DNA from: Guillardia theta CCMP2712
Taxonomy: Eukaryota; Protista; Cryptophyta
Assembly (NCBI RefSeq): GCF_000315625.1
Contig: NW_005434668.1
Location: forward strand, 505,808-569,807
DNA: 64,000 nucleotides
Direction: 5' to 3'
The position numbers were made by a program, and so were the translations under genes. Positions 1 through 64,000 of the stretch are shown here, in pieces. Every line of letters starts with the position of its first letter. Position 1 is the first letter of the stretch. The notes beneath the pieces were generated by a model that did not search any database, was not told the DNA's origin, and worked only from the letters and a program-made list of their open reading frames with translations.

Positions 1-376
1 TGGCCATACCAGGTAATCACCCCATAGTATAAGATCCCAACCCTTGTATGATCCACATCCAGTGTATCGATCCCTGCCGATCTCCCTTCCCCTCCTTCCC
101 TACTCTACTCTCCCTGCACTCCCTCCTTCCCTACTCTCCTCTCGTTCCCTTTGTCCCTCCTTCACCCTTCCTTGTCTCTCTCGTCTCCCTCCCTCCTCTC
201 CTCTCCTCTTCTTCTCTCCTGTTCTTCTCTCTTCACTCCTCACCTTCTCTCCCTCACCTGCTCCACTTGTATTGATTCATCAGCATCTGGCATACGGCGC
301 TGCTCAGATGTTGTGCGAGAGCGTTGAGAAGGAGGAGGAGGATGCCGAGTGAAGCGCCTGCCACACTTGGCTGAGG

Positions 377-2715
377 ATGGAGCACCTTGATGGCGCGGGT
401 TTGCGGAGGATGTTCCCGACGCTGCGGGACGAGCGAGTGCACATGGTACTGCACGGGAACGACCACAGCTTCCTCCTGTGCCAGCCCTGCATGGTCAGCC
501 TGAACCCAGAGAGCGTTCGAGCCCACATGCAGGACGAGAAGGTGGCGTACATCACGAGGAAGTGGTGGCTTGCAATTCCCCGGTCGAAATGCTGGAAGAT
601 CAGCTACAGCACGTTCGAGTGGCTGAACGTCCTGCTGTTCGAGGAGCTAGTGCCTCAGTACTCGCGCTACGGTGAAAACTCCATCGCATTCACGGCAAGG
701 AAGGACTGGAACTTGTGCGCTGAGAACAAGCTGGTGATGACGTACGAGGACTTTGTCTACTCCCTTCTCACTCTCGCTGAAAACTTCACCATATCGTCAA
801 GCCATCGAGAGTACTTCGAGTTCCTCGACAACTTGCTGAACAAAATCAAATCGAAGTTTGACAGCAAGGCAGAGGCGCTTGCTTTAGAGCAGGGCAAGAT
901 GATCCAAGACAAGTCCAGCTCTCGTCATACAGACAGCGGTGGGAGTGACGACAGTGCGTCTCCCAAGCACACCACTCAGTTTCTCATACAACGAAGACTC
1001 GTTCCCAAAGGCCTCGCAGATCTCTCCGAAGGTGACGGTAGCTGAGTCTGCTGCCCTCGTCGCTCACCTGCTGGTGCAGGCGCGAGCGTGACCGACTCGG
1101 AGCCCGGCTTCGACTTCATCCATCAGGAATCTGACTACCATGCGGCTGCTCTCATCGATACGCACCAGGTCCTCCCTGCTCCCTGCACCTTGCTCCCTGC
1201 TCCCTGCTCCCTGCACCTTGCTCCCTGCACCTTGCTCCCTGCACCTTGTTCCCTGCTCCCTGCTCCTTCCCGTCGCTTGTCTGACGGGACTGCAGGCAAT
1301 CAAAGACGCTCGCGATCTTTTGAGCGACCTCAGCCCGACCACCGCGAGAAAGGTTCCTCCTAGCGCTCCGCGACGACATGACAAGTTGCAGGCCCTGCAC
1401 GCTACTCAGCAGAGGAGAGATGGCCGTCATCGGTGAGGCTTGCAAGCTGCTTCTGCTGCTGCTGCTGCTGATGATGATGCTTGCCTGTAGGATGAGCAGA
1501 TGGTCCTGTCAACCGGCTCTCAGCGCTCGGGTGAGCTTGACCGCAGAGGTCAAAGTTGAGGGTGAGAGGTGCGGCAGATAGAGTCGTCGCCTCTGCAAGT
1601 GGAGGTGAAGAAGTTGGAGAACAACTCGAAGAAGACGAGAGGCAGGACGAGCTTCTTGTCTCCGCTGGTCTCATCTCTTGCCTTGCAGGCGAGTCTTCCT
1701 CCTTCGAGATCCTTCGGAACTATCGCAAGGACGTGAGTCATGCACGCGAATGCTGCCCTGTGTCTCATGCATGCCAGATCTCCTCCTTCTCGCCCCGGGC
1801 AATGGAGGCGACGGAGACGATGAAGCGACTGGTTGGCTTGAGGCTGCTGAAAGACAACATCCTGATCTCAGAGACGATGAACACGTAAGCAGAGGAAGAG
1901 GAGGTGGGGGAAGGGCTAGAGGAGCGAGAGGAACGGCTAGAGGAGCGAGAGGAACGGGGAGGCGGAAAGACGGAGAGATGGTGAAGAATCACGAGAGAAG
2001 GTGCTTTCAGGTTGCGGAAGTGCATCAGATAGTCATGCGCTGTGATGTTGATGGCAGTGGACGCGAGGAAGAGAGGGAGAGGAGAGGTTGGAAGGAGGAG
2101 GGGAAGGAAAAGGAGTTCACCAGAGAAAGATAATGAGGTTGGGGAGGAGAGGTTTTATTCTCGTGTAGCAGGAAGCTCAAGAAGCAGGAGAGAGACAGGA
2201 GCATCTCCGAGGCCCTGGCGACGTTGGAGGTGCAGGAGGTGACTGAGCCTAAAGTGGACGTGAATCCTCCGAGGTGAGGGAGGTGAAGAGGGAGGAAGAG
2301 GAGGAGGAGGAGGAGGAGGAGGAGGAGGAGGAGGAGGAGGAGGAGCATGACAAATCAGCAGGAGCCATGTCCTCAGCCCCCTGTCCTTTGTGTCCGTCAA
2401 GGTTCGCAGCAACATCGTCCGCGGCGTCTCCAAGCCTTCTCCTCGTGCGAGAGAAGAGCAGGCGCCAGCGTCGTGCCGAGAGGAGCACGTCGTCCTCGAG
2501 CCCTTCGTCTCCTGCTCCATTCCTCCGCACAGGTCCCCAGGGCGGACGAGCATGGAAAACTTGAAGAGCAGGAGGTCGGAGCCCAGCCCTCGTGCTCAGC
2601 TACAGAGAAGTTCACGCCGAGAGAGGAGGGGAGGGGGCGGCTGACGCGGCTGCTGATGATTCGACCGCTGTCAGCGAGGGAGATGGACAGGCGAACGAAA
2701 CAAATGCATTTCTAG
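377..2715 (+). CDS. Multi-exon hypothetical protein with a probable EF-hand-like segment
   Basis: 222-aa ORF 377..1045 followed by spliceable exons; the segment VAEVHQIVMRCDVDGSG (~2010-2060) resembles an EF-hand loop; exon structure approximate. Confidence 0.45.
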
Positions 2716-2718
2716 CCT

Positions 2719-5268
2719 TCACTTCTTCTTCTTCTTCCCATCAAACTTCTTCTCGCTGATCAGCCCTCGCATGCTCCTTCCCTGGCGCCCCGACGTCTCG
2801 CCCCTCCCGTACTCTCTCTGCCCTTTTCCCTTCCCTTTTCCCTTCCCCATCCCCATCCCCTGCTCCTTTTCCTTGTCGGCTGGAGTGAAGGTGAAGGTGC
2901 GGTTCCCGCTCCCTGAGGTCCTGGACGGCACCAGCTGAGCTTCGGTCTGCGCGTGCTCGAGTCTCTCCGCCATGGTCATCTTCGCTCTCTTCGCTGCCGG
3001 AACGTCCGACTTGCTCGCTCCCTTCCGCAGCGCTGCAGCCTCATGACCGCTGCGAACCTGGAGGAAGTCGGTCAGTGAAGGATGGGGAGGGTTGGAGGAG
3101 CAAGGAGGAAGGGGAAGAACGAGGGGAGGAGGACTGGGTCACCTCAAACATGGCCAGCTTCTTCTTGCTTCTCTTCCCTGATCCCCGTGTAGACGTGGCT
3201 CCCCATCCATCCTCATTCCTCCGGATCTTTCCTGCATAAGAGGGTCAGGGGTATGGAGGGGGCGGGCAAGGAAACGTCAGCGCCGTCCTCGAGTCACCTG
3301 CCACGTCCTCTCTCTCTTCATCGCTGGACTCTGACTCGCTTCCAAGACCAGCGATCTCGTCGAAGTGTTCCCCCCCGTCCTCCTCTTCTCTCCTCGCATT
3401 CCTCTCCAAGGCGGCTTCGGAGGGGTGCAGCAGCTTGTACTCGTTGCTCTCCTTGTCGATCTGGAATTCAGGCTTCTCGAACAGCGCCTTGAACCTATCG
3501 TCCTCCAGCAGCTTGTTCTGCGACGCCAGCTTCTTCTTGTCCGTCGACCGAACTTTCTTCGCTGCCGCCTCGTCCTTCCCTTCCTCCTCCTTGCTCGACA
3601 TGATCTTCTCCGCCAACTCCCGGTTCACCTTGGGCAGCGGTTCCTTGCGCGCTATCCTCTCCTGCATCTTGTTCTCGACCTTGTCCCTGATCTTCTTCTT
3701 CCTGTACTCCTCGTACTCGAACGGATTCATCACAGCCTTGCTCCTCGCGTACAACTGCGCATCGAGGAAGAAGCCGTGCATGTACGCCTTCACCATGTTC
3801 GTCCCCACCAGCCCCCCGAGCCCGAGCTGAAGGAGCTCGTCTCGCGTCACGAACTTATAGTCCTCGAACACCTCCTCCCTCCTTGTCTCCTCCAGCTCCT
3901 CCGTCAGGCTGTCGAGGAACGAGCACCACTGCGGGGCCGGCCCGAGGGCAGGGACGAAGTAGACATGCATCCTCGGCTGCTCGGTAGCGAACATGAGCAG
4001 GCCTGAGTCAGGGCACAGACAGACCTCGTTGATGTCTGCTGGAGGCTCGATGCTCGCGTACAGCTGCCCGTCTCTCTTCCCCCCCTCCCAAACCTTGAGG
4101 ATCTTGGCGTCAGCTGCCATCAGGTACGACCCCTCCCCTGTGCGGTGGAAGCGAAGGTCCACGATAGGCTGACCGTACTGCTGGTCCTTCACATACAGGG
4201 GTCTGCTGCTGCGCAAATCGAAGAGCGCTGTGTATCCTCCGCTCGTTCCAGCCGCCAGGCTCAGCCCGTCCCCGTCGAATCTGATGGCCGAGACGCCTTC
4301 GACGCTGGCATCGTCGTCGTCGTCGCGCTGTACCACAGACCCTCTCCTCTCCGCCACCTTTGCCGCCACATCACAAACTCCCACCCTGCTCCGAGCGCGC
4401 GGGTCCCAGCATTCTACCGTTCCCGACTCAGTCCCGAAGGCCAGGAGGCCATGCACGTCGCTGCGGTCGACACAGTTGATGGCAGGGGAGAGGACGGAGT
4501 AGGGCTTGAGGAAGCGTCCTTGCTCGAGGCTCAGCCTGTACACGTCTGGGCTGCTGCCCACTACGACGAGATCGCAGCTAACGGGGTCATAGCAGAGGTC
4601 GCGCCCTACCTTGGGGACCCTCGTCTTGTAGTAGGTGCCAAACTTGGCGTGGAACTCGATGGTGCGATCAGCCTGTTAGCCGTCAGTCGTGGTCATCGTC
4701 GTCATCGTCATCATCTTACCTGAAGAAACGCCATCTTAGAGTAGTCATCGGATAGGATTTGGAACTGAACGACTTCACAGTCCATGTGCCGCTCAAACTT
4801 CATGCTGAGCTCGGATAGCTCGTAGACCTTCACTTGGGGAGGATAGACTCCCGTTGCTGCCATGAACTTGCCATCCTTGGACAGCCGGAGATGCGAAGAG
4901 GCCACATCAAACTCGAGGTCCTGAATCAGCTCAATGCGGCTCTTGTACTCCTCGTCTTTGCGCAGAGATTTCTTCTTCTGTATAACGAGCAAGCAAATTC
5001 GCGTGAGCCAGCAGAGTTAGCAGACAACAACCAACCTTCTCAGACAGCCATTGCGGAAGAGTCTTGCCCGAGCTCACGTTGTAGACCTTGATGCCTCTCG
5101 ACTCGGTCACCTACAGTCTCGTTCAGACGGCAGGAGACAACGAAACCAAGTGGATGAGACCGTTTCTCCCCTCCCTCTTGTTTCTCCCCTCTCTCCTCTT
5201 CCTCCTCTTCCTCCTCTCCCTCCCTCCCTCCCTTCCCTCCCCCGTCTTGCCACCTGCATCGGCGCCAT
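2719..5268 (-). CDS. NOL10: Nucleolar protein 10 / Enp2 (WD40 + NUC153), 40S biogenesis; multi-exon
   Basis: Spliced N-terminus MAPMQ|VTESRGIKVYNVSSGKTLPQWLSEK; RIELIQDLEF, ATGVYPPQVKVYELSELSMKFERH, LGPAPQWCSFLDSLTEELEE, DDRFKALFEKPEFQID are hallmark NOL10/ENP2 motifs. Confidence 0.95.
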
Positions 5269-5304
5269 AGTGCACTTCACGTGCCGGCGTTCGGATGATG
5301 GTGA

Positions 5305-5420
5305 ATGAGCGGGGATGAGGGTTAAATTTGGTAATGAGGGGGATGAGTGAAGATTTCCGAGTGGGGATCAGAGTGGGGATGAGGTCCAGATGAGGTCGGG
5401 ATGTGGTGGGGATGAGGGGA
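5305..5420. promoter_or_regulatory. Cluster of GATGAG (PAC-like) motifs upstream of NOL10
   Basis: Five GATGAG copies (5314, 5342, 5378, 5388, 5412) plus two AATGAG within ~150 bp of the NOL10 ATG. Confidence 0.4.
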
Positions 5421-6252
5421 GTTCGCTCTCTAATGGCGCAGCAAAGCGGTTTGAATCATGCGCGAGGAAGGGAAGCATAAGGGAGGAGGAGGAGGAGGAG
5501 GGAGAGAGATCGAAGGAGAGACAGAAAACGAGCAGAGCAGGAAGCTGAGGAGCAGGTAGGGAAGGGATGTCTCCTCTCTCTTGTTCGCTTCCCTACACAA
5601 ATCACCTCATTTTTACTTCGTGCGAGATCACGACAAACAAGTCGGGACTGATGAAACATCGATAAGGGACTAGAGAAGAAGGAGGAATGCATGGAAAGAT
5701 GAAGGATAGAAGAGAATCGAACGAGGGTATTTCAATGGCAGGGGGAGAGATTGAGAGGTTGAAAGGAAATCTGAAGGTTGGTCAGCTTCCATGCCGAGGT
5801 ATTTGAGTGTGTTCCTGTAGATGTCAACAGCTGTTGCTGTGTGAGCGAGAAGGGTATGATGATCTGGTGTGGGCAGTTGAGAGGAGTGTGAGAACCTGAG
5901 GGGGGCTCGAGCGTCTTGCTGAGTTTCGAGGGATCAAAGGTCGTGAGAACTGTTTCATTGCTGCCCGCTCGCTGAGTCGACATGATCATCGTAGAGGAGA
6001 GGACGTAGATAATGACCAAGATGTGCCTCGATACCTGCGAAGACATGAGCGATTCGCTTATACCTGACTATCTCATGGAGCTCGACAAGGAGAGGTAAAG
6101 TGAACCCCTGGCCCCAGTGATCGTGTTTGAATCCATACCAGCAACTCAGAGTACCTGCGCAATCTTGTACATTTTTCCCCCCAAAATGAAGAAGCAGATA
6201 CGAAGGATCTTGACAAGCAGCAGGTGACCTCGGTCGCTTCTCCTGCTCTTCA

Positions 6253-7164
6253 ATGACTGACCCGGGCCTCCTTGAGACTCAGGACGGAAAGCCCGAGGAG
6301 GAGGAGCTTGCGTCGGCTCCTGCCGCACGTGCGATGAAGAAGCACGAGGCCGTGAGGCATGATCTCCGAGAACGCAGGACAGTACAAAGATGGAAGATGT
6401 ACGTGAGCAGCTGCAACCCGAAGCGAGAGATCTTCTGGGGGAGTCAGGAGGCGTTCAGCGAGGTTAGCCAGAAGGAGCTGCGAGAGTCAGAGAAAGTCTC
6501 AGAGAAGACGAAGAAGGCCAATGAATCAACGTCATGCTCCCACATGTCGTCAGGCCTCCCGTCAGACTTGTGGACGATCGCGAGGTTCTTGAACGAGATG
6601 AGAACAGCTTCTCTCCTGTTGGGCTTGACCTGCAAACTCTTCGACAAAAGCTGCTACTCCTCTAAGCTCCCGACCAAGGGTAGCAAGTCTCCTGCGCCCA
6701 GTCAACGCAAGAGAGCAGCTCAATTCTCCTCAGAGGAGCATCTGTCCTCAGAAAGGAACCTCGTCGCTCTCATGGAGCAAAGCAAGGCCTTGCAAGATCT
6801 GGTGCAGGAGAATTCTTTATCGGATGGCAGCATCCTCCGCTTGACAGGCTCAGGCATGTCACAGCACGTGAGGATTATGCAGCGAGGGAGGAGCATCGAG
6901 ATCGTGGGCGGAATGACCCAGCCGTTCGTTAACTTGAATCGTCTGTTACGGGAGGTCTTCCATACAGAGTTGTCACCATGTGTAGCTCTCACGATGCTAG
7001 AGTACAAGAATGCCAGCAGCAACCGGTGGCAGAAGGTGCTGGACATACCCAAGATTCGAAAGTCCTTGTCTTCGCATCAGTACAACCTTCTCGTCCAATC
7101 TGCTCAATCGTTCAAGGTTGAGAATGGTAAGTCGAGGAGAAGGCGAACAGGGCAGGACGCATAA
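6253..7164 (+). CDS. Hypothetical protein (main exon of a gene probably spanning ~5700-7450)
   Basis: 303-aa ORF of protein-like composition; no family recognised. Confidence 0.5.
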   Translation: MTDPGLLETQDGKPEEEELASAPAARAMKKHEAVRHDLRERRTVQRWKMYVSSCNPKREIFWGSQEAFSEVSQKELRESEKVSEKTKKANESTSCSHMSSGLPSDLWTIARFLNEMRTASLLLGLTCKLFDKSCYSSKLPTKGSKSPAPSQRKRAAQFSSEEHLSSERNLVALMEQSKALQDLVQENSLSDGSILRLTGSGMSQHVRIMQRGRSIEIVGGMTQPFVNLNRLLREVFHTELSPCVALTMLEYKNASSNRWQKVLDIPKIRKSLSSHQYNLLVQSAQSFKVENGKSRRRRTGQDA

Positions 7165-7494
7165 CAGGTTGTTTGCTTTCCTGCAGGAGGTTTTCGGTCC
7201 TATCATGATGCTGCTGAACTTGTCCGATCGTTGGAGCTCAAGGATCGTCGACAGGTCTCCTCCCCTGGGCAATTAGCCATGTGTTCATTCGTTTACCTGC
7301 AGTGGACGTGCTGGGCTGAATCGCCAGCTCGCCCCCTTAACATCCCTTCAAGGCCTTGGGAGGCAGGCTGACGAATCGAGTGGAGGGAGGATGATGTTGA
7401 GTTGCAGGTTTACCAAGACAGCTGGACTTCTCTCGGAGAGTTCCTGGGTTAGAAAGAGAGAGGGCGGAGGCGGGTGCTCAATCGTTGTCAGGCG

Positions 7495-9415
7495 TCAAAG
7501 CTGCGCCGAGGAAGAGAAGGGTGCCCTGCGCACATGATGGCAGCAGGAGCAAGTTTCAATGTGCAGACGGTAGAGTGAAGAAATCCAGCAGCAAGATGAT
7601 GCGCTCGATACAAGGTGAGGGCGGGGGAGGAGGAGGTGAATGCATGATTGGGATGTGTCTGTGCAGGAGATCTCCAGGATTTTCACAGCAGTCTGGACCA
7701 GCTGTCTGTCGGGCTTGCAGGTTAGGAGACATGATCCAGCTTCGTCACTTAAGGACTGTCGACAGGCGTGCACAACAGGTTGCTGACACACATCGATTCT
7801 CTTGTAGAAGTAGTCAAGCAAGAGTGAACCTGTTAAAAGCTCCCTCATCTCGTGCTCTCCTTTTCCTTCGTCTTGTACTTCCCTACCGCTGGCACCTCTT
7901 CCTCCTCTGCTTCTGGCATGAGTTCAATCATCGAACAACTCATCCTCCACTCACCCGTGTTGCTCTTCTCTTCTGCTTCCTCTGACGGACCAGGAGGCCC
8001 CGGAGGCCCTGGTGGCCCCTCGTGGATGGACACTCCCGGAGGACCTGAGTGCAGATGTGAGAGGACAGGCGGAGGGAGGAGGGAGGAGGGAGGAGGGAGG
8101 AGGGAGGAGGGAGGAGGGAGGAGGGAGGAGGGAGGAGGGAGGAGGGAGGAGGGAAGTCCAGGACCTTGACGGCCGGGAGGACCAGGATAGCCCGGAGGTC
8201 CTGGACGAGCCCCGAGAGCAGCTTCGGTCATGAGGTACTGCAAGCGGGAGCAGGTCAGCCACGTCTTCTCCTTCTCTGCTCCTCTCTCTGTCAACCTGGT
8301 TGGCAGTCAGAAGCTCGTCGACGTCCTTCGTAAGGGCATGAATGGCCGACTCGTCCGCCACCAGCCTCTTAGTTAACTGCGCGGCCCGTCACCGGCAACT
8401 TCTCACGACTCCCTCCAGCTCCTCCACCTGAGCTCGATCCAGCTGGGGCGGGCTCTGAATGACCTGCCCCCGCGAGTCGTAGATCGGCTGTACCGCGATG
8501 GGCGATGCCATGTCGCTGTGTGAGAACACTCCCTTGCGGATGTAGTCCTCCATGGCGCTCGACGAGAACCGTGATCCTGCCAACGAAGCGTCAAGAGCCT
8601 CACCATGCCGGGCAGCGACGAGAACCTTGAGGCGTTGGCGATGTTTTAGCCCTGGCATGCTTGAGTAGAGCAGGCACTGCAGACTGAAAACGTGTAAGAC
8701 AGGAAGCAAGAAATGTCCAACATCTCACCTCCGACCAGACAGGCATGGCACTTCCTTGCCCGGGAGCAGCGACACCGGCTGTGATGGCAGAGGCGATCCA
8801 AGCCTGACAGAAGAGCCTGAGGAGCAGCAAACATCCACCTGCTCATGCCACCTGTCGCTTCTGTGGGCTTGGCATCACCCCGAATGCTATCGGCGTGCCT
8901 CCTGGGTTACCACGAGCGTGAGAATGAATGAGACAGAAAAGGAGAGAGAGCAGACCAGCGACAGCCGGATGCGCCAGGGGTAGGCCGACCGAGTTGATGT
9001 CGAATGGACCCGATGCCCCTCCATTCCCCTGCACTGGCCTGGTGTAGCCCTTGCCGATTCCAGCCACACCTGAGTAAGGGAGCGGAGCGCAACGGCTGGA
9101 ATAAACAACAGCTCCTCCACCAGCGTTACACGGCACAGTGACCGGGGGATGGATGAAAGGACGCGGAGGAGCGCAAGGAGCTCCCGCGCATAGTTGGCTT
9201 GAGCGAGCAGACCTGACATGGCGACCGGCAGCCTCGAGGTCGCCATGGTTGTTGGATTCTGTGGTCAGGTCCTGCCAGCCTTCCTTCTCTTGCTGGTCTG
9301 CCGCATCAACTGCCGCCGTGTGGAGGAGGAGGCAGAGCAGAAGCGACGCGGAGAGGAGAAGAGCTGGAGGGAGGAGGCGCGGGCTGGAGGAGACTACGAG
9401 CCGCTTGCCTACCAT
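7495..9415 (-). CDS. Putative secreted protein with short collagen-like Gly-Pro-Pro repeats and coiled coil; multi-exon
   Basis: Hydrophobic N-terminus (LLLSASLLLCLLLHTAAVDA); GPPGYPGPPGRQ...GPPGPPGPPGP at ~7985-8215; joining of the ORFs via short GT-AG introns is inferred. Confidence 0.5.
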
Positions 9416-9542
9416 CCCACAGGCATGAAAAGCGAAGGGAAGCGAAGAGTTGGGTGGGACGGTTATGACGGTTATTAAAAACGGAGTTATGAACGCCTTA
9501 ATAACGGATAGATAACTGCCGTGACGGATTTAGCGGGCGGCC

Positions 9543-9860
9543 ATGTTCGCGCTGCTAATCCCGATGGCGCGGTGGGAGGAGAGCGACCTTGACAGGCACA
9601 TGCTCTCCTACTGTGTGAGCTTGGAGAACACTCCCTTCCAGCAGAGAGAGTGCATCGTGAAGGGCAAGAACATGAATGTCAACGAGCGGAAGAGGTACGT
9701 CAGGTGGTTGTCGAACCAGAACGTGGACGTGTTGTGAATGCTCGCCATGCTGCTATGTCGCTGTGCGCAAGGAGGGCAGGGCAATGATCTCGAGGAAGGG
9801 GCCGATCAGGACAAGATGTACAATTTTATTGCGAGTATGTGTGAGTCCAACACGACCAAG
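9543..9860 (+). CDS. Small hypothetical protein, possibly secreted
   Basis: ATG 127 bp from the divergent gene; short ORF with a plausible intron. Confidence 0.3.
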
Positions 9861-9862
9861 AG

Positions 9863-10758
9863 TTATGCCTCTTCGCCTTCAGAACGGGGCGACAGAGCTT
9901 CCTGTAACACAACGTTCAGGGGCCATGCTTTGGTCGCACAGCAAGGCCTGTTCACACGGCACACTCGCATACCTGCTTCGTACCCTGAACGTCTGCTGCG
10001 AGGAAATTAGGTACCCCTTCTTGAATTCGGAATCTGGACAACACGGAGATCAGGATGGTTCGAGAGGGTGGCAGCGAGGGGAAAATCTTTGCACATCATC
10101 TTCTTGGGTGATAAAACGGACCTTCTCTGTGTTGCAGGACAGACGAGCTGCCCCTCCATGACTTCTGTTTCGAATAAAGCTCTATGAAGCGCTCGGAACA
10201 TGTGGACGTCGCCGTCGTTGCAGGCGCTGCTGCAGTGAGGTCGCGCCATGCATCACACAAGGCTAACACCTGATCACTTCCGCCATGTCTTGTGGAAACT
10301 GGCGCTCAAGGCCGATCGATTCCTCCCCACCGACTGCCTGCAGGGCATCCAAGAACACCTGCGGAGCAGCATGTAACCCTTCATCCTTCCTCTGCCTCCG
10401 CCGCCGCCCCTCCACACCTTCCAGTTCAATCTCTCCAGCAGCGAGATGATTGTGTCTTGATCCACCTTGCTCGGCCTGATCTCTGCTCGCTCCACTTCGA
10501 GAGCCAGCGGGTATCTCTGCGTTCAGAGCAGCGTCAGGGCTGGCCTTGCGGCAGGAGCGCTGGCTGCACCTGCTGCTTGGTCAGACCAGGCACCGGCGAC
10601 GCGAGGAGGTTGTGGGTGAAGAGTTTCATTCCTCCTCGCAAGCGGAGCAGAGATGCCTTGCTGTCAGAGGAAGCCTCGCTGACGCTGGGCCCCGCTTCTC
10701 CGGGCCAGCTGCACAACACGGCGAACAGAACCAGCAGCGAGGCGCCGCGACTTGACAT
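9863..10758 (-). CDS. TRM112: TRM112 methyltransferase activator with N-terminal signal peptide + LRLRGG presequence
   Basis: MKLFTHNLL...YPL...LLERLNWKV...FRALHRALFETEVMEGQLVCPATQR|RFRIQEGVPNFL match Trm112; preceded by MSSRGASLLVLFAVLCSWPGEAG...SLLRLRGG. Confidence 0.88.
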
Positions 10759-11302
10759 GTGAGGAGACAAGAGGAGAACGGGCAAGTGAGCAAGGATGGG
10801 GGCGATTGTGGTCTTTGTTGGAAACAGGAAGGACAAGGTAACACAAGGGAGTGAAGGAAGTGGGAGTAGCCGATAGCACGAGGAAGACTGGGCAGAGGAA
10901 GGAAGCGGGGGAGTTGGAGGAGAACTGGAATTAAGAGGATAGGGATAAAGATTTCAAGGAACAGCAGAGAACAGGGAGGTGAAGGATGAGGAGGAGGATC
11001 TAGGCAATTAGAAAGTTGCTAGTGTCGATCGAGAAGGGAGGCAATAGGGAGCAAGAAGGAAGGGAAGAGGGAGGGAGGGAGGAGGGTTGGGGGATGGGGA
11101 GAGGATGGAAGGAAATTGGATGTTGATTAAGTGGAGGATGATGATTGAGTGGAGATGAAATAGCAGCAGAGGAGGAGAGGAGTGGATGACGACGAGGATC
11201 GTGAGGATCAGGATCGAGCGAGTGTTGATCCAAGGCGGTACAAGGAAGAGTGGGCGTTGGAGCGGGAGGAGCGAGAGGAGCGGGAAGTCTAAGAGTCGGA
11301 AC

Positions 11303-11538
11303 AGGGGCAGGGGCAGGGGCAGGGGCAGGGGCAGGGGCAGGGGCAGGGGCAGGGGCAGGGGCAGNNNNNNNNNNNNNNNNNNNNNNNNNNNNNNNNNNNN
11401 NNNNNNNNNNNNNNNNNNNNNNNNNNNNNNNNNNNNNNNNNNNNNNNNNNNNNNNNNNNNNNNNGATTCAGATGCAGGGGCAGGGGCAGGGGCAGGGGCA
11501 GGGGCAGGGGCAGGGGCAGGGGCAGGGGCAGGGGCAGG
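11303..11538. repeat. (GGGGCA)n microsatellite spanning a 100-N assembly gap
   Basis: Perfect hexamer repeats on both sides of the N run 11365-11464. Confidence 0.9.
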
Positions 11539-11872
11539 GGACGTGGTAGAAGTTGTGGGTAGGAGGGAGGAGGAAGCAACTGGTCGAGAAACGGGATTTG
11601 ATCACCCCCCTCTAGATGAAATAGATAGGGACATAGGTAGGGTGGGGTAGTGAAAGTGGTCGGAGCGAGGGAGGCCGAAGGAGCGTGTAGTAGTTGAGGA
11701 GCGAGGAGAAGGAAGAGGCAGAGGCAGAGGAAGAGGAAGAGGAAGAGGCAGGGGCAGAGGAAGAGGAAGAGGTAGAGGCAGGGGAAGAGGAAGAGGAAGA
11801 GGAAGAGGAAGATCAACATCGAGAGCCAGAGGAGGAGGAAGAGGAGGGAGGAAAGGAGCTTCAGGCTTGACG

Positions 11873-14800
11873 ATGCTCCGTCTCATCGCTTGCTTTTCTC
11901 TTTTCCTCTTGTCCTCTGGGTTTCAAGGAGTTTTCCATATGCAGAGCAGGAGCAGGAGTCTCCTCCTCTCCTGCCGCCCCTTCTACCTCAGAACTTCCCC
12001 TCGACGCGCTCACTCCAACTTGGCGAGCACCCGCATGCAACAAACGTCGGTCGGGGTAGGACCTTTGCCGACGGGATGGGGAGCAGAGCTGGGGCTGCAG
12101 GAGCAAGATCTTCTTCCTCAGCATCCTCGTCTGCTCACAGGCGCTCTCGACAACGGACTTCGTGAGTAGTGGGGAGAGGGGACAAGGAGGAGCGAAGGGG
12201 AGGAGAAATTTGTGTATTTGGAAAAGTTCTCAGAGATTACTCTGACTCTTGGTCAGGCTATTCGATCCTCGAGAATAGGAACCCAAAGAACAGATTCTAC
12301 GCCAACCTTGAAGTTCATTCCGGCAGTTTAGACGAGGACGACGAACAGCAGGTTGAGCATGCAAAGGAGGAGGAGCAGGAGGAGTAGGACAGTAGAGGAG
12401 GAACAGGAGGAGTAGGAGAGGGGAGGAAGAGTAGAAGAAGTGAGAAGGAGTAGGCGAGGAGAAACAAATAAAGAGTAGGATGAGATCGAAGGTGTGAGGA
12501 TGAAGAGAGCAACAGACAATAAGGAGTAGAGATGCGAAGATGCAAAATGCCACGAGCGAAAAAATCTGGAGGAGCAGGAGGAGCAGGGGAAGATAATGAG
12601 TGTGTGAATAGCTGATAGAACATATCAGGGGATCGCGCATTTCTTGGAGCATGTGCTCTTCTTAGGTACAGAGAAATACCCCAAGTCAGGAGACTTCAAA
12701 AAGGTTCGTTTACTCCTCCACCACCTCCTACCCATCCTCTTGCTCCCATCAGCTCGCTCCCAGTGATTGTTATCACCATCATCATCATCGTCTCCTCCTC
12801 CTCCTCCTCCTCCTCCTCCTCCTCCTCCTCCTCCTCCTCCTCGTATCATCGGCTCTTTTCATCGTGTAAATGCACGTTCCTTTCTCTTCCTCGCTCTCTT
12901 GTCTTCCTCCTCTGCTTCCTGCTCATCCTCTCCTTCAGGTCCTCTCTCGCCTCGGGATGAGCCAGCTGGCTGACGCCAACGCTTACACCGACTTTCGCTC
13001 CACCGTCTACACGCTCAGCGCACCAACTCGAGGAAGCGAGAAGAGGTCGGACGGAGAGAGGGAAGGGATGGGAGCGATGATAACGGAAGAGTTGCAGGCA
13101 CGCTTATGACATGGAGAAACTTTCTGGTGCAAGAAGAGACACATTGTTCCGTGCTGGTAATCTCCTCCTAACCCTCCTCCTCCTCTCTCGCCTCCTCCTG
13201 CTTCCTCTTGTCCCCAACCCCTTCCCTCCCCCACTCTCTCATCTCGCCCCTCTCTTCTCTCTCCTCCTTCCCCTCCGCTCTTCCCCTCCCTTTCAGATAT
13301 CAGGAGCAGCAGTTGAAGCTCCTCCTCCCCCTTCCTCGCTGTTTCTGTTCTAATTGCTGCTTGTACTTGTCTGGGACAGGGCTCGTCGAGTCTCCAGCTA
13401 CAATCAAGACACCTACGCAGCTGGAGGAGGAAGAGGGAGGGGAGGAGGAGGAGGAGAGAGGGAAGGGAGTTGAGGCTGCTGAGGACAACGTGGGGCTGGT
13501 GATCGACCTGCTGCATCAGATGACGTTCAAGGCTCTGATCCGGGAGGAGGACGTGGAGCGTGAGAGGAACGCTGTGCTCAACGAGATGCGAGACTCGAGC
13601 GACATCAGCGAGAGGATCGCGAGCAAGTTCTACCAGCAGCTCTTTGCTGAGACTCTCCTTCCCCGCCGCTTCCCCATCGGCAAGCTCGAGATCGTCCAGC
13701 GAGTCAACGCGGACGGTCTGCGGCGCTTCTACGAGCAGCACTACTTCCCTTCCAACATGCACCTCTTCCTCGTCGGCGACTTTGACGCCCACCGCGTCCT
13801 CCAGCACATCTCCTCCTCCTTCTCTGCCGAGCCGCCGGGCCCTCGCGCTCCTCCCTCGCACTCCCGCAGGGACTCGCTGGCGTGGGCAACGCCTCCTGGT
13901 CCGCTCCCTCTCTGGCCGTTGCGAGGGGCTCGGGTCGAGCATACCTTCGGCTCCCCCCCGTCGGTGCGGTATGAGCAGATCTCGCACTCGCAGGTGTCGT
14001 CGTTCTCGCTGACGCTGACGATGAAGGAGGAGCTGGAGAGCAACGTACTCGTGCGACATGTCTTCGAGGAGCTCGTGGACAGCCTCGTTGGCATGGCGCT
14101 GGAAGGGAGGTTCGAGGAGCTGCGCACCCGGGGAGGCGCCGCGGCGGTGGAGAGCGTTGACTGGATGTTCCTCAACTCAGCGCGTGAGGGGTGTGTGCTC
14201 AACTCGCTTGTGGTGACAAGCGAGGGGAGGAGCTGGAGGAGAGCTGCGCGGGTCTTCGCCAAGACCCTCCAGGAGCTGATCAGCTTCGGGCTCGTGCAGT
14301 CCGAGCTGGACCGCCTGCTGCGATCGCTGGTGAAGCAGTACAAGACGGACGTGGAACAGGAGGAGACGATGGAGTCTGACGAAGTGATGGAGGAGTTGAT
14401 GGAGTGCGTGGAGGCAGGGGACGCGTTCATGTCGGCGGGGCAGAAGTTCGAGCTGGTGAGGAGGATGGAGGAGGCAGTCACGCTGGAGCTCGTCAACCAC
14501 AGGGTCCAGCAGCTCTTCTCATTCGCTTCCCTTGCTGGCCGCAACTCAGAACTTTGCGCCTGGTTCGTGTGCGCGCCCAAGAGGGAGGGGCGAGCGCTGA
14601 AGGAGCTGAGCGAGGCGACGCTGCGGGAAGAGATGGAGAAGGCGACGGCGCGTCTTGAGCCCTACCGGGACGCGTCGGTCGTTCCCTCGTTCCTGTGCGA
14701 GGACGAGGAGATGGACGAGCGGATGCGGCGGCTGCAGCCATGCTTGGTGCCAGTGAGGTCGATGAGGACGGATGGGACGGAGAAGGAGGAGGGGACTGAG

Positions 14801-16243
14801 GTCCTGAGGGACCCGGGGACGGGGGTCAGGTTCATGGAGCTGAGCAACGGGATGCGAGTCACGGTGAAGGAGACGAGCTTCCAGAAGAAAGAGTTCGGCA
14901 TCGAGATCCGAGCGACGGGAGGGAGGGCGACGGAAGTGGCGGCGGGGATGAAGAAGGGTGCAGTGATGCTGGCGATCCAGGCACAGCTGAGGAGCGGGCT
15001 AGGGCAACACGACGAGGAGACAACAAGGAGGTACACGCAGCTGCACGCGATCGGGTTCGACGGCAGCTGCTCCATTGAGCAGTCCTCTTGCGAGATCGCC
15101 GCCTCCTCCTCCGAGCCCAACGCCCTCCGCCGAGGCCTCGAGGTCGCCCACTTGCTGCTGCGGGACTTCGCGGGGGAGGATCGGGCGCTGAGGAGGGCGA
15201 GGAGGGAGCTGAAGCTGCGCTGGGAGGCGATGGAGGAGGACATGGAGGTCCTTGTGGCTCGCACCATGATGCAGCTCCTCGTCGACCCTTCCGTTGATGC
15301 CTACGACTCCCTCAGCCTCCTCGTCTCTCCTGCCGACGCCGCCGCCCTCTCCCTCCACGACCTCCGCGAGGCCTTCCTGCTCGAGTTCGACCCCAGCAAC
15401 CTCGAGGTCGTGCTCACCGGCGACTTTCCTTCTGAGACTCTGCTGGACGACGTGCTGCGCTACCTCGGAACCCTCGAGACCCGAGCGCACAAGCTCCCTG
15501 CCCAGCAGGAGCTCAGCAAGTTCTCCTCCCCTCCTGGTGTCCTCCGGCCGCGAACCGCTCAAGTGCAGATCCCCGACGACTCACAGAGGACGTTCGTGTG
15601 CCTGGGCTTCCGCTCCCTCAACAGGTGGGGCTACAGCGCTTACGAGGAGGGGGAGGAGGGGATGGGGAGGAAGGACAGGTGGGAGGAGCACGGAGCGATG
15701 CACGCGAGTCGTTGTTTGAATCTGGTGGTGGACATGCTGAACAACCGGCTCTACGAGGAGATCCGCGAGAAGCACGGGCTCGTCTACTCCGTCAGCCTTA
15801 GCTGGGAGCCCTTCCTCCACCACCCCTACGGCCTCCTCACCGTCTCCCTCTCGCCCTTCCCCGACAGGATGGAGGAGGCGATCGAGCGCGTGCTGGGGGT
15901 GCTGGAGAAGTTCGTGGCCGAGGGCTTCAGCCGGGAAGAGCTGGAAGCGTCGCGGGGCCCGACGGTCAAGGAGGTGGAGGAGAATCTGAGGACCAACGAC
16001 TACTGGACGAGCCTCGTCGTTGGCATCCAGTCGCGCGGGGCCCTACCCAAGTCCTGCCGCTCCATCCAGCACATCGCCGACAGGTATCAAAGTCTGACGG
16101 AGGAGGAGGTGCTGGAGGTGGGAAGGCGAGCGCTGCGAGGGCTCAGGGAGCAGCTGGTCGTGGTCAAGGGCCTCAGCGATCCAAGCTTCTCCTCCGTCTC
16201 CGTCTTCCTCGAAAACGAGGACGCGAATGAAGGGCCCCGTTGA
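11873..16243 (+). CDS. SPP: Plastid stromal processing peptidase (M16 zinc metallopeptidase), bipartite presequence; multi-exon
   Basis: GALDNGLR|YSILENRNPKNRFYANLEVHSGSLDEDDEQQ|GIAHFLEHVLFLGT (HXXEH), NAYTDF, RRFPIG, ELSNGMRV, NNRLYEEIREKHGLVYSV; signal peptide MLRLIACFSLFLLSSG followed by F. Confidence 0.85.
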
Positions 16244-16308
16244 ATCTTGGCGTGCTCCTGTGCCGCTTGCACATGCTTCCTTGCCCCGTCTCCTGCCCCT
16301 GCCCTCTA

Positions 16309-17478
16309 TCAATCCTCCCTCGCCTCCAGCATGTCAAGTCGTCTCCTCAGCTCCTCCATCTCCAGCCTGTGAGCCTCCGCCTGGGTCGCGACCTGCATGG
16401 GGTCAGCGGAGGGCGAAAGATAGGAGGAGGGGGGACGCTTCACCGTCTTCCTCAACATTTCTTCGCGCTCCTGCATCTCCCGCTCCCTCTTGATGGAGGC
16501 AGCAAGCGCCCGGCTCTTGAAGTCGAGCTGCTTCTTCAGCTTCGTCCTCTCGTCCTCCAGCTCTCTGATCCGCTCCTCAAGCTCAGCCACCGCCTGCCTG
16601 CCTCCCTCCGGTGCCTCCCCGTCCGGCACCTGGGCAACCATCGCGGCATGTTGAGGCGAAGCATCATGGGCAACAAGACGAGGAGGAGCAAACTCCTCGT
16701 GATGCGACACTGCGAGCAGAAAAGAAACGTCGGCATGCGCCCCATTCAACCATGACGCCCCGCCCTGCATGCTGTGATCCTCCACAAGTTCCTGCAGCCA
16801 AGGGTCCAGCAGCTCTGTCCCACTGTTGGCATCAAACACGCGCTGGGCTGGAGGGCGGAGCCTGAGCGCGGTGGTGGCCAAGGCCAGCAGCTCACCGCGG
16901 GTGGTGGGGAGGACGATGGTCTTGTGCTGGGAGGCAGAGCGAGGCAAGGACCCGACGGAGTAGACGACAGCCTTCTTACCTGCGACATGGCCGAGGCAGC
17001 GAGGAAGGGACGGCGAATGCTTCGCCTCCATCCTCTCTCTCTCCTCCCTTGTCAAGGGCCTCTCCTCGGATGGGCGCGCCTGCAGTTTCCTCTTCTTGTC
17101 GCTCTCCGAGTGGATGGAGGAATGCTGGTGAGCTCGAGAAGTTTCGCGTGGAGGGTCGGAGGTCAGGGGCTGGTCCAACGCGAGCTGTTTCTTCATCTGC
17201 TGAGCCAACAACGATCGATGGTTCCTTGCCCCTTCGTCTCCTCCCCCTCGCTCCTCCCCCGTCACGTCGTGAGGCCGTAAACGCGGCGTCTTGCTCTCAT
17301 GGTCATACTTACCACTCCTGTGATCTTCCTCGGTCTCTGCCTGCACTCCCTGCTCCTCCTCGCCTTGTTCTCTCTCCTCATCCTGATCAACTTGTCCTTC
17401 TCGTCCTCGTCGACCCTCTCGTGATGCATGCAGTCGCTGCCTTAGCTCATGGATCCGCTGCTTCTTCTGCGTGTCCAT
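16309..17478 (-). CDS. Coiled-coil protein with a doublecortin/ubiquitin-fold-like segment
   Basis: Intronless ~390-aa ORF; KTIVLPTTRGELLALATTALRLRPPAQRVFDANSGTELLD resembles DCX-like domains; C-terminal coiled coil. Confidence 0.5.
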   Translation of the reverse strand: MDTQKKQRIHELRQRLHASREGRRGREGQVDQDEEREQGEEEQGVQAETEEDHRSGKYDHESKTPRLRPHDVTGEERGGGDEGARNHRSLLAQQMKKQLALDQPLTSDPPRETSRAHQHSSIHSESDKKRKLQARPSEERPLTREERERMEAKHSPSLPRCLGHVAGKKAVVYSVGSLPRSASQHKTIVLPTTRGELLALATTALRLRPPAQRVFDANSGTELLDPWLQELVEDHSMQGGASWLNGAHADVSFLLAVSHHEEFAPPRLVAHDASPQHAAMVAQVPDGEAPEGGRQAVAELEERIRELEDERTKLKKQLDFKSRALAASIKREREMQEREEMLRKTVKRPPSSYLSPSADPMQVATQAEAHRLEMEELRRRLDMLEARED

Positions 17479-18230
17479 TCCGACAGCAGCAGGTAACACC
17501 TACCCAACGACGAACCTGCAAGCGCTAGTGTCACTTAAGAGGTTTGGCCCGGGGCGCCACCTTATTGCTCTTCCCGTCACCCTAGATCCTGGTGCCCCCT
17601 CCCCTCCCCTCCCCTCTCCTCCTCCCTCTCCCTCAAACGGTTCAACGGTTCAGTTTCAGCCTCCTGCTCTTTTCGCAACTGACTGTGTTCCCAGTCCTTC
17701 CCCCTCCCGCCCTCCTCCCTGCTCTCCTTCCGCCGGGGAGTCTCTCAGCCTGTGACCTCCCGGAGTCCCGTTCAGGCTCCTCCCCGGGAGGACCTCTTTC
17801 CTGCCCTCCCCTTCGCCCTCCTTCCTGCGCTCCTTCCCGGGCCCAGGCTCCTTCCCTCTCTCTTCCCCGCCCTCCTCCCTCTCCGCATGGCCCCCCTGGC
17901 CTGGCTAGTCAAAAGATTCCTCGCAATTCTTTAGTCAACAATATCAATCAGTCAATCCAAAAAGAAAGTTGACCCCGCCTCCCCGCACATGTCCTGCCGC
18001 CATGCTGCCCCTCGCCCTTGAGCGAGGTCTACTGGTCTCCATCCGTCATCGAGGAGGAGCAGGAGGAACATGATAGCAGCTGCAGGACGAGCAGGGAAGG
18101 AGATGCAAGGAAGGGGATGCAAGGAAACGGGAGCAAAGGATCATGGGTGTAAGAGTTTGTGTCACAACGTTGACCTAGACATGAATTTATTGCCTTCCTT
18201 GATTGAGATTGAACACTAGCTGCCCGCGCC

Positions 18231-19900
18231 ATGTCCGGGCGAGCTGGAGGGAAGGAGGGAGGAAAAGGAAAGGGAGCGACAGCAAAGGCAGGGAGGAAGT
18301 TGGACAAAGACAGTGAAGTAAAGAAGGGAACGATGAAAGAGGTCAACAGTCGCACCGCCAAGGTTGAGAACCCAACGGCTTCGAAGGAGGTCGAGAGGTA
18401 CAAGAAACCCTCAATGGCGCCGACGAAGAATGCAGCGACCTCCAAGGCCAAAGGAGGGGAGAACAAACCAGAAGTATGGGAGAACGCAGCAGAAGCTCAA
18501 CACGTAGAGGAACAGCAGGCGATTGTGGAGTCTGCTCCCGCTGATTCTGAGGTCGCTTGCACGAAGACAAGGAGGATGGGACGAGACCTCTTGATGGAGG
18601 AGGAGACAGAAGTGTCGCCCACCAGGATCACCATCAAACTGATCGCGCTGAGGTGCATCGGTGAAGATAGGATCGCAGCGATGAAGCCGGACGAGCTTGC
18701 TGAGGCGGTCTGTGGACGTTGGTGGCACTTGGGTCTAGTGATGTGGGTGGGAGCAGGTGCTGAAGCTGACTCACATCAGACTAGAAGCAGAAAACATCGC
18801 CCAGATCGAGAACCTGGAGGTGGGAGGGCTGACCTGGAGGAGATCTCGTTATCCTGATCGAGCTACAGGCCCTGGGCAGGGTGACCCACCTCTACCTGCA
18901 GGAGAATCGGATAACCAAGATCGAGCACCTCGAAAGTCTGCATGTACTTCGTTGACCGTGATTCTTTGACAAGTTTGGAATGTTGATGCTGGTTTGCTTT
19001 CAGCACCTCCAGCTGCTGTCCCTTGCCTCAAATGACATCATGGACATCGAGAACCTAACATGCCTGCGGAGCCTGAAGGTTGTTGAACTTGCTGCTGCAC
19101 TCTTTGCGAGCTCACCTGCCTCCAGGCTCTTGACATCGGTTACAACCTCTTGGACGAAGTTCCACCCGGAGAGCTTCCCAGCAGTCTGCTGTTCCTGACA
19201 ACAGATGGAAATCCTCTGCGAAAGATGGTTGTCAGAGCAGTGCCAACTACGTGAGACACTGAAAATTTGACCAGGACGACGGCGCATGGGGTCGGGTCTA
19301 CAAGTCCCTACCAAACTTGAGACAGCATGACTGCAAGGATGTTGTCGTCGATGAGGACACAGACGAAGGCGACGGCGAGAGTGCGGAGGAGGAGGAGGAG
19401 GAGGAGGAAGTCGGCGCAGGTGCTGACGGCGGCTCACCGTCGGCAGCTGCAGGGCGTGAGGATAGTGAAGGTTAGGAGCTGTTGGATCTCCTGCAGGGCG
19501 AGTTTGATAGTGACTAGACTGCCCTCAGGCGCTTCAATGCGAGATTTTGACCATTTCGACCGAGACTTCGTGGCCCAAATCAAAGACTTCGAGTACCAGC
19601 GGTATCAAGCACGTCGATTTCATTTCAACGTGATCGTGCGTTGCAGCATTCAGCAAGCACAAATGTTCTTCGAAATGTCGATGGAGGGGCTGCGTGAGCG
19701 ACGTCGGAGGATGATGGAGGTAAAAGTGTCGGGTGCACTTTAGATGCTGAGGGTACTGGCAGAGACAAAGAGCAGCATTACAACAGGACCGCATGAATCA
19801 AGAAGCCCTGTAAGAATGCCTGCTGCCCTCCTTCGCTCTTTGTGTCAATATTCGCCTGGTCTTGAAACTCACGACTGCTTACCAACAGCTACCTACAACT
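18231..19900 (+). CDS. SDS22-type leucine-rich-repeat protein (LRRC46-like); multi-exon
   Basis: LTHIRLEAENIAQIENLE, VTHLYLQENRITKIEHLE, LQLLSLASNDIMDIENL, LDIGYNLL, DGNPL cap; 3' end approximate. Confidence 0.7.
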
Positions 19901-20044
19901 TCGACAATCAATAGCCGACACACAGGACAAGTTGGACAAGGAAGGAGAAGGTCGGCAAGTGCGCCCAGATACTTGATCTGTGTGGGAATGCAATACATTC
20001 ATTATCAGCACAGCGAGAAGATCAGGCAGGACACAACAACGACT

Positions 20045-21149
20045 CTAGTATCCTCGTCCTGTGTGATCGTGCTGCCACCAGCTATCCTTTGCGGAGCCTG
20101 CCGTCCACCAGTCGCCCTTCCCTTTGATGTCCTTTGCTGGATCGTGAACATTGAGGGCATCCGTAGCCTCCTTGGAGTACTCCTTGAAGTAGCGCTGAGC
20201 AGGACCCTCCAGCTCGCTTCCACTTCCCTGCCGCCACTTCAGCGTTGGATCGTAAACAGCTCCCCAGCGCTCCACAGGCGAAGTCGGCACAGTGGGTCTG
20301 GCTGGTCGCCTCTGCTGCTTGCTGCCGGCGGCAGGAGCTGCCTTCTTGCCAGGAGCAGCTTTCTTGTTGTCAGGTTTGACGGCACTCAGCGACTGAACTC
20401 CAGCCTTCTTTGATGGAGAGATTCCGTTCAAAGTGTCGAGCACGGAGTCAACATCAGCCGTGCCAGAGAGTTTGCGATTCTCAGTGATGTCCTTCTGAAA
20501 GTTCTCCTCGAGCTTTCCTTGCGCGGTTTGCTCATTCAGTGCAGCTTTCATCTGGCCGTGAGCGATGCGCATTCCACGAGCACGACGGTCGACCGATCCC
20601 TTGATCTTGGCCAGGCTGTTGAGCTCAGCATTGAGCGTCTTTTGTAGCTCAGCAGTTTCGCGAGGAAATGCCCTGCGCTCCGCAGGAGGAAGCTGAGCCT
20701 CAAGCGCAGCAATGGTCTGACTTGCCTTGCCCACAAAGTCGCTCAGCTTTGAGCGTCCACGGGGGAGTTGCGCGAGGGAGCCTGTCCGAGCTTGCTTGTG
20801 AGCCTGAGGCTTAGAAATCAAGGCGTTGGCCTCGGAATATTTCTCGATGGACTGGAGGCCCTTCTCCGTTCTAGAATACAAATCGCTCAGCTCAGCCTCT
20901 TCCTTGGGAAAGGCACGAGCCACGAGGCCCCGGGGCGCCTCAGCTTGAAGGACGTCAACCTGTTTCTCTGCAGATCTCAATAGGGAGCCAAGGTTTGTCT
21001 CCGACCTCCTGGTCGAAAGGAGCGAAGTTGCACGGTGATGAGGCGAGATGAAGGTGAGAGTTACAAGGGAAGCGATACAGGCAAGCGCTCCCAGCTTCAT
21101 TGCCGTCCTCCTCCCCTGCACTCCTCCTCGAACCGCCGCCATGCCCATG
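20045..21149 (-). CDS. Hypothetical protein with N-terminal hydrophobic anchor and an internal duplicated helical repeat
   Basis: Intronless ORF; LGALACIASLVTLTFI; ARAFPKEEAEL / RRAFPRETAEL repeat. Confidence 0.6.
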
Positions 21150-23594
21150 ACTCTTCGCAGAACAACGGTCTGGCTCAACTCCGTTACATATGTAACGCCT
21201 TTGTAACTGTCATTGAACAGTTACAAAGGCGTTTTTTTCCTCTTGCGGACATGTCAGCCGTTTCATTGACCGTTACATTCCTTTTGACGAACCCGGGGTT
21301 CCGGGGTTCTCCTTTCAAACTTACAACAAGAAAAAAAATGAAACGAAAAGAGGTCATTTCAGTTACACTAATGGGTCGTAGAAAAAAAGTTTGCGAAACT
21401 ATGATGTTCCTCAAGGAGCTCCGAGTGGACGGTACTTCTTGACCGATTCTGTGGGGGTAGGGTTCAAGGGGTGGCTCACTCAGACTTTGGGTGTATGGAG
21501 GGGATGGAGGTGGTGGGGGGTCATGCTGGTCATCGCTACTGCGAGGTAAGGGGGCGAGAGTTATTCTTTGTAGGGGTGGTTATCTGGTAGTACAGGGGGG
21601 TGATTAGGATCACGCTAAACGAGATCAAATTGGGGTGTTGATAATTTAAGACTGCGACGGCCATGAGTGAGAGGGTGGGGGTGGTGCGTTACTGGTTTCA
21701 GAACCACCAATTAGGTATAGGTCAATAGGGGTAAAAATGAGCCAGAGGTTGGTGAAGGGCAAAGGGTGGGTTTTCAAGAAGGTAGGATAAAGGGGTGTTA
21801 GACTCGGATGGGTAGGGGTGTAGTCCGCGAGGGGTTCTTGTGTGGAAAAAGAGGGGTTCACATAGTTAGGGGTCGTGCGAGGAGGACAAGAGATAAGGTA
21901 AGATAAATCGATGCTGACACGCGATCAATGATTGGGGGTAGTCGTGTGTTCCACCCCATGTTTCTCATGCTTGGCAGGTACTTTGAAGGTGAAATAGAGG
22001 GGTGGTCCGATGTAATAGGTGTCTAACAGACGGGAGGGGTGGGGTTGAGGGCAATTGATTTTGTTGGGGACTCTCCCACAGGGGCGGAAGGTCTACCGGT
22101 GCGAAATCACATTAGGGTGTGTGGGGCTGGTGGGGGGGGGGTGGGTAGGAGAGTAGGGGTACTACTGCATCACCAAACTAAGAGAACAATAGGTGGTGGG
22201 GACAGCTGTTGTGTCTCGTCAGGAGGGTGGGGTCAACCACAAGATATTGTGGGAGCCTTTCTTGCCTACCCCCTCTCCTTATCAAATTCCACCTACCCCC
22301 TGTAGTCGGAGCCCAATCCATCCACCACCCCATCAAGATTCCACTATCTCCTTTGATGAAGTACCCTGCACACTCACCACCCCAGGTTTACCACCGTTTG
22401 ACCCACGAGTTTGTCAAGGAGTTGCACTCCAATGTTCCGCATTACCCCACCCCTGACGTTTTGTTTTGGCTCAATTTGACCCCACCCTGTCATTGTACAC
22501 TGGAAACAGAACCCCTCCTCTCACCGCCTTCTTCGCAAGATCAAAGATGAGATTTGATAAAGGTGGGTAGGGTACTCAAAACTTCTAGGGGGTAAGGGTA
22601 GTTGTCGAGGTATCACAAGGCTCCTATGAATCGGGGGTACTTGAGGTTGTATACGATGGGGGTCAGGGTGACTCTTTCTTCGCAACAGGAGTAAATGGAA
22701 GGGGTAGGGGTGATGGGTAAAAGTTGGTCGAAAAGTGGGAGGTGGGTCATATAGATAACAAACGAAAGTCGAGGTGGTAGGGTCATCTAGGTCACAATAT
22801 AGGGGTAGGGGTAAAGGACGGAGTGACATGAAGGTGCGAGGAAATGATGGGTGGGTCCAAACAAGAACTGCGATGATGGGTGGGTCCGATTGGCAATGGC
22901 ATTTCACCAAGAGAATATAGTGATTACCTAGGGTAGTATAGATTGAGATCATTAGAACGGATGGATTGAGGGGGTAGGGGTAGAAGAAGAAGAAGATAGC
23001 TTGAGGGTTGGTGTTTTTTTTTTTTTGAGTTGTCTCGATGGTAGGGTGGGGTCCTGTATGACGGGGTAGTATTCAAGTGGGTAGGGTTGTGATCGTGTGG
23101 GGGAAATGAACCGTCGGCGCGTGAGATGCGAAAAGCGGGAAGATGTAGAGGACGAGGATGAGGATGAGGGCGAGGACGAGGAAGGGAAAGAATTTAAAGG
23201 TTATAGGATGCAGAACAAGAGAACCAAGGCAAGAGTCAGAACGAGAGGTTCAGAAGACGAGAAGCTACAGGGAAACAGAAGTAAGGACCTGGCATAGTGG
23301 AAGGACTCATGCAAGAGTTAGAATGCCACCGGATTGAAAGATGAGGACATCCGGAAGGGTCAAGGGAGGTTTATTTGATAGGATTGAGTGAAGGAGGGAA
23401 TACCCAGTAGAGTTGATTGATGAAGTTGTAATTTCAACAGAAAAATGATTCTAGTTGTGTTAAACCATTCGGGTGCCTTGCTTCCGTTTTGTGCTTTGTT
23501 TGGAGGTGACATGGTTTTTGCAGATTGAATTCATTACACAATTTTTGGATTAAGAGGACACAAAACTGAGAATTGAGATAATCTCCGCTCGTCG

Positions 23595-25524
23595 ATGCTA
23601 CCCAAGATGAAATTCGACGCTTTTGCAAAAGAGCAGAACCTTGAAAGGAAAAAAGTGGACCGCAGGTCTTTTCCTATCTGTCTTCCTTTTTTTTAAGTTC
23701 TGACAATCGTACAGTTCTGTCTCAGAAGAAGTCGATTCCTTCCTGTCTAAAAGGATTGTCCACGGGTATTTACTTTCAAAACAGTCGAAACAAATGTATG
23801 ATGTGCTTTGCAGGCGAGGTGAAGTCGTTGCTCTGATGGAGGAATTCTGTATGAAATTTGCAAGCTCTAAGAGGAGGAGGTTGCAAAAAGATGGACAGTG
23901 GAACAATGAAGTACCAGAGAACATCAGCAGCATAGGTGTCGGTCTTCTCAATGCAAGGTTGCAATTTGTCGAGGTCAATCAGAATTTGCTCGAACTGTTC
24001 GGCTCGGCCCAGATATTGGTATGCATGTGAGAACGATGATTTGCGTGACTGACACCGTTGGCTCAGGCCGAAACGGATCTCATCTCTCTTTTGGAATGCC
24101 ATGACAAAGTTATCTTGAAAGGAAGGCTGGACAAGTTGTCGCAAGGAGCGAGCAAGGTTTTGGACGCTCAGATTACGATTGAGCGAAACAACTTGAAATT
24201 GGAGCTAGCCCTTTTCTCATGCCAGTTCCAATCAGATGTGCGATTCTGCGTCCTGATGATCCCGTATTATCCCCAGCGTCAACTGTCGGCCAAAGACGTG
24301 CTTACAGCTTCCAAACCCTCTCTCGCGATTGATCGCTTGGTGCACAAAGATTGCAACGTCGATTCATCTGAAGAAACCTCCGAGAATGATTCGGAAAGCA
24401 GCAAGGAGAAGAAGAGTGTGCCCTATCACCCATTGCTTCACGGTATCTGCCCCAAGTCCCAGAAGACTTCTTGGCTTCCTTCTGCTTCAGATTCGCAGAG
24501 CGCAAGCTTGCAAGGATCAGCCCTCCCAGCGTTTGCCAATACCATCTCTGGGATGTCGATCACATCCATAGCGGATTACTATAGGGCCTTGCAGAGCACT
24601 ACTCCTGTCCTCCTTGCTGTTCCTACCTCCCAGACTCAGAGTGACAGCTCGTCGCTACAACGCCTGAACCTTCCCACGTCTAACAACTTGAACCTCTCCA
24701 GCACTCTGTACAGCAGCGAAATCAAACCCTCTGTCTCTTGGCCATCGCTGGCCATTTCCAATTTGACAAACACGTCATCGCAAAGGGTTCAGCTCCCTGG
24801 AAATGTTGGACAAGCAGCTGACAACAGCTATCAAACCAGCGCCAAGAGCAACGGCAACCTCTTGACGTCCTGGTCGGGTCTTAATGGAGCCATGATGGAC
24901 TTCTCAAAAACAGACGCAGCTCCTTCCTTGACTTCCCTCCTACAACAGCTTGAGCTTCAGAAGAAATTGCAGTCACAGCAGCAGCAGCTCTCGGCTCTAT
25001 CACTTCAAATCTCGAACTTGACTGCGCTGATCCATCAGAGGAAGACTGAAACGAAGCCAGAGGTCAGGCCTCAAGAGAGTGCTGCTGGAGTTCTTGCGTC
25101 CATGGGCGAGTCCTCTCAGGACACGCAGGCAAACTCAGGGGATCAAGTGGATGTGGAGGATGAGGGCAGGGCACTCGTGGGAAGAGCTTCCCAAAGGAAC
25201 GTCACCATCCGCTGGACAAGAGAAGAGCATGTGAGTACTAATGGCTCCGTTGATACTGGACCATCTGACTTATGTCTCCAGGCCGCGTATTTGAAGGGGT
25301 TGGAACGATTCGGAACAGGTCACTGGAGCAGCATCTCCAAGCTATATGTTCCCTCCCGTACGCCAGCACAAGTGGCGTCGCATCATCAGAAGTTTGCCAT
25401 CAGGAGCAACCTGCTTCCTGCCGAGAAGCAGAAGCCGTCCATCCTCGACATCACAACTCCCGCTGTGCAGAAGCTTCTGGCAGCGGAGAGAGAGAAGGAA
25501 ATCCAGCTCCAGATGGCGCAATGA
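23595..25524 (+). CDS. SHAQKYF-class single-repeat Myb transcription factor with N-terminal PAS-like region
   Basis: RWTREEH|AAYLKGLERFGTGHWSSISKLYVPSRTPAQVASHHQKF...KPSILDIT; IGVGLLNARLQFVEVNQNLLELFG is PAS-like; 5' end approximate. Confidence 0.8.
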
Positions 25525-25644
25525 TGTTAATTGGAATGTTTCAGTAGCGATTTAATGAAAGTGTGTTGTGCTTCCCTCGCAAGGGTCTGGTGTCACTAGC
25601 GTCAGGTTACAAGCATAGACGAGCTATGTTAAGAGGCGATGCCG

Positions 25645-27748
25645 TCAGTGAGACTTGAAAGGGGAAGGGTCCATCTGCGCAAGGATCCGGACAGGTGACT
25701 CCTGTTGCTCCGTCAGCGTCGCTGCTATGGCAAGAGCCTCAACCACCTGTGATCCGCAAGGCTCTGCGTCCTCCCTCGCGCTCTCGATGCTCATGTTGAG
25801 CGCTTCTATGCTTCGCTCGAGAGCAGCGCAACGCTTCTTCTCCTGTAGAGCCCAGCAGTCACACCACCAGCAGGAGCGACATGCCACCAACCTTCTCCAG
25901 CTGCAGGGTGAGCTGCACGATAGTTTCGCTGTCTCGAGTCTTCTTCAGCATCGAGGAGGCTGGCATGGGGATGAGAACGAGGCACCAGCAGCAAGGAGGC
26001 TCTACCTGCTGACACGACTTGCTCCGCCACGAAGCGCGAGTCCGGGTTCGGGTCCAGCATCTTGCTCAGCAGGTCTGCAGGGTCACATAAGAGATGCGCC
26101 TCCTCCTCCCGAGCCCTTCACCGCAAAGCTCGCTGGACCTCGAGGGGAGCTGCACTGCTGCCCCTGCTCGGATCTCCTTGTAGTCTCCGTCGCTCAGAGT
26201 CAGGCGCTTCTCCAGCGCAAGCTCCAGCACAGTCGCTCCCAGCGAGTAGATGTCGCACGGGGCGAGCTGCCTGCAGAACCCCTGCTCCATCCCCAGCTCA
26301 TCAGTTGACAGGCAGGCAGGCGGATTAGAAGGGGGTCACCTGGGAGAAGCCCTGGATGACTTCAGGAGACGCGTACCTGCCGTCGCCTTCCATGGGCTCG
26401 ACCCCCTCGCTCAGCGTCTTCTGAGCAAACGCCAGGCCGAAGTCGCCCAAGAGGAACCGTCCTTGCTTGCAGTAGATGTTGTCCGGCTTCACGTCCAGGT
26501 GCGCCAGCCCTCGAGCATGGATGGTGCGCAGAGCCTTCCCGATCTGGTGGAGGACAGCGACCAGCGTCGCTTCCTCCACCCGCACGTGAGCTGCGACAAA
26601 TTTTTCGTGGAGGGTGCACTCGCAAACTTCCATCTGGATGTGGAGCTGCTGGTTCTCAAGCCACGCGTTGTGATACCTGACCACGTTCTTGGTCCCTGCC
26701 ATCGAGTGAGAGGAGCAAGATGACGAGGACGGAGGAGGTCACCAGCAAGGGCAGCCATGGCGAAGACTTCCCTCAGTGCTTCTCTCTTCTCCCTCTCACT
26801 CTTCAGGTCTGCATTGCTCCTCTTGATCGCGTACAGACATCCGTCTGTTCTACTTCGAGCAAGATGCACAGTACCAAAGCTTCCCTTGCCTAACATGCGC
26901 AGCTCGTCGAAATCCTGGAGGTACCGGGAGGGTTTGCATCCCTCAGCTAGGATCGGCATGGCGCGGCTGGGTGTCCGTTTCTCCACAGCTGCAACAAGGT
27001 TACAAGCTGCGGCAATTCTCCTCCAGCAACAGTCACTCACTGGTTAGTGTCTCCTCAACGAAAGGATTCAGGTTGCACGCGTTGGCCCCAACAAGGCGAG
27101 GGTGAGCACGAGCCTCAGACGAGGGCTCTGCGCTCTTGTGCTGAGCTCTTGACGGCAGGGCTGGTTGCTGGAACCAGTCGGAGATTGTTGTCTGCTGCTT
27201 CATGCACACCGAAGTTCTGACATGACACGAGAGTCACCAGCGGCGGAGCCCAACGCAAGGCATATACCGTGATTTGACAGGCGCGGCAGGAGGAGCCTTG
27301 CTGCTGTTCAGAGGCTTGCGAGACTTGCTCGTCTCCTCCTCCTCCTCCTCCGGAAGGGATTCCAAGTCATAGATGAATCGATCAGGCTTCGACGCAGTCC
27401 TTGTCTTGCGCCGCTTAGAAGCATTGTCTGGTGTGGGAGGCTCGGCCCCGATCATGTCCTGATCGTCGTCCTGCAAGGAGATGTTCAGGAGTGACACAGC
27501 CGCAGGTCAAGAGCCACCTGAGTGCCCTGGGACCAGTTGAGCTCCTGCACTTGCCCCTCTGGCGTGCAGAAATCCCCGGAGAGGTACTCGGGAGTGCAGT
27601 AGACAACTTCCCCGTTCTCGTCTATCTTGGACTTTTGTGAGAGGTTCTTCTCTTCCCTGTCTGTGTCGCAAGACATGACATTGCTGAACTCCTGCGTCAG
27701 GCGCGATAGAGGCGAATTGATGTTTGCTGGCCGTTTCTTGGGGAACAT
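25645..27748 (-). CDS. WEE1: WEE1-like protein kinase; multi-exon
   Basis: SRYLQDFDELRMLGKGSFGTV...DGCLYAIKRS...ALREVFAMAALA, VRYHNAWLEN, AHLDVKPDNI, LGDFG, EGDGRY, CDIYSLGATVLE. Confidence 0.85.
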
Positions 27749-29723
27749 CTGCAGAACAACTGTCAACGCCTCGCGAGATCAGGTACGTCTGCAGCAGAAG
27801 ACAGAACTTCTAATGAAGTTGCAAAAGAGCAAGTGTTGGTGAGAAAGTACGCAAGAAGACAGACTACTGCAACAAGACTAAGCAGGAACCAAGGAAGCCC
27901 CTCGGGTGGAACCAATGAGAGTAGGAAAGGGAATAGCAAGGGGGAGCAAGGTAGCGGAAGTGTACCAAATGCAGCAGTAGAAAGGAGGAGAAATAGACGA
28001 GGGAAAGAGCAGGACATCAAAGTTCTAGAGTGAAAATCAAGACGAGAGGATGGAGGACAAAAACAATTTCTAGCGTAGTAGCGTTGTATGTGGAGTTGAG
28101 ACAAGCACAGAAAGCAGAAGAAGAAACACAAGCATGAGCAATGGTTAAAAGTTAAGGAGCAGGAGCAGGAGCAGAGGCAGAGGCAGAGGCAGAGGCAGGA
28201 GCAAGAGCAGGAGCAGGAGGAGCAGGAGCTGCATGATGGCGGCAGTGGTTGCTCCGAGCCTAGAAGGGCAGCATGGAGGGGCTCTTGTCCATCGAGCAGC
28301 ACTACCCCTCCATGTCATATACCTTTAGGGGGTGAAGGTCGGAATAGGTGGGAAAGCAGGTAGGGTACCCCCACCCCCAATCCTAAACCTTTTGATGATG
28401 AGTACCGGTCTCAGGTTGGGTCTAGGGTGGGGTCCGAGCAAAGCTCCTTCGTGAGCGACGCAACCATCTTTACTACCCCTTGGTAATAGGCTTAAAACAC
28501 GGGTCCTATGTCCGTTAAAATTCAAATAAACTACAACTTATTTTAAAAATAGTGGCACGGCGCCGCTTGCGTAACATGCTCTCACGATGTGCTTTTGAAG
28601 TTCCTGGGACGAGTACAAGGTGGTTATTTATAGAGATGATTGGTACTGTAGCAGGGGTAGATCTTGTACCACACTTCCCTTTAAAACTTAATAAGATGCA
28701 ATCTCACGGGCCTTTTGTACCATAATCTTCTTTTATACATTATTTTAACAGGATCTCGGTACTGTGGGCAATTTTAAAAACTGCAGAAGCAAACCTTTGA
28801 GGTAATGCAGGCCGGGCAGCCTCCTTTAGCTCCCTCATCGTCGCCCTGTGCCACTCCCGCTTGTCCTCGCCTTCCTCGTTCATTCCTCCATCATGTCATC
28901 CGGTCATAATTCCTCTTGCTTCTCTCCTTCTCTCCTCCTCCTCCTCCTCCTCACCCTCACCCTGCCCTTCCTTGGCGACTTGGTCTTGTTTGATTTTTCT
29001 TCCCAATTCATAGCAAATCCCTCCCCTCGATCCTTCTGGACTGAAATGCCACCTTTTGGTGGATAATTTGTTTCTTCGCTCCCATGGTTACATGCTTTCA
29101 ATCACTCAGCAGCTATTTGTACCTTTTGGTACCGCCATGCTCCTGCAACCAGTTTGATCTTGATCCTGCTTTGATGTCCCTGCTCAACCTTCGCTACTTT
29201 TCCCTGCGCAACCTTCACTTTTGCTTTCCCATCTTTACTGAAAGTGATCGAAACCTTGTGTGTGTATATGTTTGCATTTGTGTAAGCGAGAGGGCTTTTA
29301 ATGTTTTTGTCCTTGTGTGCTCGCTCTGCAACTAGCAGAGACATGTTTCCGTTGCATTGCTGTGGTTCTGACAGGAATCTTGCAGTATTGAGACATGATT
29401 CAGAACCTGTGGTCACTCTGTGCACTCGCTCGCCTTCTGGAGGGCAGCACGAAGCCTTGCGCACCGCAAAGCCCTCTGAAGCAGCAGATGGATCGCAACG
29501 ATCACTAAGGATGGCAATAGCGACGGCCGGATGCTTTGGGTCGCATGCGAGGACTTTGCCTCCTCGCTGACACTGCCATTTTATGTAGATGAAGGATAAG
29601 CTCAAACCGTATTTGAAGCTGAGTGTACAATAAAGCTCTTTCAGAGAGACTGCTCGATTTACGTAATGTTACACGAGGAATCTATTGTTGCGACCCCGGA
29701 AAACTTAAAAAACAGAAATTCTC

Positions 29724-32138
29724 TTAGTTTACATCTTCAAACGTTACAATGTCTTCATCCACATCATCCAAGGAAAGATAATCTTTTGACACGAGTCAGC
29801 AACAACGTTCCCTTCTTGCCTTGAGAATTACCTGGAGCACGATTTCCCACTGATAGAATCGGGTGGCTGTCACCGGCTGCAAGCTCCTCAACTCGCCTGT
29901 TTCCAGAAGTCATGAGGTTATGGCAGTTGTTGGCTTCACCTTATCAAGTCTTCAAAATCTGACTTATCGTCACAATAGAATCCCAAGGCAAGAGATGGAT
30001 CGATGTGCGCTAGTGACATCTTTCCTGGGTGCGCACAATGAAAAGATGCGACGTTGATGTTCTTTCTGATCGATTGATAAGGCTAGAACGGAAAAATATC
30101 AAAATGGATAACAATCGCATCCTCATTCGAACCTGAGTTATGTGAGGGTCCAGATAGTAAGCATTATATCCTCTGACACCAACAAAGTAGTATGAGTGTC
30201 TTGGCCGTCCACCAATGAATCCCAGGCTCTGCAAATGCTTGTCAATTCGAGACAAGTGCTGATCTTCAGACCTGAGGCAAACTGAGGTATGACGCAAGCT
30301 TTGGAATATAACTTGGATTGATCCTATCACTGTGAGCCTCTCAATGGCGAAATCTAAACGTTTCACATCCTTACCTTGCACCGAGTCTAACGGGTACGAC
30401 AACAATTAGTGGCCTCCACGAGCAAGGTTCCCTTGCTTGAGCCATTCTGCTGCAGTTGGTACCCGAGTACGCCTGTGCAAGAGAGAAAGAGTTAGCAGAG
30501 ATGTGGAAGATAATCAAGTTATCCAATAATCATAACATACCTGTCGAGAACAAGCCACACTCTCAGCCAAATCACGATAGATACAGTGATCTTCCACAAA
30601 GAGCATTCCAGCTGTGTGGCACGGCCAGACACCCTGAACTTCGCATTGAGAATGAAGAGAGCATAGAAAAATTCAGACGGACCTCATTCATATTCCATAT
30701 ATGCCTGAGGACTCGACAGATTGTGTCTGGTCCAAACCATCTGATTTGTGCAACTAAGTGCAAGGTCGGTCAAAAGAATGGAGCATTACTGTCCAATGCT
30801 GCGATGAAATTGCTGTCCAGTTTGTGCTATACGATGTATTGAAAACATGCTCGCTGGATGGTCTTCAAACAACTTCAAAATTTGTCCATACCTGCAGCAC
30901 AATGGTTGAGATATAGCCCCATGTAGCATCAGAACTATAACCAGCGAGGAGTGGGCTTGTCCCTTCGCAATCGCCAATCTCTCCTCAAGTGATGATGTAG
31001 CAATGCTTGTGCCAGCATCATTTGGCCACTGCGCAGCATGCATCCCCAGCCGCTGTCTGAAGTAAGATTGCTCGGTTCGATTGGAGAAAAACCAGATCGA
31101 TATGTGAACCTGACGCAACAAATCATCACCGGCCATATCATCGTGGAGTTGTTTTTCAAAACTGAAGATGAAACAAAAGGAGAGAAATGACATACCAGAG
31201 CCTTGATTGAATGTCGTGTTTGAAAGCTCTTTGTGCGCGCATCCACACCGTTTGCTGGTCGGTTGTACCGCGATTTGTAGCATTGCCACGGGGAGAATCT
31301 GGTCCAACTTTATACTTCCATCCCAAAACCCATGCTGGAGCACATGAACCATCAAGAAATTGCCTCTTGTCTAGTTCTGGCGGAGGTCCATCAACAAAAT
31401 TGCGAAAAATGTATGAACGGTCTCTGCAACTTTACGTGTAGCGTTTGCCATGTTGTTGTGTGTGTTCAACACCAGCTGTCGAGACAGTGGAAGCAAAATG
31501 CGGGGTTCGACAAACATGTACTCGCTATCAAGCTTGCTTCTAGGAGAGTCCGAGGCATCGACGCTGGATGTAAGGCAGTAGGCTCTGTCGACGAGCTCGA
31601 CCTCACACTTAAACTTGACATCAGCCATTTCACGCATCCAAGGCTCTAATTCGTTCTCGTCAGCTGCGAAGTAGTAGTCGCGGAGTATCCACCACTGACT
31701 GTGCTTGGGAGAAACGCTTCTCTGTGACGATATTTTGATTGCCACAGGGAACCTTCCTTCGTGTCCATCTACAACCAAGTTTTGCACCTTGCCAAATTCT
31801 GCATCATCTAAACTCACGATACCCTTGAGCTCCCATTGTGCTGTACCGCCGTTGAAGGGAAAGACGTGTGACCAGTATTGAAGTTCACAGTCCTCAGTGA
31901 TAACAACATATCGCTTCTTCCAACCCCTGCCATGATATGATAATTTGTGAAGCCAACCCTGCTTGATTATACCCTTCCTGCTATCAGGAGACAAGTGCAT
32001 GTAGGACTGATACTCATCAACAGGCAAAGGTGGTATATGGGGAGTTTCGTGGTTGGAAAACTTCGGCAAAGGAGCGCAATTGCTCCCCATCACCCTTGAG
32101 TTGGGAGAAGGAAACGATTCGACAAACCCTGCAGCCAT
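29724..32138 (-). CDS. ATG4: ATG4 cysteine protease (C54) with N-terminal PH domain; multi-exon
   Basis: TYRSGF...[20 protein letters not shown] (catalytic Cys), [25 protein letters not shown]; PH motif [34 protein letters not shown]. Confidence 0.85.
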
Positions 32139-34296
32139 CGTTCTTTCTCAATGACCCTCGCAGCCTGATAGAGGAAAGAGGAGACAAGTGCCAGCCTTTG
32201 TGTTCTTGGTAATAAAAACAAGAAGACGCAAGGAGACGGACCTCAGCTCCTCTTTTTCTCCACCTTCTCTTCGCTGGTTCCAAGCCTGGCTGCCATTTTG
32301 TCTCTCTCTCTTTCTACCCTTACCCCTACCCCTAACTCTTCCACTACCCCTTCTCTCTGTCCACCCCACCCACCTCTTAGGGTCATGGTCCCCCTCCTTG
32401 CCTTGGGTAGGATACCCCTCCAACTGTACTCTAGCCCACTCCAAACCAATTCCAGTCACCCTACCCCTGATAGTGGCTGGTCTTAAACGGGTGGTATTCT
32501 TATCGAGAGGGTGACATGGTTCACTCCGGGTTCTCTGAGGGAAAGGAACCCATAGGGGTGGGATCAAGCGATCTCTTGAGGGTGGGGGTAGGATTAAGCA
32601 AGCAGTATCTGGGGTGGGTAACGATTATGCGTATGAAGAGGAGGGGTGGGGTTAGGAATATGAGGGGTCCGATGATGGGGTAGTGAAAGATTTGTTCTTA
32701 ACGAAATTGGGTAGGGTGTCTTGTTGATTGACAGTTGGGGGTAGGGTGATCCTTCGTTGCACCTGGTAAGACCTGGTCCTAGAAAGAAGGCTATAGGAAG
32801 GAATAGACAGATAGAACTTCCCTCAGTCCGTTGATTGTACCGTCGCACCGGAAGCACCACTGACCGGACGGCCCGCCGGCGCCCGGTCGTGGGCGGGCCC
32901 GGCCATTGAACTCAGAGTAAATTCCGACTCGGATGATCGCCGGCCGCCCCCCGAGCCTCAGCTAAGCAGGCCTGGCTTGCCAAGCACGCTCAGGGCACTG
33001 GGCCGGATTCGACCGTGAGTGACTGTGCACTGCCGCGCCTCGGGCCGCCAGGGCCCGGCGCTACGGCGGCGGGCCGTGGCGGCCCGCAGCTCAGGCTCCG
33101 ACCCGGAGTGGCCAGCAGAACTTGGAATGCATGGCCGGGCCGCCGGAGGCTCGCCCCGGCAGATTGTTTCTAGTCCGCCGGGTAGGGTAGTGACCCCTAC
33201 CTCCATGATTCATGGTGGAACTCACAAGAGGCATCCAGAGAGGGTGGGGGTAATGACCCCTGTAGGCTTTTTTGACTTTTCAAACCGCAGCACATGGTCT
33301 CTAAACCCCTCCCAGCACCTGTATTTCAAGGGGTAGGGGTCATGACCCATTGGTATCACTTTGTTGAGTAAAATTTGTACTCTGATGACGCTGCGTGCCG
33401 CTCCTTCAATGGGCCCGGAGGAGGAAGGGGAGGCAGTGGAGAAAGTGGAGGCAGGGGAGATGAGGAAGGTCAGGAGGGGCAGCATATGGAGCAAGAAGAG
33501 AACCATAGCAAGCACTAGAATCAAGGGGGGAGGGAGATGGAGATAGAAGAGCAGGAGGATATGGTGGAGACGAATAGTAGTATCACTAGCTGCAGCTGAG
33601 CAAGGTTTTCGGGGAATGATTTTGAGCACTGCTGATATTCTGGGGAAGGATTGGTGACGTTTTTTCATGTTGAAGAGTGAGTGTTCTGATGGCGCATGTG
33701 CATGAATGTCGGAGTATCTAGAGGAGAGGAACTACAAATGGAAGCAGGGACAGGCCCACATGGATCAGTCTGGGCAATGAAGGGGGAAAGAAGCGGTGAG
33801 GGGCGTGAGAGGGGAAAATCGATTTGAAAGGAGCTGAATGAAGGACAAGCGGAGGAACTTGAGGATTGATCAGTGAAATAGCTTGTGTATATGATAGGGC
33901 GGACCGACAGGGGAGCCTTGTGACTGAAGAGAAATATACCCGTCGTTCTATCTCTAGTGTCCTGACGAGCTTTCTTGTTCTGCTCTGCTTTTTCTGTAGA
34001 GTTGTGCTTACGAGTTTGATATGGATATTCTTGCCCCGGTTGTGTTGGTAGGCATGTCTCATTTAGAGTGCTAGCATTGATGCAACAACCTTCTGCTTTT
34101 GATCTTGTTAACTCAGGATAACTTTGTGAGTGCGTGTTTTCTTGCTCTACACAACGGTCCTTGTTCTTTAATGCTTCAATCTTCGATTCCCTTTGAACGT
34201 CCATAACCTGATTCGATGCAAAAGAAGTGCGTAATTGACATGGAAGTAAAGCACCTGGCAGGTTCTTTTCACCAACAAAACAGACCAGGAATAATC

Positions 34297-35121
34297 ATGA
34301 GTACTGAATAGTGAGTAATTCTCCTCTGTTATAGTTTGCGCCTTCCATGTCTTCAATGGCTATTCGCATGCTAACTATCAACAACAGCGATTACTTGTTC
34401 AAGCTTTTGCTCATTGGAGACTCTGGTGTTGGAAAGTCTTGCCTCCTCTTGCGTTTTGCCGACGACACCTACACTGAGAGCTACATCAGCACCATCGGCG
34501 TTGACTTTGTGAGCATGTTCTTCTTCCTTCTTCCTCGTTCTTACTCCAATGTCAGAAAATCAGAACCCTTGAGCTCGACGGGAAGACGATCAAGCTGCAA
34601 ATCTGGGATACGGCTGGTCAGGAGCGCTTTCGCACCATCACCTCCTCCTACTACCGAGGAGCGCACGGGATCATTGTTGTGTATGACGTGACCGATCAAG
34701 AATCGTTCAACAACGTCAAGCAGTGGATGAATGAGATCGATCGCTATGCCAACGACAAGGTCAACAAGATGTTGGTCGGCAACAAGTGCGACCTCACCGC
34801 GAAGAAGGTGATGCCTAAGGCTTCTGCGGGATCACCAGGGCTGACAGTGCCTGCAGGTCGTCGACTACAACACAGCTAAGGAGTTTGCTGACCAGCTTGG
34901 CATCCCCTTCTTGGAGACCTCGGCAAAGGACTCTACCAACGTCGAGCAAGCTTTCATCACCATGGCGGCTGAGATCAAGGCTCGTATGGCTCAGGCACCT
35001 GCACCCAAGAGCGGCGGCCAGTCCATCCAGGTGACGAGCTTCTTGTGTGTGCTGTGAGGGGCTAAGACCTTGGCAGGTTGGAGCAGGTGCTGCAGTGGGG
35101 GAGAAGAAGGGCTGCTGTTAA
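34297..35121 (+). CDS. RAB1: Rab1/Ypt1 small GTPase; multi-exon
   Basis: MSTEY|[64 protein letters not shown]-terminal GCC prenylation motif. Confidence 0.97.
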
Positions 35122-35277
35122 GCGAGGAAGAAGCTCAAGGGGTGCAGAGAAGTTGTACATGGGAAGAGGAGTGGGATGGCTTGCCGTCTCTGTCCATTGT
35201 GATTAATTGATTTTTGATATGTGGAGCGACTTTCCATGCTCGGGTTCACAAGATGAGAGACGCGTGCGGTCTCGGCG

Positions 35278-37604
35278 TTAAACTTGCAAGATTCATAAAT
35301 CCGATGCGAATTGACGTCGAGAGCTTCTCCTCCGCTGCTTCCTCTCCGCTTGTGGTTTACTCTTCATATTAGGCTTTCAAATCCTTAAGTGTCTGTACGT
35401 CTTCTCACAACTCTCTCTTGTTAATAAGAACCTCCGTCGGGATCCACTCCTTGTCGACGAGCTTCTTCCTCGGCCTGCCACAACACGAGTCAAGTCAGAC
35501 CAATCACCTCCCTCATCTCGCACACCTGGCGGATAAGCTTCTGCAGCTGAGCAAAGAGGAACGGACGATGTTCTCCGAAGATTTCTCGAACTCTCTCTAG
35601 GGTTTCGTCGACGCTCTGTTGGCCTGTAGGAGCGTGAGATACCGGCGCCAGGACTCAGTCAACACACCAGCATTGAGACGTTTGATGTTCGCCGAGAACT
35701 CGCGGAACTGCTCGGGCTCGAGAACGCGTTTGACCTGAAGGACCACCAGCATGATCCTTGTCCTTGCTGTTCCTCCTCCTCCTCCTCCTCCTCCTCCTCC
35801 TCCTCCTCCTCCTCCTCCTCCTCCTCCTCCTCCTCCTCCTCGTCCTCACCTGCTGGTAGTAGGTCGCTGCATCCATCGTGATCTCAGGCGCCGCATTCTA
35901 CCACCGCAGAGCATCATGAAGACGGCAAACGAAATTGACATGGTGCTGTCACCTGCGAAGATGCTTGCGGGGTTGACTTGGGCATGGCATTGGCTCCTGC
36001 ATGCGGATACCCTTCGTTCATGATCAGGCATTATTTCCTCATCAACCAGACGATCGACACCTGCATTCCCGCTCGGGTATCCCATACCAGAGGCTCCTAG
36101 ATGCGCTGGTCAGGAGTTGGCGTTGGAACTGCAGGCGAGAAATACCGGGGAAAGCATCCACATTCCCATTGTAGAAGTTCATCGAGGTCGATGGCTTGCT
36201 GTAGGTCGAATCAACCTCTGCAGGGAGACAAGAAGTGCGACGTCACCTCATGAGATCGATCGAGGGGGAAGGGATCGAAGAGCTATTGAACGTCGAGTCC
36301 ATCGGCTGAACAAACATCATTGGAGCCTCGACGGGAATGCCAAGAAAGCTACCGGCAGATTGTCAAGCATGCCTTGGACATTCAGAGTGTCGAGACCAGT
36401 GTCTGCCTACAAAACAATTAAGAACTGAACTGGTTAGAGGAGGAGAAGAGGGAGGAAGGGGTCGGGAGGGGGGGGGGGGGGGGGTAAACCTGCAGCATGT
36501 TGGAGATGTTCTTCTTGAAGCTTTGAAGCTGGAATTTCGAGTCAACTTGAGTTCGTCAACTTCTCAGATCTTCAAACCTGGGAAGCGTGCTTCTTGAGCG
36601 TTGCGATCTGAATGCACGTTAGAAACCCAAAGCAGAGCAAGAAGGCAAAGCAAGCACCTGATTCAAGGCCACGTTTCTTGCTTCCGTCAGCTGTGCGATC
36701 TGAAGAGCGATAAGGACAAGGAAAACTTTCCAGAAGGGGACATTTGTTCCCCCTTGCAACCAACCTCTTGCTGCCGTTCGCTCAATTGCCTCTGAAGCTC
36801 CGAACTGAAGCGCAAATGAGCAAATAAAGTGATAGTTGAGAGTCCGATGCCAGTCACCTCCGTTGGTTCGCCTTGTTCAGCTCCTCTCGGGTCTGCGCCT
36901 CCTGCTGTTTGTGGTGCTGGGCGACTCGTTTCCAGTGCTCCACCTCGCGTGTGAGCTCCTCTGCCATCAAGTCAGGAGACAGGAACCGTGGCAGAACATG
37001 TCTAAACTTGACGAGTCAAATGTGCATGAAATTGTGCTCCTCTTCCTCATTATATGCATGAAACGGTGCTCACAAGGAAATCCTGTGTCAATACATGTCT
37101 CACAGAAACTTGTCTCTAGAACTGACTTGTCTTCTACATGACCTGTTCCTTCCTCCATCTCACACGATGCAACGAGTATTCATCGTATCTTGTCGCTCGT
37201 TTGCATTTTCACTTGCAATCATCTGTGTTGGGGGAAAGAACAGACATCCAAGAATGGAGTTGGTGAGAGGTGAACACATGAGTGCAGGGTGCAAAGGGTT
37301 TAAAGCTAACGTCGAAGATGCTGAGGATCATGAGCAAAGAGAGAATAGATGTGGTTGCGAGAGAAGTTGAAACATGTATCGTCTCATCTCAAGGATCGTG
37401 AGGAGATCATGAAGACGAGATTTTCAACTCAAGAGGATTGAGAGCGAGCTGTCTCCTCCTCCTCCTTCTCCCTTGTGCTCTCTGATGTTGGATGGTTGTT
37501 CTCCTCTCCTCGCTTCCTCTCTCACCTGCTCTTCGTCCGTACGCCTGTTGGACCATCTGCAGCCCAAGCTGCATCTGCCCGTCCGCCGTCGTCTCTCCGT
37601 CCAT
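35278..37604 (-). CDS. Multi-exon hypothetical coiled-coil protein
   Basis: Series of short coding-like exons with GT-AG borders; no family recognised; boundaries uncertain. Confidence 0.35.
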
Positions 37605-38347
37605 CTTGCCGCTCCCCTAACTACCCCCACCCCCTATAAATTCCACCACCCCCTTCACCGACTACCACCCTTGTACACCTCCACCCCTGCTCTCTACGTG
37701 GGGGACCTGAATTTCGAGTGGTTACCCCACCCTCTTACATCAGGGTACCCCACGCATGACCTGCACTACCCCCTGGTATATGACCCCACCCTCGCATCAC
37801 CGCCATGAGGGCTGCGGACGTTACATCAAATTCTTTTTTAAGGGGTAGGGGGTAGTGCAAATATGGCAGAGCAGGTGAACAAGTGGGATCAAAAGGTTCC
37901 TTCTAGGGGTAGGGGTCCCGATTGTGAACTATAAATTGGGGGTGGGGTGGAAGAGTAGGGTAGGTGTTGTGCTGAGGACATTTTATGGCGAGCGAAGTGG
38001 GGCTGGGGAGGTAGGCGGGGATAGGAAGGGGGAGGAGGAGGAGAGAAGGAGGAGAGGAGGAGGAGAGGAGGAGAGGAGGAGGAGAGGAGGAGAGGAGGAG
38101 GAGAGGAGGGGGGGGGGGTAGAAGGAGGAGATGAGAGGAGAAGGAAGAAGGAGAGAGGAGAGACAAGATCGGTAAGATTCGAGAAGGTTGGTGGGGGCAT
38201 GTGAGAGGATGGGGAATGTGAAAACGTTCTGGCGCAGAAGAGATGCCAAACGTATGCAGAACCTGAAGGTAGGAGGGGAAGGGATGTTGAGGCGACTGGG
38301 GAGGCTCGATGGGAGATATTTCGCAAGATGTTGTTCTTGTTGGTTGG

Positions 38348-41084
38348 TTACATCTGAACGGAGACGGGATTGAATGAAAGAATATGCCTGCTTGCCTCGC
38401 CTTGAACGACAAGATCTGCCGCCCTCATGAGAGCGCTTTCCCAGCTCTTCACCCATGCTACGGGACGAAACAGGGTATACTCCGACCTGGCATCTCCGTA
38501 GTTGACGTCGCTGCTGTGCTTTCTTCGCGCCCGGTCGAGGTCTTCGCGGAGCAAGCGGAGTTTTCGAGCCGAACTTGTCAATCGAGTCAAAACCTGCGGC
38601 CATGTAAGTCAGATGGTCGCGCGCTCCCGCCTGTCGCATTCACCTGCTCGTAATCCTCCATGCTCCTCGCAACAGTGGTGCCCAATTGCATTCGTGAGAC
38701 TGAGGCAACTAGCCCAGCAGCTACACGGGCACTGAAGTCCTCCAGCGGGACTGTTACTAGCGGCGTTCCACACCAGAGAGCGTCGACGCCTGTCGTGTGA
38801 GCATTGAAGAGCTGGAGAAGGATGACGTCATAGCTAGCCCTCTATGCCTGAGAGACTCACCGGAGTGTCTACGAAGACGTCTGCCAAGCTCTTGATCTTG
38901 AACTCCAGCTGCCTGGAAACACGCTGAGTCGTTGCGAAGGATTGAGGAGTTAGGAACCGAGGGAAGAAGGTGCTCCATGCGATCCTTGTGACGTCCACGC
39001 CCTTATGTCGTGTCAGCACCGAAGCCGGGGCAAGAGCAAGGTACGTTGTCGGCAGCGAGCAGGGCGACGTTTGGAGGCGGCGTGGGGTCGAATTGCATGA
39101 TCCACAACTTGGCCTTGGGTACTTTCCTCTTCAAAACTTGGCTGAGTACGAGAAGAGGCAAGGGAATAAAAGACACCAGCAGGGTGATCCAGGTCTGCAA
39201 GGTGTCGGGGTCGCACTTGAACAACGTGTTCCACGAGCACATGATGACGTCATCATCCTCAAACCCGCTGAGCGTGTGATTGAAGCTGCAGCAGGTAAGA
39301 GGAGCAGGCCATGGAGGAAGATTTACCCGTCCTTGTCGAAGAAGAAGAGAGCTGACCCCGCCGACCTCAGGGTCTCTCCCAGCCGCTCCCTCCTCACTGA
39401 CACATCGGACTCCTGCTCGAGCTCTAGAGCTTCACGGCGAGAGAAGACATGGTCGTTGAGCATGTACGAGCCTGTCGCGTGCGGAGTCAGAAAGAAGCAG
39501 CACTGACAGCTCAGGACGACCGAGCGTGTAGAGCATGCGCTCCGTGTAGAACTCTGCATACTCAGGAGGCGATACAATTCGATCGGTTGCAACATAATGA
39601 ACGAAATCTGCCCCCATGGAGCCTGGGTAACCATGCCACTGTAGCTGAAAAGGACGCGAGGTTACACATAGTATGCAATTCAGCTCTGTGCTCCTTTTCT
39701 ACCTGCACAGGCGATGGCTCCATGGCAAGTACCTCTGTACATGGCCAAAGCGTCCAGCCCGTCAAGTCTACCAGCACGGCGATCTTAGAGGCACTGATCG
39801 ACTTCGCACTTTCAAACACATCCATCCTATCTTTGCATCAGCAACGTCGCGATGCCTGAGGTACCTCACTTGGTCATGTCATGAAAACTTTCACAATCCG
39901 TTCGAATCTGCTCTTGAGCAGGTGATCCATCCGTCCGACCGGGGAACGTGTGCGTTCCTCTCGCAAAGCAATGGACGTGGAACCTGACATGCCTCTCAGC
40001 GGCTCCCATACACTCCAGCCGAGCACAGACACCTGTGTCGATCGTGCATACCAAACAATCCGCGCACAAAGTTAGCAGTTGTCGTGTTTCCTTGGAAGCC
40101 TGAGCAGGAGAAGTAGCCAACTCTCAAGCGAGAGGACGGGGATAGGCTCATCCCTTCTTCCACGTCGAACTTGGGGAATTTGAAGCCTCGGACCGCCCTG
40201 TAAAGGTGTCACAAAGACGTGTTTGAAACACGTCGGCTACTGACCCCAACACGTTCCTTGACATGTACTGTACATTCTTTAACATATGGAAGGGCTTGAG
40301 CCCATACACGCTGGCCTGCCATGGCATGAACAGTTGATCACCTCGCTCCAGACATTCAACGAACAACTCTCGCAAGTGAGCTGAGTGATTCTTCCAGAAG
40401 CGGAAGTCAGCCGTTTTCTGCGCGAGCGTCAGAGCTGTGACCAAAGGCGTCCTGTGCCTGGGATTGAGCGAGACGGCAGCCGATGTTGCTTCCAGTGCTT
40501 GCCGGTAAAATTGCTGTGCGAGATGAGGTTGGCTTGCAAGGTTGCCGAGGGAGATGAGCGAAGAGCCCTTGTTGTTGTAGGCCTCTAAGAAGTCAGGCTT
40601 CAATTTCGTCGCTGCCTCATGCAGCTTGACCGACAGCTCAAAGAGGTTTCTTGAAGAAACGAAGTTCCCCATGAGGTAATACGAGTCAGCGTCGAGCGTG
40701 CCTCTTCGAATCGCCATGGCGTGATACTCCGCAGCCCTCGCAGCATCCCCGTACATCCGTTCCAAGATTATTCCAATGTGCGAAAATGCACGCGGATCCT
40801 GTGGGCCCAGCCGAGTTGCAGTAAGAAGAGCATCAATAGCCAGCTCTAGAGCCCCCCGATCTCTCAGAAGGATCCCAGCATCAATCCATCGGTCTACTGA
40901 TGTCAAGGACGTAGCGAACTTTGCATCCAATGAGCTGCGTGAGTCTACCAAGTCAGCCAAGTCGTCCTGCAGGAGATCTTGTCACAGCAGAGAGATCCTA
41001 GCCAAACTGTACCTGAGCTAGCGCCATGACCACGACGAGGATTGAGAGCAAGTCTCTTATCTGTAACCCACGGAAACCTCTCAT
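38348..41084 (-). CDS. TPR + glycosyltransferase family 41 (OGT/SPINDLY-like) protein with predicted signal peptide; multi-exon
   Basis: TPR repeats (LKPDFLEAYNNKGSSL); IAVLVDLTGWT, EVLAMEPSPVQ, GSMGADFVHYVATDRIVSPPEYAEFYTE, FKCDPDTLQTW, ADVFVDTP match the GT41 catalytic region; start MRGFRGLQIRDLLSILVVVMALAQ. Confidence 0.8.
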
Positions 41085-42315
41085 CCTGAGTTCGGATTGC
41101 AGGATCGTACAACAAGAAGGAAGTTCAGTAGTCCTCAGTCTACTGAATCACATGCAAACCATGTTGTCCTACGTCTCTTGCCATTTTCTGTTTGTGGACT
41201 TCTAATGACCATTTCATCCAAATCGCGTCCCAAGACGTGTCGTGAGTATGTCAGGTAAGGGCCCATCAAGTCCGATCAACCCAGTCAGCAGTACATTCGT
41301 GTCCTCCTCCACCTCTCTCGCTCTTCTCCTCGCTCCTCCTCTCCATCCGGCCTGCCAAGCGCTGGCATCTTGTCGGAGAGAAGAGACTGGTACAAACAGT
41401 TATCACTCTCGTTGAATTGTAACGAAGAGTCGTTATATTACCGTTATCCTCTGCTGTCTCTCGCGGACTTGCCAGCTCAGCCCCAGAAAAGAAATTCGAT
41501 CTGGGGTACTGCACAAGCAAAATACTTTGATAAGACCCTATATAAATTCAAAATTGTTATTTCATATAGTTTAGTTACTCAATTACTGATACAATTTTAA
41601 CTAAACTATATGTGATGTGTGAAATTGTAGGACCCCTTCTTCATCATCCTCGTGCGCGTCGCCATGGGGGATGAATGAGGGAGGGGAAGGGATGCAGCTA
41701 CTGCGCTTCTCCTCCTCCTCTTTCGACATCAACACCGACACCAACACCAACATCAACATCAACAACATCAATCTCATTAACCTCGATCAATTCTTTTATC
41801 ATGCTCCATTTTTGTTCTTTGACTCGCCCCCTGTCGTTTGCCTTGTCACCGCTATTCCTTAACAGGCTCTTGACATCTTCAAACATTCTTCTTTTGATAG
41901 CTGATTTACTCCTCTTTGTCTTGTCAGTTTCTTCCTTCTGCCTACGTGATATATCCCGTATTCATTCTCTCTACTCCCCTTTGCTGTTCATCAACTTGGA
42001 CGATCCTGTATGGGATTTCTAGTACATGTGTTTGAACGTATTCTTGTTGTTGAATTGATACTTTCACGTCATCTCTCTGTGCCAAACTTCTACAAATGTG
42101 ATTCTGCTGGAAGAGCTGTAAATTTCACACGAGTGCATTTCGTAAAGAGTCATGCTGATGTTGAACTTGACGTTATCGTGAATGTTTGAAAAGCCATGAT
42201 GGATGACATTTCTTACGCGTTACGACAGGTTGAGTGTGACGCCTTGTCCTGTGACCAGCTGGTGGTATCGAGCAGCTGGAATTAGTGGAGTTTCAACTTC
42301 ACTGATCTCGTTGAA

Positions 42316-45300
42316 ATGTCCGCCAGCAACTCAGAATTCCTCACGAAGTTTGAGACAAAGAGTAATCGTGTGAAAGGTTTGAGCTTCCATCCTCGTAGAC
42401 CATGGATCGTTGCGAGTTTGCACAACGGTGTGATCCAGCTGTGGGATTATCGTATGGGAACCCTCCTTGATCGCTTTGAAGAGCACGAGGGGCCAGTGCG
42501 TGGGGTGAATTTCCATCAGACGCAGCCACTTCTTGTATCGGGTGGTGATGATTACAAGATCAAGATCTGGAATTACAAGCTCAGACGATGCCTGAAGCCT
42601 GACTTGTTGGGGCATCTTGACTACATCAGGACTGTTCAGTTCCACCACGAATATCCGTGGGTGGTCAGCTCTTCTGACGATCAGACTGTGCGTATCTGGG
42701 ATTGGCAGCAGTCTGGCCGACCATGTCTTGTAGTGCTCACTGGCCATAATCATTACGTGATGTCTGTTCAATTTCATCCAAGAGAAGATCTCATCGTTTC
42801 TGCATCGTTGGATCAGACAGTCAGAGTGTGGGATATTTCTGGCCTCAAGAAGAAGTATGTTGGACACGGTGTGGACGACATGCAAGGACAAACCAGCGTC
42901 CCGAAGATTGGTGCTGACCTTTTTGGGAGCACAGATACCACTGTGAAATATCTCCTTGAAGGCCATGATCGCGGAGTGAATTGGGCATCATTCCACCACA
43001 CGCTTCCCCTCATTGTGTCGGGGGCGGATGACAGGCAAGTCAAGCTGTGGAGGATGAACGACTCCAAGGCTTGGGAAGTAGACACGCTTCGTGGACACGT
43101 GAACAACGTGTCTTGCGTTCTTTTCCATCCCAAGCAAGAGCTGATCATCAGTAACTCCGAGGATAAGTCCATCCGAGTGTGGGACATGTCCAAACGCACT
43201 GGTGTGCAGACATTCCGACGGGAACAAGACCGATTCTGGATCCTAGCAGTTCACAAGGACCAAGGTCTTCTTGCTGCTGGTCATGACAGTGGCATGCTCG
43301 TGTTCAAACTTGATCGTGAGAGACCTGCCTTTGCAATGAATGAGGGCGGGCCCAATACAGGCTCTCAGCTGCTCTACGTCAAGGAGAGATACTTGAGAAT
43401 GTTTGAGCCTGGTTCAGGACGAGACATTCCCCTTGTGTCTATCCGAAGGTCATCGGGTCCAAACAGTGCCCCCCGTTCCATGGTTTACAACGAGGCTGAG
43501 AGGAGCGTCTTGATGTGCACAGACGCCGAAGGCGGATCCTACGAATTGTACCAGATCCCTCGCGATGCCTCCAAGGGCGCACAGGAATCTGTGGACTCTA
43601 AACGGGGTCTTGGATTGGCAGCTGTCTTTGTGGCTCGGAACCGATTCGCTGTTTTGGACAAGAGCAGGCAGATTCTGATCAAGAACCTGAGCAATGAGGT
43701 GACCAAGAAACTCTCACCACCCCATGCAACTACGGACATGATTTTCTATGCTGGAACTGGCATGTTGCTTTGCAAAGCAGAAGACAAGATCACTCTCTTT
43801 GATTTGCAGCAGAAACGGGCCATGGGAGAGATCACTTGCCCTAATGTCAAATATGTTGTTTGGGCGAGCGACATGAAACACGTTGCGTTCCTGAGTAAGC
43901 ACACCGTGGTATTGGCAAGAAGGGATGCCCAAAAGCTGGAGCATTTGGCCACTGTCCACGAGACCATTCGTGTCAAAAGTGGTGTCTGGGAAGAAGGAAG
44001 CACCAAGGCCTTCATCTACACGACTTTGAACCATGTTAAGTTCTGTTTGACTCAAGGGGACAGCGGCATTATCAGAACCCTTGAAGCCCCAGTATATCTC
44101 TGCAAAGTGATGGGAAACAAACTCTTCTGCTTGGATCGGGAAAGCAACACTCTGACGCTTTCTATTGACAAGACGGAATTTTTGTTCAAAGTGGCATTGC
44201 TGGATCGCAACTATGATGAAGTTCTTAGAATCATCAAGCGCTCCAAACTTTGTGGGCAGGCAATTATTGGATATCTTCAGAAGAAGGGCTTTCCAGAAGT
44301 TGCGCTTCAGTTCGTGAATGATGAAAAGACGAGATTCAATCTCGCGATTGAATGTGGCAACATTGAAGTTGCATTGGCGTCGGCTTCAGCGCTGGATGAC
44401 AAGGACTGCTGGCACAAACTTGGTGTTGAGGCTCTCCGACAAGGAAATCATCAAATTGTGGAGATGGCATATCAAAAGACCAAAGACTTTGAGAGATTGT
44501 CATTCCTGTATTTGATCACAGGCAATACCGAGAAGCTCAACAAGATGTTACGGATCGCTGAGATGAGGGGTGACGTCATGGGAAGATTCCACAATGCTTT
44601 GTACCTCGGTGATGTGAATGAGAGGATCAAGATTTTGAAGGATCAGCAACAGCTTGCTCTGGCCTACCTCACTGCTGTGACCCATGGAGTTACAGATGCT
44701 GCAGCAGAGATTGAAGCTCTGATTCCGGAGGAACTGCTACCTTCGTGTAAGCCGAAAGCTGACGCTTCTCTTCTGTTCCCTCCAACCCCAATCTTCAGAG
44801 AGAACAATTGGCCGTTGCTGCGTGTCTCCAAGGGCTACTTTGATGGACCTGTCGAGAAAGTGAGCGAGTCGAAGCTCAACGAAGAGTTGGATGGAGATAT
44901 TGGTGGTGGATGGGGTGGAGATGACTTGGATTTGCCCGGTGAAGGTGGAGGCGATGTTGTCCAAGAAGAGGATGCGGACATGGGCGGAGAAGGATGGGGC
45001 GGAGATGGCGTGGATCTCGAGGATGGAACAGGAGAGACCGGGGATGGATGGGGTATCGATGAACTGGATCTGGATCTCCCAGGTGGGGGAGCAGCCACAG
45101 GCAAGAGTCCGGGAGGAAACGTTGGAGGATTTTTTGCCCCGCCTACGATGGGAACACCAGCAGCTCTTCGGTGGCAACAGGCTTCCAATGTAAGTTTCAC
45201 TCTCAGGAGACCGTGCTCCCCCTTACCTCCTGTTCTAGGTACCTGGCGAGCATGTCGCTGCCGGTTCCTTCCAGAGTGCGATGGAGTTGATGAACCGACA

Positions 45301-46585
45301 AGCCGGTGTGGTCAACTTCGAGCCGATGAAACCTGTGAGTCCATGCAAGCTGAACCATGATAGCTCATAGTGCGTTACAGATCTTCACAAGCGTCTACCT
45401 AGGTGCTCAGGTGCAACTCGAGTTTCAATACCTCGACTTTGAGACTGATCATTTTTCCATTTCAGTCCTTCTTGTCTGGAAGTCCAGGTGCCGCTATCAT
45501 GGAATGCGCGATGCATCGCAACAACGAAAATTATTTCTGGAGTGCAAGAGGTCGTGAACTCGAGAATCTCTTTGTCCTGTGCTTATGGCGCGTCTACAGG
45601 TACTGATGGAATGCCTGCGGTCTGTGCAACAGTGCCTACTCTTACCGACCGTATCAAGTCTGGATACAAGGCCTTCACTGAGGGCAAGCTTCCTGAAGCC
45701 TTGCAGATCTTTGTCTACTCGTTGCAGGTACAATAGATGACTTGAGCTGGTGTTTATCCTGACGTCACCAATTCAAGTCGGTTCTGGTCGCGTGTGTTGA
45801 TTCAAAGCAAGAGCTTGACGAGCTGCGAGAACAAATGGGCATCTGCAAGGAGTACATCACGGCGATCATCTTGGAGACAACGAGGCGCGAGCAGTTCAAG
45901 GAAGATCCGACCCGCAACGTCGAGTTGGCGGCTTACCTCACGTAATCTCCTTTGTGACATGGGGGATTGAGTCAGCTCATTCTCCTCTTGTGCAGGCACT
46001 GCAACTTGCAGCCCTTGCACTTGCTCATCTCGCTGAGGTCGGCCATGAGCAGTTCAGTGAAGATCAAGAACTACAACACGGCTGGGTCGTTCTGTCGCAG
46101 GTTCGTATTGACAAGGCAGAGATATCAAAATACTAAGAAGCTATTTACAAGGCTGTTGGAATTGAACCCCAAGGCTGAGCACAAGGAGCAAGCTCTGAAA
46201 GTTCTCAAAGTGTGCGAGGCGAACCGTTCCAACGAAGTTGAGCTGCAGTATGACGAGCGAAACCCTTTCGTTGTGTGCACGTGAGTCCCCTGCCGTCATA
46301 CTTGCCGCCATGCTGGCCTTCTCTCCTATGACTCTGGCCCTGCAGAAAAAGCTTCGTTCCGATATACCGCGGCAAGCCTATTACGTATGCCTTGAACTCC
46401 CAGTCTCACTTCGGCTAATTGCTGCTCACAGGCGCTGTGGATTCTGTTCGGCTCCCTTCGATCCTGCGTTCAAGGGCCAGGTGTGCGCAGTCTGCCAAGT
46501 CGGAGAGATTGGCTTGAAGGGAACGGGGCTGATCAACTCAAGACACCAACGGAACAAGGTAGAAGGCGTTGAGAGTCGACATTGA
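42316..46585 (+). CDS. COPA: Coatomer subunit alpha; multi-exon 3' part
   Basis: [91 protein letters not shown]-terminal [10 protein letters not shown]. Confidence 0.98.
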
Positions 46586-46689
46586 TGTATGACCTGTTGA
46601 CAGCAATCCTCCAACGACATGGGAGACTTTGATGATTGAGCGGGATAGCCCCAATCCGCACGCTCTTCCCGACTGCTGGCCTGGTCTCA

Positions 46690-49087
46690 TTACACGCTTG
46701 CAATGAAGGGTGTTTCGTCCACTACAAGAGTTTGATGCCAGTAGGGAAGTGTGTTGAATCTCACCACCTGCGCTCCTGTAAGACTTTTCTTTTCTTCTTT
46801 CAACATCACCTTAGAGTCTTCGAGCATCGCCCGAACGGCTAAGTAGTGCACGGGGCCATCGCCCCAGCGATGACGGAAAAACCCTCCTGAGTCATCGAGG
46901 GCTTTGAAGATAGCGAGATACTCCTGCGAGCGCCACACAGCCATGGCGCTAACCTCGAAGTTGGTGTAGAAGAATGTCCTGGACCCTCGTGAGATTCGGC
47001 GCAGGTCGACTTATCCACACCTTCCCCACGCTTTTTGCGATCCAACAGCGGGCAGGTTGGGCAACTTCAGTCTGAACCATCTGTGAGCTACATCTCTCCG
47101 AATGGTCAGGTTGCTCTCACCTGGTCGCCTCCTGCATGAACGTCTCCCACAGATTCACAACGAACTTGCGTTCCTCACGACCTGTCGTGATGTACCCATA
47201 AGATTGCTGGCGGTCAGCCAAGTGCTGGATCGGGTCGAGGGGGAGTGGAGCGATGAAGAAAGAGTCAACGTCGAGCCGCATGTAGAAGTCCAGGCTCTGC
47301 CAAGAAGCTGAGAGGAGAATGTTTGTACAGGTAGGGGCTGCCTGCATTGCTGGATGGTTGTAAATCGGCCCAGAGAAAAATCGACACATGGCTCGGTAGC
47401 CAAGACCGTAGCCTAGAAACTTTCTAGAGAAATTCCCGTGCTTGTCCTGTTGGTCCGATGGGACATCCATGTTAATCTGAGGAGACAAATTAGAACTGCA
47501 GGTTGCCGACGACAACACCTTGTGAAATGAGATGTTCAGGTTGGGTCGGTTCAACTGCAGTATGGTAGACTCTTCAAGGAAGTCATAAAAAACATAGACG
47601 GGATAATAGCGGTGTAATGTGAAGTAATTCTTCTCAAGCAAGTTTAGACTCTGATCGACATGTTAATATCAATGCGATCCGCGTTCACCGAACCTGATTC
47701 AAGTCTTGAATATCCTCGTCAGCCTTAGAAGTAAGGTATACAATTGCAGCTGACAGCGACTGATCAGACTGTGCGATGCTGATAATTCTCCTCTCTTTCA
47801 GTTGATGTAGATCGTCATCATGCCATACGATTGAGGACGGGAAGGCTTCAGCAGTCATGCCTTCCCGCACTCTCAGCAGGTCGTGATAGTACCCGACCTC
47901 ACCTTCCGGCTGCTATGTCCGTCAAACAGTTGGAAAGTCAAGAGTGATCATGAAAGCACCTGGCGCAACCATCGCAGCAGCTCCCTGGCATGAAAGTGGT
48001 CCCCTTGCCTCATCAGAGTCGTGGCGGCAGCAACGAACGGGAAGGGATGCGAAGGATCCGACAGGAAAGCTCGCCTGCGCCGCAAGATGAGCCGGTCAGA
48101 GAGTGGCTCGAGAGCCTTTGAGCTTACTTGAAGAAGGCAAGAGCTTCTGCTGCTTCTCCTTGACGAGAATATGCCATGCCGAGGGAGATTAGAGTGTCTA
48201 CCTGTGCAAGAAATCAGAAAACAAATCATTTACTGCAACTTCCCACACATCCTCCATCGCTTCCAACGCCTTTCTCCACAAAACCACAGCATTCTCCCAG
48301 TCATCCTCATCTGAATACACTTTTCCAAGGTTGAATTGAAACTTGGACAAGCTTGAGTTGGAGATGAAACCTATGTTTCTGCTAGAGAAGTTAAAAAAGA
48401 CTTCGATATTGCTCCGAATTACTTGTAAGTGAGATCGATTGCTGCAGCACAGAAACCTTTCGCCTCCGCAGTCCTTCCAAAGTTTCGCAGGACATTGCAA
48501 ACGTCATTGTAGAGATGCACAGCTGCTCTGTCTACGTACGACGTGTCGGACAGCTTGACTCGTCGGATCGCAGCTAACGAATGCTTCAAAACTCTCAGAG
48601 CTGACGATGGAAAACCTTCGTCCCGAAAGTTGTAGGCTATCTTGCAGCCGAACATGGTAAGGTCTGTCACGAACTTTTTGAGATGACCGGAAGGATACGT
48701 GCGTCCTGCTGAGTTGAGAACGCTGTTTGCTACTCGAGATGCCAACACCAGTGCTTGGAAAGACAAGAATTCGTTGGGCCGCAGGGTCTCCTCTGCGTTG
48801 TCTTTCACGTTTGACTTTCCATTCTCACAATCTGCCAACATGCGCAGCGAGATGTACTCCATCTCCTCGTCCCTTTTCTCTCTTGACATTCTGAGCAACG
48901 TGCGTGCCGCTCTTGCTGCCATGTCGAAATTACCCTGCTGAGAAAGTTGAACGGCCTCCCTCAGCACGTCGCTGTCTGAGAGCTCGTGAGCTCCCACCAT
49001 CAACACGAAAGCAGCAATAGCGAGCATGACGAAGCATGATGGCACAGCCCTTGCATATAAGCTGAAGAGCATTCGCCCTAGCTTCAT
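46690..49087 (-). CDS. TPR-like domain + GT15 (KRE2/MNT1-type alpha-1,2-mannosyltransferase); multi-exon
   Basis: YRAMCRFFSG, DFYMRLDVD, FYTNFE, GGFFRHRWGDGPV are GT15 motifs; N-terminal hydrophobic segment and TPR-like helices (FNLGKVYSDEDDWENAVVLWRKALE). Confidence 0.75.
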
Positions 49088-49627
49088 CCTGCGATAGAAC
49101 CAAAGGAGGAAACCTTCATCTAGTTTCGCGGAAATCAACCATGTGTTCAGCCTTCTGATAGTAAGGAGCGAGACAGGTGTAGCGTCTTGCTCGCCCTCTT
49201 CTCTCCCTCTTGCTCTTCTCTCCTCCACTCTCACTCCTCCATCGTTCGCCGCTCTCGAAGTTCATCCTAGCAAATGCTTGGTTCAGGAAGCGGAAGGGGT
49301 GATTTTCAGGGAGGAAAGTGGGGTAGGGTACGCGTGGTTTGTGGGATACGAGAGCAACTTTCAGGGGATGACGAACTCGTGGATGAAAGGGAGGGAGCAG
49401 CGAAGAGACGAGCAGAACAGAACAGAACAGAACAGAGGAGGGAGGGGAGCGGAGGGTAGAAGAGGAGCGCGGAGGAGAGGAGAGGGGAGGAGAGCGGAGG
49501 AGAGCGGAAGAGAGGAGAGCGGAGCGGAGAAGAGGAGAGCGGAGCGGAGCGCGGAGGGGAGGAGAGCGGAGCGCGGAGGGGAGGAGAGGGGGCGGAGGTA
49601 TTGGAGAATACGAGATGAAAGGCGATG

Positions 49628-50933
49628 ATGACAGACGAGCATCTGTGTAGCTGATCCCTCTTTCATCTGTGACAAGAGTTTGTCGAGGACGTTGGAATTC
49701 TTGACGTCAGCATCGAAGATACTCGGAGCTTGTGATGCCGTCATTACCAACAGAGGTTTCTCTCTTAAACTAAATCAGCATGATGACTGACATTCTTTAC
49801 AGCAATGCAACTCGAAAGGGTACTTCCCACTACACGCTCACAAGCTGCGGAAGAAGACATACAAGATCCTCATGCTGTACAAACAAAGCGCTTGAACCGA
49901 AATGAAATTAATGCTACAATAAAATCAAGACGATTTCTAAGGGTGTGCGAGGTTGCCGCAATCAATCCCCTTCTTGTAATCAATTTCTTGCGGCGTGTTG
50001 TAAATGAAAGAATCGAACGTGAAGAATGTAACAGCTGTGTATAGATCTCCACACACTCCGAACAAGAAGCAATAAAATAAATAAGATGTATGTACATGGG
50101 AAATTCAAGAGGGGGTATAGAGACCAAAGCTAACACCACATGTGATTCCTCTCTGCATCATGAATTGATGATACATCACAAACCAACGGAATGTCATGAA
50201 GGGTAAGATCAGCTGTCGGAATTCGAAAAGAAGCAAGCATGAATTAAATTTGAAACCAGTCAATGTCTTGCAAGTCATTCCATTCACTTTCTCTTCTTCC
50301 TGTTGAGTGCTGCAACAAATGCAGAGACTTTGCTGTCAATCTCTCCATCTTCATGCGCTTGTAGCAGGCTCTTTTTCCTGCCCTGATCGTCCTGGTTGCT
50401 ACTCTCCTTCTCCTCTCCTGGCACCTTCAATGTAGTCAAGTCGAACAAGCAGCACAAGTCATCGAAACCGTACAGCTCTCTCGCCGTCTTTCCCGTAAAG
50501 TTTGCTTTTGACCATCTCCAGAAATTGACCTTCAGGGGTGTCCTTGAGTTGCTGCACTAGGTGAACTTCCCGCCTGGTGGCTGACGTAGAGGAATCACGT
50601 TGGAATCAAAACAAGCAAACGCACTTGCTACCTGCTCTGCGCCTTAGAATCTCTTTCAGAGCTCGTTCTCGTGTCAGCAGCGTCTTGTCAAGTTGTTCGA
50701 AGCAAGCATCAGTGAATATGATGGTACTCATCGCTTCGTCAAGCTCGTGGTCCACCTTCAACAGCTTGCTCTCTATCTCTTGAGATTTCTTGAGCATGTC
50801 TGCTGGATTGTCGTGCCTCTCATTCTTCTCCATTTTGCAGAACTGGTAGAACTTCACGACAACAAACTCAGATGCTGCTCTGTCGTTCACTTCCTCTCAT
50901 GTCACGAATGTCAAGGCGTCTCGTCGTCGATCA
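49628..50933 (-). CDS. Hypothetical multi-exon protein with a hydrophobic segment
   Basis: Coding-like exons 50606-50890 and 49870-50287; no family recognised. Confidence 0.3.
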
Positions 50934-51404
50934 TGTCGGTTCGGCAGGAAGAGCGAGGTATATCGCAAAGGGAGAGTCACAGAGGCGCCGACGGGTGCGC
51001 GAAGCCGGGCGGAGTGAATGAAGAGCAACTAGCAGCAGGAGGGAGACAAGATGGTTAGAGGCGGGAGGGTGGCGAGCGAGTTGGAGAGGTGGGGGGGGGG
51101 GAGGGCTTGGATATGCGCGGCAGTGAGGAGGGCCGGGAGTCAAATTCATAGTGCCAGGCGTGTGAGGGAAAGAGAGGCGGGGCGGCAGTGTGGGTGAGGG
51201 GGAAGAGGGTGAGGGGGGAGAGGGTGAGGGGGAAGAGGAAGATCACAAAGGAATGAGGGGAAGGAGAGAAGACAAGGAAAAAGTATATTTCAGCTGTTCA
51301 AGCTTGTCATGTGAAGGAGCCCCATGAAGCATTGAGGGACTGAAACATCTCATGATATAGATTACTGATTGCAACATTTACTGATGGCAACAAGAATCCT
51401 TGGC

Positions 51405-52985
51405 TTAGGACGAGCTTGAATCATGAGAATCGCTGTCAACCCTTCTTGTTCTGTTCAAACGAGCATAAGCAACAAGTGGAAGCAATTCACAAAGAATTGA
51501 CCGGGGATAATGATGCTGCCTTCTCGTTTCGTTGATCGCTTTGCCATACTGCGGCGCGTTCTTCAATATCTTGCCTGTCGCCTGTTCTGCAGTCAAGATC
51601 TCTCTAGCTCGACGACAAACCAGCATACCGGATGTCGCGTGTTCAAGAAACCATCGTCCTCGCTGTCGCTCTCGGAATCATCGGAGTCCTGCTTACTCAT
51701 CAGTTCTCGGGTGCATGGTGAAGGATTTGAGACTTGAAGATGAGCATGGCCTTTAGCATTTCTCTTGTAGTAGATTGAAAGCTCCGATTCTCCTCCGGCT
51801 GTTCATAAGAAGCGTCAGAATGAATTCTTCTCGCAGCCTGCACGCACATGAAAAGAACTTTCTGTCGGTCTCTCTGACCTCTTGCAGGATGTTACGCATC
51901 TGTTGCAGTCAGTTAGTGAGCGAGCAATCATCGACAATCGACCATGGTTCTCTGCTTTGCTCCTCTGTACATCCGCTGAATCAGCACTGACGCTCCCTGT
52001 CGGATTTCCTCCTCCGCCACATCTGCGAACCTGCACACCACAAACACATCACCGACGTCGAGCACTCATCTTTCTGCTCTACGTCCGGTTTGCAGCCTTT
52101 CGTCCTCTCATGCCGCGGTATGCGGCTTGCAACTTTAAGGCGCTCCGCTCTGCCTTGCGTATCCTCGCTTGTTCCATCATCAACCTTGTCCTAGGAGGCA
52201 ACAGGTGTGACAAACATCGAAGCATCTCTCGGTTCGATCTCACATCCTCCGTCCAATATGGCCTCTGAAAGTTCGCTGCACCATGCTCGCTGCCGTGTTG
52301 ACCACATGTTCTCTGCATGCCTTGATGATGTCTTGGTTCCCCTCATCTTCAGAGCGCAGAAGCTGAAGGAGTTGCGTGAGATGCAAGCAAGAGGTAAGAG
52401 CGACTCGCCTCCGCTAACAATTCAATGCTCATGTTGTCTTGGTCTTCCTGCCGAGATTTGTCAAAACACAAGTACCAACCTTCGGACTTGCCTCCTTCGT
52501 CTCGAATCGAAAAGATGTCCACGTTGATCCATCTTCAATCGAGGCTGCCTGGAACTCTTCTTGCAGCTTCGTCAAGACTGATAAGAAGATCGATGAGAAT
52601 TCATGCCTTGAAAGCATTAGCAAGGAAAATACAATCTTACCAGACTGCTGTGCCTGAATCTCCTCAATCAATTTTTCTTCTTCCTTTGTGAACACGATGG
52701 GAGCATTTTTCTCCACCTTTTCTGCAAACTGCAACAATCTATCGAATGGATTTGACATGGTGAGCGTTCTTGATCCGCTCTGGCTATTGCCCCTGCTTCA
52801 TAACTTGTCGTGCTTCAAAGGGGTCAGATCCTGAAGCCTAGCAGGCTCAGGTCGAAGTAGCGAGCATCAGGATGGAGGAGGAGACTCAAGGTTCGGCCAG
52901 TGCTGCAGCTGAACCCAGTGAGTGCGATCTAGTTGCCTTGCTTGTCCCTCGGCCTCTCAGCGGTTCTTGGTGGCCCTCGTAGCAT
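51405..52985 (-). CDS. IQ-motif-containing protein; multi-exon
   Basis: ALKLQAAYRGMRGRK IQ motif; boundaries approximate. Confidence 0.5.
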
Positions 52986-53068
52986 CGGCGGCTGGTAGCA
53001 TCCCTGGCACACCCGCCTCAGAGGTCGAACAGTGAAGCTATGTGGGGGGATGGGGGCCTAAATTTCAA

Positions 53069-53078
53069 TTTTGGCGCG
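53069..53078 (+). promoter_or_regulatory. E2F-like site TTTTGGCGCG
   Basis: Matches the TTTSSCGC consensus, ~350 bp upstream of the DNA polymerase ATG in a divergent promoter. Confidence 0.5.
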
Positions 53079-53428
53079 GGGTGGCGTGCGAAGCTGCTAG
53101 TGCCGGGGGCAAGCGTGAGGCAGAGAGAGAGGGGAGAGGGAGAGGGAGAGAGGGAGAGAGAGAGAGAGAGAGAAGTGGGGGAGAGGAGAGTAGAAGAGGA
53201 AGGAGGTGATACTGATTGTGCGTATAATGGTTTATCACCACACACCTTCGCAAGGGAGTTGACGTATTGACATCAGTAGTGTATGGCAATCAACTATGAC
53301 TTCCTAAACAACACAAACGATATGATGCTGCCTTGACAAAACAATTCAAATCATGATAAGTCTGTCCGAAATGAAACTCAAAGATAGGCTTTCATTGGAA
53401 TAGACCTTTGACATCCTGTCGATTGGAT

Positions 53429-56400
53429 ATGGCGAGAGAGCTTTCTCGACTCGCCTCTTTCGGTGTATTTTTATTTTTTATGCTCCTTCTTGTCAGCTTG
53501 AGTGAGGGGTTGTTGTTGAATCCCCGATTTGTATCGCTTGACAGCACGTCGACCAAAGCAAGTTTGCATAAACATGCTCGACTCGTTCTACGTGGGGGCG
53601 ATGACATGCTGCAATCTGATGCCGACAGCGTTATGGAGGATGCAGAAAGCGAAGAGGAAATCGAGCAGCTGAGCGAAGATCTTCCCGCTACTGAGACTCT
53701 CAAAGCTAGTGATGCCCTTCATCCGAGAGGTGCGTCAGAGTTGGAATCAAGTATGTCAGCTCAAACGAAACGAAACCTTTCAACGAAGCTTTCCTCATTG
53801 CGACGGGATCTGCCCATCGATCTCAACGAGACGTTGACATTCCAGTTACTTGATGTAGATTACACGCGCCCACAGAAGTCAAGTGAAACGATTGATCAAG
53901 GAGATTTCACCGTGAACGCGTTTGGGGTCACTCAAGAGGGTAAATCGGTACATGTTGCCATCTCAGGAGTTCTCCCGTACTTCTTCGTAAACCTTCCCAA
54001 GGCTTTAAATGAAGAGGAATGTAAGGTATTTCTTACGAAAGCTATCAAGAAGTTCGAATCGCAAGCAAGTCAAAACTACGGGTATTCGAGCTATCAGATC
54101 TCCGAATCGTGCAGGATTGTTAATTGCAGTTACGTCAGAAGAAGGAGCATTTGGGGCTATCAAAGAAATGAAAGTCATTACATGCAGATACTCTGTTCAA
54201 ACCCAGAGACTGTCAAGAGAGCAGCTACAATATTTAGACACTGGGATGCCTCACTTGACATGCAGGAGATATTTCCCAAGGGTCCAATCGTCTTCCAAAC
54301 TTTTGAGTCCAATGTGGACCCAATTACGCGGCTAACGACGGACTCAAATATCGTCATGTCTGGCTGGGTACAAATACCTGTCAACGATCTAAAGTGGAGC
54401 GATTCAAGAACAAGACTGTCACATTGCGACATCGACGTGGCTGCACATTTTTCAAAAGTGCAAGCTCTGCCCGAAAAAGAAGACGTCTCCCCCTTCTTGA
54501 TAGGATCGTTTGATATTGAGTGCGTGCCTGAAGGTGGAAGGGGGTTCCCAGATCCTAGCAAGCCATTGGACAGATGTATTCAAATCGGAACCATCGTCTA
54601 TAGATTCGGCGACTCAAAACCTTTAGCGAATATTGTTTATTGTTTAGGATCAGCATCTGTTGATGATGAATCTATCCACATTCGGGAATTCGAAAGAGAA
54701 GAAGATCTTCTCATGGCTTGGCAGCACCTTGTCGTTCATGAGCTTGACTTGGACCTCTTGACTGGGCACAACATCTTCAAATTCGATCTCAACTACATAG
54801 CTCGGAGGGCCCAAGTTCTAAAACTCCCAGAATTCTTCGAACTTGGTAGAATGAAAGGGAAGTATACTGCTATTAAGACCACGGATAGCCAAAGCAAGGC
54901 ATTCGGCCATAATCAATTTCACTACCTTCCGATGACAGGGAGGATGCAGATGGATATTTACCAGGTCATGACCAAACAACACAAATTATCTTCTTACAAA
55001 TTAGACAGCCTTGCTAAACACTTTCTTGGGATGCAGAAGGATGATGTCTCGCCAAAACAGATCTTTGAATTCCAGGTGAAAGATGCCTCTCACAGAGGCA
55101 TCGTTGCAAAGTATTGTGCGAAAGATTGTGAGCTTGTTTATCGCCTCATCGAGCGACTGGATGTTCTTCCTCAATTCCTGGAGATGTCCAAGGTCACAGG
55201 GGTAACTATGAACGACCTCAACACGCGTGGCCAGCAGATCAAAGTTTTCACTCAGATAGTACGTGAGGCTCGAGCGTCAGACTTCGTGATCCCTGACATG
55301 CGAGCTGCCCCCACATCAAGGGATGACGTGCAGTACCAGGGCGCTTTTGTGCTCCCTCCGCAACGCGGCATCTACCACGAACCGATCGCTACCTTAGACT
55401 TCGCGTCGCTTTACCCCTCCATCATCCGAGGAGACAACTTATCCTATGAGACTCTTGTGCAGAACGAGTGTGAACTAGACGAAGACACTCCGGTCTCTTG
55501 CATCCAAGTCGATCATGGAACGATCTGGGATGCTGAGATCACGATCGTGAAGGGTTCGTGCAGGTGTGTTGGAGCACTAGATGACGTTCAGTTTGTAAAG
55601 CTGATGTCCATGGTGGAGCCGGGAATGAAAGTTGTTTTCGGGACTTCCAAGAAGACAGATCCAGTTGTTGGTCCGACTTATCAAGTGAAGAGCGCAGGCG
55701 GAACTGCAATCGAGCTGGTTGACCCAATCCATCACATTGAAAGGGAGTTGACAGTCAAACGCGTCAAACTCTTGAAGGAGTACACCTACAAGTACGTACA
55801 ACACGTGGAAGGAATCCTCCCAAGAATCTGCAAGAATCTGCTCACTGCAAGGAAGAAGGCGAAGAAGGAAATGGCTCTCACGGACGATCCCATCAAGAAG
55901 GGCTTGTTGAATGGCAAGCAGTTGGCCCTCAAAGTCTCTTGCAACTCCGTCTATGGATTCACTGGCGCTGGCAGGGGTATGCTGCCATGTTTGCCGATCG
56001 CTTCATCGGTCACTGCTATCGGCCAGCAAATGATCAAGACGACAAGTCAGACTGTGCAAGAAAACTTCAATGCTACAGTCATTTATGGGGACACGGACTC
56101 GGTGATGGTGAACTTTCACTGCGGAGAAGGGCCGGAAGCTCTGAAGAAAGCTCTCGAGCTCGGGCAGAGGGCTGCAAAACTCGTCACGAGCAAGTTCAAG
56201 CCTCCCAACGAGCTCGAGTTCGAGAAGGTGTACATGCCGTACATCCTTTACAGCAAGAAGAGGTATGCGGGGCAGATGTATACCAGTCCAGACAAACCCG
56301 ACAAGATCGACGTGAAGGGACTTCAAGTTGTTCGGCGCGACAACAGTGAACTTCAGAGGGATCTGATGAAGAACCTGATCAAGACGATGGTGAAGGAAAT

Positions 56401-57189
56401 CACACAAGATGAGCTGACATGCATGGACAGTGGGGCAAGCAAACTCGAAGTGCTTAAGTCGCGCATTTCAGATCTAGTCCGTTCCTATAATCAAGATCTT
56501 GTACAAGGAAAATTCCCTTTGGAGAAGTATGTGATCTCGCAATCCATCTCCAAGAAAGGCTACGAGAAGACAAATGCTGCAGGCTTCAAGAGCGCAGCCC
56601 TCGGCCATGTCAAACTTGCAGAGAGGATGGAAAAACGAGAGCCTGGGACCGGCCCGGTAGCAGGGGACCGGGTGCACTACATCATCGTGAAAGAAGCCCC
56701 CCACCTCTCGCACATCAAGAATCGAACAATCGATGGCGTGACTTACGCGGCCAAGGACTGGCCCCCTCGCCATGAGAGGTGCGAAGATCCTACGTACGTG
56801 AAGGAGAAGAATTTGACAGTCGATCTCGCATACTATTTGGAGAACCAGCTGAAAAATCCGGTGACGTCACTGCTCGAGCCTGTCTACGACAAGAGCGAAG
56901 AGCTCTTTCTTGAAGCAGAGCGAAATCTCAAGAGCAAGTTGTCTGGAAACTTGATGTTGACCTCATTCTTTGCTCCAAAGCAGACAGAAAATGCACGTTC
57001 CAAGGTAGATGGAAAGAATGACGAAGTGAAGAAAGACAAGGGCAAAGGTAAGTTTGAAGTGGCAGGGACGAAGGTGAAAGACAAAGTTGATGTTTCTCTT
57101 CAGGTTGTGCAAGCGGTGGGACTCGAGTGATGGAGGACTTCTTCAAGAAAAAGAGGAAGTCAGATGAAAACAAGGAGGTATGCAGCTGA
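53429..57189 (+). CDS. Family-B DNA polymerase (Pol delta/NCLDV-like) with signal peptide + RLVLRGG presequence; one predicted 3' intron (57048-57103)
   Basis: ExoI SFDIEC, ExoII GHNIFKFDLNY, ExoIII KYCAKDC, DFASLYPSII, KQLALKVSCNSVYGFTG, YGDTDS, KKRYAG, GDRVHY; no CysA/CysB tail. Confidence 0.93.
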
Positions 57190-57316
57190 TGGAGGGCATC
57201 ATGAAAGAAACCTGAGGGAGATCTTTAATTTTGTACAAATGGATTTGCAAGAATCTCATCCTTGCACTTCTCATTGAGAGACACGTCGTGCTCTGTTTAG
57301 GAGATGAAAGTGAAGT

Positions 57317-59431
57317 TCACGTCTTTAGCCCATCGTAGCAAGTCTTTCCAGCGACATTCGTGAGTGTATCGTCTGCTCCTTTTGAGATCAGATAGTCTGC
57401 GAGCTCCTTGTACCCGACCGAGAAGGCGAAGTGCAGAGCTGTGTTGCCCTGGCGATCAGCCTGATTGGGATCGGCTCCCATACGCAAAAATCTCTTGGCT
57501 AGTTTCTTGTTCCCGTTCTGAGCTGCGACCATCAAGGCCGACTTGCCGCTGGCGTCTCTAGCGTTGACGTCAAAGCCTTGAGCGAGCACCTCCTCTATGT
57601 CCGCCTTGTTCTTGTGCCTTATGTGCCCGAAAAACGCTTCCAAGTCATTCGCGCTCAATTTCTTGACTGGCACAGCACTGGAAGCATCGTCACGGGGACT
57701 GTTGTCCCTACTTTCAGGTGGCTCTGTCTCTGGTCCTTCCTCCATGCCTTCTCCAACCGTCAACCCTCCTCCTTGCTCCACATTGTTCCGAAAACTCTCT
57801 GTGGCTGATGCCTTCGATTTCAAAGTTTCGAATTCCTTCCGTCGGTCTGAGATGACCTGAGAAGATTTGGCGTGCTGCGGGCTTGTCTTGCCGAGCTCAG
57901 AGAGGAGGTAGACCTGCTGCACCTCCTGCCCTGTCTTCTTCCTCGCAAAGGTCGCCTGCTCTTCTGTCTCCTTGCGATCCTGCAGCCGGATGCCCTCCAC
58001 GTTGGACCTGAGCCTCCGAGAATCTTTCAGTTTGCTCTGAAGTTTCGCGACAAGAGGCGAGAAGACGCTGTCATCGCTTCCTTCTGCCGCGACAGCATGC
58101 GAGGAGGCCTGACGCTTCGTCGCAGACAAGGCAGACTTGGTTCTTGATGTTCTTAGCTCCTCAGTATGTGCGTCCCCTCTCGCTCCTTCAGCACCATCCG
58201 TGCTGAAGATGACCCTGGGGTTGGTGAGGTCATCCCCCTGCAGGTGTCGTCGGATCGTGTCTTCGATCCAGCTCTCGAGATTTTCAAACATTCGAACTTT
58301 CTCAACCGCTCTCCAGACTCCCTCTTCAAAGTCTTCCTCATCATCCTTGAGCGTTTGCCCTGCAGAGGTCAGCAAACCTTCACCTGACCTCTCCTCGCTC
58401 CTCGTGCTTGCTCTTGACAGGTAGAGCGACCCAGGACCTCGGACCTGCATGGCATTTTGCTCCATGTCCACGGACTTCAACTGCATCTCCTTCATCGCAG
58501 GCCCTTGACTTGCTCTCGCGCTCCTGTACACCAGGCCCAAGGGTTTCTGGTCACCGAACGACAGAGACGATTCTCGTAGAGTGGTCAGAGACTGGGCGAG
58601 TGAAGGAGGAGAGTCCTCGGGCTCTCCTTCCTCGAACAAATGAGGGGCGATGTAACTGTCCGTCTTCATGAGACGCGGCGACGTCAACTGGCCCATGTCT
58701 GCCTCTGCGATCCTGCGGCGTGATAGGCTGATGGGCGGCAAGCTGACCTGCGATTGAGCATGAAGCACTTGAGAATGCACTTGCTGCTGAACCGAATCCA
58801 GCGAAAGTTGGGGATATGATGCCGCAATCTCGTTGACCTGCCTCAATCCAAACTGATGTGCGATGGCTGCAATCTTCGTGTCGAGTCTCGAGGTGGTTCG
58901 GGTGAGGGACGACAGCCGCTTTCTGATAGCTGATCGCTCTTCTTCCGAGACCAGGTTGGAGAGATCCTCCTCGCTGCGGACGTTGTTCCTCGTTATGATC
59001 TCCGCCCTCCGGCTCGAGGATCGACGCCAAGGGAGGTCAACACTGGACGACCTCTTGCTACGAGACTTGTTGCTTCCTTTCTTGCTCGCATCCGTTCGAA
59101 TGTTTTCGTAGTCTCTGCTGCGTTTCTCGTGCATTGTCATCGCCTCGAGCTTCTCATGCCGCCTGATGCTCGCAACCTTCATGTGATGATCTGACTCTAT
59201 CATCTCAACAGTCGCTGACTTCTCGAGCAAAGCCTCCAGCAGTTCCTCGTAAGCCTCCCGTATCTTGTTTCCCAGCATCTGCTTTTGTTCAGCGCTTCCC
59301 ATGGTCGACTGAGCTTGTCGAACAACTTTTCTCTGCTGTTCAACGTACATTTGATCTGACAGAGCAGCAAGAGCATCGCGGATGTCCCTGGTTGCCATAC
59401 TGCTGCAATGAGCGAAGCCTCTAGAGGTCAT
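57317..59431 (-). CDS. Protein with C-terminal ankyrin repeats
   Basis: Intronless 704-aa ORF; GKSALMVAAQNGN, GADPNQADRQGNTALHFA. Confidence 0.8.
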   Translation of the reverse strand: MTSRGFAHCSSMATRDIRDALAALSDQMYVEQQRKVVRQAQSTMGSAEQKQMLGNKIREAYEELLEALLEKSATVEMIESDHHMKVASIRRHEKLEAMTMHEKRSRDYENIRTDASKKGSNKSRSKRSSSVDLPWRRSSSRRAEIITRNNVRSEEDLSNLVSEEERSAIRKRLSSLTRTTSRLDTKIAAIAHQFGLRQVNEIAASYPQLSLDSVQQQVHSQVLHAQSQVSLPPISLSRRRIAEADMGQLTSPRLMKTDSYIAPHLFEEGEPEDSPPSLAQSLTTLRESSLSFGDQKPLGLVYRSARASQGPAMKEMQLKSVDMEQNAMQVRGPGSLYLSRASTRSEERSGEGLLTSAGQTLKDDEEDFEEGVWRAVEKVRMFENLESWIEDTIRRHLQGDDLTNPRVIFSTDGAEGARGDAHTEELRTSRTKSALSATKRQASSHAVAAEGSDDSVFSPLVAKLQSKLKDSRRLRSNVEGIRLQDRKETEEQATFARKKTGQEVQQVYLLSELGKTSPQHAKSSQVISDRRKEFETLKSKASATESFRNNVEQGGGLTVGEGMEEGPETEPPESRDNSPRDDASSAVPVKKLSANDLEAFFGHIRHKNKADIEEVLAQGFDVNARDASGKSALMVAAQNGNKKLAKRFLRMGADPNQADRQGNTALHFAFSVGYKELADYLISKGADDTLTNVAGKTCYDGLKT

Positions 59432-59934
59432 GACCGAGACTGTCTATACGTCTTGCGCTTCTTGTCGTTTCCGACAATTCTTGCCCCAACTTTCCTCGTC
59501 CTCGCCTACCGCATCCTCTCCCGTTTACTCCTTTCCCTCCCGCCTGCCATCATCAGGCCCTCAAAGGGTTGCTAACGGTTGTGGCCCACCTCCCCTGACC
59601 GACCAAGGTTGGGCTATGAGGACTATGTGAAGGAGAAAAAGTGAAGCGGGCCATCCCTTCAAATTTGTGGCTTCCACGAAACCCACAAATGGCAGTTTCA
59701 CCCCCTTTTTAAACCACAAAAGAACCGGTACTCTGATAAAAAACCCATTCATAACACAATCAGCACACGTCCACGCTCTATCTCCACCCCCCTCCCCGCT
59801 CATGCAGGAAGAAGAGTTTCTGGGTCAGACCAGAAGAAGCAGTCAGTTCATAAGACTGAGCTCAGAGGACGAGGGTGCCCTGGGAGTCCTGTCAAGAAGT
59901 GGGAGGCGGTAAGAAGAACCCAGGCCCTGTCACT

Positions 59935-60115
59935 NNNNNNNNNNNNNNNNNNNNNNNNNNNNNNNNNNNNNNNNNNNNNNNNNNNNNNNNNNNNNNNNNN
60001 NNNNNNNNNNNNNNNNNNNNNNNNNNNNNNNNNNNNNNNNNNNAACTCCCCCTCCCCCTCCCCTCCCCTCCCCTCCCCTCCCCTCCCCTCCCCTCCCCTC
60101 CCTCCCTCCCTCCTC
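59935..60115. repeat. N gap followed by (CCCCT)n microsatellite
   Basis: Seen directly in the sequence. Confidence 0.85.
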
Positions 60116-60234
60116 TCTGACTCGATGTCCGTTTGTCTTGTTTGCAAGAAGCTTTTGTCCCTCACTTTCCTCATCCGGTCCTTTCTTGCAGGCATCTATT
60201 TGACATTTCGTATCAGTTGATGTCGTGTAAGACT

Positions 60235-61817
60235 ATGGAATCCATCGAACGAGATGACTTCGAAAATCTTCTTTTTCCATCGAACATTTCTACGGAAACA
60301 CAAGATAAAAAGTTGATTAGGTTTTACCTCCTCGTCTGATCCTGCAGTATGTTGATTGACTGCTCCAGGTCATGCTGGGTGGATGAAACCAGCTGGGAAG
60401 AAGAGGAGGGCGAGAGTTCCTTGACAGAAGCAGGTTCGATTGACTTCCCGTCCGGGCCGAGGTAGACGAGGGAGACTGGTGTGAAATTCTCAGACAACTG
60501 AGCTTGCCGCAGCTGGTCGGAAACGTTTGATGATGGAAGCTTGCAAGGGGTTGGCGCCATCACGTGGCCGGATGGGTCATGCTATCACGGTGATAGCGTC
60601 GAGTCGTGCCGATGGTAGTTTGAAGGTCGGCAGGTGGACTGAGCGACAACATGCGGCATGGGCATGGAACGTACAGGTGGGCAGACGGTTGCACCTACGA
60701 GGGAGACTATGAGAACGACTGTCGCCATGGTGAGACCATCCTCCTCGAGGGAGTGAATGTTGCGACACTGTCCTGGTCAGGGCGAGGACACTACAAGGGG
60801 AAGCACCACCAGTACGATGGGAGCTGGAAGCATGACATGATGGACGGAGAAGTGATGAGCTGAGAATTGTGAAGGGGCAGCGCTGACGCTGAGTGGTCAG
60901 GGAGTTTACGAATGTCTGGATCAGAATATGAATGTCTTCCGAATCTTTCAAGGGAAATTTGAGAAGAACGCTCCTATTTCTGGTATGCTGCAAACAAGCG
61001 ATGGCCGGAAACGAAATGTGTGCTACGATGGTGATACGCCAGTGACTGGACATCCTTGGTGAGGAAGAATATCCAATAGGTGGAGTAACTGATTCTTTCC
61101 TTGGCATCAAGGCTGTGGAAGTCCTTGCGGTGGACTGAAGTCTGATCTGTTGCAAGAATGTCTCTGATAATGCTGTTAGCAGTGAAGATGAGCAGCTGAC
61201 GAAGCCGCTGGGGGAAGGGAGCGAAGAGTTTGAGATGGTTGCCGATCTCTTCTTTGCTTCAGTCCCTCGCTCCTCGTATGTCGAGAGAGGGAAGTGCAAA
61301 GGAGAGAAGACTGAAGGAAGCATACTCATGCAGGTTTGAAATCACCACCATCAGTCGGGTACACAACTATGGTCTTTGCAATCTCTATGAGGTCCAGGTG
61401 AAGCAGATTGACCGATCTCGAGCTTGACGTGTCAGTGCTGAATGAACCGATAGAGAGATCGCATACGCAACGAGATCCTCAAGCGAGGGATAGCCTGGGA
61501 GGCTTCCGTCATGGAGCGATGGGCATTTCAACGGCCAGAACCGCCAGATCATGGGCCGATGTCGTTCGTGTTACCGCAACTTGACAGCAGGTATATGCAT
61601 GGAGCAGACTTGTCTCTCATCAAGATGCTGATCATCTCGCAGCTGGGAGGACCCCTTGCAAGCAGTTATCAACGAGGGCTTCCTGGTGAACTCAGGTGAG
61701 CACAAGCATGCCGGGGCATCAAGTCTGATGCTGAGCTATAGGCTCCTGCCATGGTAGGCAGTTCGGGGCCGGCAAATACTTCTTTCGAGACGCCAAGTGA
61801 GTTGAGAGGAAGTTGAT
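60235..61817 (+). CDS. MORN-repeat protein; multi-exon
   Basis: MRHGHGTYRWADGCTYEGDYENDCRHG, GRGHYKGKHHQYDGSWKHDMMDGEG; boundaries approximate. Confidence 0.7.
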
Positions 61818-62960
61818 GCAGAGAGTGACTTCATGACAGCAAACAGCTTGGCTGCCACAGTGTCTTGCCAAAAGGCTCTCAGAAGACCTCGATGCTGCTA
61901 GCTCGAGTACGTTTGACCTTCACGTCACTGTCAGTGGCTAGAATTCTCAAGCTTGTCAGGTGGTGGTCGGACGATACGCGTTGGGTCAACGTGAGTGCCT
62001 TATGCCTCCGATTGATCCGACTGGTATGAACAACTCTTCTCCCCCCTTGTCTTCGCGCATTAGCTGAACTGAAGCTAATGGCGCAGGTAATCCTGGCCAG
62101 CACTACCACAGCATGGTCGATGACGTCGTCAACCCAAGCTGCTTTGTCATCCAGGTATCATAATCCTACTGCTGCTGCTCCTGATCTGGCACGTCCTCAC
62201 GTCTCAAGCAGAACAGTGCAAGCGCGTACCCAGCGTACCAGATCGATTACCGACCAGTCGAAAACCACTTACCCTGTACCATGTCTTCGGGGCAAAAGGT
62301 TGGCAACAAGAGGTGGAGGAGGAGGTGAAGGAGGAGAAGCAGGGGATCTGACTTCTCTGTGCACAGGAAGTGGGGAACAACCGCAGGTCCAACCCGCTGC
62401 GCTCTGTGATTAACCAGAAGAAATGCGTAGAGAAGCAGAGGCAGAGCTAACCACCGATCGACCTCGCGCAGGATGACGACAATCGTGATTCCCGCACAAG
62501 TATATGGCTGTACTCTTAGCCTAGTGCGAAGAATATATGAATTATGATGTATATCTCAAGGGGAAAATATCTCTCGTGTCTAACAGCCACTGATCAACAC
62601 AAGATGCTTGACAAGTACCACTGCAACTAAAAGTCGAGCCGACCCTCACGATTCTGTGGAGACAATTCATATTTCTTCACAAACGGAGAAACAATGTAGC
62701 CCTCTCAATTGGTTGAGAGTGGTAGATCATCACATCAAAACATAGCCACTGTACATTCGAGGAGTCATGCTAATGATGCTTGCCCACTTGACCCTTTGGG
62801 TGTCGAGTTTTCCTTTTACCCGGGTTCCGGCGATTGTTTCCTTGAAAGAAGACGAATTCTCAACCCCCCTCACACAACGAAAGACGTGGAATTACCATAG
62901 AACGGAGATATCTTCGCGTATAACGCTTTGCGAGTTTCAATTTTCTTGTCGCCGACCATG

Positions 62961-63985
62961 TTACTGAGGGCAAACCAGAACTTTGCCTTTCCTGTTCACC
63001 ACTTTGAACTTGGGATGTGAGAGGAGGAGAGGAGTACCTATCGGATCTTTCTCTCTTCCACATTTGATATCGGCCCCTTGTTGGACAAGAAGCTTGACCA
63101 AGGATGTATGACCGCAATGCGCAGCAGCAGACAACGGGGTGAAGCCGATATAATCTTTGTGCACTCCGGTCTGAGCATGTAATCAGTAAGATATGGGAGA
63201 TGTGAGAAGCCCTGACCTTAGGCTGCACAAGATAGTTGATGTCTGCCCCTGTCTGAAGTAGATGCTCGACAATGTGACGTGCTCCTTTCACGCAAGCCTG
63301 TAACTCTTCATCAGTTCTTGTGACCTAGCAATCCCTCAACGACCGCAATGAGTTTGGCGTTGATGTCCATAGACTTCTTCGGCTTGAAAGGCCTGATGGA
63401 CTCCCACATGTGGCTGCGGAACCCGATTCCTAGCGGCACAGGAGAGTCTAAGTGAGATATGGGGAGATGAGGTTGTACGAGATATGGGGAGAGGAGGGTG
63501 TACTCACGGATAGGGATTGTAGCTGGGTCAGTGTGTACGGAACGAGGAGATGCTTGCCACAACACCTTCGCCAGACAAGTGTTAGAACATAGAGATGGCG
63601 GATGGAGAAAGTGATTGTCCATACGTCTCTCACGACCTCCTTGCCGTGGTATCGCTCCAAAGCAGACAACTTGCGGGGGCCGGTACAAGGGCGAATTGTT
63701 CGCAACAGCTGTTCAGGATCAGGAGAGTGAAGCGAGTATGAAATGGAGAGCAACCGGGTAGTTGTTCTTGCGGGGAAATCTCCTGGGGCATACGCTGGTT
63801 CTCTGCTTGACGGTGCCGCGACTTCCTGTGCATTTGCCTCCACGGAGAGAAAGAACCGACCAGGAGGATGATACAGGACGCCATGGCGCAACATCACAAG
63901 AGGAGAGTGCAAGGGTTGAGAAGAAGGAGAGGAGGAGGAGGATGGACAGGGGGCTGCGGCTGAAGGGGGGGGCAGCGGGGGCCAT
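62961..63985 (-). CDS. Ankyrin-repeat protein with signal peptide + VLSLRGG presequence; multi-exon
   Basis: IVEHLLQTGADINY, GFTPLSAAAHCGHTSLVKLLVQQGADI; N-terminus SILLLLSFFSTLALS...WSVLSLRGG. Confidence 0.7.
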
Positions 63986-64000
63986 GGCCGAGGAGCGATA

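What the first reader, a model, noticed from the sequence alone, without database searches (positions are those of the whole stretch)
10630..63856. Shared 'signal peptide + ubiquitin-tail mimic (LxLRGG)' presequence on three unrelated genes: candidate DUB-cleaved periplastid/nucleomorph targeting system
Seen: TRM112 (LLRLRGG, 10630-10650, minus strand), the family-B polymerase (RLVLRGG, 53579-53599, plus) and an ankyrin protein (VLSLRGG, 63836-63856, minus) each have a hydrophobic signal peptide, then a ~20-30 aa Ser/Lys/Arg-rich linker ending in L-x-L-R-G-G at about residue 43-57. None contains a ubiquitin fold. Known: LRLRGG is the ubiquitin C-terminus cleaved after GG by deubiquitinases; complex red plastids import across the second membrane via the ERAD-derived, ubiquitin-dependent SELMA machinery; bipartite presequences lacking +1 Phe typically stop in the periplastid compartment. 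Inference: the motif is a processing site by which a periplastid DUB-like protease removes the transit-like peptide from PPC/nucleomorph cargo, a counterpart of SPP for the symbiont cytosol. The cargoes (tRNA/rRNA methyltransferase partner, replicase) fit a nucleomorph/PPC role and make little sense as secreted proteins. I cannot verify from here whether this motif has already been reported.
Basis: partly seen in the sequence, partly recalled or inferred. Interest (0 to 1): 0.92.

Follow-up and report, generated by a model that had tools for sequence, protein, structure and literature searches.

The report
Ubiquitin-tail motif ending cryptophyte periplastid presequences
Three unrelated nuclear genes of the alga Guillardia theta, whose products probably serve the relict second nucleus inside its plastid, carry import leaders that all end in the last residues of ubiquitin (L-x-L-R-G-G), and relatives keep this motif while the rest of the leader diverges, so it is a candidate for the unknown site where such leaders are cut off.

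Summary
The window is Guillardia theta nuclear DNA (scaffold JH992970.1), not human. TRM112, a delta-like family-B DNA polymerase and a probable ankyrin gene each start with Met, a hydrophobic signal-like core, a 20-30 aa Ser-rich linker and then L-x-L-R-G-G. Only 4 LxLRGG occur in the six-frame translation, and 3 follow signal-like starts (about 0.1 expected). Neither assembly gap touches these ORFs.

Conservation is the new evidence. Hanusia phi TRM112 has a different linker but keeps LRLRGG directly before the native Met1. Hanusia and at least five metagenomic cryptophyte lineages of the polymerase keep an invariant [L/V/M]-R-G-G at the leader/mature junction. An M16 peptidase in the window with a Phe(+1) stromal-type leader lacks the motif.

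Best reading: a conserved boundary or processing element of periplastid/nucleomorph-directed leaders. This fits the postulated, unidentified "TPL peptidase". Cleavage, and a DUB-like enzyme, are inferred, not shown.

Caveats:
- Only three cargo families were sampled.
- The ankyrin start codon and gene model are unverified.
- "No aromatic at +1" is not secure, because Hanusia Pol probably has Phe there.
- Similarity to ubiquitin is limited to the tail.

I found no prior report in the searchable literature. Verdict: partly supported and interesting.

The parts
9863..10758 (-). TRM112 gene (GUITHDRAFT_161000, 194 aa). First three exons are 10758-10570, 10516-10418 and 10358-10270; further exons run to the stop at 9863.
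   Evidence: The hand model with GT-AG introns equals annotated protein P0066, which matches PF03966 Trm112p. The MMETSP transcript protein P0086 carries the same N-terminus. NCBIfam gives a Trm112 hit.
10630..10758 (-). TRM112 leader (43 aa): hydrophobic core, Ser-rich linker, then LRLRGG (10647-10630) directly before the native Met1 (MKLFTHNLL).
   Evidence: The junction aligns to the polyubiquitin repeat junction LRLRGG|MQIF. Hanusia phi P0069 keeps SLRLRGG|MKLF with an otherwise different linker.
53429..57130 (+). Family-B, delta-like DNA polymerase in a single 1233-aa ORF. It has no C-terminal Zn-finger domain. It has a PIP-like NLMLTSFF box and a Lys-rich tail.
   Evidence: Pfam finds DNA_pol_B, exo1 and POL3_N, and no PF14260. 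The NCBI model P0001 is partial and lacks the N-terminus.
53429..53599 (+). Polymerase leader (57 aa) ending RLVLRGG (53579-53599), followed by an acidic stretch.
   Evidence: R55, G56 and G57 are the first invariant columns in the alignment with five metagenomic orthologues. Hanusia P0089 has IRLALRGG|DD. Every orthologue that carries an N-terminus keeps RGG.
63794..63985 (-). Exon 1 of the probable ankyrin gene: signal-like core, then VLSLRGG (63856-63836).
   Evidence: An in-frame GT-AG model links it to the ankyrin exons. The start codon is uncertain because there are in-frame ATGs upstream in L001.
62899..63708 (-). Downstream exons of the ankyrin gene. My model has exons 63708-63625, 63565-63508, 63429-63325 and 63284-63217, then the repeat exons.
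   Evidence: The NCBI 133-aa product carries Ank_2. Hand model. No transcript evidence was obtained.
11873..12166 (+). Comparator: first exon of an M16 (PqqL/SPP-like) peptidase. Its leader is signal peptide + Phe(+1) + a Ser/Arg-rich transit peptide, with no RGG.
   Evidence: sequence ...LLSSG|FQGVFHMQSRSRS.... The HFLEH active-site exon is at about 12630-12695.
11365..11464 (.). Assembly gap inside a (CCCTGC)n microsatellite. It is intergenic, between TRM112 and the M16 gene.
59935..60043 (.). Assembly gap next to a (CCCCT)n repeat, between the 704-aa ankyrin ORF and the MORN gene.

Best explanation
The three genes encode nucleus-encoded proteins that are sent into the periplastid compartment (PPC) and nucleomorph of the G. 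theta complex plastid. Each uses a bipartite leader: a signal peptide, then a short transit-peptide-like (TPL) segment.

The C-terminal end of that leader is marked by a conserved hydrophobic-Arg-Gly-Gly element. In Guillardia and Hanusia it is L-x-L-R-G-G, the same as the ubiquitin/NEDD8 tail.

The most likely role is the processing site. After ERAD-like (SELMA) translocation into the PPC, a resident protease would cut after Gly-Gly, remove the leader and release the mature protein. For TRM112 that would expose its native Met1.

Shown: the motif, its position at the junction, its conservation against a diverging linker, and its absence from a stromal-type leader.

Inferred: PPC destination, cleavage, and the kind of protease. 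I favour a cysteine protease with ubiquitin-tail specificity, which is the least certain step.
For: - Motif and position.
- Enrichment after signal-like starts: 3 seen against about 0.1 expected.
- TRM112, G. theta versus Hanusia: the mature part is 49/54 identical. The linker is about 10% identical and has a 7-aa indel. LRLRGG is 6/6 identical and abuts Met1.
- Polymerase, G. theta versus Hanusia: the linker is 4/23 identical, but RLxLRGGDD is 8/9 identical.
- At least five further metagenomic cryptophyte lineages of the polymerase have unrelated linkers yet invariant RGG, preceded by L, V or M.
- The TRM112 junction matches the DUB-processed polyubiquitin junction.
- The residue after GG is M, D, K, Q or E and never Pro.
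- The in-window Phe(+1) stromal-type leader of the M16 peptidase has no such motif.
- Literature: a 'TPL peptidase' is postulated but unidentified, and nucleomorph DNA polymerases must be imported (PMC5756292; PMC5443833).
- Candidate enzyme: a nucleomorph-encoded Ufm1-peptidase-domain protein is conserved in four cryptophytes (PMC6559170).
Against: - There is no processing or localisation data.
- Only three cargo families were sampled, and the third has an uncertain start and gene model.
- In the polymerase, RGG is also the first residue block of a conserved acidic N-terminal segment. Its conservation there could reflect a function in the mature protein.
- Ordinary DUBs need the ubiquitin body, and the similarity here is tail-only.
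- ptDUP is absent from cryptophytes.
- Cutting after GG would expose D, E, Q or K, which are destabilising N-terminal residues in a compartment that keeps proteasomes.
- Flanking genes in about 90 kb of other cryptophyte contigs gave no further example. Few PPC genes are expected in that amount of sequence.
Confidence: 0.42

Rival explanations
1. The motif is a cleavage site, but for a metallopeptidase of the MPP/SPP (M16) type. These enzymes read an Arg at -2 or -3. Hydrophobic-R-G-G|X puts Arg at -3, and the likeness to ubiquitin is incidental.
For: Arg is the one invariant charged residue. Outside Guillardia/Hanusia only [L/V/M]-R-G-G is kept, not the longer ubiquitin-like L-x-L. M16 enzymes are the known presequence peptidases of plastids and mitochondria (my knowledge). 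G. theta encodes BTS-bearing M16 enzymes, one of them in this window.
Against: The in-window M16 enzyme has a Phe-type stromal leader, so it is not an obvious PPC resident. Known R-2/R-3 sites do not need Gly-Gly, yet both Gly are invariant here. Five of five Guillardia/Hanusia leaders match ubiquitin at L71, L73, R74, G75 and G76.
Confidence: 0.15
2. The motif is not cut. It is a sorting or handling signal. For example, it could be a ubiquitin-tail-like handle read by the SELMA/Cdc48-Ufd1 machinery, or a PPC-retention element that keeps the protein from engaging the plastid envelope translocon.
For: Conservation at a fixed place in the leader. Plausible +1 residues (W, L, F) would by the accepted rule send these proteins on to the stroma, so another PPC determinant may be needed (rule as stated in PMC4494062). 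Several polymerase linkers have no Lys for ubiquitination. In Toxoplasma PUBL an RGG before the mature domain is neither processed nor required (PMC5487736).
Against: In TRM112 the motif abuts the native Met1 with no spacer. That is what a cut site looks like, not a binding patch. The distance from the signal peptide varies from about 20 to 45 aa.
Confidence: 0.15
3. There is no shared function. Arg- and Gly-rich leaders in a GC-rich genome produce RGG by chance. The conservation reflects close relatedness or a polymerase-specific N-terminal motif.
For: RGG alone is common (155 in the six-frame translation) and not enriched after signal-like starts. Only three families were seen. The metagenomic polymerase lineages are fairly close to one another.
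Against: The full L-x-L-R-G-G occurs 4 times in the window and 3 of these are at leader ends. Two unrelated families keep it across species while the neighbouring residues turn over. In TRM112 the motif lies outside the mature fold.
Confidence: 0.12

Closest known systems
Bipartite targeting sequences of periplastid proteins in cryptophytes and diatoms (signal peptide + transit-peptide-like segment without aromatic +1; Gould et al. 2006, as cited in PMC5443833 and PMC12136025)
   Same: N-terminal hydrophobic signal, then a short Ser-rich segment. The cargoes are cytosolic or nuclear-type proteins needed by the nucleomorph compartment.
   Different: The described signal has no conserved element at its C-terminal end. 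ASAFind 2.0 (2025) still names the missing +1 Phe as the clearest discriminator. Here a fixed hydrophobic-RGG marks the end, and the +1 rule is not clearly met.
Ubiquitin, NEDD8 and ISG15 precursors and natural ubiquitin fusions (polyubiquitin, Ub-ribosomal protein fusions), cut after LRGG by deubiquitinases
   Same: The tail is identical: LRLRGG in TRM112 and LALRGG (the NEDD8 form) in Hanusia Pol. The junction LRLRGG|M matches the polyubiquitin repeat junction.
   Different: There is no beta-grasp domain upstream. Similarity stops after 4-7 residues (Pfam on the TRM112 leader only).
Short-motif proteases: coronavirus papain-like protease (LXGG|) and adenovirus protease ((M/L/I)XGG|X)
   Same: These recognise only a hydrophobic-x-Gly-Gly peptide without a folded ubiquitin. 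The consensus fits [L/V/M]-R-G-G|X (my knowledge).
   Different: They are viral enzymes. No such protease is known or was sought here in the periplastid compartment.
Toxoplasma PUBL, the plastid ubiquitin-like protein (PMC5487736)
   Same: A periplastid-compartment protein with an RGG just ahead of its mature domain.
   Different: There the mature domain is itself ubiquitin-like. The upstream RGG was neither processed nor required.
R-2/R-3 presequence sites of M16 processing peptidases (MPP, SPP)
   Same: An Arg sits two or three residues before the presumed cut, at the end of an import leader.
   Different: No Gly-Gly requirement is known for those sites. The enzyme class is different.
Bacterial double-glycine leader peptides removed by C39 peptidase domains of ABC exporters
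   Same: The leader ends in Gly-Gly and is removed by a papain-like cysteine protease coupled to membrane transport (my knowledge).
   Different: These are bacterial, have a different upstream consensus and have no signal peptide.

Membership tests
Cryptophyte periplastid-type bipartite targeting sequence | N-terminal ER signal peptide | tested here: inconclusive
   All three have a charge-free hydrophobic core of 11-17 residues within the first 30 aa. No SignalP-type predictor was available. The ankyrin start codon is uncertain.
Cryptophyte periplastid-type bipartite targeting sequence | Transit-peptide-like segment without aromatic residue (or Leu) at +1 of the signal cleavage site | tested here: inconclusive
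   The cleavage site is not predictable here. By the -3/-1 rule, plausible +1 residues are G or W (TRM112), E or L (Pol), S or D (Ank) and F (Hanusia Pol).
Cryptophyte periplastid-type bipartite targeting sequence | Cargo needed in the PPC/nucleomorph and not encoded there | tested here: met
   By literature for the polymerase only: cryptophyte nucleomorphs encode no DNA polymerase (PMC5443833), while MCM and GINS are encoded there. For TRM112 and Ank this is plausible but was not checked.
Cryptophyte periplastid-type bipartite targeting sequence | Experimental localisation in the PPC | not testable with these tools
   Needs GFP fusions or immuno-EM.
Ubiquitin-like proteins / ubiquitin fusions | Beta-grasp ubiquitin fold upstream of the Gly-Gly | tested here: not met
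   No Pfam domain in the TRM112 leader. Local alignment to ubiquitin covers only the last 4-7 residues in nearly every leader tested. The TRM112 alignment is longer but is gapped and mostly mismatched.
Ubiquitin-like proteins / ubiquitin fusions | C-terminal L-R-G-G tail followed by the fused protein | tested here: met
   LRLRGG|M, LVLRGG|D and LSLRGG|K. Hanusia has LRLRGG|M and LALRGG|D.
Ubiquitin-like proteins / ubiquitin fusions | Cleavage after Gly-Gly by a deubiquitinase | not testable with these tools
   Needs N-terminomics or an in vitro assay.
M16-type presequence site (R-2/R-3) | Arg at -2 or -3 from the cut | tested here: inconclusive
   Arg would be at -3 if the cut is after GG, but the cut position is unknown.
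Double-glycine bacteriocin-type leader | Consensus L-S-x-x-E-L-x-x-I-x-G-G and a cognate C39 exporter | tested here: not met
   The upstream residues do not fit. The context is eukaryotic and nuclear.

The most novel reading that the evidence does not exclude
Hydrophobic-Arg-Gly-Gly is a general 'ubiquitin-tail' processing code at the end of the leaders of many of the roughly 2,400 nucleus-encoded periplastid proteins of cryptophytes. A resident DUB/ULP-like cysteine protease, in place of the missing ptDUP, would cut there. The same cut would act as the retention switch: removing the transit-like peptide in the PPC stops onward import even when +1 is aromatic. It would also set the mature N-terminus, and so possibly the half-life of cargo such as the nucleomorph polymerase.
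Probability: 0.2. Interest if true: 0.9.

Novelty: new variant of a known kind. Interest (0 to 1): 0.72.

Why it matters
It is an open question how leaders of periplastid-resident proteins are removed, and how those proteins are kept from travelling on into the stroma. A "TPL peptidase" is postulated but unidentified (PMC5756292). Cryptophytes lack the only proposed periplastid deubiquitinase, ptDUP (PMC12412216). Predictors still rely on the absence of one residue (PMC12136025).

A short, conserved motif at the leader end would give three things. It is a testable cut site. It is a handle for finding the protease. It is a positive feature for predicting the periplastid proteome.

The work also points to a candidate nucleomorph replicative DNA polymerase. 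That enzyme was described as still unidentified in 2017 (PMC5443833).

Tried and rejected
- **Generality in G. theta.** The TRM112 search returned only G. theta and Hanusia. That may be because I set a strict E-value and few candidates shared words.
- **Other cryptophyte DNA.** One metagenome scan plus contig look-ups brought in about 90 kb of other cryptophyte nuclear DNA around the polymerase. A scan of it found no further signal + RGG gene apart from spurious repeat frames.
- **Walking along the G. theta scaffold.** Not practical. Annotated genes are multi-exon and spliced proteins cannot be passed by reference.
- **Ubiquitin-derived module.** I tested the idea that the leaders are degenerate ubiquitin or a shuffled common exon. 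Alignment to ubiquitin residues 40-76 is significant only through the tail, so I rejected it.
- **Markov-simulated null.** It under-produces both signal-like ORFs and RGG, so I set it aside in favour of the window's own motif frequencies.
- **More distant polymerase relatives.** P0060 returned no DNA. P0061 has an unclear, intron-broken N-terminus with DVGG instead of RGG. Both are uninformative.
- **Exhaustive splice-path search for the ankyrin gene.** It timed out and I replaced it with a hand model.
- **Literature.** Searches for LRGG or RGG with Guillardia, nucleomorph, periplastid or transit peptide found no prior description. Curtis et al. 2012 and its supplement are not held, so an earlier mention there cannot be excluded.

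Full report
**Source and gaps**

The polymerase ORF is 100% identical to a partial 'DNA polymerase delta catalytic subunit' of Guillardia theta CCMP2712. The locus maps to scaffold JH992970.1 at about 506-570 kb. So the window is nuclear DNA of a cryptophyte that keeps a nucleomorph. It is not human.

Gap 11365-11464 lies in a (CCCTGC)n microsatellite about 600 nt upstream of the TRM112 start codon. That is intergenic, between TRM112 and a divergently transcribed M16 peptidase gene. Gap 59935-60043 lies beside a (CCCCT)n repeat between a 704-aa ankyrin ORF and a MORN gene. Neither gap touches the three reading frames.

**The observation**

- TRM112, minus strand: Met at 10758, a hydrophobic core, a Ser-rich linker, then ...KASLLRLRGG. 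The canonical TRM112 start MKLFTHNLL follows directly.
- Polymerase, plus strand: Met at 53429, a 17-residue hydrophobic core, a linker...ARLVLRGG, then an acidic stretch. It is one 1233-aa ORF.
- Third gene, minus strand: Met at 63985, a hydrophobic core...SVLSLRGG.

The six-frame translation holds 155 RGG, 9 LRGG and 4 LxLRGG. Of 45 crude signal-like ORF starts, most of them spurious, exactly these three have LxLRGG within 70 residues. About 0.1 are expected from the window's own motif frequency. RGG alone is not enriched.

**Are the genes real?**

- My GT-AG model of TRM112 equals the annotated protein GUITHDRAFT_161000 (P0066, 194 aa, Pfam Trm112p). A G. theta transcript-derived protein (P0086) has the same N-terminus.
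- NCBI's polymerase model is partial and starts at residue about 181. The ORF is continuous, however. The Hanusia phi transcript protein P0089 (1218 aa) is collinear from the first Met.
- The third gene is the weak one. NCBI calls only a 133-aa ankyrin product that lacks the signal exon. I can join exon 1 to the ankyrin exons through four canonical introns in frame. I have no transcript for this, and two further in-frame ATGs lie upstream.

**Conservation, the main new evidence**

TRM112, G. theta versus Hanusia phi (P0069):
- The mature part is 49/54 identical.
- The linker is almost wholly different and has a 7-aa indel.
- LRLRGG is identical and abuts Met1.

Polymerase, G. theta versus Hanusia:
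- The linker is 4/23 identical.
- RLxLRGGDD is 8/9 identical. Hanusia has LALRGG, the NEDD8 form of the tail.

Searching with the N-terminal 400 residues, then reading cluster members and contigs, gave at least five more cryptophyte-like lineages from marine and freshwater metagenomes. Their leaders are unrelated to the G. theta leader, yet all end in RGG:
- ...CALRGG|QDD
- ...RRVRGG|QDE
- ...CPMRGG|E(D/H)D
- ...RSMRGG|QDD

RGG is invariant in every sequence that has an N-terminus. R55, G56 and G57 are the first invariant columns of the alignment.

The conserved core is therefore [L/V/M]-R-G-G. The longer L-x-L-R-G-G is specific to Guillardia and Hanusia, where five of five leaders have it.

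**Relation to ubiquitin**

A PDB sequence search with TRM112 exon 1 hits polyubiquitin through the repeat junction: LRLRGG|MQIF against LRLRGG|MKLF. Alignment of the leaders to ubiquitin residues 40-76 is carried by the last 4-7 residues in nearly every case. The TRM112 alignment is longer but is gapped and mostly mismatched. Pfam sees no domain in the TRM112 leader. I found no sign that the leaders are decayed ubiquitin.

**Destination**

The cargoes are a partner of eukaryotic rRNA/tRNA methyltransferases and a nuclear-type replicative polymerase. The polymerase has a PIP-like box and a Lys-rich tail, and lacks the Zn-finger module.

Cryptophyte nucleomorphs encode MCM, GINS and RFA but no DNA polymerase. 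In 2017 the imported enzyme was described as still to be identified. About 2,400 nucleus-encoded periplastid proteins are estimated for G. theta. Two or three such genes among roughly 20 in this window is therefore unremarkable.

The same window offers a contrast. An M16 (PqqL/SPP-like) peptidase begins ...LLSSG|FQGVFHMQSRSRS..., a textbook signal peptide + Phe(+1) + Ser/Arg transit peptide, and it has no RGG.

The claim that the three leaders lack an aromatic +1 is not safe. No cleavage predictor was available. Plausible sites give W or G (TRM112), L or E (Pol), and F for Hanusia Pol. By the accepted rule (aromatic or Leu), some of these would be read as stromal, which makes little biological sense for such cargo.

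**Mechanism**

The motif sits at the exact seam between a fast-evolving leader and the mature protein. In TRM112 there is no spacer before Met1. That is the signature of a processing site.

The literature postulates a TPL peptidase for periplastid residents but names none. ptDUP is absent from cryptophytes, and how their imported proteins escape the periplastid proteasome is called a conundrum. ASAFind 2.0 still uses only the +1 position to separate PPC from plastid proteins, and it detects only 25% of known PPC proteins.

I therefore commit to this reading: hydrophobic-RGG marks the site where the leader is removed in the PPC (confidence about 0.4). A ubiquitin-tail-specific cysteine protease is the favoured but least certain agent. 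One lead is the nucleomorph-encoded Ufm1-peptidase-domain protein conserved in four cryptophytes.

Rivals:
- An M16-type R-3 site.
- An uncleaved sorting or retention signal.
- Coincidence.

Points against the DUB idea:
- The motif is tail-only.
- The neo-N-termini would be D, E, Q or K.
- In the polymerase, RGG also heads a conserved acidic block.

**Novelty**

Full-text searches combining LRGG or RGG with Guillardia, nucleomorph, periplastid or transit peptide found nothing relevant. The exception is the Toxoplasma PUBL paper, where an RGG ahead of the ubiquitin-like domain is neither cut nor required.

I rate this a new variant of a known kind: a bipartite leader with a previously undescribed conserved terminal element. 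It rests on three cargo families, two of them secure, so generality is the key untested point.

Noticed in passing
window 53429-57130 (+): The delta-like family-B polymerase is mis-annotated in NCBI as a partial 910-aa product without its N-terminus. The full 1233-aa ORF is absent from the protein collection. It lacks the CysA/CysB Zn-finger domain. It ends in a PIP-like box (NLMLTSFF) plus a Lys-rich tail, both also present in Hanusia. It is a candidate nucleomorph replicase, conserved in several uncultured cryptophytes.
   Followed up: partly
window 11873-16243 (+): An M16 (PqqL/SPP-like) zinc peptidase with a classical signal peptide + Phe(+1) stromal-type leader and an HFLEH active-site exon at about 12630-12695. 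It is divergent from TRM112 across the gap. It is probably the stromal processing peptidase or a relative.
   Followed up: partly
window 57317-59431 (-): A 704-aa ORF with C-terminal ankyrin repeats is not called in the NCBI annotation of the scaffold. It is present, residue for residue, in MMETSP/UniRef (P0087). It has no signal-like start and no RGG leader.
   Followed up: partly
protein P0090 (cluster of P0003): A fragment of the cryptophyte-type polymerase, in the same 90% cluster as P0003, is deposited as a protein of a 'Promethearchaeia archaeon' MAG. This is probably a eukaryotic contig binned into an Asgard MAG.
   Followed up: no
L001 about 20065-20194 (-), upstream of window 63985: The reading frame of ankyrin exon 1 stays open upstream of Met 63985 and has two more in-frame ATGs (MLFYRSSAM..., MTLTHTYS...). 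The real start, and so the N-terminal position of the hydrophobic core, is uncertain.
   Followed up: partly
P0089 residues 20-30; window 53490-53520: The Hanusia Pol signal peptide probably ends ...SEG|FLF (Phe at +1), against ...SEG|LLL in G. theta. A nuclear-type polymerase with a 'stromal' +1 residue conflicts with the simple Phe rule for PPC versus stroma sorting.
   Followed up: no
window 30786-31355 (-): An exon with a weak match to the Peptidase_C54 (ATG4) catalytic domain. ATG4 cuts ATG8 after a C-terminal Gly. No link to the finding was established.
   Followed up: no
L050 1287-2255 (-); L047/L051 upstream of the Pol gene: In the uncultured cryptophytes the polymerase gene has introns, or is split by the prokaryotic gene caller. 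It sits next to an ankyrin membrane protein (L050) or a PDZ protein (L047, L051). There is no conserved synteny with G. theta beyond a nearby ankyrin gene.
   Followed up: no
window 11289-11560, 12790-12845, 60044-60110: Hexa-, tri- and penta-nucleotide microsatellites: (CCCTGC)n, (TCC)n and (CCCCT)n. Two of them border the assembly gaps, which probably explains why the assembly broke there.
   Followed up: no

What the first reader, a model, noticed from the sequence alone, without database searches (positions are those of the whole stretch)
53429..57189. Organelle-targeted, nearly intronless family-B DNA polymerase: candidate nucleomorph replicase, possibly of giant-virus origin
Seen: complete exonuclease and polymerase motifs, a signal peptide plus RLVLRGG, an acidic linker, no Cys-rich CTD (CysA/CysB) as found in eukaryotic Pol alpha/delta/zeta, and a ~3.6-kb uninterrupted ORF in an intron-rich neighbourhood. 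Known: NCLDV polymerases are delta-like and lack the CTD; nucleomorph genomes are generally described as lacking replicative polymerase genes, so one must be imported; plastid and mitochondrial replicases in algae are usually family A. Inference: a laterally acquired or CTD-less Pol B retargeted to replicate the nucleomorph.
Basis: partly seen in the sequence, partly recalled or inferred. Interest (0 to 1): 0.82.

Follow-up and report, generated by a model that had tools for sequence, protein, structure and literature searches.

The report
Virus-type polymerase for cryptophyte nucleomorph
This nuclear gene of the alga Guillardia theta encodes a complete, transcribed family-B DNA polymerase that branches outside ordinary eukaryotic polymerase delta and carries a predicted plastid-import leader, so it is likely the long-missing enzyme that copies the alga's relict second nucleus (nucleomorph) and was probably taken from a large DNA virus.

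Summary
Observation confirmed. The window is Guillardia theta nuclear DNA. The gene runs 53429-57189 with one 56-nt intron (57048-57103; spliced contigs in 4 runs) and gives 1234 aa. All exonuclease and polymerase motifs are intact and there is no CysA/CysB domain. New here: two PCNA-box-like motifs and a basic patch at the C-terminus, and a ~107-aa beta-rich insert in the palm. Orthologues in Hanusia phi and unnamed metagenomes keep the leader-RGG-acidic layout. Trees put the group outside canonical Pol delta (100/100), and nesting with green-plant Pol delta is rejected (p-AU 1.5e-7, 2.6e-6). Its sister is a metagenomic, virus-looking PolB (P0125) with an insert at the same site. The donor lineage is unresolved. 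Weak points: localisation is untested; the residue after the likely cleavage site is Leu here and Phe in Hanusia, which can mean stroma; no red-algal Pol delta was identified in my trees; long exons are common nearby. The chlorarachniophyte counterpart is published (Suzuki 2016), whereas the cryptophyte enzyme was called unidentified (Onuma 2017). The public gene model lacks the leader, the insert and the tail.

The parts
53429..57047 (+). Exon 1 of the PolB gene (coding part)
   Evidence: ORF and translation; contigs continuous 53187-57045
57048..57103 (+). 56-nt GT..AG intron
   Evidence: skipped in contigs of runs X1, X2, X4 and X3; ends GTAAGT..TCAG
57104..57189 (+). Exon 2, last 28 codons and stop; no Cys-rich CTD
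   Evidence: spliced translation; matches the Hanusia P0003 C-terminus
53429..53509 (+). Predicted signal peptide, residues 1-27 (likely cleavage SEG|L; alternatives after residue 23 or 25)
   Evidence: hydropathy and -3/-1 rule by script; 51% identical in Hanusia
53510..53599 (+). Transit-peptide-like stretch ending in LRGG (residues 28-57)
   Evidence: basic, S/T-rich; RGG at the same position in Hanusia and before the acidic stretch in metagenomic orthologues P0006 and P0305
53600..53788 (+). Acidic linker (about residues 58-120)
   Evidence: 14 D/E in the 35 residues after RGG
54479..55168 (+). 3'-5' proofreading exonuclease domain with ExoI/II/III motifs
   Evidence: Pfam PF03104; motif positions; model pLDDT mostly >85
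55169..56938 (+). Polymerase palm, fingers and thumb with DFASLYPS, KxxxNSxYG, YGDTDS, KKRY
   Evidence: Pfam PF00136; Foldseek best PDB hits are Pol delta
55478..55798 (+). ~107-aa beta-rich insert (residues 684-790), shared in position and length with orthologues and with P0125
   Evidence: alignments; folded with block pLDDT 75-97 in the model; retained in RNA-like contigs although the public model splices out 55508-55777
56948..56971 (+). PCNA-box-like motif 1 (NLMLTSFF)
   Evidence: pattern search; conserved in Hanusia and P0004
57121..57159 (+). PCNA-box-like motif 2 (TRVMEDFF) followed by a basic patch KKKRK (possible nuclear-import signal)
   Evidence: the same in Hanusia P0003; function inferred

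Best explanation
The gene encodes an intact, proofreading family-B DNA polymerase that is likely imported into the periplastid compartment and likely replicates the nucleomorph chromosomes, and it probably descends from the polymerase of a large eukaryotic DNA virus. Inferred mechanism: the signal peptide takes the protein across the outer plastid membrane, and the transit-like stretch takes it across the second membrane; the leader is predicted to be removed near LRGG. The basic tail patch would then take it into the nucleomorph. There it would load on a PCNA clamp through its own C-terminal boxes and work as a single subunit beside the nucleomorph-encoded MCM/GINS/RPA/RFC machinery, with no need for the Pol delta B and C subunits that bind the missing CTD. 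Shown here: gene structure, transcription, motifs, fold, conservation of leader and tail, and tree position. Inferred: compartment, clamp binding, replicative role, viral donor.
For: Intact catalytic motifs; 95-98% identity to Hanusia in the exonuclease and polymerase cores against 33-51% in the leader. The leader-RGG-acidic layout is seen in 4 orthologue types with an N-terminus in hand: G. theta, Hanusia, P0006, P0305/P0307. By eye the +1 residue is non-aromatic (R, S) in the two metagenomic leaders. Careful tree (40 rows, 842 columns, insert removed): orthologues 100/100, with P0125 100/99, CTD-bearing Pol delta 100/100 apart. Nesting with green-plant Pol delta is rejected, p-AU 1.5e-7 with P0125 and 2.6e-6 without. 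With an archaeal outgroup the group lies in a 26-row CTD-less branch (SH-aLRT 99) that includes a PolB flanked by two NCLDV capsid genes. The insert fills 86-90 of the columns in 4 of 46 rows (query, P0004, P0122, P0125); P0299 is cut off there and the other 41 have 7-29. A 93% relative of P0125 (L007) sits in gene-dense DNA with uninterrupted ORFs, beside an isocitrate lyase that has 46-47% relatives on 8 viral contigs, 6 of them giant-virus MAGs by name. P0125's nearest ESM Atlas clusters are mostly viral. A terminal aromatic-pair motif occurs in 56 of 96 CTD-less representatives against 2 of 75 CTD-bearing ones. Literature: cryptophyte nucleomorphs encode no DNA polymerase (PMC5443833) but do encode MCM, GINS and RPA (PMC6559170). 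G. theta has two Pol delta-like entries in Suzuki's Fig. S8, so a second copy is available for the host nucleus.
Against: The most likely cleavage gives +1 Leu in G. theta and +1 Phe in Hanusia; an aromatic residue or Leu at +1 is the published signal for stroma entry (PMC4494062). By plain similarity the closest named proteins are eukaryotic Pol delta at 33-38%; the best BFVD viral hit (31%) is no closer than Pol delta (32%). The group is not inside the sampled NCLDV-like clade (98/98 without it), and its placement among CTD-less lineages is unresolved. P0125 has a long branch (1.2-1.45), no virion gene was seen beside L007, and BLAST of the insert alone did not hit P0125 at E<=10 among 418 proteins (26% identity by alignment). 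No red-algal, cryptophyte-host or B. natans sequence was identified in my trees. No viral gene was recognised among the window ORFs I scanned. G. theta POP2 (family A) has also been proposed for the nucleomorph (PMC10877234). PCNA in the cryptophyte nucleomorph is recalled and comes from no call.
Confidence: 0.6

Rival explanations
1. It is the nucleomorph replicase, but descends from a fast-evolving eukaryotic Pol delta (red-algal endosymbiont or host duplicate) that lost its CTD; P0125 joins it through long-branch attraction or received the gene from a cryptophyte.
For: Best named hits are Pol delta. In the quick 80-row tree the group sat next to Pol delta, with SH-aLRT only 30. Red-algal sequences were not identified in my set.
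Against: AU tests reject nesting with green-plant Pol delta. CTD-bearing Pol delta is one side of a 100/100 branch. The shared insert and the virus-type tail. The cryptophyte-like branches are short (0.14-0.36), not those of a fast-evolving gene.
Confidence: 0.14
2. It is a virus-derived PolB imported into the plastid stroma (or dual-targeted) that copies or repairs plastid DNA.
For: +1 Leu in G. theta and +1 Phe in Hanusia at the likeliest cleavage site, against the published rule.
Against: PCNA-box-like motifs and the basic patch are conserved although plastids have no PCNA (established knowledge). +1 is R or S in two other orthologues (by eye; their starts are uncertain). The plastid already has cryptoPolA and, in Teleaulax, Pol III subunits. 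A Trm112-like gene in this window, whose usual partners are eukaryote-type, has a similar leader ending in LRGG.
Confidence: 0.14
3. It reaches the nucleomorph but is an accessory or repair polymerase; bulk replication uses another imported enzyme (an unrecognised Pol alpha, delta or epsilon, or POP2).
For: POP2 is proposed for the nucleomorph. The rest of the G. theta genome could not be searched. A primase or Pol alpha is still needed.
Against: Intact proofreading site, PCNA-box-like motifs and strong conservation fit a replicase. Harada et al. themselves regard POP2 as auxiliary. The B. natans counterpart peaks with S phase.
Confidence: 0.09
4. It is a recent viral insertion or contaminant with no organellar role.
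For: Mirusvirus capsid genes are reported in the G. theta assembly (PMC10827195). The gene has only one intron.
Against: Host-type neighbours (COP-alpha-like, ankyrin), a spliced intron, transcription in several runs, orthologues at 58-95% identity with the leader kept, and GC like the flanks.
Confidence: 0.03

Closest known systems
Bigelowiella natans nucleomorph-targeted POLD (JGI 138180; Suzuki et al. 2016, PMC5635652)
   Same: A nucleus-encoded, delta-like family-B polymerase of viral affinity with an N-terminal targeting leader, proposed as the nucleomorph replicase (GFP-localised there).
   Different: A different host supergroup and a green rather than red endosymbiont. It is reported next to green-algal phycodnaviruses, whereas this group's nearest relative is P0125, which carries a similar insert. 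Its sequence was not in hand, so shared or independent origin is untested; a phycodna-like affinity was not rejected (p-AU 0.51). Localisation here is untested.
Eukaryotic DNA polymerase delta catalytic subunit (POLD1/Pol3)
   Same: Domain order, POL3_N, exonuclease and polymerase motifs; best PDB sequence and Foldseek hits.
   Different: No CysA/CysB CTD; has a targeting leader, a 107-aa palm insert, thumb inserts and terminal PCNA-box-like motifs; outside the Pol delta branch in the trees.
Nucleocytoviricota / Mirusviricota PolB
   Same: CTD-less, with a C-terminal aromatic-pair motif; lies in the CTD-less branch with a capsid-linked PolB.
   Different: Not inside the sampled NCLDV-like clade; no named virus above 31% identity in BFVD; no labelled mirusvirus sequence was available to test.
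G. theta POP2 and chlorarachniophyte chlnmPolA (Harada et al. 2024, PMC10877234)
   Same: Nucleus-encoded polymerases proposed to act in nucleomorphs.
   Different: Family A, regarded by the authors as auxiliary; POP2 has no typical signal peptide and was found only in G. theta and H. phi.

Membership tests
Family-B DNA polymerase, active | ExoI-III and polymerase regions I-III intact, PolB fold | tested here: met
Eukaryotic Pol delta catalytic subunit | C-terminal CysA/CysB domain (zf-C4pol) | tested here: not met
   no Pfam hit; spliced C-terminus has 2 Cys in 70 residues
Eukaryotic Pol delta catalytic subunit | Branches within Pol delta | tested here: not met
   caveat: green-plant sequences stood in for red algae, and the groups were named after earlier trees were seen
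Nucleocytoviricota PolB-derived | Nested in a named NCLDV clade | tested here: inconclusive
   outside the 10-row NCLDV-like group (98/98), but a sister position is not rejected (p-AU 0.47; 0.51)
Nucleocytoviricota PolB-derived | Nearest relative lies on a contig with virion hallmark genes | tested here: inconclusive
   L007 is 4.4 kb: PolB end, isocitrate lyase, ankyrin repeat, no capsid gene; the 19.8-kb contig of P0125 was not retrieved
Mirusviricota PolB-derived | Groups with mirusvirus DNApolB | not testable with these tools
Cryptophyte periplastid-targeted protein | [quoted passage not shown] | tested here: met
   by hydropathy, charge and conservation; no dedicated predictor run
Cryptophyte periplastid-targeted protein | Non-aromatic, non-Leu residue at +1 | tested here: inconclusive
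   L in G. theta at the likeliest site (E or L at the alternatives), F in Hanusia, R and S in two metagenomic orthologues
Cryptophyte periplastid-targeted protein | Experimental localisation | not testable with these tools
   needs GFP fusion or immunolabel
Nucleomorph replicase | Present in nucleomorph-bearing and absent from plastid-lacking cryptomonads | not testable with these tools
   only G. theta and H. phi are named among the orthologues; the Tyrannomonas annotation table was too large to read
Nucleomorph replicase | Binds PCNA; expressed in S phase | not tested
   motifs only; no cryptophyte PCNA and no time course in hand

The most novel reading that the evidence does not exclude
Both classical nucleomorph-bearing lineages independently replaced the endosymbiont's multi-subunit replicase with a single-subunit, PCNA-binding polymerase from a large DNA virus; in cryptophytes the donor was an undescribed deep-branching virus lineage represented by P0125/L007, and the transfer predates the split of the cryptophyte-like lineages sampled here.
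Probability: 0.45. Interest if true: 0.8.

Novelty: new variant of a known kind. Interest (0 to 1): 0.64.

Why it matters
Onuma et al. 2017 state that cryptophyte nucleomorphs encode no DNA polymerase and that the imported one is unidentified. Harada et al. 2024 say that no organellar family-B polymerase is described outside the chlorarachniophyte nucleomorph. This gene gives a specific candidate with a corrected model, testable by a routine diatom GFP fusion. If right, two separately evolved nucleomorphs are both copied by virus-type polymerases. That would suggest a rule: a one-chain, clamp-binding viral enzyme is easier to retarget across membranes than a multi-subunit Fe-S enzyme. It may also bear on nucleomorph mutation rates and on how long stolen cryptophyte plastids persist in Mesodinium.

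Tried and rejected
No whole genome is held, so other G. theta polymerases and PCNA were not searched. A single-sequence fold failed (pLDDT 34); the alignment-based model was used instead (pLDDT 88). The insert was not folded alone: the Atlas gave no usable hit and whole-chain fold searches did not test it, so its fold is unassigned. A homologue search with the insert found only G. theta and Hanusia among 121 candidates of 678-2158 aa. IMG/VR scans for close relatives: the query gave 6 loci at 32-33%; P0125 and P0137 gave none; the clade motif pattern gave 0; a 3-row alignment gave 6 distant loci. The GTDB scan gave only archaeal and bacterial PolB and one fungal-looking Pol delta. The search with P0125 listed Pol delta-like proteins and no closer relative. 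Name look-ups for 10 neighbouring tree rows gave no organism. The raw-read run X19 has only a few reads at the gene's 3' end and says nothing on level. The archaeal root fell inside Pol delta, probably an artefact, and was not used for direction. Intron poverty was rejected as evidence of transfer. No complex prediction was run because no cryptophyte PCNA was in hand. Curtis 2012 and Blanc 2015 are not held. LRGG with Guillardia and signal peptide found 0 papers.

Full report
Identity and gene structure. The ORF matches at 100% a partial NCBI model from Guillardia theta CCMP2712 (P0002, EKX53301.1). The only ATG between the upstream in-frame stop and base 53440 is at 53429. Assembled contigs from runs X1, X2, X4 and X3 cover the locus from 53187 and skip one 56-nt GT..AG intron, 57048-57103. 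These runs are only guessed to be RNA, but X1-X3 also skip many GT..AG introns in neighbouring genes. The spliced frame stops at 57189 and gives 1234 aa; its end matches the Hanusia transcript product P0003. The public model starts at residue 165, removes residues 694-783 as an intron that these contigs retain, and stops at residue 1164. It therefore lacks the leader, the insert and the tail, which may be why targeting was not noticed.

Anatomy. Residues 1-27 look like a signal peptide, 28-57 like a transit peptide ending in LRGG, and about 58-120 are acidic (no dedicated predictor). The Pol delta-like N-terminal, exonuclease and polymerase domains follow with all catalytic motifs. An alignment-based model has pLDDT 88, its best Foldseek PDB matches are Pol delta, and the insert at 684-790 is a confidently folded, beta-rich unit. 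There is no CysA/CysB domain. The tail holds two PCNA-box-like motifs (NLMLTSFF, TRVMEDFF) and KKKRK, kept in Hanusia; P0004 has two similar motifs. A terminal aromatic-pair motif of this kind occurs in 56 of 96 CTD-less representatives (a set that includes some truncated Pol deltas) and in 2 of 75 CTD-bearing ones. The PIP-box consensus and the role of the CTD in binding the B subunit are recalled knowledge.

Orthologues. Of the 120 hits listed from 6202, four are at 58-100% identity: the G. theta model, Hanusia phi, and two unnamed ENA clusters of 50 and 18 members. Five more fragments at 64-70% are among the best 150 representatives. I call these cryptophyte-like, but only two are named. 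Full-length Hanusia (P0270) is 95-98% identical in the catalytic cores and 33-51% in the leader. P0006 and P0305/P0307 also have a hydrophobic stretch, a basic S/T-rich stretch, RGG and an acidic linker.

Origin. I built four trees, the last three with the insert columns removed: 179 rows by FastTree, 80 rows, 40 rows careful and 46 rows with an archaeal outgroup and three IMG/VR polymerases. The smaller sets are my subsets of the 179; CTD-less rows that fell inside Pol delta (probably truncated) were left out. In all four trees the orthologues join P0125, a 1383-aa metagenomic PolB with 34% identity; support in the careful tree is 100/99. CTD-bearing Pol delta forms its own side (100/100). 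Forcing the group in with green-plant Pol delta is rejected (p-AU 1.5e-7; 2.6e-6 without P0125). A sister position to the NCLDV-like rows (0.47) or to the phycodna-like rows (0.51) is not rejected, and not shown. P0125 has an insert of the same length at the same site (4 of 46 rows have it), although BLAST of the insert alone missed it. A 93% relative, L007, shows uninterrupted, closely packed ORFs with AATAAA signals, an isocitrate lyase whose relatives lie on 8 viral contigs, and an ankyrin repeat, but no capsid gene. ESM Atlas neighbours of P0125 are mostly viral clusters. So a viral donor is likely (about 0.75), its lineage unknown. Against: the closest named proteins by similarity are Pol delta at 33-38%, P0125 is a long branch, and no red-algal sequence was identified in the trees.

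Compartment. The leader argues against the host nucleus and mitochondrion. Between periplastid space and stroma the evidence is mixed. The -3/-1 rule favours SEG|L in G. theta and SEG|F in Hanusia, and Gile et al. give an aromatic residue or Leu at +1 as the stroma signal while warning that cleavage sites are uncertain. The two metagenomic leaders give R and S by eye. The PCNA-box-like motifs and the basic patch make sense only in a eukaryote-type nucleus. Two other genes in this window have a hydrophobic leader ending in LRGG. One continues directly into a Trm112-like protein (one exon hits PF03966 at E 0.0099, below the family cut-off), as would suit a periplastid protein. I put nucleomorph at about 0.75-0.8 and, with a replicative role and viral origin, the whole account at 0.6.

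Context. The neighbours are host-like.

Literature (what I saw). Suzuki 2016 (PMC5635652; passages and supplement part 3): B. natans has a GFP-localised, virus-like nucleomorph POLD. The main text never mentions Guillardia, but Fig. S8 lists two G. theta Pol delta entries, one (Guith1 179740) printed between the B. natans enzyme and the eukaryotic block. It is probably this gene; I could not match the ids or see the topology. Onuma 2017 (PMC5443833; passages): the cryptophyte nucleomorph polymerase is unidentified. Harada 2024 (PMC10877234; passages): POP2 is proposed as auxiliary, and no family-B case is described outside chlorarachniophytes. Gallot-Lavallee and Blanc 2017 (PMC5294986; section 3 parts 1-2 of 3, Table 1 and a supplement search): Hanusia and Hemiselmis transcriptomes hold an NCLDV-like core protein; the symbols are lost in the text, so I cannot tell whether it is this polymerase. 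Passages only: PMC6559170, PMC3017389, PMC4035089, PMC4494062, PMC6523293, PMC10827195, PMC10132985, PMC12747079, PMC13196603 and bioRxiv 10.64898/2026.05.23.727376. Ten searches turned up no paper, among those read, naming this gene as the cryptophyte nucleomorph replicase. Curtis 2012 and Blanc 2015 were unavailable and may bear on priority.

Verdict. A real, conserved, transcribed gene and the best current candidate for a stated open question. The kind of system is known from chlorarachniophytes and the sequence has probably appeared unremarked in a published tree, so it is a new variant rather than a new category. Interest 0.64.

Noticed in passing
window 9900-10757 (-): Multi-exon Trm112-like gene whose hydrophobic leader ends in LRLRGG directly before a second Met that starts the Trm112-like part; a likely periplastid protein. 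The motif resembles the ubiquitin C-terminus (recalled) and could be a processing site for imported proteins; no paper found with LRGG, Guillardia and signal peptide.
   Followed up: partly
window around 63853 (-): A third gene with a hydrophobic leader followed by LSLRGG; product not identified.
   Followed up: no
window 55508-55777: The public model EKX53301.1 treats this in-frame stretch as an intron; RNA-like contigs retain it.
   Followed up: yes
window 57130-57233: The 3' ends of the polymerase gene and the convergent ankyrin gene (57317-59443, -) abut or overlap: contigs end at 57233 and begin at 57216, and some assemblies fuse them.
   Followed up: no
proteins P0271 and P0285: Labelled as from a Promethearchaeia (Asgard) MAG, but they cluster at 90% with the cryptophyte-like orthologues; probably algal DNA in an archaeal bin.
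   Followed up: no
L023 8022-11017: A contig labelled Deltaproteobacteria carries a fragmented, fungal-looking Pol delta and other eukaryote-like ORFs; probably a contaminant.
   Followed up: no
L007 1-4375: Virus-looking fragment with a deep-branching PolB next to an isocitrate lyase; may represent an undescribed large DNA virus lineage.
   Followed up: partly
window 13172-16243 and 42286-46700 (+): An M16 peptidase with a 3-kb open frame, and a COP-alpha-like gene with a 2.96-kb first exon followed by many ~50-nt introns.
   Followed up: partly
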